A DNA stretch of 57,514 nt, filler included, from Sluysia triapertura (GCA_046118255.1; 4 parts of 4 records of this genome joined end to end with filler, not necessarily neighbours in it); one strand, 5' to 3'; counted from the first letter of the whole stretch, positions 1 through 57,514 are shown. Translations and numbers: made by a program. The notes: generated by a model from the letters alone, not told the origin.

Positions 1-77
1 ATAATTTTGAAACTGTGCCGCCAAATTTTGAAATCTTTAAAATAGTGCCGCAACAAAAAAAAGGCTGAGAATCACTG
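1..77. mobile_element. End of a hAT (Charlie/Buster-like) DNA transposon or MITE
   Basis: Ends AAAAAGGCTGAGAATCACTG (reverse complement CAGTGATTCTCAGCC, like Charlie/Buster TIRs). Subterminal GTGCCGC repeats. The next 8 nt, TTATAAAG, fit the nnnTAnnn target pattern. The other end is outside the window. Confidence 0.6.
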
Positions 78-393
78 TTATAAAGTAATAATATTTATTG
101 AAGTTTAAAATAACTATAAATTTTATAAAGAGATTTGAATTGATAAGATAGAGTAAGAACTTTTGTAGTATATAATATTCAGATACATTTGAACTTGAAA
201 CAGGTGTAAGAGACAAAAGCTAAATTTCAAAGACTTAGAAAAAGTCGAGACAAATTTTTACATTAGCATATAATTTAAACAATAAAAAATTTATTACAAA
301 AATATTAAACAAACTTCAACGAAATTAAAATAATACTCACTATAACAAATAAAAACACGCAATAGATCAGAATACTCTAATCCAATCCATAAC

Positions 394-429
394 CACGTGA
401 CCCCACGTGCAATATTCTTTCGCTCTAGT
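394..429 (+). mobile_element. Possible Helitron 3' terminus
   Basis: Hairpin CACGTG-ACCC-CACGTG (394-409), then 15 nt, then CTAG|T (425-429). This is the canonical Helitron end layout, but the motif is short and could occur by chance. Confidence 0.3.
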
Positions 430-1109
430 ATTATTTTTTCTTATTGTTCCTAAAATGAATAAACCGAACCTAGGACGCATTATTTATTACTTTATAGTTG
501 TCATTTTTTGGTAAGGATAACAAGATTTTCGGACAATCCTGAATATTAAAAATTATTTTATTAATTATTAATTTTTCACATAATTTATTTAATCTATTTA
601 AAACTTATATATAACCTAGATTTATATTAATAACACTAATAATCAACTTTGATATCATAGATTAAAATGTTTAGATGAATTATTTATTTATTATGTTAAG
701 ATAATAATTTAACTTCAATTTAATTGTAAATTAAAGATTTAATAACTTCCTGAGAAATAATGATTTCCTCAAACTTTTTAATAACGATATATTAATTTTA
801 TTTGTTGACAAAATAGTCACTAAATTTAACATTAATAAATTTATTATAATTAATTCTTTAAATAAACACAAAATTGTTTACCAAAATTAATAAAATTGGT
901 GCGTAGTTTTTTTATAATGAAATTATTGGTAATAATAACTTTCAATTAATTTTTTATTCCAATGTACATTAGTAACACAAAATTAACTTTCAGACAACGC
1001 ATATTAGTTAATTAAAGGGCATTATAGTCAAACTACCATATATTTAATGCCTTTAATGTATCCAAACCCATCATCGTTCTGTTACAATTTTCAGTGGTTT
1101 TGCATTCTT

Positions 1110-1185
1110 AATATGCGGCAAAATAATTTTTTTAGCTCGGTCCAGTTACAGTATATGAATTTATGACATAAAGTGGGCATCCCTG
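1110..1185. mobile_element. Degenerate hAT (Charlie-like) MITE end
   Basis: Ends AAAGTGGGCATCCCTG (reverse complement CAGGGATGCCCACTT, resembling CAGGGGTGTCCAAC-type TIRs). ATGCGGC subterminal motif upstream. Confidence 0.4.
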
Positions 1186-1799
1186 TAACTAAAGTTGACA
1201 ATAGTGAATGAAAAATTTATCTTAATTGCTAGAGATTCTGTAACTTTTAATTTATGTAGTAACTAGATATGTATTTATAGAGGGTTTATTCTTATGCCGA
1301 AGTGTTCCGTAATATTACTTTTGTTATATTATGTAATATTATGTCTGTGTTATGTATTATAAATCTCATGGATTATAAATTTATTCAGTTAAGTCACAAA
1401 AACAATCAAGGAAAATTAGTTTGTAAAATTGACTTTTAAACACTTACTAAAATGACAAGAATAATTAAAAAGTTCACTAAAAATAAGAACAAAATATGAG
1501 TTTAAAATTAAAACCTTTTTCGGGTTTTTAATTTAAATACAAATGTAATTATTAATTAATTTGCCCCCTCAAGAAATGGGGGGTTAATAATAATTAAAAA
1601 GATTTTTCGCGTATTTTAGTATTATCGTCCACGACAGACAAAACAACCTTACAAAAGGTAACTTACTAAAAATTAAAATTTTTGAAAGAAACAATATGGT
1701 GAATGTCCAAGATTTTGCTTTACTCCAATTTCAATTGATAAAATAAAGTATGATACATGATTGTGAAATTAATGTGTTTTAAATTAAGATTTTAAATAT

Positions 1800-1870
1800 T
1801 TCTGATGCAAGTATATATGCTAGTCGTCAGCCAATCAAAATCAATGGAAATTCTCTAAAATTCCGGAATT
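1800..1870 (-). repeat. Dispersed repeat, also at ~42335-42410 and ~43540-43603 (+)
   Basis: Shared core GATTTTSATTGGSTGAYGACTAG..CA in three places; unclassified. Confidence 0.6.
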
Positions 1871-3407
1871 TTATATTTCTTTTTTCGAAAATGGCTTTCT
1901 TTCGTGAAATTATCATTATCATCATTAAAATTAGCATTATTTTAAGTTTTGATATTGCATTTGTTAAATATATTTTTTTAGTTTAAAAACATTTTGTTTG
2001 GTATATGGCACAATGAATTATTAATTATTAAAGATATTTTGCACTGGTTCAGTTTCTATAACATTTGTTTGTGCATATTCTAAAAATTTCAATTATCCAG
2101 AATAAACATAGATATTCCTTACATGTGACCGGGCTTGATTACTTAGTGATTTAATACTTTATTATAGAATATTTGTTTTTATAAAAATGCAATTAATGAA
2201 GGGCTTAAAATCAAGTTATTTATAATTCAAAATTTTTTAAATTATAAATCGGCTTAAGGCCTAATATTCTTAAAGGTCTAAAACAAATAAAAGCTTGTTT
2301 TTTTAATTTTATTTTGATCCGAAACAAAAAATAAAATTTATAACGTTAATTACACAGTACCGTATAAATTGTTTCTACCGACGCCTCAATAATTTTTGGA
2401 CTGTCAGATCACATGTGCCTCATGCATGTTGTTAAAAAACAAGTCTACTAATAACTTTATTGAAGTCATTAATATATTTAATAATAATCGTTAATCAAAA
2501 CTTTAATAGCAACTCTAATAATAGCTTTAATGAAATTTTTAATCAAACTTTATTAATATGTTTAATAATAGTTAAATAGCTAATCGAAACTTTATTGACC
2601 TCTTGAATCAGTTCACTAAGTCTTATGTTTGAGCTTTTCTTATATCTTTAATTTCATATTCCAGATTAATAATAACTAATATGAATTTTTTATTATTAGA
2701 GTTAATAATTTCAAATATATCGTTAAAAGAATAGGTAAAGCTTGATTTGATGCATGATCTGTAACACTTACTATTACTATTACTATACTACAACTATTAT
2801 AATAAAATTGTATCATGTCCATTTGAGTATTAAACTTCGTCATTAAATTTTGTTGTAAATGCTCTGATAAGAATTTAAGAATTCATTGTTCGTAGCTATA
2901 ATACCACTTTCTTCTAGCAATAATTTTAAGCTAACTGATTTTGCAGATGCAGACATTTAGTTATTTAAGAACGCTTAGTTATATTATGTTTTATTATATT
3001 TATATATTTACGCTTTATTGTTTATTTTGTCTTTGTCATTATATTTGAATTTATTATAAATATTATATTTTATTATAAAAGAATTAAAACTTTAAAAATA
3101 GTTCCATTTAATTAAAATAGTTTCATTCCTAAAATTATCATAATAATAAAATTTTTTAAATAATAATTTCATAATTTAAAAAATGATAATTTAATAATAA
3201 TAAATAATTTAATTTAATTTGTCAATTTTGTTTCTAAGTCAACTAAATAAATACTACGTTGATTTTCAATATGGTTGCATCAGTGAAAATTCTAATCATC
3301 TATTTATGCTTTTCAATTTCCTTGAGAAAAAAGTAATTGTATAAGGTTTTAGTTCTTATCTTAATAGGAAAAAAATTAAACTCGACTTAAATTATTAATT
3401 TGAACAC

Positions 3408-3720
3408 TAGACCTTAACGGCTAGTTTAATTTTCTTTTTAAAATCTAAAAAATTGCTAAGGAAGTTTCTTCCTTAAGCGATCTAAAATACTTATAGATAT
3501 TATAGTTATTTATTACATTTGTTATTATTTGTTACAGTCAATTGCTTACTTAATAAAGTATTTTTTGCCTTTTATAAATCTAAAATAATAATTATTTGCT
3601 AGACCTTAAGAAGGCTAGCTTAACGTCTAACCTTATTAAATTATTTTGACTTGTACACTAGACCATAACTGGCTAGCTTAACTATTTAGAAACTGGACCA
3701 TAATTGGATTAGTTTAATTT
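3408..3720 (+). repeat. Four spaced copies of a ~25-bp motif CTRGACCWTAA..GGCTAGYTTAA
   Basis: Copies start near 3408, 3599, 3658 and 3693, with unequal spacers. Confidence 0.7.
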
Positions 3721-4699
3721 ATTGAATATAATTTATAAAATTTATTATTACAAAGCGAAAAGGAACATTTTAACTATTGACATCGTCTAACATTATTTTT
3801 AAGTTCTTTAAAATTAAATCCTAATAGACGTCTTCGACCAGATATAGGACGTCTCAGTTAGGTGAACTTTCCTTCAGAAAATTATTTTTGCAAACTTTTA
3901 GTACACATACTTGCAGTTAAATGTTTAGTTAAAATTGACATATTTACTGTAAATAATAACCCCTCACCGTCTTTCATCTGACATCGAAATAAAGATTGAT
4001 TGAGAAACAAATCAATAAGACAGCATTTACTATTTTTAGCAGTCATTTTTGAGCCATAAAAATTCAAAAAATAATTTTTAAAATTTTTATAAAAAGGTGA
4101 CGTGAAAATATTTAAAATGAAACAATAATTTCAATTAATTAAACAAAAAAATACATAAAGTAAAAATTCTTTTTCTTTATTACTTCTAATTTTATTAATT
4201 ACTATACTTGTCGCTTTATACTTTCATACATATCTTCTGAAAGTATAACTTCTAAATAAACATGAAATTCTTTACAAAATTCTTCACTTTAATTTTAGTT
4301 TCTACAGCTTTTTGACTTTCTTTCAGTTATTAAATACATTAATGTCTTTTATTTTCTTTTGATTCAACTGTTTTTTTAGAGCGTTTTCAGTATTAGAAAC
4401 ATTATCCATTATTTTAGCAGTAGTTATATTTTATTTGATATTAGAGGAAATTGTTTTCTTGTCTGCTATTTTGAATTAACAGGTAACTCGTCGTGTTTTT
4501 GGATGGTGTAGTTCCTTTTTGCTTTTCTCATCATATTTAGAACAAACAAGAACTAAAAAAATAATGTGATACAGTATCGTTGTAAAATTAATCTGGCTGA
4601 AAGAAAATGTTAAAGAAAAATTACATAATTCACATCTGTAAATACAAAAAGAAAGTGTAGCGTGAAAGATTTTAAAAATTCTCTTCGTAATTTAGACAG

Positions 4700-4895
4700 A
4701 CGATAATGACAAGACAATTTTGATATTAATACAATTATTATTGTAATTTGTATATTAATGAATTTATTGTAGGTTTTGAAATGCATATTAAATGTGATGA
4801 GATGATGATGCATTGAATATAATTGTGGATGAATTTTATATGAATTAATGTATGTGAATGGCAACAAAAATATTGCATATAGCTGGGACACCACA
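4700..4895 (-). mobile_element. Left-end fragment of the TGTGG double-hairpin family
   Basis: Minus strand begins TGTGGTGTCCCAG and continues C/A-rich. It aligns with 6763-6960 and more weakly with 21476 onward. Confidence 0.55.
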
Positions 4896-6762
4896 ATTAT
4901 CAAAAAATAGTGATTTTGTATAAAAACAACAGCTTGTATTGTAATAAATGCGAGTGGTTTATTACTTTCGGATTAAGTTGTAATGACTCTTACTCGATTT
5001 AAAATTATTTTTAGACTTCAAATAAATATAAACTATAAACTTTGACCTTTAAATGTTTTAAAATATTGTTATTTAACTCTATTTAACTCTGTTATTTTTA
5101 CTGTAACAATACTTTAACTAATATTAAAGGACTTTAAAACTTAATGTCATCAATCTCTATCTGAAAAATCGTAGTTATAACTCGCCTCTGATGTAAGTCG
5201 TTCAGTCTCACAATAAAAACAAGAGTCTAACTAACAAACATCTATTTAATATAGTGATAAATTTTAATCCATACATATTTATTTTATTTTCATTATATCG
5301 TACTTAATTCACCAATATTCAATAAATCTTCACAAATAAAAGTTTCCTGAATAAATCCACAGTGATAAATTTCATGATACAAATAAATTTTCACTAATAA
5401 AAGTTTTCATATCTTTAATAACACTTACAAATGAGCAAAATTTGTCGTATCATTGCAATGAAAAATATCATATTATGGATGTAAATAATGTAAATAATAG
5501 TCGTTTGAATAATTTTCAAAGGATAATTTGTAAATAATAGTAGTTTTTAAAGGAATAATTTGTTATTTGTAAAATTAAATGAATAATATTTGTAAATGTA
5601 AATAATAATATGAATACTTTAAATGTACTTAAAATTGTACTTAAAAAATCTTATCTTGATTTATTTCTTGAAACATTTTTATGATAATTTTATTATTTGA
5701 AACATAAAAAATTTAATGTGAAAAATAGTCTAATTTTATTATGTGAAAAATACTATAATTGTGTTTGCATGGAATTATATAAAAGCAAGTTACACTAAAC
5801 AATTATCACACAAAATGGTTTTATAAAATTTTACGTGAAAACTATTTTTGGTTACTACTCGGTTATTCCAACAAGTGTTGCTGTTAATAAGATTATCGCG
5901 GTTTATCGATTGCTAATTGAATATTCCGATAAGCATTAAGTGGGCCGACCAAAGTGTTGTTATATTACTAAGATCCTGTGACCTGATCTATATTACGCAG
6001 TTTTCAAGATATCATTAATATTTATTTTGGTGGGCAATTACTGCTCAAAAAATCTTCAAACATTTATCAATCCACGCAGCCGTAAGATTGTTTATTTTAA
6101 GGTTTTGTCCTAAGATTTTCGCAGTATTAATTTTATACTTAATATTTCATAATTTTTAAAGCCAATAACTTATCCTACCTCAACGTTAAATTTTAAAAAT
6201 TACCGTTCAAATTAAGAGCATTCTTCATTTTTAACTTCTTATTGTTATTATTTGTGTCTTATTTTACTAAACATTTTATTAATAAACATTAGGCATTTTG
6301 TTTTTCAATTTCGTGATTTTATAACAAGTTAATTTATTTATAGATTAAAATACTCACAATAAAACAATCCCTTATCATTTGAACAAATACTGGAGATTCT
6401 ACCAAAACATTTATAGCATTAAGCGTCCGAAATTTGAACAATCAATGATATAATTGTGTTTCGCTAAGATCAAGAATCCATTTTCGTAGCAATGTCATCT
6501 TCGTATATTTCTTGTCCTTATTTAGTAAGTAAACACAGCAAATATTTGGCGCCCGAATTGAGATCACTGATTATACATCGATCTTTATTTGAATAAGTAA
6601 TTATTACGATATTGATTAAGTATTATTGACCATTTAAAGTTTGAATTATATAAGTTCGAATTTGGAGCATATTTTTGGTGTTTATAATTAAGTTAAGCTT
6701 AAGAATTATTAAGTTTGGAATATTTAAGTTTTAATTGGAAATAAGTAACTATTACATTAAGT

Positions 6763-7000
6763 TGTGGTGTCCCAGGCATACACTTTACTTTTATTATTGC
6801 ATACAGTCACACATTTACATAAAACCCACTTACTAATATTTTCTACATTTCACAACCTCATCTCGTACCACACAAACCACCTAACTCAAAATAAAATCAT
6901 TAACATTTAAACTACTATAATCGATCACATCTACATCAAAATTAGTTCCACATATATCGTCTTTCCATTCCACCTCAACATCATCTTGGAAAGCATGACA
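6763..7000 (+). mobile_element. Left-end fragment of the TGTGG double-hairpin family
   Basis: Begins TGTGGTGTCCCAG. CTAATATTTTCTACATTTCA matches CTAAATATTTTATACATTTCA at ~21523 in copy B. Confidence 0.55.
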
Positions 7001-7143
7001 TTGGTTGAATTATTTATGTTTTACGCGTTATTGTGTGTAAATTAATTATTTCCATAATAATTTACAGAATTCTTTGTTATATATGTTAATAAAATTTTGA
7101 ACATTTTAGGATATTGACAATAAAATTGTTAGATGGGGCTGAT

Positions 7144-9549
7144 GTCACAATTGGTCGCCAATGATAGATTAAATAAAGTCGAGAATATTTCTGAGGCTCT
7201 ATCTTGGCTGAATGGCGGTAAACCCGATAAGTGTACACGATTTCTATCTATCCTCAATTTGCGCCGAAAATACCGAATTTCTGCTAGATTCCTTTACTGT
7301 GAGGATCAAATAAAATTAAATATTGTGAAATTTTAAAAGACACTTATAGAATAAAGTAAAATTTATAACCGAGGCTTACCAGTTAGGGCTAGCCGCTGGT
7401 TTTTTCTTGCAGTTGAAAAGATTTTATTAGACTAAGAAAGATACCTTAGTGCTTGCTTAACTGTAATGAAGGTCTGGGGGTATTTTATTATAATTTAATA
7501 AGATTTATAAAAGAATGGGAGTAAATTCTAATTTAGTGATGCAAATATTCTGTAAACTGAAAAATAACAGTTAAGTTTTGTATTATTGAAATAGTTTTCG
7601 AAAGTCTATGAAAAGGATTTATAATAAATGATTTTTCGATTTCAGATTTATATTCTGAATAAAGCGTTACTATAACAATGATTTTATAAAATTAAAGCTA
7701 TAAAAGTTAGTTGTTAATAATAAGAATTTCTCAAAGAATTTATGTATTCGTAAATTAAATAACTTGATACAAATGATATATAAATATTAATAGATAAGTT
7801 GCGCTAATTAATTTCAGTTAATTCTTTGAATAATAATTTAACAATATATTTTACGAGAAACTATTATAAGTTTCAAAATTTATTCCAAAATCTATTTTTC
7901 ATTGATTTTACGTAAATATTTTATATAGACTATGAAAAAATCTAGCCAAGAAGTTTTCTGTCCAACTGAAAATTTTCCAACGAAATATTTTAAAAATTTG
8001 TCACTTCTTTAGTTAATATAATAGTTGTGAGTTTTGTGCATTTTTACGTTGCTTAAATACTTATTTAGCTGACCTTGGCCAGATTAAAACAAAAACTATT
8101 TTAATAATTAAAATAAAAGTATTCCAATTAATAGAAATATTAGAATTACTTACGTTAGTTTTTGATTCCAAATAAAAATTTTTAATTAATTTAACTTCCA
8201 AAAATTAAAATTAAAATTCAGAAAGTAATAAATTAATCAATTATAAATCAATAATTCAGTACAATATCAAATGCGACATCCTTGGTGAAAACGAAGTCAC
8301 ATTAAATTGGTTTCATAAAGAGAAAATAGGTAAATATCTTCATGAACTGATTAACATTTCCAATACCAACATTTTGAAATCCCACAAAATCCAAGGTCAC
8401 CTTCAAGAATGCTTCACGAAAAGTCGCCCGTTTTCTTTACAATTAAACAACCAGAGTTGGATTTTTATGATTAAGGCTAAGAATAGTATTCTGAAGCTTA
8501 ATTTCTCTCCACAAAACATTCGACTGCATCTTTCATTACGTGTCGCTGGTATGGTTTTGAACGAGAAACAATTTCCCACGTATTATGTCTTTGCCCTCGA
8601 ACTATCATTGGCCTTACAGTCAGACAATAAGATTCTCGAATGTTTACATAGTAAACTTAAACAAATGGGCTTTTGAGTCAAAATGGATTCGCAAACCCCC
8701 ATTACTATCGAAGACCTTATATACAAGCGCAAGGTACCAATTCTTCCAAACATTTTCTCATTGACGTCAAGTCGCCGATTGATGATTATGAGAAATTCAA
8801 AGCGGCTTGAACTTTCAATATTACGAAATATTCAGACCTGAGAGATAAGCTCCAAATACAACTTAAATGTCAGGTTTCCATTGACACGTTGGGATCCTGA
8901 AAATGATATCCTTCTGAAAAACTAGGCTTCCGTAGGGCCGATATAACTGGTTTAGCTCGCCAGTGTATCAAACTCTCCATTGAATCCTCCTTTAATATCT
9001 GCCTCCAATATCCCACATAAATAATATTGTTGTCATGACTTAATCTTGGTACTTTAATGAGTTTGTTTATCATCTATCTTGTGGGCTTTTAATCTTTAAT
9101 CTTTTGGTTTTTGGGAATAATAAATCTATTATACAACAACTGATATTCTCTTTCACATTTTCATTTTCATTTCTTTCTTCTTCTTTTCATCTTGCATTCA
9201 ATGGTTTTTATTTCTTTCTATTCTTTTATTTTTATTTATTTTTTCCCGTATTTATTTTCCTATATTCTAACTTCTTTATTTCTGGTGTAATTGTGATTTA
9301 ATATTTTTCTTTGCTATTTCTGACTATCAATAGTATGATGTGGCCCCATAGTTCAACAATTATTAACATGTTCCTTATCTCCAGCAGCACAAGTGGCAGC
9401 AGCAGCACGAATATCAATTTCTTAAATGGACAATCAGTATCAGCCTTATTACACTAACTACTTTTAATATGAGCCTTTTGTTTATATTTATTGTACCACA
9501 TTATTTGATTATGTACTTGTTTTTGTTGTAAAATAAAAGTTTTCAATTC
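7144..9549 (+). mobile_element. RLE-type (R2/R4/NeSL-like) non-LTR retrotransposon, copy 1: 5'-truncated, decayed, interrupted by unrelated DNA at ~7300-8270
   Basis: 7150-7290 (NDRLNKVENISEALSWL) and 8270-9020 align with copy 2. It has a CCHC-like motif (CRWYGFERETISHVLCLC) and a restriction-like endonuclease remnant (RP.LIYK...IDVK...KY). The 3' UTR is pyrimidine-rich with AATAAA just before 9549. Many stops and frameshifts. Confidence 0.88.
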
Positions 9550-9614
9550 ATCGAACTGTGCAACGAGAGGTCCCGGGTTCGATCCCCGGTCAGTCCATTT
9601 TATGAAGTCTAACA
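9550..9614 (+). ncRNA. 3' part of tRNA-Ala-like target unit, downstream junction of RLE copy 1 (5' part at 7127-7143)
   Basis: AGGTC-CCGGG-TTCGATC-CCCGG-TCAGTCC-A gives variable loop, T arm with B box, acceptor 3' strand and discriminator. It is followed by TTTT and TCTAACA. Confidence 0.75.
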
Positions 9615-9784
9615 CATATATTAAAGATTTACTTTCTTCATATAATTTGAGAATTTTTGGTATAAGATGATAATAATAAAATTGTAATTGTAATTTTTTA
9701 ATTTAATATTTAACGTAACTGTAGTTTTAATATATGTACATAAATTATTAATGCCATCTACAAATATCTTTCTTTTTGTATTAT

Positions 9785-9848
9785 TGTTAGACCTCATAAA
9801 ATGGATTGACCGGGATCGAACCAGGTACCTCTCGCTGCGCAGTTCGAT
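9785..9848 (-). ncRNA. 3' part of tRNA-Ala-like target unit, downstream junction of RLE copy 2
   Basis: Reverse complement ATCGAACTGCGCAGCGAGAGGTACCTGGTTCGATCCCGGTCAATCCATTTTATGAGGTCTAACA, a near copy of 9550-9614. Confidence 0.75.
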
Positions 9849-12800
9849 GAATTTCAAACATTTATTTAACAGTATACAGGTTTTACATATATAGTATATA
9901 CAATCAGATAATATGTACATATAAATAAATAACGCTAAATTGTGGGGATCACAAAATTGTTTGTTAATGATAGAGAAAATCAAAAATATTCTTAAAACTG
10001 GTTAATGATGCTGCTACCACTTGTGTTGCATAACAAGAGATATATAGACTTTGAAGATTACAGACATACCATCATACAAAAATATACAAAATACATGAAT
10101 AAAATGGGACGGGGAGTAGGATAAATTATAAAAAGGTTAAACAAACGTAAACTAGAAAGAGAGGAAATGAAAAGGAAACAAAATTTTTATTTTATTTTTA
10201 AAATTACAAATAAAAATAAAAGAAGCACAAAAAGAAGGGTATACTAGGAAATGGAGAATAAGAAGTAGAAAGGTAAGATTGTTGTTGTGGTATTATACAT
10301 TAATAAAGAGAGAAACTATTGAGGTTGTATTTTGTTTTATTTATTACAAAACAGGGACAGAATAAATGAAACACCCAAATGAGGAAGAAAATAATTTGTT
10401 CAAATTAGGGATGCCAGAAAAATATATATTTATACTGTTTACAGATAGCGAAGGATAAAGAGCAAACTAGAATGCAAAAGTGAAAGGATTAACAAAGAAA
10501 GAGTTAGTATTACCCAAGAAAGAGAATAAATTAGAGGAAAAGGAAACGAAACCTCTAAAATAAGAGACCAAAAGGTAAAAGGATAGCTCCAAGACAATAT
10601 ATACTGCATGAAATACACAAAAAAAGTAAAAGGCGTACACTCCAAAATGAAATTCTGATAGAACTAAGATAGCAATAGATGCCCAGTATTCAAGTGGGAC
10701 ACTGGAGAGAATAGTCCTTATAAATGTCTTTATAACAGTGTGAGGTCATAGATATAAAACATGGGTAATCGTTTCACGTTCAAACCCGCATCAGCGACAA
10801 GTGACAGGAAGATGAAGCCTAATATTTTGTGGGCAGAAATTGAGTTTCAAGATATTGTTTCTGGCCTTAATAGAAAAGATCCAAGTCTGATTGTTTAGTT
10901 GTAGGGAAAATGGACGACCGGATAAGGAACTTTTTAAAAAGCAGTCCACAAAACCACCCTCGATTTTGTGGGATTTCCAAGTGTTACTAATGGAAATATT
11001 AATTAGTTCATGAAGATATTTCCCCACTTTCTCTTTATGAAACCGATTTATGAAACCTCACTGTCGCACTTAATAAAGAGTTTAATTTGGTCCTTAGAAT
11101 GAGGGAAGGAGATATAAATTCGATATTTACGTTGTAGATTGAGGATACACCGCCGAATTTTGATCCACCAAGTTTGGAGTCGTTCGAGCCTGTCAGATTT
11201 ATCCCCAATCAACCATTATAGAGCGTCAGATAGATTTTCGACTTTACTCAGTCTATCAGTAGCAACTCGGACAATTTCATGAAAGGAAAGGCTACGAATA
11301 AGGTCAGTACGACTATTGAAAAGTCGGAAAGCGCAGACTATATTCTGGTACATATATTCGTCGTAGGAAAAGGTCAAGCCTAAACCCCAGTGATTTTTGT
11401 ACGCAAAGAAGAAAGTATTGTTAAGAGAAAATTCTTTAAACCTAAGAAGTCCTTAAAAAGATGATTGACTTTTTCATCATACCCGACAGGTTGGGGTAGG
11501 TTCCAGGATTATCTGGCATGAGGACTGCAAAGCGTTTGGGTGTTTATATTAAGATTGCGCATATGAAATGGTAAGCGCGAATAGATAAAGTTGCGAAACG
11601 TGAGGAATTTGTTTTGACAACTTAGAGGGGAATCTTTCACTTTCTCGGCCAGCGCTCGGTTTTCCTCAAGGAGATCAGTCATATTACGCTTTTTTACTTC
11701 ACCAAAGGGAACCCCTAAATAGATGTTATTGTCACTATCTTTCATACTGATAATGGGAGTATTATCAATAAAAAGAGGAAAGATTGGTGACGCCCGGAAT
11801 GTTGTGGAATTAAAAACATTTACTATGGTGGAAGATTAAGTTTGCAGACTTTGCATGCTCAACAGTATAATTAAGCATTCGTTGCATTAGTGCGCGACAG
11901 AAAATAGTGCGATGTCATCCGCATAAGCAAGATAGAGAGGAAATGACATTCCACTAATTGAAATGTAGTCTTCCCGAGCGTTGATGAACTTGTGAAACAA
12001 ATAATCAATGGCCAAGGAGAAAAGGATCGTAGAGAGAAGGCAGTCTTGTTTTACCTCCTATTTGATAGGCACTAATTCAATAATAAGATTGATACATTTG
12101 TACAAAGTGATGCTATCTTCGTAAAGATCCCTAAAAAGAATCAGAGTATGCTGGTTCAGCCCCATAAGAGAAAGTGTGTGCCAGATGAATTGGAGTGGAC
12201 CAGAATCGAAATCCTTAGTTAGGTCGAGAAAAATTACATGGAGTTCAATTTTCCTCGATTTCCTATGATTAAGGGATGCAATGATTTCCTGAAGTGAGCG
12301 TCAGAACAAAGTAGCGCGGCTTGGTAATTACTGATAAAGTTGCCGGCATGTATCCAAGAGAGAAAACGGTCATTAAGGATTTTGTGAAGACTCATGTCGC
12401 ATCGAGTTTTGCACGATGAGTACTAAAGGATTTTCAAGTTTCTCGATGGATTTTATTGAACAGAAGGCAAAGGACGTTCTTGATTTGTTCGAACGTGATT
12501 TTATTGGACCCTGGGCAGAAATCTTACAAAACTTCAGGGTAGCCATAATTCAATAAGTATGGCAAATCACCGAGCTTTGAAGGGTCAAAGGAAGGGACAG
12601 TGCCGCAACTGTAATAGTTACAAATCTCGGACGCAGAAGGAGTAACTGGAGGGGGGCAGTGCCAGTAATACGTTGGAATGCTTTCGTTTGATTTTGCTTA
12701 AAGATTTATTCAGGTCCTGTTGAACTTCCTTATTGTCATTTTGTGACTTTTTAAATTGTGATAGGATGTTCGGAAAGTTGGGAGGAAACAACCTATGTAT

Positions 12801-13326
12801 CAGGTCACAAAATTTCGGAAAAGATTTTGTTGACAGAAAGTTCATCCTTACAAATTTTGTTACACAACGACCAAAGAGAAGGATGATGGTGTTTTGCTTT
12901 CATGTCGGAAGGAAGTTTCAGAGAGTGGACAACGACATTATAAAGTATTTCCCTTGTGGCATCAATATCTGGTTGAAAAACATCATAATGTCGGGATCGC
13001 GTTTATAAAGTAAAGCATTTATTACAAATAAAGGGAACGCAATCGGTAGGAACAGTTTTTGTTGGGTAAGGAATAATCTTACGTATAACGTCCTGCTTGC
13101 AAGGGTACACTGGAAGAGCAGTATATGCGATCATACATTTTTGGAGTAAGACAAAGATTTTTTGGCACAGAATGTGTCAAAATGTGACCAGTAAGAGAGA
13201 CAAAACTATCAAAGAGAAGGGAGCAAGAACATTTAACGATGATGTGGTTCCCTTTGAAGTTGTTTTTTTAAGCTGATGTCACGTTTGGGGATTTATAATG
13301 TATGGAATCGGACACCGATTTGGTGG
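9849..13326 (-). mobile_element. RLE-type (R2/R4/NeSL-like) non-LTR retrotransposon, copy 2: longer, pseudogenised
   Basis: Minus-strand translation gives an N-terminal C2H2-like finger (KCSCSLLFDSFVSLTGHILTH, ~13170-13235) and RT motifs HVIFLDLTKDFDS (~12205-12240), VKQDCLLSTILFSLAID (~12005-12055), YLAYADD (~11915-11935) and YLGVPF (~11705-11722). CR.CGFERETITHV (~10755-10802) follows. The 3' UTR is homologous to copy 1. Confidence 0.92.
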
Positions 13327-15540
13327 TGTGGTCGGTTAGCCGAGTTTTGTAATATATTTCTTGTAAAATTTTAAATTTGCAGTTTTATTAAAAGCCGTTT
13401 GATTTTTAAAAGTAAAGTCTACTTTAAATGTCGTAGAAACAAAACAACTTATTACAAGAAAATTATTGTTAATTTTATCGTTCAAAACATATCATTCGAT
13501 TATTAATATTAACTTTCTACAACATATTTTTTATCTTTATTATAATTGTTTTGATTTTATTTGTAAAATTAACAAAAATCTTAATATAGAATAAACGACA
13601 AATTTTTTATTAAATATAATATAATATTTATGGATAAATTTGAAATTGTTGGATATCCTCAACTTAATCTCCGGTGTATTATTTACTGCACTGAACGCTA
13701 CTCCGTGATTCCATGTGTCACATCTGTATTCTGAAAAGTATAGTACGATAAAATTATGAATTAAATATAAACGATTAAAATTTACCCAATGTGTTGTCAT
13801 AACACGAATTTTACGAATAAAATATTTTGTGGAGTTGTATTGAGATGTTTGTTGGCCAATATTAAGGTATGATCAAATTGAAAGATAATCAATAGTTCAT
13901 GACGTGCCAGACATAAAATGATCGGTTTTCCAGACTATCCGCTGCTTTAAACCTGATGCGGTAGTCTTTTTAATTAATTGTCTCAGCATATCACGGCATT
14001 CAACATTTAGAAGCAGCCAAGGTATGAATAGACATTCTTCGTACATGATGGTAAACCAAAAATGTGAATATTTCACGTCATAATCGAATAATTCATTAGT
14101 TAAATTTTCTTCATCAGATTTATTGGTTAATCTTACGTATTGACTCCACAATTTAATCGACAAACCCTTTAAACCAGTCGTTAGAAAAAGGTAAAGATAA
14201 ACAATTTGAGTAAACAAAATTGATCTTTGTGATGACGATTTGTGTACGATTTATGTACGACTGAAAGACATAAATCGTTTAGTAGTTATTTCGTGCACGA
14301 TTATTCGATTAATGAAATTAAAACCGGTAAATTTTAATTGATAGCGATCGCGAATTAATTTACAACGTTTTTGCATTAAATAATGATCAGTGATTATCTT
14401 GTATTCTCCAATACTACGCATTATTTGCGACATATTATCGTGTATAAATCTAGACAATTCTGCGTGAGACAATACTAGCGGAACTCGAGATACAGGTTGT
14501 TGACTTGATAAAATTAATTGCGATGACAATAACTGAATTTTTTGTAAATAATCATTTAAATTAAATTGATAACGAAATAAATACGTCTGCATCGTTCAAT
14601 TATTGGATACGAAAAGCGACACTGAATTCAAATCATTAAAACATAGTCCAAGCAAACATTCCAAACGGCAATCTGAAGTAGCAGATCTGGAACTACGTGC
14701 ATTATGTAAGTTCTGCAGTTCATTAAAAGTCAGCCGTTTTATATGGGACATTAAATCTAATAATTCATAAATTCGCATAACGATAATTGAAATTAATTCA
14801 ATGGGTTGCGATTTTCGATGATTACCAATTATTCCTGTGAATTCTGGTTGAATGTGAGCAAAGTGAATAGCATTGGATTGCTGATTGTGAGATTTAAGAA
14901 AAGCATGTTTAAAAAACTTTAACGATTTAGTTTGATCTTCTAATGACTTTATCAATATTTCACATTTTTCGGAATTTATTGTTGTTTACATTTCATCAGG
15001 TTCAACTGTAAGAACACATCCAATTAATCCAGGAGAAACATTCGTGATATAAAGTTATTATTTTTAATATTTTTCTAAATCGTCTCTGTTGATTTTTTTG
15101 TGTTCACTCATAAGTTATGATGTCATTCAACGCTGTTGTGTTTGAACAAATAATGACTACTTGTTTATTTTTATTTTTAGTAGTCTAAAATTTTTGATTT
15201 TTATTGCTTAATTCCAACGTGGTTGATCTTCCAATCAGTCCTTCAAACAGAAAATTCAATAATATCAGTCCTGGTTGGATGATAGTTATAAATAGAGTTG
15301 GCTGCCAAAAATAATGATTGCTGATGATTGGCCATCATCAGTGTTGACACGTTAATGAAAATTGTGATGAGTAGTGTCAACACTGGTGGTGGTAGCAACC
15401 AGTTTTGTGATTACAAAATATTTTAATAAATTGTTATTATTATTATTAACAAGAAAAATAAAACAATAAAAATCGCAAAAATTCTTGTCTTAATATTAAA
15501 CAAGATCTTACTTTCTTTCTAAATCCTTCTTGACATATAA
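13327..15540 (-). mobile_element. Double-hairpin family copy A, carrying a long orphan ORF
   Basis: Minus strand ends ...GACCACA at 13327. Hairpin 1 is 15332-15350/15374-15392; the CCAAT inverted repeat is 15226-15240/15269-15283. An (AAT)n tract and an AAGATCTTGT purine block lie upstream. The 5' boundary was not found. Confidence 0.7.
13540..15111 (-). pseudogene. Orphan ~520-codon reading frame with 7 internal stops and no frameshift
   Basis: Track ORFs 14596-14955, 14251-14592, 13897-14217 and 13540-13800 share one frame with the ATG at 15111. No recognisable domain. Confidence 0.75.
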
Positions 15541-17205
15541 AAATAAAAAAATGAAATGAAACTTGCTGACATTGTGTGAAAGAGCAACGATAGCAGGGTA
15601 CACTATGCTCGAGTTATCGTTGCTGCTTTGTTGTATAAAATTGAATTCTTTAAAACTGTATTGGATTTTCCTGAACTTATTATTGATTTCTAAGATATTA
15701 AAATGAATTAAAACTGTATTTGGGACTAAATTTCTGAGTAAGGATTGTTTTGAAAGAATTGATAAATTAACGATGTTTTATTAAAATTTATTAAACTTCC
15801 TTAGGTTGGGCACATAAACATGTATCAATCGAGTTGGTGACGAATGATATAAATTCCGGAACATTAGACAATGTAATATTGGTTATTTTTATACTTTTAT
15901 TCTTGTTCTATAATAAAGAGTTATCAAATTTCCACGTTCTAATGTTTCTAAAATTTAGTTTTGTTTTTAAAGGCACTAAGCCTATTTTGTTTCATAATTT
16001 ATTAAATCGCCTAATGTTTAAAGGTTTAACTTGTTTTGATAATTTAACATTTAAGTTACATCCAAAAATAAATAAAATTTATAATAGTTCCAAGTCCTCA
16101 AAACTACTTATATAACCTATTACCTTTTTATTCGGTTCAAGATCTCTCAATTCAGCTTAATTTTTTAACAATATCCTTAAATGGTTGTGTATCAATTAAG
16201 CTAGCGTAAATTCTTAATTCTACTTAAGTTGCATCCTTCTTCTCATTAGAAATTTTCGCTCTGACTATTAAATTTTTGAATGCATAAGCAAATTTGTAAC
16301 CTGTTTCATTTGGTTTTTGTTTCTAATGTTAACATTCTTGCATAATACTTTACCAATGCTATTCAATGCAATTTCCTCTGTGAATGCATTTATGAATCCA
16401 TTTCAATCTTGCTTATGTGTTTTATCGATTTCCTTGTGTCTCAATTTCCACTCCGGTTAGATAATTTTGGATTTCTTAATTTTCTCTATTGGCTTCGGCT
16501 GCACTGCTATAGTCAAATAAGAAATCACAAAGTTCCTTCTCCGTGCAGTTTAATTTTCGCATGACTGGAATTATAACCGAGATTTTATGTTATAAGTAAA
16601 GTGCATCATGCAATGTATGAACTTATTCTTTTTTAACGCGTTGTCTCTTTCTTGTCCTAAGAATTCTGATATTTTCATTATTATCTATTCTAAAATATTC
16701 TAAGTTTTCCTATTAATGCAGTGTAAACTTAGGTCAGTTGTTTAATAGCTTTTTTACAACTCAAAACGAAAAGTTTCAAACTTAAAGTTACAATTTAACT
16801 TATTAACTAAAGGTACATATAACTTATGTAACTTAAGTAATTTGCGGAGATAAGCCACAACTTACTTTAATATAGATTCACAAGATTCATGTGACTTAAA
16901 TCCTACAACTTTATAAAACTCAAGATCAGTGGCTTAAAATAATCTTTAAAAATCTTCAATAATCTTTAAAGTAAACTTCAAAAGTCTTTTAAAGCTCAAT
17001 TTAACAAAATCTAAATATTTTTTAGAGGTGGTTTTTCAAATTTGCCAATGTATGCCTGATATTTCCATTTATGATCGGTATCACAACGGCTTTTTGTCAT
17101 AATAATTTGCAATGGTGCATTTTAGGATCATGCTGACATATAGTTTGGTTTTATTATATGAATAATAATTTATAGTTAAATGTTCGTTACCAACCTTAAT
17201 AAAAA

Positions 17206-17305
17206 NNNNNNNNNNNNNNNNNNNNNNNNNNNNNNNNNNNNNNNNNNNNTTAATTAATTAANNNNNNNNNNNNNNNNNNNNNNNNNNNNNNNNNNNNNNN
17301 NNNNN
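17206..17305. other. Artificial contig linker
   Basis: 44 N + TTAATTAATTAA (stops in all six frames) + 44 N = 100 nt, identical to the other two gaps. Confidence 0.97.
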
Positions 17306-18669
17306 TATTTTTAAGTAATCGTAAACTTATTTGTTACAGGAGTGCCAACAATACGTTGTAAGACGCTTACTGTAACCGAACCCTGCTAAAAAATATTTTG
17401 CCTTAGGTTAAGTGTTAGAAAAACCACAGCAGGTAAATAATGCTAAAAGCACCGCGACTCTTGCAGTATCCGAAGCGCTATCGATGGGCCTTGAAATTCG
17501 AAATATTTTATTAAACAAAAAATTTTATATTTTTATAAAATGTTTAATAATTTTTTCACGAAAATCTTCACAAAATAACTAATTTAACTTAACAAATTTT
17601 CGTTAAAATATTTTTTAAATTTCCAAATAAATGATAATTTGCTGGTTTCAAGTGTTATGCATCTAAAAAGATAGTTGTTTAATATATGACTGTTTTATTG
17701 AATGCACGACGTTATCTTAAAATGGTGGTTGAAGTTCAATTCGTTCCACGACTTACTTTAGATTGTTTAAGAAGTACTTCAACTTCTTTCGAACTCGATT
17801 TCATTTCCATGCAATAAAATATATCTAAATTGTATTGCGTATCTAAAATGTGGCACAGTTAAAAACAAAGCTTATTTTACGAGTTTTGACCATATAAAAT
17901 TATCTAAATGTAAATGAAAAGACAAAAAAACGTTTAATAAAATGTTCATACAATGTATAATGATGAGTTTCAAAAATGCTTAATTTTAATAAATCTTGTG
18001 TGTAAATAAATCTATAAATTGTTGTATAAATCTATAAATAAATTGTAGAAGACTTATTGATTTATTAATGCAATTATATATTTTATGTATTTCAAAAATT
18101 TGGAATAATTTGATGCTTTAAGTAAGATTTTTATTAATTTTTAATTTTAATTTTGATATAATTATATAAAAATTTTGAAAATGTTGAATACTGATTTTTA
18201 AAATTTTCTTTGCAAAGGAATATATATATATTAAATTTGTTTAATAATCTGTTTTAATGTTGACCTCAAGGTTATTTGTGTTTATAATATATAAAGACCT
18301 AAAATATGAACATAAACACACTAAAAAACCACAAATTTTTACGTATAACTCTATCTCGAAGATAATTCATTCAGTAGTAGAACAGCATTCGTCTTCAAAA
18401 AACTTTAATAATACGTCATCGAGAACTAAGTTGCTTTTAGAATTACCGTTAGTTTTTATTAATAAGTACTTCGCGATTTTTAAAATTGCTTATATAAAAT
18501 ATAGGTAAATTTCAATTCAGTCTTGCTACTATTTCAAAGTAGCATATTAAATTTCTTCTCTAAAAGTTTTGACGAAAGATTATATATTATATAATCTTGT
18601 TAAAATTTTATTGTATCCCTTTTCTTTAATAAATTTTATAATAATTGATTTATTTATTATTAACGTTGC

Positions 18670-18881
18670 AGGTCCTAGTACGAACCTTATTAAAATCAAT
18701 TTTTAAAATTCTTTAAAAAAACTTCGTTAAAGGTTCGGTTTAGAACCTAATTAAAATCATTTTGTAATTCATAAAGGTTCAATTTAGGAACATTATTAAA
18801 TTCATTAAATTAAAGGTTCAATTTAGGACCTAATTAAAATATCAATATTCCAGGTTCGAAGTAAAAACCTTGTTAAAATCC
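18670..18881 (+). repeat. Minisatellite-like array of ~5 palindromic AGGTTC-N6/7-GAACCT-WWTTAAAATC units
   Basis: Units start near 18670, 18730, 18775, 18814 and 18852. Confidence 0.7.
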
Positions 18882-18974
18882 ATTAAATTAAATTTTCAAT
18901 TTTCTATATTAATAAGAAAATTTCATATCAAGAGCTCTTTTTGAAAGCATATACTTTGTTAAAAGAATCTTTTG

Positions 18975-19062
18975 ATAGAAAACCCAACGGCTGGCCCTAA
19001 CCGGTAAGCCCAGTACGTTGGTGAACTCACTTTAAGCTAGGCGTTTTATTCTATTCTATTCT
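18975..19062 (+). repeat. Short dispersed repeat with an (ATTCT)n tail, probably a LINE/SINE 3' end; partial reverse copies at ~7372-7408 and ~24248-24305
   Basis: CGGCTGGCCCTAACCGGTAAGCC matches the reverse complement of 7373-7395. AGTACGTTGGTGAACTCAC matches the reverse complement of ~24279-24297, which also adjoins an AGAAT-repeat tail. Confidence 0.55.
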
Positions 19063-19749
19063 TGATTACTTACCTTCACCACATTAGAATCACAGAGAAA
19101 AGCCAAATTTTATATTAATTATTTTTGTATTTGTTTCGAATGAGTTATTAAATAATGAAACAATTTTATTAAAACTGAAATAACATATATTTATTTATTG
19201 ACAAAATCATCACTTGTCGATATTACCAATGGAACAGTAGCTAATATTAAGTGCTTATAGAATAACTACAGTTTTGAATGTTACTTAGAGGCTTTTATTG
19301 TGAAACTGCGAAATGGACCAAACGTTTTGTATTTCATTTTCAATGTAATAAATATTCAATGTTTATTTACTTTTTCACTTTCTGTACATTTAACCCTTAC
19401 GATTCGAAATAATTTTGCATTTTATTGTTCATAAAAGTTATTTATACTAATCCAATAAATTTGTTTCATTCTCATATTTTAAATCATCTGTCAAACAAAT
19501 TACTTAAAAAAATAAAATAATATTTAAGCATAGTTTAATAGTTTAATAGTTTTTTCGATAAAAATTTATTTTTGTTGTTAATTAATTTAAATTATATTTT
19601 TAAGTTTAAATTAAATTAATGCAAAACATAAATTAAGAAAATTATTTTCTATTAAAATTAATTAAAGAAATAATTTAAAGAGTTTTTGCATAAATTCGCG
19701 CTGTTTTTAAGTATTAATTTTCAAAGAAATCAAAGGTGGCGTGAAATTG

Positions 19750-20030
19750 TCCCGAAATCGTCCAATTCTCTGCATTTTTGGAGGTCATCTTCTTTAAAAA
19801 TATCACCAAGTTGGTTCGCGCCATCTCAACTGGTCCTTCGGAACGAGGAGCGTCGTTGATGTCGAAATTATAATGTTTGAACCTGGCAAACCAAATCCCG
19901 AGTAGTTCTCTCAGTTATAGCGTTCTCTCCATACACGGCACAAATATCTTTGGCAGCTTCACTTGCTTTTTTGACCTCGATTAAAGGCGGAAAATAGGTG
20001 TCGAATATTTTATTTGTTTCGACTTGACAA
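19750..20030 (-). mobile_element. Mariner transposase N-terminal (HTH) remnant
   Basis: EAAKDICAVYGENAITERTTR/WFARFKHYNFDINDAPRSEGP matches the mariner pattern ICxVYG...WFxRFxxGxFDxxDxPRSGRP; frameshifted. Confidence 0.85.
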
Positions 20031-21475
20031 TCCATTTGACGGTTCTAAAAAAGATTTAAAAAATAATACAAGCAAAAACGATTACCTTAATCTTGTTTCT
20101 AACGGTAAATAACACTTCGTAAACATCAAAAAGTTTTTGTTGAACAAAGAAATTCATGTAACGGCAACAACCAAATAATACAAAATTAAGTCTAATATAA
20201 ATAAAATTTATAAATTGTAAAAAGACATTTTCTAAAATTTTGAATTTCGATTTAAAATAAGTAGGTTAATTTTTTTAACTAAAAATAAAAATATTTATTG
20301 ATTTTGTTTTATGTAAAATATTAAACAAATCAAATAATCTTTTTTCTTTTAATCTTTCTATTATGTTAAACAAAAAAAGTATTAATTTATTATTTATTAG
20401 CTAATCAAAATTTAATGCCAAATGTGTATTCATAAAATCAAACTTCAACAAAATCAAAATCGTGTTTTTTTAAAATTGTAATCATTATTATGTCAAAACG
20501 TGGCATTATATAAATTATAAAATTTTATTTTATTTTATTTATTTACTATTAATAATAATAATAATAATAAGTTACTCTTTGAAAGGTAGGTTTATTATTT
20601 CCAATAGTTTATAAATTTTAATTGAAATTATTATACCTGAAGGGCGTTTAGCTAGATAAGTCTTAGTACAAAATATTAAATAAAAATATACTTTTAAATT
20701 ATTTTCATTATTATGAAATAAAAAGTAAAAACTAAATCTAATATATTTGTGTACACATAATAACAGAATGCCCTTACAATTATGTTCCAAAATCACACCT
20801 AGATCGAGGGGAATGCACTTTTTTAGTGGCTTAACCATCCAACTAGCTCTAGCATCAGATGTTGTTGACACTTCTCCTATTTTTGAAACTTTACGCCATC
20901 CGCATAAGGTTTAATTGATGAAACAAAAATGTATAACTTAATCAAACATGGTTCGATTTCATTTTGCTGTTAAGGATAAACATAAATGAAATCTCCATAT
21001 TTGAATTTCAATTTAAAACTTTCTTCAAAAGGAATAATTATTGCAGATAATTATTGCAGATAAAGTGTGTATTTATATATTATGCAGCGCCTAATACTTC
21101 CATGAATTTGTCAATGTTTTATAATATACGTTCGATTTGTTCCCCAATGCGCTTTATTTAAATGCCTATTATCTAGTGGCAAAAGACATTTCACTTTTTC
21201 TTGCTTTTAGTACAATTTAATTGGATTTCCTTAACGAGAAATTTATAGTCATTTCGTAAGTCATCACTTGATATATTATCAATTACTTTTTCACCATCTT
21301 TATCAGATTCATTATCTTCGACATATTATCAATTTTGCAATGAATTATTTCGAATAAAAATAATCGGTAAGATTATGAATACTCGTTGAGTTTACATTTA
21401 TTTACTTCAAAGACATATAGAACTTAAATAATTAATAATTTCAGAGAAGTTTTAAAGTAAATTGAATTTGACATT

Positions 21476-23404
21476 TGTGGTGGCCAACCTATTACATAAA
21501 TAAATTTTATTAAATATATATCCTAAATATTTTATACATTTCATCAAAAACACCTTTTTACATAATTTTTTGTCAACATAACTTTTACTCCCAAAATCGA
21601 CAACTCCCATTTTCAAATTCATAACTAATACAAAAACAATTAAAATCATACTCGTTTTAACATCACATAAATTCTTTGTAAAATTCTTCACAGCCATTTA
21701 TATACTTTAATTCTTTTCACATTCACCAAAATAAACTCTCACTTGTTAAAACATTTCAAATCTTCAACCCTATAACATTTTAACCACAACTACATTCGAA
21801 TTTAACCATAAGATATCTTCAAACTAATTCAAACATTCCGAATTCATGACCTGCATCATTTGATTCTCAACAGCACATAAAGGATATCACTACTTAAACA
21901 TATCAAGAAAATAAATCACATTTTAGCATTGTATAACCACCTTCAGAACATACTAAAAGCTAGATTATAACTTATCTACTTTTCATACACTAAACTATAC
22001 CCTTATAACATCTTTAGCTAGAAACATTATCCCATTTTGAACATTAAAATGTATTCTAACACCCACATAAACATTCATAGTGTCTCAAAATATTTAACAC
22101 CTAAAAGTATTTTCGCTTGACATAAGCAAGTAGCATTAAAATTTACACTGAAAAGTTTTATGCATTATCATACAGCATCAGCGTCACTATCACACTTTGA
22201 AGTCTTATCCAGGACACTTAAAATTAGGCTGAAGTCTCATAAATTCACAATTCTTTCAATAATTTAGATATGTAAGAAAGGTTAAAGAATATAAGAAAAG
22301 CTCATGTTCAGATAAAATAAAGAAATAAAGAAAAGAAACATTGTTGTTATTATTATTATCACCATTTTTAATTTTTATTATTTTATCAAAATTATTAATT
22401 TGGTAACTATCACTACCAGTGGTGACTGAATTAATTTACAATGACAGTCAATGTCAACGCTGATAGTGGTTCACACATCAATTATTCAATTTTGACTCAA
22501 TCCTTTTATGCGTCTCCATTGGCCATCCAACCAGAACAACTATTACTGTTGTTATCTTATCAATGCTTCTGGTTGGATGACCAATCAATAATCACAGTAG
22601 CTAAAACTTTTTATTGTCAAATTCGTTTACAAGAAAATAATGTTTAAAAAGTGATGGAATTTAACAAATTTAATGATTATAACGATGATTATAATGATTA
22701 TAATGATTATAAAGCTAACCATTATAAAGATGCTGATTTTAAAGCTGACCATTGTAAAGATGATAATTATAAAGTTGATGATCATAAAATAAACGATTAT
22801 AAACATGATGATTACAAAGCTAACGAGCATAAAGATGATGATTATAAAGTTAACAATAACGAAGGTTAACAATAATAAAGGTGATGATTGTGAAGCTAAT
22901 AATAGCGAAGGTGATGTTTGTAAGGTTGACAATGACAGAGATGAAGTTTATGAAGTTAACTATAATAAAAACGACGATTTCCAAGTTTACAATGGTAAAG
23001 GTGACCATTACGAGACTAACGACTGTAAAAATAACGATTATGAAGCTAACGACAACAAAGATGATTATTACGAAGTTATTGTTAGCAAAGATGATGATTA
23101 CGAAGTTAACATGATTGCTTTTTGTCTATTCGCCACAAATAAATACGACTTATGTGTAAAGAATGGAAGTCATTGCTGTTACGCTCACACAGTTTGCGAT
23201 TTGAGGTCCACCAAGGAAAACAATTCAAGGTACAACTCTCATTCTTTTAGAATTACCGAACTAGTCAAGAGCTTTAGTTTATTGACAACGATTCATATAA
23301 CAATAACTTCATCATGAAATATCAAAAAGTAAATAATTCTCTTACTTATTGTGATAATATCATAAATTATGTTTGTTCTTCAGATAGCGGAACATGAAAC
23401 TACA
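21476..23404 (+). mobile_element. Double-hairpin family copy B
   Basis: Starts TGTGGTGG. The C/A-rich arm 21500-22250 aligns with 25100-25870. AAGCTCATGT block, (TTA)n, hairpin 1 at 22409-22426/22453-22470 (14/18), hairpin 2 at 22518-22536/22567-22585 (18/19). The right end (CTACA at 23404) is tentative. Confidence 0.72.
22654..23317 (+). pseudogene. Acidic D/N/K repeat protein with a C-terminal CCCH-like zinc finger; one frameshift near 22863
   Basis: The 30-nt unit AAAGATGATGATTATAAAGTTAACAATAAC (KDDDYKVNNN) repeats over ~22670-23112. CLFATNKYDLCVKNGSHCCYAHTVCDLR (C-x9-C-x6-C-x3-H plus DLR) follows. Confidence 0.6.
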
Positions 23405-23813
23405 TTGGAAACACATACAGAAGACAGTATTTAAAATTTTTATAAATAAAATTTTATGTGAATTTTATTTCTTCACGTAAGTTCTGAACAAAACTTTAAA
23501 GATTATTTTAAATTTGTAATTTTAAAAAATAAACTTTCAATAAAATTTAATGGATCCTGTGTTAATCTAAGAGTAAATAACTGTTTAAACCTAATTTTTG
23601 GTCAAATGAATGTAATGTTTAATTCAAAACTTATCAATCATCCTCCACCACAACAAAAATGGAGTCAGGAGTATAAATATATTAAAATTCAATGGAAAAA
23701 ATATTAAAAACCAAAAATATAAAAGAAAATTATTTAACTTAACAAACATCTGTCATTTTCAAATCATCCTTTCCAAACCACAATAAACAAAATTTTGAAC
23801 ATAAATTTTCAGC

Positions 23814-24019
23814 TTATTTGGTTGTCATCATGGTAACGAATTCTTCATAGTTTACTTGACCATCACCATCTGCATCTGCCTGTTAAATCATTTCGTCTAC
23901 ATTTTCACTTAAGTTTGTCATTACATGTCTTAAATGAACTGCCGATTTAAATTCATTAAACACATTTCGCCCAAAACTCGAAATGTTTCTCGAATTTCTT
24001 CCTCATTATCAGTATCTTT
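23814..24019 (-). pseudogene. CaM: Calmodulin C-lobe pseudogene fragment, intronless
   Basis: KDTDNEEEIRETFRV ... [42 protein letters not shown] matches calmodulin EF3-EF4. It has a frameshift, an in-frame deletion and an internal stop. Confidence 0.93.
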
Positions 24020-24020
24020 C

Positions 24021-24200
24021 AGGGTCCAGTTGTAATAAACATCTTATTACATGAAATATCACATTTACTAACACTATACATTTACTTTTCAGATCCATTA
24101 AAACATTTTTGCATTTCAAAACATTGTAAATTCACAATCTCATAACATTAAAATTATACTTACAATTTTAATTTAATTTACAATTTCACAACATTAGAAT
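24021..24200 (+). repeat. Fragment of the family C/A-rich arm abutting the calmodulin remnant
   Basis: CTTTTCAG.TCCA...TTTCAAAACATT...ACAATCTCATAACAT is shared with ~25388-25453 and more weakly with ~21712-21780. Confidence 0.6.
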
Positions 24201-25103
24201 CACTATTTACGTCCCAAACTAGCAAATATACATGTGGGAATATGTAGAGATAAGATAGAATAAAATAGAATTTTAACGTGAGTCCACCAATGTACTATGC
24301 TTAATTGATAAATGTGTAAAAATATGTTGTTTTTTTTACTTTTTCATACTATAGGTACTTCACTAATTTTAGAAATTTAAATCTTTCAAAGTGAATTTTA
24401 GGGGATCTATCTAAAATTGAAAAACATGAGGAGGGTTCTACGAGAGAAAAAAGTATGGGATCAGTAGCTTCTAAAATATCATATTGTGTTATTGGAATAC
24501 TTAAAATATTTAATTTAGATTCTCCTAAGTATGATCGGATGATACCATTAATGGATCAATGATGGAATTCCTCAGCAACTTTGGGCTTTAGTCCATTTAG
24601 CTCAATGGATAAAACAAGTTAGATTTTCAAATGAATTATTATATTTTTATGAGTTGTCATTATTATTTTTTAAAAAAATTGTGGCTAATCAGCATCACTT
24701 GATTCTTACGATAATTAATGTTACTTTAATAGTAAATAATTTCAAAAGTATTAAAATTAGGCTCCGTAAAAGTATCAAAAAGGAAATATCTTTATTCTGA
24801 ATTATCTATTACAATATTGTACTATTAATATACATAAATTAATTCATAAAATTATCTACAAATAAAAACAGACAACTTCCTTTAGATTCATTATAAGAAG
24901 TCGTTATTTATATATAAAAGATGTTCTATTATTAGATGTATTTTTGTTAAATATACAAAATATATGTTATTTTATGACATTAATAAATTTTTGCCGTTAT
25001 TAAAATTAAATTAGAAATTAAAAGTGTATACTTAATAATAAAAGCTTAAACGTAATTAATAATTAATATCTATTGATATTTTTTGTGTAAGTTAAATTTA
25101 TTT

Positions 25104-39141: not shown

Positions 39142-39803
39142 ACTATTTATTATTATTTATTATCATTTGTTATATTATTAAGTATATCATCAATTATTTA
39201 TTAATTATATTAACAATTATTATCTATTGATTTCATTAATTATATTATGATTATTATCAAAATTATTATATTGAATCTAGACATGACAGAGATGGTCTAA
39301 GCAGTTTTGAAATATTTTTATGACCCAAACCTTAAGAACTTTAATAATAGCTTATAAGAATTTATCATTGGTTAAATTCAAATAAATGTTTGAGTTAAAT
39401 CCCAGCAAGTCAATTTTAATATGTATAATAAGTTATTCATACCAGAATGTGATTCGTTCATGAGCAAAGAATGTTTAAACAAAAAAGAATGATACTAAAT
39501 TTCATATCTGTAAAATGGCACAAAAAAAGTAAATTGAATTTGAATTTTTTCAAAATTTTCTTACAATCCATACTTAGTTCTACATGTTTATTATTTTTTG
39601 ATTTGAAGCTTTTTTAGGTCAAGATTGAAAAAAGGTGCAGAAAATATTTTCAATAATAATAATCATCAATAATATAAATCAATTCATATCTGCAATAAAT
39701 AAAATGTATATATTGATATCACTAAAATTATAAAATTTTGAATATATATTTTGTACTAAATCTTATTTTTTTAAATGCGTACCACACTTCTAGATCATTT
39801 ACT

Positions 39804-40352
39804 TTAAAAGAAATAGTTTACTCTTTTATTTTTTTCATGCCTATTACGTGAAAATAAATTATTTAAAACATAACTAACATTTGATTTACTGATTTGGTCA
39901 GGTATGTACCTCATTTGATTCCAAATTCGATCATTGGATGTTTGATTGGTTTGAAAAGGAAACAAAGCAAACTCAATTTCATTTCCCAGTAAATCTCGTG
40001 AATTTTCCGGCAATTTAAATGGACCTTGTCTCAAAAACAGAGTATTATTGATGATACCTTTTAGGTGACTATGACGTTTTCCAGTAACAATACGCAAGTT
40101 TTGTGCTTTTAATAAATTCATGTTATTGTCGAAATCAGCTTGATGTTTAAATAATATTTCTGGTTCATTAACAAAACCGTTTGAAGATTTTGAATTGGTA
40201 TTAGATCGTGGTAAAAACAAATGATTTATGTCTTCCACTTTCAAACGCATGATTATTAAATAAAATAAATTATAGACAAATAAAATTACAAATAAAATCA
40301 CTAAATATTTTATTATTTGCGTTTTATTACGCTTGGGTAACGTTACTGGCAT
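39804..40352 (-). CDS. Type II membrane glycosyltransferase N-terminus resembling invertebrate alpha-1,3-fucosyltransferase (GT10, FucTA-like); catalytic domain not found
   Basis: Short basic tail, one hydrophobic span (YLVILFVILFVYNLFYLII), stem, then LFPFQ...NDRIWNQMRYIP, resembling the FucTA LFPxQxxxDRIxNQLMYxP motif. Candidate 38-nt GT-AG intron at 39878-39841, after which the frame closes. Confidence 0.55.
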   Translation of the reverse strand: MPVTLPKRNKTQIIKYLVILFVILFVYNLFYLIIMRLKVEDINHLFLPRSNTNSKSSNGFVNEPEILFKHQADFDNNMNLLKAQNLRIVTGKRHSHLKGIINNTLFLRQGPFKLPENSRDLLGNEIEFALFPFQTNQTSNDRIWNQMRYIPDQISKSNVSYVLNNLFSRNRHEKNKRVNYFF

Positions 40353-40656
40353 CAAGATAAGCTTATCTTAGTAAAGCAAACATGGATACAAAATATGTTA
40401 TGGCAAAATGTCAAGGCACTTGGATACAGAACAATGACTTAAAACATATTTTATTAAAATTAAAAGATTTACTGTTATTTTATAATGAAATTGGCAAATT
40501 AAAACAAATTATTAATAAATATGAAGTTAAAATATTATCATTTATATAATCAGTAGTATAATATTTTTCAAAACAACAAATTTGCAATATTTTTTTAATC
40601 ATGATAAATACATTTCACATATAGTATTAGTAAAATTTAAAAATCGATTTTGAAAT

Positions 40657-41409
40657 ATGGTCGTAAAAATCAAAAGAATATTAAAAGCTGCAAATAAAGA
40701 TTATAAAAAGTATCGCACAGAAGCAAAAAATATCATTAAAACAGATCCTAGTTACGTTTTATATTTACTAAGATATTTTTATAAATGGATTTCAGAAAAC
40801 GATGATTCAATGAAGGCAACATTTTCTATGTTAAGACTTAGTTTCATTATTGATGACGATTTTCGAAAAGCTATGACAGATTTAAATGCAATTATTAGTA
40901 AAACTCAGATAGAAATTATATGGTTATTATTAGATGTTAATTCTGAAGGAAAAATCGCAGTAAATAACATTTTTGAAAATATTAGGAGGTTAATCAAATT
41001 ATATAGTCCTAAAAGAGTTAAACTACAAGAAGTTTCATATAATTATTCAGTTGCTGATATCACTGATCTTGAATCAAAACCAACAGAATTTGATGGATAT
41101 TTTGAAGTAACGACAAAAATAATTCCTTACGCATCCATGGAGCAACATCATTGGCATTTTAAGTTTATATTGGGTCAGGATGTGGCTTTCAAAATCATTA
41201 AAAATATGATATTAGATAAACTTGAATATACAACTTTATTATTAAATATTTATATAGGTGAAAATATCAGAAGTCCAATAGAAGTTTTTTATTCTAGAAC
41301 TTTGAAAGATTATTGTGGTTTAGGGACTTCTTTAACATTTCCAAAACCAGTATTATTTTATTATGATTTTGGAGTAGGATTTGTTGACGATAGTATATTA
41401 ATGAATTAA
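40657..41409 (+). CDS. 250-aa uncharacterised protein with a degenerate EF-hand pair and a possible ubiquitin-like C-terminal domain
   Basis: Longest uninterrupted ORF in the window, with a normal amino-acid mix. DDFRKAMTDLNAIISKTQIEIIWLLLDVNSEGKI is EF-hand-like. RTLKDYC...VLFYYDF is reminiscent of ubiquitin-fold C-termini. Confidence 0.78.
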   Translation: MVVKIKRILKAANKDYKKYRTEAKNIIKTDPSYVLYLLRYFYKWISENDDSMKATFSMLRLSFIIDDDFRKAMTDLNAIISKTQIEIIWLLLDVNSEGKIAVNNIFENIRRLIKLYSPKRVKLQEVSYNYSVADITDLESKPTEFDGYFEVTTKIIPYASMEQHHWHFKFILGQDVAFKIIKNMILDKLEYTTLLLNIYIGENIRSPIEVFYSRTLKDYCGLGTSLTFPKPVLFYYDFGVGFVDDSILMN

Positions 41410-43451
41410 GCTGAATATTTTTATTATAATTATATATATTTATCAACACAAAATTCTGATTTAATAGTTTTGCTAATTAAATACAATCTGTTCATGCAAG
41501 AATCAGTAATTTTCATAGGCAAAAACATCTTAAAAATTCTTGTATTTCAGTGTGAATAATTTTTATAAAATACTAATATGAAATCATGATATTAAATATC
41601 TGATCATTTTCTGATTAAATACATGCGATCGTTATCTTACAGAATGCATTAAGTGTTCAAAATTTTAAAAGGATGTATTGAAGATGAGGTACATTATCAT
41701 TTTGAAATCTCAAATCTAAAATATATTGCAATAACAATATTCTTTAATAAGCCGCCCAATGAAAAATAAAAATTTTAATTTTAATTTCGTACTTCATATC
41801 TGTTTATACTGATCACTTTTACTTACATTTTGCCTGTTTTATTTGTTTTCATGCTTTGGATTTTGTTGAATTTTGCACTTAAAAAGTTTATTTTGTATTT
41901 CAAGATAATTTTATTCTGCACTTATCAAAATTTTCTTTTTTATTTATAATTAATATTAAGTTATCTGTTTAAAATCGGCATATTCATTTTGATAATATTT
42001 TAATTTTAATTGTTTTGTCTTTATTGGTTTTACATATTGAAGGAAAATTAATCAAATGTTAAAGTACGAAAATGTTTTTCTTAACTTACACTTGCGAGTG
42101 TAATTTCTTGAATTACATAAAATAAATATTGGGTTCACCTGTAATTGATGACCTAATCCCTCTCGAAGGCAGCTCTATGGTGTTAGGTTGTCATCACAAC
42201 CCTACAAAATAATTTAAAAATGACAAAAATTAATTAAAATCATGTAAGACGCTTTAAAGCTATTTATTAATCGGAAAAAATTATTTTCCAGAAAAATTAG
42301 CTTCTCAAAATACAATAAAAGCTTATATAATGTTCTAGAACATTCCACCGATTTTCATTGGCTGATGACTAGTACATAAACTATCATCAAAATAATGAAA
42401 ATCACCATTTTGGAAAAAAACAATTTTTCTTCAATTTCCTTCAGTTTACTGCGTGACTCGAGAAATTTAAAATCTTAGTAAACGTTCACAATTTACAGTC
42501 ATTCATCTATTTGGAGATTATCCTCTGGGCAACATTAATTCAATTTTTGGTAATTTATATATTTGTAAGGGCAATTTCAACTTTCGAAGTTGAAATCATA
42601 AAATACAGGCAAATTTTATATTAATTTGTAAAGTTTTTTCTAATTCCCCCCTATATTGAGGTTTAAAATAAAATAAACGGTTCTTTCAATTAGAAGAGTT
42701 TATTATCGTGTAATTAATATGGGTAATTTATTTCCAAAAACACTCTTATATGTTAAAAATGATTTGATATGTCTAATTAATTGCTATCGTCTCTTAAAAA
42801 CGCTTTATTAATTATAAAAGAAAAACTAATTTTATGGTTGAAACTATGTAGGTTGTTTTATTAATTTTACAAAAATCCAATTTAAACGAATTTCTTTAAA
42901 ATGTTAATCAAATATCTATATTAAGTTACTAGATCCAAATTAAAACGATATCCGACAAAATTTAAAGATTCGTTACAAACAATAATAAATGTTAACTCTG
43001 TTTATTTAAAAAATCAAAAATCTTTTAAATAAAATATTAAAATGTTAAACACGATAAAAGTTAAATAAAAATGATAATAATACGTAACAATAATTAATTT
43101 ACAATGATTATTAAATTTATTAATAATATGTACTCTAATATTTTTGTAAATATTTTAAAAGTGACTATGTTACAAAGTTATAAAAATTCTATTAAAATGA
43201 CCTTGAATAAATTCCCTTCCTTAACAATTAAAAACTAATGATTAAATATCGAAAAAGCCTTAAATTAAAGTTTGTATCAATCTTTTGTTTCCATTCCGAA
43301 CGATGATTCAAATCACTATAAATTTAAAAATTGTCGAATAAAAAGATCGTCTATAAGTGTTCTGTTGTTATTTGCAAATGCATGTATACTAGTGTTCGGA
43401 TAAAAAGGCCTAAAGTGCCATTTGGTAAAATTGACTATAATAAAATAAAAT

Positions 43452-43536
43452 CGTTAGAAGGGGCTGATAGCAATCGAACTGCGCAGCGATGGTCCCGGGT
43501 TCGATCCCCCGTCAGTCCATTTTACGAAGTCTAACA
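43452..43536 (+). ncRNA. Uninterrupted tRNA-Ala-like unit lacking a D arm (empty RLE target)
   Basis: Acceptor stem GGGCTGA (43461-67)/TCAGTCC (43512-18) with G3:U70 and A73. T arm with GGTTCGATCC, then TTTT. Only TAGCA lies between the acceptor strand and the anticodon-like arm. Bounded by GTTAGA...TCTAAC. Confidence 0.72.
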
Positions 43537-44698
43537 TTTTCATCGATTTTCATTGGGTGATGACTAGTACAAAACTAACATCAATACAATGAAAATTGCC
43601 ATTTGCATATCGCTTCTTGGATATTTACGGACAATATTCAATTCTACGCTTCAAGTCATTTGTTTTTTGATAAGTAGATATGTTTCACATAAGGAAATTA
43701 ATATCATAAAATCCACTTAAACTAATATTTTATTTAGTGAAGTGTAAGGTTTCCTGATATATTGAGGGGTAAAATACAGAGTAAGATTTTAGATTTAAAG
43801 TTAAATGCAGCCTACAGTTTTAACTTTAATATATTTTAATTGAATTCTACTTTTGATTCTAACATTTTCTTGTATCATAAGTGTTTTTGTATTATTTAAC
43901 TATTGTACTAAATATATTAAACTTTTTCTTAATTGAACGTTTTTTATTTCATTTACTGTGCAATAATTTGAATCCCAATTTTACTGAGTTTTTAGATCCT
44001 CTACTATTAAAATCGTTAAATAAAGTTACTTCTTTTAGGTAATCTTCTAACTTATTAGTTACAGAAAGGCCCTCTTTACGAAATAAGACATTAATTAATT
44101 AAAAATAATTAGCAAACTGAAAAAGAAAATGGCTTCATTAGCACAACAAAATTGAATTAAAAAAGTTAAAAATAGGAAAGTAAAGCTCAATAAAAATTGG
44201 CTAAAAATTTCCAGAGAAATTATTAGTAAAAGTTATAGAATTAAAAATTAAACACAAATAGAGAGTAGAAAACCAGATTCAATAGTCACAATTAGTATCT
44301 TGGTCAAAAATAATCTTCAGTAATGCTAACTCAATTTTTACAATCATATTCCATAGTCACAATTCGTATCGTAGTCAAAAAGAATCTTTAGTCATGCGAA
44401 ATAAAACTTTAAGAGTAAATTATGCAGCTATCAGTAAGAAACGAACCTTTAAATTAAACGCTACCATTCTTGAACTCAGAGAAGTTGATACTAAGCTAGT
44501 CGTAAGTGATCACAACTACAATCTAGTAATCTTCAACTAAATGCAAGTGAACATCAAGTCGCTCATGAAAAAAATTGATGTAAACCTAGTTATTGTTGCG
44601 TCTTTGATCCTTGCTAAATATTAAGCTCACTATTAAAGTCCTATTTAGTTAAAATCTTACTAGTTTCAATAGTTAGTATACTGAATTTAATTTTATTA

Positions 44699-44798
44699 NN
44701 NNNNNNNNNNNNNNNNNNNNNNNNNNNNNNNNNNNNNNNNNNTTAATTAATTAANNNNNNNNNNNNNNNNNNNNNNNNNNNNNNNNNNNNNNNNNNNN
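44699..44798. other. Artificial contig linker
   Basis: N44-TTAATTAATTAA-N44. Confidence 0.97.
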
Positions 44799-47700
44799 GA
44801 TTAATAATAGTAATAATAATAATGATAATAATAAGACCCAGACTTCAAATTTCTGAACACATTAATATTTCAGAACCAATTATTTAGAATATCATTAATT
44901 ATTGGTATAACTACTAAGTCCTTCTTTTGAATTTACTGTGCGTTTATCTCAGTAACCATAGAAATTTCGACAAATAAAATAGAAAAATATTACACTGAAT
45001 ATTTATTGAAAATTTCTACAAAAAATATAAATTTAAATGAAAGCCAATGAAAACAACTTTCCATACAAATTTGGATAAAAAGATGTAAAACTTATTTATT
45101 TAATAAAAATATTATTTTCCGATCATTCAAACAAACAAACAAACATCTCCAAACAAACAAAATCATCATCAAATCAAATCAAATCAAACTAATTCGAATG
45201 TGCATGATTATATTCGACTCATTCAAAAATAGAAAGAAATTAGAGTAACTGTATAATAAAATTCATACTAATCAACAGGAACTATTTTTGCCATAATTGT
45301 TATTGTTTTGAATACTTTCGTAGATCACGTGATTTTAGTGGTTGTATAATAATTATTTTAAAGTTACATAATACTTTCACATAATAAATTCTTAGAACCT
45401 TGGACACTGCAAATTATGCCGATTGTTTCTGTGTGTAAATTATGAAAATGTATTTATTCTATAATCCGCGACCTGTACATTTTAAATTGGATTCAAATTT
45501 GCCATTTTTAAAGTATATTTTTACATTTAAATTTCAACTTACGAATTACGACTTAGCAGCAGAACAGGAAAACAGACATACGAAAATATAAATGAATAAA
45601 TTTGTTTAAATTAAAATAACGAAGTACTACTTCTGATATCTGATAACTAATTATCACCCAACTAATTACCTGATAACTAATTATTGCCCAACTATATATA
45701 GTAATTTGTTTGAATATTATTGGTCGTTTCAAAATCTGTTTTATGTCCAATCCATGTGCAATATTTAATTTCTATTATTAAAATGAATATTACAGAGTTG
45801 TATTAATTAAGAAAGCATCCTATCATAAATGAAAGAAATTTACTGTTGGTCCACAGGATTCAGAAGATAATATTCTTAAAGAAGTTGGAGGTCAAATATG
45901 ATTTCTCAAATGCAAAGTAAATTATGTTATTGCATCTGTGTTTAAATATAATTCAATAATTTATCATGTGATTATAAAAGAAATTTATTCCTCTGCTTAA
46001 ATGTGAATTTAAAAGTCTAAAAAAGTTTAAGGGCATATCAATAACTTAAATAACACGAACTTAATATTTTTATTAAATTTTTTTAAGAAACGTTGGAATT
46101 TATGTCACTGTTTAAAATGACTAAAACCTAATATAAATAATGATTATCGTTTATTTTTCTTAATATATGACAATCGAAATGTTTGTTGTGAATTGCATGT
46201 TATTTTATTTATGAAGATCTAACTTCTCTCGTGCTTATTACTTTTTCTGCTTTGAAGAACCAATCCTTCACTATCACTGATATTTTTAGTCTGTGTTACT
46301 TTATAGGCAAGTCAAGAAAAACCACCTCTAAGTTCCTTAAATTTTATTAATACTAACAGTTTATATATATAAAAAATATTAATATATAAAGTGAATACTT
46401 TAGTTTATCGATAATCAGGGATAAAAACTCTTCCAATATTTTATTTCATTTGATTAAAACTTAATGAATAAATTATAATTTTAAGAAATGATTTTATCAC
46501 TATCGTATTAAGATAGCACAAAGATTTGATTATTTTAAGTACAATTTTATAGAGAAAAGATCCTATATAATTAAAACTTAAGAATCAAGTGAACAAGTTT
46601 ATGTCACGGTTCGATAACTCTGACAGACTGAGTTGGATTAATTGGCGTCCAGAATTTTCAAATCTATCAGAATCACTAGCAACAAATTTTTTTACTTCTT
46701 CGTTCTTTAATACACACAAAAATGTAATCAAATATTTATTATGTTATTTTTATACTTTATATTATATTATTTTGATTTTATTATTAGTATTATAGCACAT
46801 TTGGATCTTTCACATTTTTGACCGCAATTAAATTATAAAATGGTATTTTTATGCTGATTTTAATACAGTTACTATTTTCATGAAAAACAAAATTGAATTT
46901 AATCAATTTTAATTATAAATTCAACCTTCAATTTGTTTTAACTAATTAAAATTTCAAATTAATTTCATAAATAATAACATTTTACTTAAAATTAAATAAA
47001 ACTAAGAAAGTCGAAAATTTTTAAATTTAAAAATTAAAAACCGAAATAATTAATATATAAATTGCAAATATTTTTACGAATTGTTTTACAAATGCGCATA
47101 CATTACGAAAGTCCTGAATATCTTTTAGAAATAATAAAAAATTTGGAAACCTAGATGAATATTTCACTGACATAATAATCTATACAGAATCCACAGTGAT
47201 AATAAGCTAGGTGATTTTGTTTAAAGAAATTTATTGAATTTCAGTTCTCTAATTCCCAACTGATGGAAAATGTTTTGCAGAATACATGGCACTTCTAATG
47301 GCAATACAACTTTATTTGCAAAATGCTTTAATTTTATTCTTTGAGTGGACTATTTCAGTGGCATAATTTGAGACAAATGCAGTGGATCTCCGTATAATGC
47401 GACAGTTAGATACTGTGTTACAAGAATTGCAACTGAATACAAAGCGAACATAAACATACAAACATAGAACAATAAAAATAGTTTAATAGTTTAATTCGGG
47501 CATTCGCTGTATTTAAATATTCACAATAATATCAAATTATGGCTGATACTCGAAATAGGAACGTCGACTTAGATTCATTCAGATCAACTGGTATCAATAG
47601 AAGTGACCTTTTTCTGAAACTTCGAGTAATTCTACTAAATTACAGAAAGGTATGTAACATTTTTCCAGCCGTTTTACATCTACAATAGAAATACAGTTTT

Positions 47701-49063
47701 CCAAACTAACAATTGAACTTTTACATCACATGAAAATACGCAATTCGACGGCCTCATTAAAATAACCATCGAGATTTTGAAATAATTTATATACTCTTTC
47801 TTAAACTATTTTATGACCGAATGTTATTATCACATACTACTACTTTGTTAGTGTGCTTGTGTGGTTGACGTCAGAATTTCAATTCAGTTTTAATAACTTT
47901 ACAACAGTTTAGAACGCACAACTGTATCTGATACATAACTAATTTTCACTTTGATATCAGTGAAATTAGTAAAACAAGCGCAATAAAAGTTTATCTGGTA
48001 CATTAAGAAGTATATTAGTAGAATATATTTCCGATAAATTCTACAAATAACTAAACACTTTACTAAATTAATTTATTACTAAATTTCTAAAGGTTTTTAA
48101 CATGTTCTTTAACTTTGTGTCAGCTTCCTCATCTACTCCCTATTTATTTAAAATAGCATTTTTAAAACTTTAAATATCAATTTAATAATTTCAAAATTTT
48201 CTATAGTTAAAATTGTTACATATTCTCTAAACACATCAGTCACAATTTCATGAATGGTATAATCACTAGTAGTAGCCTTCAAATTTGAAAACGTTCCAAT
48301 GTTTCTTTGTCGTTTTCACCATTGTGAACTTAAATCTGAAAAGCAAGTTTCATAAACTTATTTACATGCCCTTCTTCAACGGCATCAAAGATATTTCAAA
48401 TAATTTTTGTATAAATTAATATTTTTATTAAATATGATAGAATAATAAATAATTGTTCGTAAAAACAGAAAAATTATACTACTGGCAATAGTAACTGTAG
48501 TAGAAATAACTGTAACAATTATGATTATAATTATGAAATTATTGTGAATTTAAGGTTTTTAGGAACTCGATGAATTCTTGCGAGTATATAATCAAATAAA
48601 TTAATCAATATTTAAAGTTTATGAAAAGATTAACGAAGGTTACGATGTGTTGGTTCAGTATACTAAATTTTATTCGCTATCAAATCATTCAACTTTCAAT
48701 CATCTATTCGATTTACTTTTCAAACATCGTCATTATCTTTTCTTCAAAAGATTGTTTCACAAAGTACAAAGTACAAAATTTAAATTTTGATTTTTAGCTT
48801 AAAAAATATTAACATATTTCGTTTAAATTTAATATTTAAAATTAAATATTTTAATTCGCTTATAATCTTACGGAAACGCAGATGCATATTGACGGTTTCT
48901 AATTCTTATTCGATACTAGTAAGCTTTGAATTGTATCAACTAGAGTTGTTTATAAAAGTTATCCATCTTTAAACTATTTTGCATATTGCACAATCTCAAA
49001 ATTTGTAATAATACTGACAAAAGTAGAAAAACCAACCGCTTCGAAAAATACCACGAATGATTT

Positions 49064-49150
49064 TGTGCCCTCCGTTAATACCGCATGGACTAATGTAATC
49101 GTGTGCCCTCCGCTATTGCCACATGGACTAATGTAATCGTGTGCCCTCCG
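49064..49150 (+). repeat. 38-bp tandem repeat, ~2.3 copies
   Basis: TGTGCCCTCCG.TA.T.CC.CATGGACTAATGTAATCG twice, plus TGTGCCCTCCG. Confidence 0.9.
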
Positions 49151-49659
49151 AAGAAGGATTTTTCTTTATTAACTTAAAATAAAGAATCAAGCATACGAAA
49201 GCCTTAAATTATTTAAAACAATATCTAAATTGTCTTTCTAAAAGTATTTAAGCTCATCTATTTGAGTAAAACGAAACTAATTTTGTGTATAATGATGTAT
49301 AAAACACCACTTTAGCTCTGTCGTTGTACTTGATTCAATAATAGAAGCAAAACATGCAAATTTGTATATGTTAAAGACACAATGATACTCATTAAAGTGT
49401 TGACGTAAACGTGGAAATTACAGAGCGGTATTCATGAATTAATGCTTATGTGAGGTGTACACTGATAAATCATAAACGACGTAACTACTTATCAAGTAAT
49501 GAACATTAAAATACTTTTGTTCAGATAGGCTTATACTGACTCCTGAAGTAATCTAATATTAATTACACGATCAGCCATCGTACTTTTCATACTTTACACT
49601 TTTCATAAACTTTTAAAATAACTCAAATTAGAATAGAACATAAAACTATTTACTTCAAT

Positions 49660-50882
49660 GGGATTCCCTGTTCCTTACGTGGAACTACGTAGTGTTACTA
49701 CGCAGCAGACAGAATCAAATTGGTTCGTCACATTTCGTACAGATAACTTTGACCTCACAAATAAGCCACGCGGTCGACCCATCTCAGAGTGCTTCTGAAT
49801 TATCGTTTAAGTTTTGTGTTAGCAAACAAACCTCATTTAGCTTAAATTGTTAATATCAAATTGTAAAAAAAACTAAAGATTAATAGTATAATGCATAAAA
49901 ATTAAATAATAATTTTATAATTAATTATTATAATTATAATAATTATTATTATAATTAATTAAATAATAATTATTAAAAATTAAATTTATTAAAATTTTAT
50001 GTAAGATTTATTGTACAAAGTAATTTTATTAAAAATAAAAATAATATAAACAGATAAGCTATAAACAATAAAGGACTCGGTGTTCAACAAATATCTTCAA
50101 TAAAATAAAAGAGAACTTTATACAAATTGAATTAACGGATAAAAATCAAATTCAAAAATAACTTCAGTAGGATCTACACAGACTACAAACATGCAAAGAA
50201 TCATTGTCAATTATATTATTTACCGTTAGTTTTTATTCATATAGATTTAGTACTTTTTAAAACACACTCAAAGTCAAGGCAAATCTTTTGTATAAATTTT
50301 ATTGGAGCTTTAGTTAATCAAGTAAAATCAATTTAATATATATTCAAACTTTCTTTAAAGAATATAAATCTTTAAATAATTAATATTACAATTATTTCCA
50401 TCTTCTTATCATTGTATTTATTTGATTATTCGCTTATAAACGTATTTTAATATCAATAAATCCGCATAAAATATATCGCGCTTATTATATCCCAACTTAA
50501 AAAGGAGTCAAATGCGAGGAAATTTAATTTACATTATAAAATCATATAAAATATAATTATTACTGTTATTTCACTTCATATTTTAAAATTACTACTTTTA
50601 ACCTCATTTTACATTTAATATTAAGTGACTATTGGTTAAGCTACTAAGAATGAAATCAACCGTCTAATTTATACTATAAGAATTATTGACCTCAACATTC
50701 TTGAATTGATATTCTGTGAATAAGCCCTTACGTGCGTCAGTCTTAGATTGCAAACAAACTCAGTTAATTTTATAACTATTTATGATTTTGATGCAGTTTT
50801 CTGATTTAACAGAACTGCATCAGTAAAATGAAAAAGTTGAATATTTGGGTTCCACATAAACTGAATGAAAAACAGAAATTAG
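49660..50882 (+). mobile_element. Mariner transposase remnant in two pieces (49660-49795 and ~50687-50882)
   Basis: WFVTFRTDNFDLTNKPRGRPISE, then after ~900 bp of AT-rich DNA KMKKLNIWVPHKLNEKQK (WVPHEL motif). Confidence 0.8.
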
Positions 50883-51654
50883 GTATAACATACGATTAAT
50901 AAATAAATGTTTGTCATTTGAGTACATTAGAACGAATTTCGTTCACGAAATCATTTGCAATATCTTTAGAGTATTAAGTTGTTTCATCAGCATAAACCAA
51001 CAGTAATAACGAAAATGTGACTTTGAGGTCAGATATTTATAAAAATAAAATAATAAATTATAAAATAAAATTTTATAATAAATTGTGTGAAATAAAAGCG
51101 AAATTATAACGAAGTTAAAATATTAATGAAAATTAATTATCATATATTATGATTAATGTATTTTATAGCAGGTATAAAAGTAATAATTGTTAGTGATAAT
51201 AAAGTAGTACTAATGATAGTAGAAAAGGATAAAACAGACTGTAATAAAGGTTTTAGAAGACGTATATGTTGTGTAATAATAAATGTTAAATGTAATTTCA
51301 TAACTGTTTAGTATGTATATCTCATAGAAGTGATTAAGTGTGTAATGGCCGATATATATTGGTATTAATTTTGAAATTAAACGTTATAAACTTAATATTA
51401 AGAAAAACGGACTTAAGGTCCTTACAGATGTAACTACGTTGTAAATTAAAAACGTTTAAGAAATTATTATTATTAAATTTTGTACTATAAATCATAAATT
51501 TAAAATTATTTAAGGAATAATAACACGTAACAAAGATGTTTTCAACTTTCAGACTAAAATTATGATAAAAGTAATATATTTTAAAGTCTATAGAGTGATC
51601 ATGCATCTCCGACAGCTCAAGTTCTGTAGAAATATAAAAAAGAAAATTATTATA

Positions 51655-51964
51655 ATAACCGACAAATAAGGCCTCTGGGGCTAAGAACTTCTCTTGAACT
51701 TGGTTCATTATCTTCTTTAACGGCTAAACCACAATCTGTTATTTCAACACCACTGTTGTCATCCAGCAGGACGTTCTCTGGTCTCAAGTCGCGATTTATA
51801 ACAACTTTACAATGAATAAAAACAATGGTTTCTAATAATTGGTACATGATAGTTCTTGTACGTTTCTCAGAAAGTGTAACACAAGGATTTAAATGATCAA
51901 ACAATTCAACTTTTGAATATGATTCAAAAACTAAAAACATATACATGTCGTTCTCATAGAAGTC
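51655..51964 (-). pseudogene. PHKG: Phosphorylase kinase gamma-like kinase fragment (subdomains IV-VIII), degraded
   Basis: DFYENDMYMFLVFE...ELFDHLNPCVTLSEKRTRTIMYQLLE...INRDLRPENVLLDD...ITDCGLA, then LAPE in the next frame. ELFDxLxxxVTLSEKxTRxIM is characteristic of PHKG. HRD is NRD and DFG is DCG. Confidence 0.85.
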
Positions 51965-52824
51965 ATTAGTATTCTGTTTGTAAAGAACAATTTTTATTAA
52001 ATTAATACTTCCTTTAAATAACTTAAACATAACATTAAAGAAATGCATTGAAGCATTAATTAAACATTTCAAACTTTCAATATGTATACTAATAAATGCA
52101 CATTTAGTATCATTGTCCATTAATTTGAACATCTTACACATATCATTTAATAATGACAACGATATTGTCTTCTGACGTCTATGAAGTACTCGCATGAGCA
52201 AATTCAATATCATCTGTCTAATATAAACTAACTGTTTAAAATAATAATACTCATATCAAATAACTGTTCACATGAACGATGTAGGTACTTTCGTCCTGCC
52301 ACAATGCTAGTTAACATCGTAATGCCAAAATAGCAACTAAAAACTGCGTCAGGAATTGTAACAATGACAGACTTGACTAAGGCCTTAGTTTCTAATTCAT
52401 AAATATCTAAAGTTATCTCAAAAAACTCAAACTTTTAAAACTTTTTATAAGAACATAACATATCTTATTTACGATATCTAACTTTCCATCATCAATTGTA
52501 TCTTCACTTTTGGCAGCTATTAAGAACTCAAATATGTTATTCTCTAACTGAGTGATGAAACGAGGAATTATTTCTTTGATATTTTATAGTGTTTTTTATT
52601 AATTCCAAATCATTTATATACCACTTAGTCCACAACTTCTCTTTATTAAATTTCAATGGAGCTAGCTGAGTTTGAGTACCATATTGCATCTTTATTACAC
52701 TCAACTTTAAGTTTTTTTATGCCAAGTTAGCTGGTGGATACTTAATCTTCTCAACATCAGGTAATGAATCTTTGTCTAAATCTTCATCATTTGAAACTAA
52801 ATCTATAACGTTTTTTGAAGACAT
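51965..52824 (-). pseudogene. Decayed orphan ORF divergent from the copy E core, running in frame into the PHKG fragment
   Basis: ATG near 52824 (MSSKNVIDLVSNDEDLDKDSLPDVEKIKYPP), with several stops and frameshifts. The track ORF 51650-52213 joins its 3' part to the kinase piece. Confidence 0.5.
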
Positions 52825-52899
52825 TTTGTAATCAATTTAATTTTTGAACTGCTGTCTTTGTTTTTAAACAATAACTAGGATGTAAATTTAAAAAGATTT

Positions 52900-54610
52900 T
52901 CAAAGTAAAATTATGTAGATTTATATTAAAAAGTGGATTTAAACATCAAGATGAATGTAGAATAATAAAACAAATAAATTTAAACGGTAAATGATAAAAA
53001 GAAAAAGCTCGTGTAATAGTTTCAAAAGATTTATGCATTTAAATTACATAATAATAATAACATTAATTTCACCATTTTTATTATCAGTAATATTGTTATT
53101 TTTTTTATTATCATCATTATTGCTGTTGTTTTTAATATTGTTATTACTATTAATTACTTTTATAAAGCTCAATTAAATTGAAAATTGTTGTCACCATCAT
53201 CAGTAGTGACATCTCATTTATTCCTGTCATTTACACCCCACTACTGATGATGGTTCGTAGTTCAAAGCAAAAATCATTTTATCATCGCCCAATCAGAGTC
53301 CAAATTATTCTCATTATTTTAAAAACACTCTGATTGGGCAGAATAGATAAAAATAGTCAAAAAACTAAAAATAGAGTGTCTAGAAAACAGAGACACAAAT
53401 AAAATTTTCAAGACACAATGTCAGACAAAAATTTTTGGCTTACAATTAAATTTCATAATAAAAATTGTATTATCTAGCAAGTTAATTGTTATATGATTAT
53501 AATTTATATGGAACAAAGGGATAAAGAATTTTCTTCACAATTACGAGATATTGATAGTGTAAAAATTGTTAATGAGTTTGCCATAATGTTGACAATCAAA
53601 GATTTTAAAATGCACAGTTTTGATCTATTAAACATGTTATCTAAAAAACTAGACAGTCTAGTATTATGTTCAAATAAATTTATTAGAAGAATTGAAATAA
53701 ATGATGTTCTCAATTGTAAATGATTTATCTATAAACGAACTTAACATGAATACTGAAAATGATTTAATTAGTTTGAATTTTTATAAATCAAGTTTTGACC
53801 TAACTATTGTATTACTCGGTAAAGCTCGATATTTTAGGATTAACTGGATCAAGCAAAGGTTTCAGAACAATTTCGATTTAACTACATCTCGTGTACTTCT
53901 TACAAACATAAGTAAATTTGAACTGTTGATTTCACATTTAAAACGGGAAAGTGTTAATTATTCAACCATTTTTGATAATTATTGTTTACATAACGGTAGT
54001 TTTAATCTCTACACCTTACATTCACACAGTGAGATCCAGTTTCGTTTCGAATTTCACGAATTATTCAAGTTTATAAAGAACGATTATGAACAACATTATG
54101 AACAATTGACTAATTTATTCGACAGTGCTAGTAAAGATCCTAATAAAAAGCTTATGAAATTTCAAGAGTTCATCTTCTTTACGAAAAGTGTACAATATTT
54201 ATCTCGCTACTTATATGATGGACATACGTTAACAACATCAGAGTTTGAAGATGTCAAAAACTATTTAATTGTGCAAAAAAATATTGGAACAAGCTAGTAA
54301 CAACTGTTTATGGTACCGACTTAAAGTTATGAATTCAATATTACAACCTACTTCTATCATTTATATAGTAGAAGAAAAATTAGTAACAATGTTTAGAGAT
54401 ATTCATAAACCTGTCCTAATGAAAATTAAGTTCCGTGTTTATGATACATCCGAACAAATTTTTAAGCAGTTCGGTATACCTGACTGTGCCAAAAAAGAAA
54501 ACGTGATCGTGATATATTTTTATGAAAGTATGTAAGTCTATGTTAGTTACAAAATTGTTAAATTATTTTATTATTTTTTAGTTATTGAACTTGGTTACTG
54601 GACTAATGAA
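52900..54610 (+). mobile_element. Double-hairpin family copy E (best preserved core)
   Basis: AAGCTCGTGT block at ~53005 and (AAT)/(TTA) tracts. Perfect 16-bp inverted repeat 53193-53208/53239-53254 and perfect 13-bp CCAAT inverted repeat 53287-53299/53327-53339. AACTTGGTTACTGGAC (~54588-54603) resembles the copy A end. Boundaries are approximate. Confidence 0.75.
53493..54535 (+). pseudogene. Orphan ~345-codon ORF broken by two frameshifts
   Basis: Three overlapping ORFs (53493-53723, 53701-54297, 54269-54535) tile the region directly downstream of the copy E hairpins. No recognisable domain. Confidence 0.65.
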
Positions 54611-55589
54611 TATGGACGAGCCGGATACGAGAACATCCCTAATTTTAATGTTTTTACATATTTGACTTTTGTTGAAAGAACAATAAATTTTGATGTCAAA
54701 TATTTCATTTATTTATTTATGAAAACTTTTATAAATAATTTAATTTTTAGAAGTAAAGTTTTAGCTAAAGTTAATAATAAGAAACTAAAGTTAAAGTATA
54801 TTAAAGTAATAGGATTCAAACATAAAACCTATACACAAAATTCTTTTAATATGTACAATTGTTCCTTTAATTTCAATATAAAAATAGAAATAATCACGAT
54901 AAATATACCAAATAAGACGAAGAATGAATTAAGTCTTGAAACATCAAAACTGAGACAAAACATTTATCATTTTAATTCTTTTTACATATTTGCAATTTTT
55001 CAAACGTTAACGGATATAATTCTTTACATAAAAAATGAATGATACGCCCTCAATCTTAAATTGGTGCCTGTATACAGTTCCCATAATTACACTCAATGGA
55101 TTACTTCCCTTGTTGTTTTCTAAATATTTTATCTTATAAGTTACTCTAGCTTGTTGCGGTCTACATAAAATGAATGTATTTTGCGTAGATTTTACGTTTT
55201 CCTTACTATGGTAAAACGATAAAACTTACCAATAAATAATTACTTTACCATCGAAAAATGAAAGAATTTTGTCATGTATCTTTGTAGCTGAAATTATGAT
55301 TGTGCTGTTTCCTAAAATTTCCTAAATATTTATATTAAAATTCTTCATCTTGGATTCCTTACTTTTTTGATTTAGAAAAACAATTCCTAAAGATTGAAAA
55401 ATTTAAAAATGTTTAACACTAAAAATTTTTTAAAGAATTATTTTTAATTATTTGTCTTAAATTATTTTTAATTATGTATTTTAAAATATTTAAAAATTCT
55501 TTTAATAATAAAAATAATGATTTTAAAATAAAATATAAATTAAAATTATAAAATCCATAAACTAAAACCAAATATACATTAAAGTTTAT

Positions 55590-56340
55590 AAAATTTACAC
55601 TTTACAAATTCGATGTTGCTCAATTCGAAGTCTTTTGCATGAATAGCTGCGTTGTCATACAATAATAAAATTTTCCACTCTTCTGCTTTAATTATACTGT
55701 TCAAATCTTTTAACCAAGCTTGAAAAATTGTTAACGTCATCCAATACTTTGTATTCTAACGGTAATACAAAGTTTTTTTCTATATAGAAATCTTTAAAAT
55801 AACGAGGTTTCTCCGATCTACCTATCACTAAATGATTTAACTTTTCTTCTAACATATTTACTCCCAAGAGTATAGCAATTCAATCTTTAGAAAACTTACC
55901 ATTTGCTTTATCCTCTTTAGAAATTGTATATGTTCCAAAATAATCCGGTTCGTCACAATTATAAACATTTCTATCTTCATATTCTTTTAATTTTGATATA
56001 TGCAATTCCTTAAATTAAGAATATACTTTTAATCCACGGTATATTCCCAAATAATTCTTTTGGACATTATTATATTCCTGGAAAGAAAAGAATTAAGCCA
56101 ACCGTTTGATGCTTTAAAATCATGATTTCCTAATGCCTTCTGTGGCAAATATCACCATTGATACCGATATTCTTGGTATCTGAATCTGGAACCATTCACA
56201 CAAGATGGCATCAACTTGATATCCATTACGTAAATGTGTTTTTCTTCCCTGTCTGATATTCAAGTTTGACTTCAAAATGGAGTCTCTAGATTTCATAAGT
56301 TTATGTTGCGTCTTTTAAAATTATTAACTATGATAAATCA
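55590..56340 (-). mobile_element. Tigger/pogo transposase pseudogene (CENP-B-type HTH plus DDE_1)
   Basis: FKASNGWL, VYNCDE.GLFW, VIGRSEKPRYFK, WMTLTIFQAWLKDLN and KILLLYDNAAIH occur in order on the minus strand, with stops and frameshifts. Confidence 0.92.
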
Positions 56341-57514
56341 ATGTTAATTCAATTAGCTTAACAGGAATCTCAATTATCCAAGTACTAACTAAATCAAGTT
56401 TAGGTTTTCAAAAATTCTCTTATTTAATATCAATAATTATTCACCCCAAAATTAAGCCCTTGGAAATCAAATCAATAATAACAACACAATAATTTTACTA
56501 TTAAACAAAAAAATCAAAGTACAAATTATTATTATGAATATCCACTACACAATACTAAGAATGACTAAAATGACACAATTAAAAATAGCGTTTATAATAA
56601 TATTAAGGATACTAACTAAAGAAACCAGGAGTGACGCAACAGACACTAATAATATCAATATCTAGAAAATGAAGAATAATGATACTGCCCAAATTTTTCT
56701 AGACACCTGAACCAGACGTAATTACAATTAAATATTACAACAAAAATTTGGGCAGAGATTCCTTCTAAAATTTAATAGTAATAAATAAAAAAAATATTTG
56801 TGTAGGGTGTCTCTCACAAAACTAATTTTAAAATTCAAAAAAATAAATTTCAAAGGGGTCTCCTACCAAATGATATTACAATCCCTTAAAATAAATTTAA
56901 TATTTTAGAGTAAATTGCAAAAGGAGTCTCACCAAATGATTTGAAATTTCCTTAAAAACAGATGAAATAATAATGATAATAATGATCGGAATATTATGGC
57001 AATATTACAACGATAACATATTAGAATAATAAAATAATAAAATATCTCTACTAAGAACATGGATTTTCTTAATTCTGCAAATCTTCTTGTGTCCTGTGAT
57101 TGTGTGATTGTGTTGTAAAACTTCATTAGGTATAAAACATAGAAATCTGATTTATTATCAACTATCATTTCTTTTTAATCTACTCAATCTATTTTTACTG
57201 AAATTATTTCTCACATTAAAATAACAGTCAACAATATTATTAACATGCATAAAACAAATTAATTTAATTCCACTTTTTAGTACTTAATTGATTTTCGACA
57301 TTTCACACCCAATTTTCTAATGAAAAATGTTTTAAGGTTCTTATTCTCAAACGAACCAGTTTACAAACATTTCAAACTCACTTATAGATTCTCCTCTTTT
57401 GTTGGGATTGCCCAACTTTAGATTAAGAGACGAGTAAAAAATATATAGAATTACAAATGAAGGAAGAATTGATGAGAAGTAACAGATGAAGTATTATAAA
57501 CTTCGTTGAAATAA

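What the first reader, a model, noticed from the sequence alone, without database searches (positions are those of the whole stretch)
13327..54610. Unrecognised dispersed element family: shared double-hairpin core, a different orphan ORF in each copy
Seen: at least six loci on all four contigs (A 13327-15540 minus, B 21476-23404, C 25104-26780, D ~26820-28250, F 36309-39141 minus, E ~52900-54610) share an ordered ~500-bp core. The order is a purine block with AAG(A/C)TCNTGT, an (AAT)n/(TTA)n tract, hairpin 1 (16-21-bp arms, 23-30-nt loop), hairpin 2 built on CCAAT boxes (13-19-bp arms, ~27-30-nt loop), then an ATG ~70-210 nt past the last CCAAT repeat. The core is weakest in F. The downstream ORFs are unrelated by eye: a 520-aa orphan, an acidic-repeat CCCH protein, 94-aa and 109-aa orphans, and a 345-aa orphan. 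No transposase, RT or Rep is visible. Inference: a non-autonomous gene-carrying element, for example giant solo LTRs with a variable internal ORF, or integrated segments of a multipartite virus or plasmid sharing a common region. Either would supply lineage-specific orphan genes with a ready-made promoter.
Basis: partly seen in the sequence, partly recalled or inferred. Interest (0 to 1): 0.85.

Follow-up and report, generated by a model that had tools for sequence, protein, structure and literature searches.

The report
Mobile promoter cassettes carrying unrelated genes
In an animal genome, the same hairpin-rich control sequence sits in front of five unrelated genes (four with no detected relatives, one ending in a fragment of a host gene), most likely a family of mobile cassettes that carries and reshuffles genes, though how it moves is not established.

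Summary
The core is real at five loci on three contigs: A, B, C and E firmly, D as a distant member. F has no detectable core.

Each core has a 10-nt motif AAG(A/C)TCNTGT, an AT tract and two inverted repeats of about 60-70 nt. The arms covary between copies. An ATG frame starts 69-212 nt downstream, on the same strand.

The five ORFs are unrelated. A, B and E are broken; C and D are intact. No homologue was found for A, D or E; C had only family scans, with no confident hit.

New here:
- B and C share a 0.8-kb non-coding C-rich arm that starts at TTGTGG.
- B has a candidate 9-bp inverted end.
- E has a second, divergent ORF.
- Two ORFs end in host fragments: Unkempt zinc finger 3 and an intronless phosphorylase-kinase piece.

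No transposase, gag-pol, Rep, primer-binding site, paired LTR, TSD or hammerhead was found for these loci.

Best reading: non-autonomous, gene-capturing cassettes with their own promoter, probably moved by an LTR-type retroelement (0.4). Rolling-circle or segmented-replicon origins stay open. Repbase/Dfam and the genome could not be searched.

The parts
15215..15545 (-). Core A: purine block, motif at 15509, (AAT)n tract, hairpin 1 (15332-15392), hairpin 2 (about 15227-15284)
13540..15111 (-). Cargo ORF A, 523 codons, 8 in-frame stops, no homologue found
   Evidence: 8 stops against 32-52 in the other five frames
13327..13345 (-). Candidate right end of A (...CCACA), abutting a non-LTR retrotransposon remnant; unproven
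21475..22110 (+). Left end TTGTGG and C-rich non-coding arm of B, 73-81% identical to the arm of C
22265..22590 (+). Core B: motif at 22298, hairpin 1 (22399-22476), hairpin 2 (22518-22585)
22654..23317 (+). Cargo ORF B: 15-nt-period acidic repeats, one frameshift near 22860, C-terminal Unkempt zinc finger 3 fragment (23117-23212)
23645..23653 (-). Candidate right end of B: inverted copy of its first 9 nt (TTGTGGTGG occurs 3 times in the window: B left, F left, here); no TSD
25103..25800 (+). Left end TTGTGG and C-rich non-coding arm of C
25890..26288 (+). Core C: motif at 25925, (AAT)n, hairpin 1 (26126-26203), hairpin 2 (26214-26285)
26439..26723 (+). Cargo ORF C, intact, 94 aa, no Pfam family at E 0.001
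27005..27697 (+). Core D (distant member), head-to-tail after C: motif at 27041, (ATT)n, hairpin 1 (27300-27365), hairpin 2 (27390-27456) and a second hairpin 2 (27627-27694)
27906..28235 (+). Cargo ORF D, intact, 109 aa, no credible homologue found
52960..53347 (+). Core E: motif at 53005, AT tract, perfect hairpin 1 (53193-53254) and hairpin 2 (53287-53339); flanked by divergent ORFs
53418..54535 (+). Cargo ORF E (right), about 370 codons in three frames with one stop, no homologue found for the 198-aa middle piece
51650..52830 (-). Divergent ORF remnant left of core E; its last 187 codons are open and contain an ungapped, truncated phosphorylase kinase gamma fragment (51680-51964)
23814..24164 (-). 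C-terminal half of calmodulin, decayed and without introns (23814-24025), next to a weak match to the B/C arm (24083-24164, + strand); link to the family uncertain
   Evidence: E 0.005; not above shuffles at low stringency
36309..39141 (-). Locus F: TTGTGG start with C-rich stretch and CCACA end, flanks 4/5 alike, but no core; at most a relative through its left end

Best explanation
A family of non-autonomous, gene-carrying mobile cassettes. Each copy has a conserved cis module (motif, AT tract, two inverted repeats with CCAAT boxes in both orientations) that acts as a promoter, at E in both directions, and probably also as a structured replication or packaging signal. The gene next to it is exchangeable. 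Most likely the cassettes are LTR-like units moved in trans by an LTR retrotransposon found elsewhere in the genome. On that view the left end TGTGG is the integrase-type end, and new cargo arises by template switching during reverse transcription, which fuses pieces of host mRNA to the cargo frame. SHOWN: common descent of five cores; covarying arms; an open frame after each core; unrelated cargo; host fragments at the C-terminus of two ORFs; a shared left end and arm in B and C. INFERRED: promoter activity, mobility itself, the RNA route and the identity of the helper.
For: Homology and geometry of the cores. Hairpin 2 keeps pairing while its sequence changes: 8 of 15 pairs changed on both sides, 0 of 500 shuffles as high, slid controls 1-2; arms are 87-89% alike within a copy and 59-65% between copies. 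Of 214 stop-free stretches of 50 aa or more, 5 hit Pfam at E 0.001: two transposase remnants outside the loci, one hydrophobic match below its cut-off, and the only two cellular domains, Unkempt and kinase, both in ORFs that read away from a core. The kinase piece aligns to human phosphorylase kinase gamma over 95 residues without a gap and is cut at both ends, as expected of a partial mRNA copy. Partial, in-frame, multi-gene chimeras are what LTR template switching gives in animals (PMC5131818, passages). The five TGTGG sites with the most C-rich sequel among 67 are B, C, F, 6762 and 4896, all TTGTGGYG, so this start marks a real class of ends. TG...CA as an LTR signature is recalled. Modules are shuffled: arm shared by B and C only, hairpin 2 doubled in D.
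Against: No primer-binding site shared after the cores, no second copy of a core in LTR position at high identity, no gag, pol or integrase remnant, no shared right part and no TSD. In PMC5131818 both LTRs flank the retrocopy; that is not seen here. A, D and E have no detectable left arm. Hairpin stability is similar on both strands, and mismatches do not favour one strand (4 sense against 9 antisense wobble pairs), so an RNA stage is not shown. The covariation test uses 6 related sequences and arms chosen for pairing, so it leans towards the structure. Intron loss cannot be proven without the host genes; intron positions in animal kinase and calmodulin genes are recalled.
Confidence: 0.4

Rival explanations
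1. Rolling-circle or single-stranded DNA replicon: Helentron-like elements, or integrated segments of a multipartite virus or plasmid. The core is an origin plus promoter (the 10-nt motif a nick site, the hairpins formed in ssDNA) and each segment carries one or two genes.
For: One fixed end with T before it in 5 of 5 starts, variable other end, no TSD, microsatellite tract and gene-fragment capture match what PMC4067079 (passages) reports for Helentrons. Head-to-tail C-D, divergent ORFs at E and strand-symmetric covarying stems fit a common region. Sharing of non-coding regulatory regions between non-autonomous viruses is described in plants (PMC5491270, abstract).
Against: No inverted copy of the left-end 12-mers above chance for B or C (0 and 2 hits against 1.0 and 3.4 expected), so no subTIR pair. 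No CTRR-with-hairpin end at 4 of 5 loci. No Rep, helicase or capsid. Loops are 19-32 nt and variable, not a short conserved nick loop (geminivirus/nanovirus feature recalled).
Confidence: 0.22
2. Scattered remains of one large DNA virus or giant transposon (Maverick-like or nudivirus-like) in which a repeated palindromic origin/enhancer precedes many different genes.
For: Explains unrelated intronless orphan ORFs behind homologous modules without needing one capture event per copy. Two further intact ORFs without Pfam family lie at 39804-41409 (no homologue for the 250-aa one).
Against: No viral or Maverick core gene in 57 kb. ORF A has no credible hit among 1.84 billion representatives. The flanks are low-density AT-rich DNA with ordinary transposon debris. 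The two intact ORFs have no core.
Confidence: 0.13
3. A host promoter family, perhaps derived long ago from a transposon, driving lineage-specific genes that are born and lost; the loci do not move as units.
For: Inverted CCAAT boxes could be plain transcription-factor sites (NF-Y label recalled). ORFs C and D have the same codon-position GC profile as the intact 250-aa ORF (0.40/0.26/0.20 and 0.36/0.26/0.15 against 0.34/0.28/0.16). No boundary is proven.
Against: Arms change in step rather than converging on one site sequence. B and C share 0.8 kb of non-coding arm with a common start. 3 of 5 cargo ORFs are broken. The divergent intact pair at 39804-41409 uses no such core.
Confidence: 0.15
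4. Penelope-like (Terminon-type) retroelement units: many unrelated ORFs, each tied to a shared structured non-coding module and co-mobilised in head-to-tail arrays.
For: Terminons carry varied accessory ORFs, form head-to-tail arrays and capture host genes (PMC6431247, section 8). CTGATGA occurs in hairpin 1 of A, D and E (seen in the sequence).
Against: No hammerhead core with a stem II: 0 of 6 CTGANGA...GAAA matches in the window has more than 1 closing pair. Rfam gave no match at the gathering threshold in the window and one chance match in 21400-28400. No telomeric repeats at the ends. The module precedes the ORF.
Confidence: 0.07
5. Chance resemblance of AT-rich, microsatellite-bearing DNA.
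For: True for F; D is only weakly alignable (3 of its 4 pairs with A, B, C, E not above shuffles).
Against: Leave-one-out E values down to 1e-14 on the hairpin block alone; hairpin scan 8 against 0-1; ORF placement.
Confidence: 0.02

Closest known systems
LTR-mediated retrocopies and non-autonomous LTR elements in animals (PMC5131818, passages read)
   Same: Partial host mRNA pieces fused in frame, chimeric ORFs, transcription supplied by the element.
   Different: There, retrocopies replace part of gag-pol between two LTRs. Here there are no paired LTRs, no PBS and no gag-pol remnant, and most of each cargo has no detected host source.
Giant Gypsy elements with accessory ORFs (Burro, Ogre; PMC6431247, passages read)
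   Same: Long terminal regions, variable accessory ORFs, domains borrowed from host pathways.
   Different: Those are autonomous 16-30 kb elements with gag-pol; these units are about 1.5-3.5 kb with no mobility gene.
Helentrons and their non-autonomous HINE/DINE-1 partners (PMC4067079, passages read)
   Same: No TSD, T at the boundary, microsatellite, palindromes, capture of gene fragments.
   Different: No subTIR pair at the ends, no short 3' stem-loop; hairpins are internal with 19-32 nt loops and precede a whole ORF.
Terminons (giant Penelope-like elements; PMC6431247 section 8 read)
   Same: Unrelated ORFs tied to a shared structured module, head-to-tail arrays.
   Different: No hammerhead ribozyme, no telomeric repeats, module upstream of the ORF.
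Non-autonomous grass pararetroviruses sharing regulatory regions (PMC5491270, abstract and one passage read); nanovirus/begomovirus common regions (recalled)
   Same: Different coding regions behind a shared non-coding control region.
   Different: Plant viruses with recognisable viral genes; none is found here.
KolobokP solo LTDRs and multimers (PMC9587614, passages read)
   Same: Repeat-internal-repeat arrays and solo units of a few hundred bp in invertebrates.
   Different: Kolobok ends are RR..YY with TSDs and a fixed transposase/His-Me cargo; here ends are TG-type, no TSD, variable cargo.

Membership tests
LTR retrotransposon (solo LTR or non-autonomous derivative); features recalled | TG...CA termini | tested here: inconclusive
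   TTGTGG starts at B and C; candidate CCACA ends for B (9-bp inverted match) and A; none found for C, D or E
LTR retrotransposon | 4-6 bp target-site duplication | tested here: not met
   No exact TSD; 2 of 23 end pairs with at least 4/5 identity against 3.6% background; B best 3/5, F 4/5. Old copies could have lost it.
LTR retrotransposon | Primer-binding site after the 5' LTR | tested here: not met
   No TGG word shared among the 250 nt after hairpin 2; C has no TGG there. Host tRNA set not available (0 tRNA genes).
LTR retrotransposon | Polypurine tract before the 3' LTR | tested here: inconclusive
   A purine-rich block ends 3-4 nt before TGT at 5 of 5 cores, but it is A-rich and interrupted, and an ORF rather than flank follows the core
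LTR retrotransposon | Two near-identical LTRs around gag-pol, or a helper with the same LTR | tested here: not met
   The closest pair, B and C, is 73-81% identical; no gag, protease, RT-RNaseH or integrase between or beside cores. A helper elsewhere in the genome could not be searched.
Helentron/HINE | 12-15 bp subterminal inverted repeats near both ends | tested here: not met
   0 hits for B and 2 for C against 1.0 and 3.4 in shuffles
Helentron/HINE | No TSD, T-rich boundary | tested here: met
   T precedes TGTGG at 5 of 5 starts; no TSD. Weak, non-specific.
Helitron (canonical); features recalled | 3' hairpin followed by CTRR | tested here: not met
   1 of 5 downstream regions (B) has a CTRR with an upstream stem of 6 bp or more; not shared
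Terminon / Penelope-like | Hammerhead ribozyme in the repeated module | tested here: not met
KolobokP | RR..YY termini, TSD, transposase plus His-Me nuclease | tested here: not met
   Candidate ends are TG/CA; no TSD; no such domains
Pack-TIR / Pack-MULE; features recalled | Long TIRs at both ends with TSD | tested here: not met
   Longest exact inverted end match 8-9 bp; no inverted core partner on contigs 1, 2 or 4
Multipartite circular virus or plasmid; features recalled | Rep or capsid segment sharing the common region | not testable with these tools
Multipartite circular virus or plasmid | Circle junctions or permuted integration | tested here: inconclusive
   C-D tandem fits; the common start of B and C argues for a fixed linear end; no reads
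Any catalogued Repbase/Dfam family | Nucleotide match to a consensus | not testable with these tools
   No repeat library or eukaryotic genome collection was available

The most novel reading that the evidence does not exclude
An undescribed animal cassette system. A very abundant, segmented replicon or gene library in which one structured origin-promoter module (two covarying inverted repeats plus a fixed 10-nt motif) is joined to hundreds or thousands of different single genes, swaps cargo, picks up host mRNA pieces, and is moved by machinery unlike known LTR, TIR, Helitron or Penelope elements. It would act as a factory for expressed orphan genes, about one cassette per 11 kb if this window is typical.
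Probability: 0.2. Interest if true: 0.92.

Novelty: new variant of a known kind. Interest (0 to 1): 0.66.

Why it matters
Orphan genes need both a reading frame and a promoter. Here five unrelated frames, two still intact and two ORFs ending in borrowed host domains, sit behind homologous control modules at a density of five in 57 kb. If the module is mobile, the family is a direct and countable route to lineage-specific genes: copy age, cargo source and expression can be read from one genome. It failed or was inconclusive on the specific structural tests for the element classes tried, so finding its helper could define a new non-autonomous element type or a new segmented replicon in animals. 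If it proves to be a catalogued LTR or Helentron family, the interest falls to that of a good example of gene capture.

Tried and rejected
Cargo homologues: word-based search for ORF A gave none. The profile-free search of 1.84 billion representatives gave 1 hit, a seven-fold repeat matching 39 residues, judged spurious. Exact look-up found 0 of 8 proteins. Atlas gave best score 0.81 for the E middle piece and nothing usable for D. PHROGs gave only the kinase and weak matches. The prokaryotic genome scan with D gave 3 matches of 24 residues, judged chance. ORF C, ORF B and the outer pieces of E had no large-database similarity search.

Structure: single-sequence models of D and E were poor (pLDDT 33.5 and 43.3); the viral fold search had 0 hits at E 0.001 and is uninformative.

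Host identity: two searches aimed at it found nothing; the organism remains unknown.

Ideas rejected:
- The B/C arm is coding: no frame is open or synonymous-biased.
- The purine block encodes a conserved peptide: the variable sites fall at codon position 2 (seen in the sequence).
- Hairpin 1 is complementary to the left end, as in DIRS-type internal regions: 1 site observed, 1.17 expected.
- Stops in ORF A are ultra-short introns: 2 of 8 spanned against 38% background (idea from PMC13644364, passages).
- B and C are the two LTRs of one element: no PBS or PPT in either orientation, and each has its own ORF.
- Hammerhead, snoRNA or other Rfam family.
- Further cores elsewhere in the window: none above chance level.

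The bacterial promoter scan was uninformative. Literature searches for a matching description (related) returned no paper describing this architecture; the library lacks most subscription papers and repeat databases, and no supplements were read.

Full report
Setting. The window is four contigs joined by N spacers at 17206-17305, 33708-33807 and 44699-44798. It has about 26% GC and a CpG observed/expected ratio of 1.01. A phosphorylase kinase gamma piece, an Unkempt zinc finger and a calmodulin piece point to an animal. The species was not identified. The rest is mostly AT-rich DNA with transposon debris.

Is the core real? Yes, at five loci. A scan for short inverted repeats found 8 above threshold with 15-40 nt loops against 0, 0, 0, 0 and 1 in five local shuffles; 7 of the 8 strongest lie in A, B, D and E. 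Profiles built from the hairpin block alone, leaving one locus out, recovered A at E 3.6e-11, B 3.6e-14, C 1.3e-10, E 0.013 and part of D 0.026. Pairwise, all 6 comparisons among A, B, C and E beat 300 of 300 shuffles. D was above chance only with C (2 of 300), and F in 0 of 5. A covariance model trained on A, B, C and E ranks D's first CCAAT hairpin above all other non-training sites (27.5 bits, rough E 0.0025); D's second copy does not stand out. Models including D found no further core. The motif AAG(A/C)TCNTGT lies 114-259 nt before hairpin 1 at A-E, with one other match in the window and 0.87 expected in total. F lacks motif, hairpins and homology, and is removed.

What is conserved is pairing as well as sequence. 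Arms are 13-24 bp around 19-32 nt loops, 46-68 nt in all. In hairpin 2, 8 of 15 pairs changed on both sides; none of 500 shuffles reached this, and slid registers gave 1-2. Hairpin 1 is less clean: 2 of 17 pairs in the automatic alignment. Arms within a copy are 87-89% alike, the same arm between copies 59-65%. These figures lean upward because arms were picked for pairing and the sample is 5-6 related sequences. Folding z-scores are about equal on both strands, so RNA, single-stranded DNA and cruciform or dimer-binding readings all remain. No Rfam family matches.

The ORFs are real and tied to the core. The fewest stops in 90 codons from an ATG within 250 nt of hairpin 2 are 1, 0, 0, 0 and 1 for A-E; 3.3% of window positions reach 0 and 9.6% reach at most 1, a background that includes these loci. 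ORF A has 8 stops in 523 codons against 32-52 in the other frames. C (94 aa) and D (109 aa) are intact and have gene-like codon-position GC. B has a frameshift; E is split over three frames. No pair of cargo regions is related. A has no credible relative in either protein collection; D and the middle of E gave nothing in the Atlas; C was only scanned against Pfam and PHROGs.

(1) B and C share about 0.8 kb upstream of the core, 73-81% identical in blocks with large indels. It is non-coding and strongly C-rich, and starts at TTGTGG, 822 and 821 nt before the motif. Of 67 TGTGG sites, the five followed by the strongest C skew are C, B, 6762, F and 4896, all TTGTGGYG. So this is a class of element ends, shared by F and by two starts without a core. 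A, D and E have no detectable arm. (2) TTGTGGTGG occurs three times: the starts of B and F, and inverted at 23653, 335 nt after B's stop. This makes B a candidate 2.18-kb unit with 9-bp inverted ends. It was noticed after the fact and has no TSD. (3) E is flanked by divergent ORFs; the left one starts about 175 nt from the motif. (4) Cargo carries host fragments. Among all 214 stop-free stretches of 50 aa or more, only two cellular domains were found. One is Unkempt zinc finger 3 at the end of ORF B. The other is 95 ungapped residues of phosphorylase kinase gamma, cut at both ends and with altered catalytic motifs, at the end of E's left ORF. A decayed, intron-free C-terminal half of calmodulin lies between B and C, beside a weak arm match; its link to the family is uncertain. 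(5) B, C and D lie in one orientation within 7 kb, and D follows C directly.

How it most likely works. The module is placed as a promoter: CCAAT boxes in both orientations, 69-212 nt before an ATG, with a second ORF on the other side at E. Its covarying stems suggest a second role in a single-stranded stage. The units carry no mobility gene, so they need a helper. I favour an LTR-type helper (0.4) because the ends are TG-type (signature recalled), the captured pieces are partial, intron-free and in frame, and the parts are shuffled between copies. Template switching produces such chimeras in animals (PMC5131818, passages). The case is incomplete: no PBS, no paired LTRs, no gag-pol, no shared right part and no TSD beyond chance (2 of 23 pairs at 4/5, background 3.6%). 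A rolling-circle or segmented-replicon origin (0.22) explains the missing TSD and right end and the tandem pair, but fails the Helentron subTIR test (features from PMC4067079, passages) and has no Rep. Debris of a large DNA virus (0.13), a static host promoter family (0.15) and Terminon-type units (0.07; no hammerhead; PMC6431247 section 8) are less likely.

Comparison with known systems. It works like gene-capturing non-autonomous elements (LTR retrocopy carriers, Pack-type elements, Helentron derivatives) and like viruses that share a control region (PMC5491270, abstract). It is not filed under any of them, because at least one defining feature was tested and not met for LTR elements, Helentrons, Helitrons, Terminons, KolobokP (PMC9587614, passages) and Pack-TIR/MULE elements. 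What differs from all is a whole, different, mostly orphan ORF behind each copy of an internal double-hairpin promoter. Four full-text searches aimed at this architecture found no description. That is weak evidence, since repeat databases, the source genome, viral contig collections and most subscription papers could not be searched and no supplements were read.

Verdict. The family is real, unclassified with the means at hand, and carries host-derived pieces. Its mobility and mechanism are inferred. Novelty: new variant of a known kind, with a 0.2 chance of being a new kind of cassette system. Interest 0.66.

Noticed in passing
window 4695-4896 (-) and 6762-6965 (+): Two related starts TTGTGGTGTCCCAG with C-rich sequels, 62% identical over 200 nt, pointing away from each other; same end type as B, C and F but no core.
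   Followed up: partly
window about 10100-13320 (-) and about 7150-8700 (+): Two decayed copies of a non-LTR retrotransposon (RVT_1 E 1.2e-7; R2/NeSL-like label recalled), 74% alike over 300 nt; one abuts the candidate right end of A, the other interrupts the 6762 element.
   Followed up: partly
window 39804-40352 (-) and 40657-41409 (+): Divergent pair of intact ORFs (182 aa with an N-terminal hydrophobic segment; 250 aa) with no Pfam family and, for the 250-aa one, no homologue; their 300-nt spacer has no core.
   Followed up: partly
window 37600-39000 (-) and 16000-16700 (-): Decayed ORF-like stretches upstream of F's AT tract and of core A; no Pfam match when read through.
   Followed up: partly
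window 9527-9586 and 9812-9871; 43473-43604; 42343-42410; 1788-1849: A small repeat family with a tRNA-like head (resemblance judged by eye; ARAGORN finds no tRNA), once as 60-nt inverted arms 225 nt apart, sharing a tail with three other sites.
   Followed up: no
window 19871-20044 (-), 55582-55755 (-), about 28300-28600 (+): DNA transposon remnants: mariner HTH_48 and DDE_1; a possible Tc1-like piece right of D, judged by eye.
   Followed up: no
window 29851-29963 / 32272-32384 and 31775-32222 / 47085-47196: 113-nt inverted arms 2.3 kb apart (88%) around a LINE-like fragment whose 3' part recurs on contig 4 (LINE label by eye).
   Followed up: no
window about 15580-15630 (-): An extra 10-bp inverted repeat with a loop of about 24 nt just upstream of A's purine block; not seen in other copies (read).
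   Followed up: no
window 56685-56755: 14-bp perfect inverted repeat with a 43-nt loop whose outer part resembles E's hairpin 2; not recovered by the models.
   Followed up: partly
window 26998-27243 (+): D's purine block and (ATT)n tract form an 81-codon open frame (basic start, hydrophobic body); an ATG at the same offset exists in B and C but their frames close early.
   Followed up: partly
window 51001-51410: C-rich stretch on the minus strand right after the kinase-bearing ORF, similar in skew to the arms but without a TTGTGG start.
   Followed up: no
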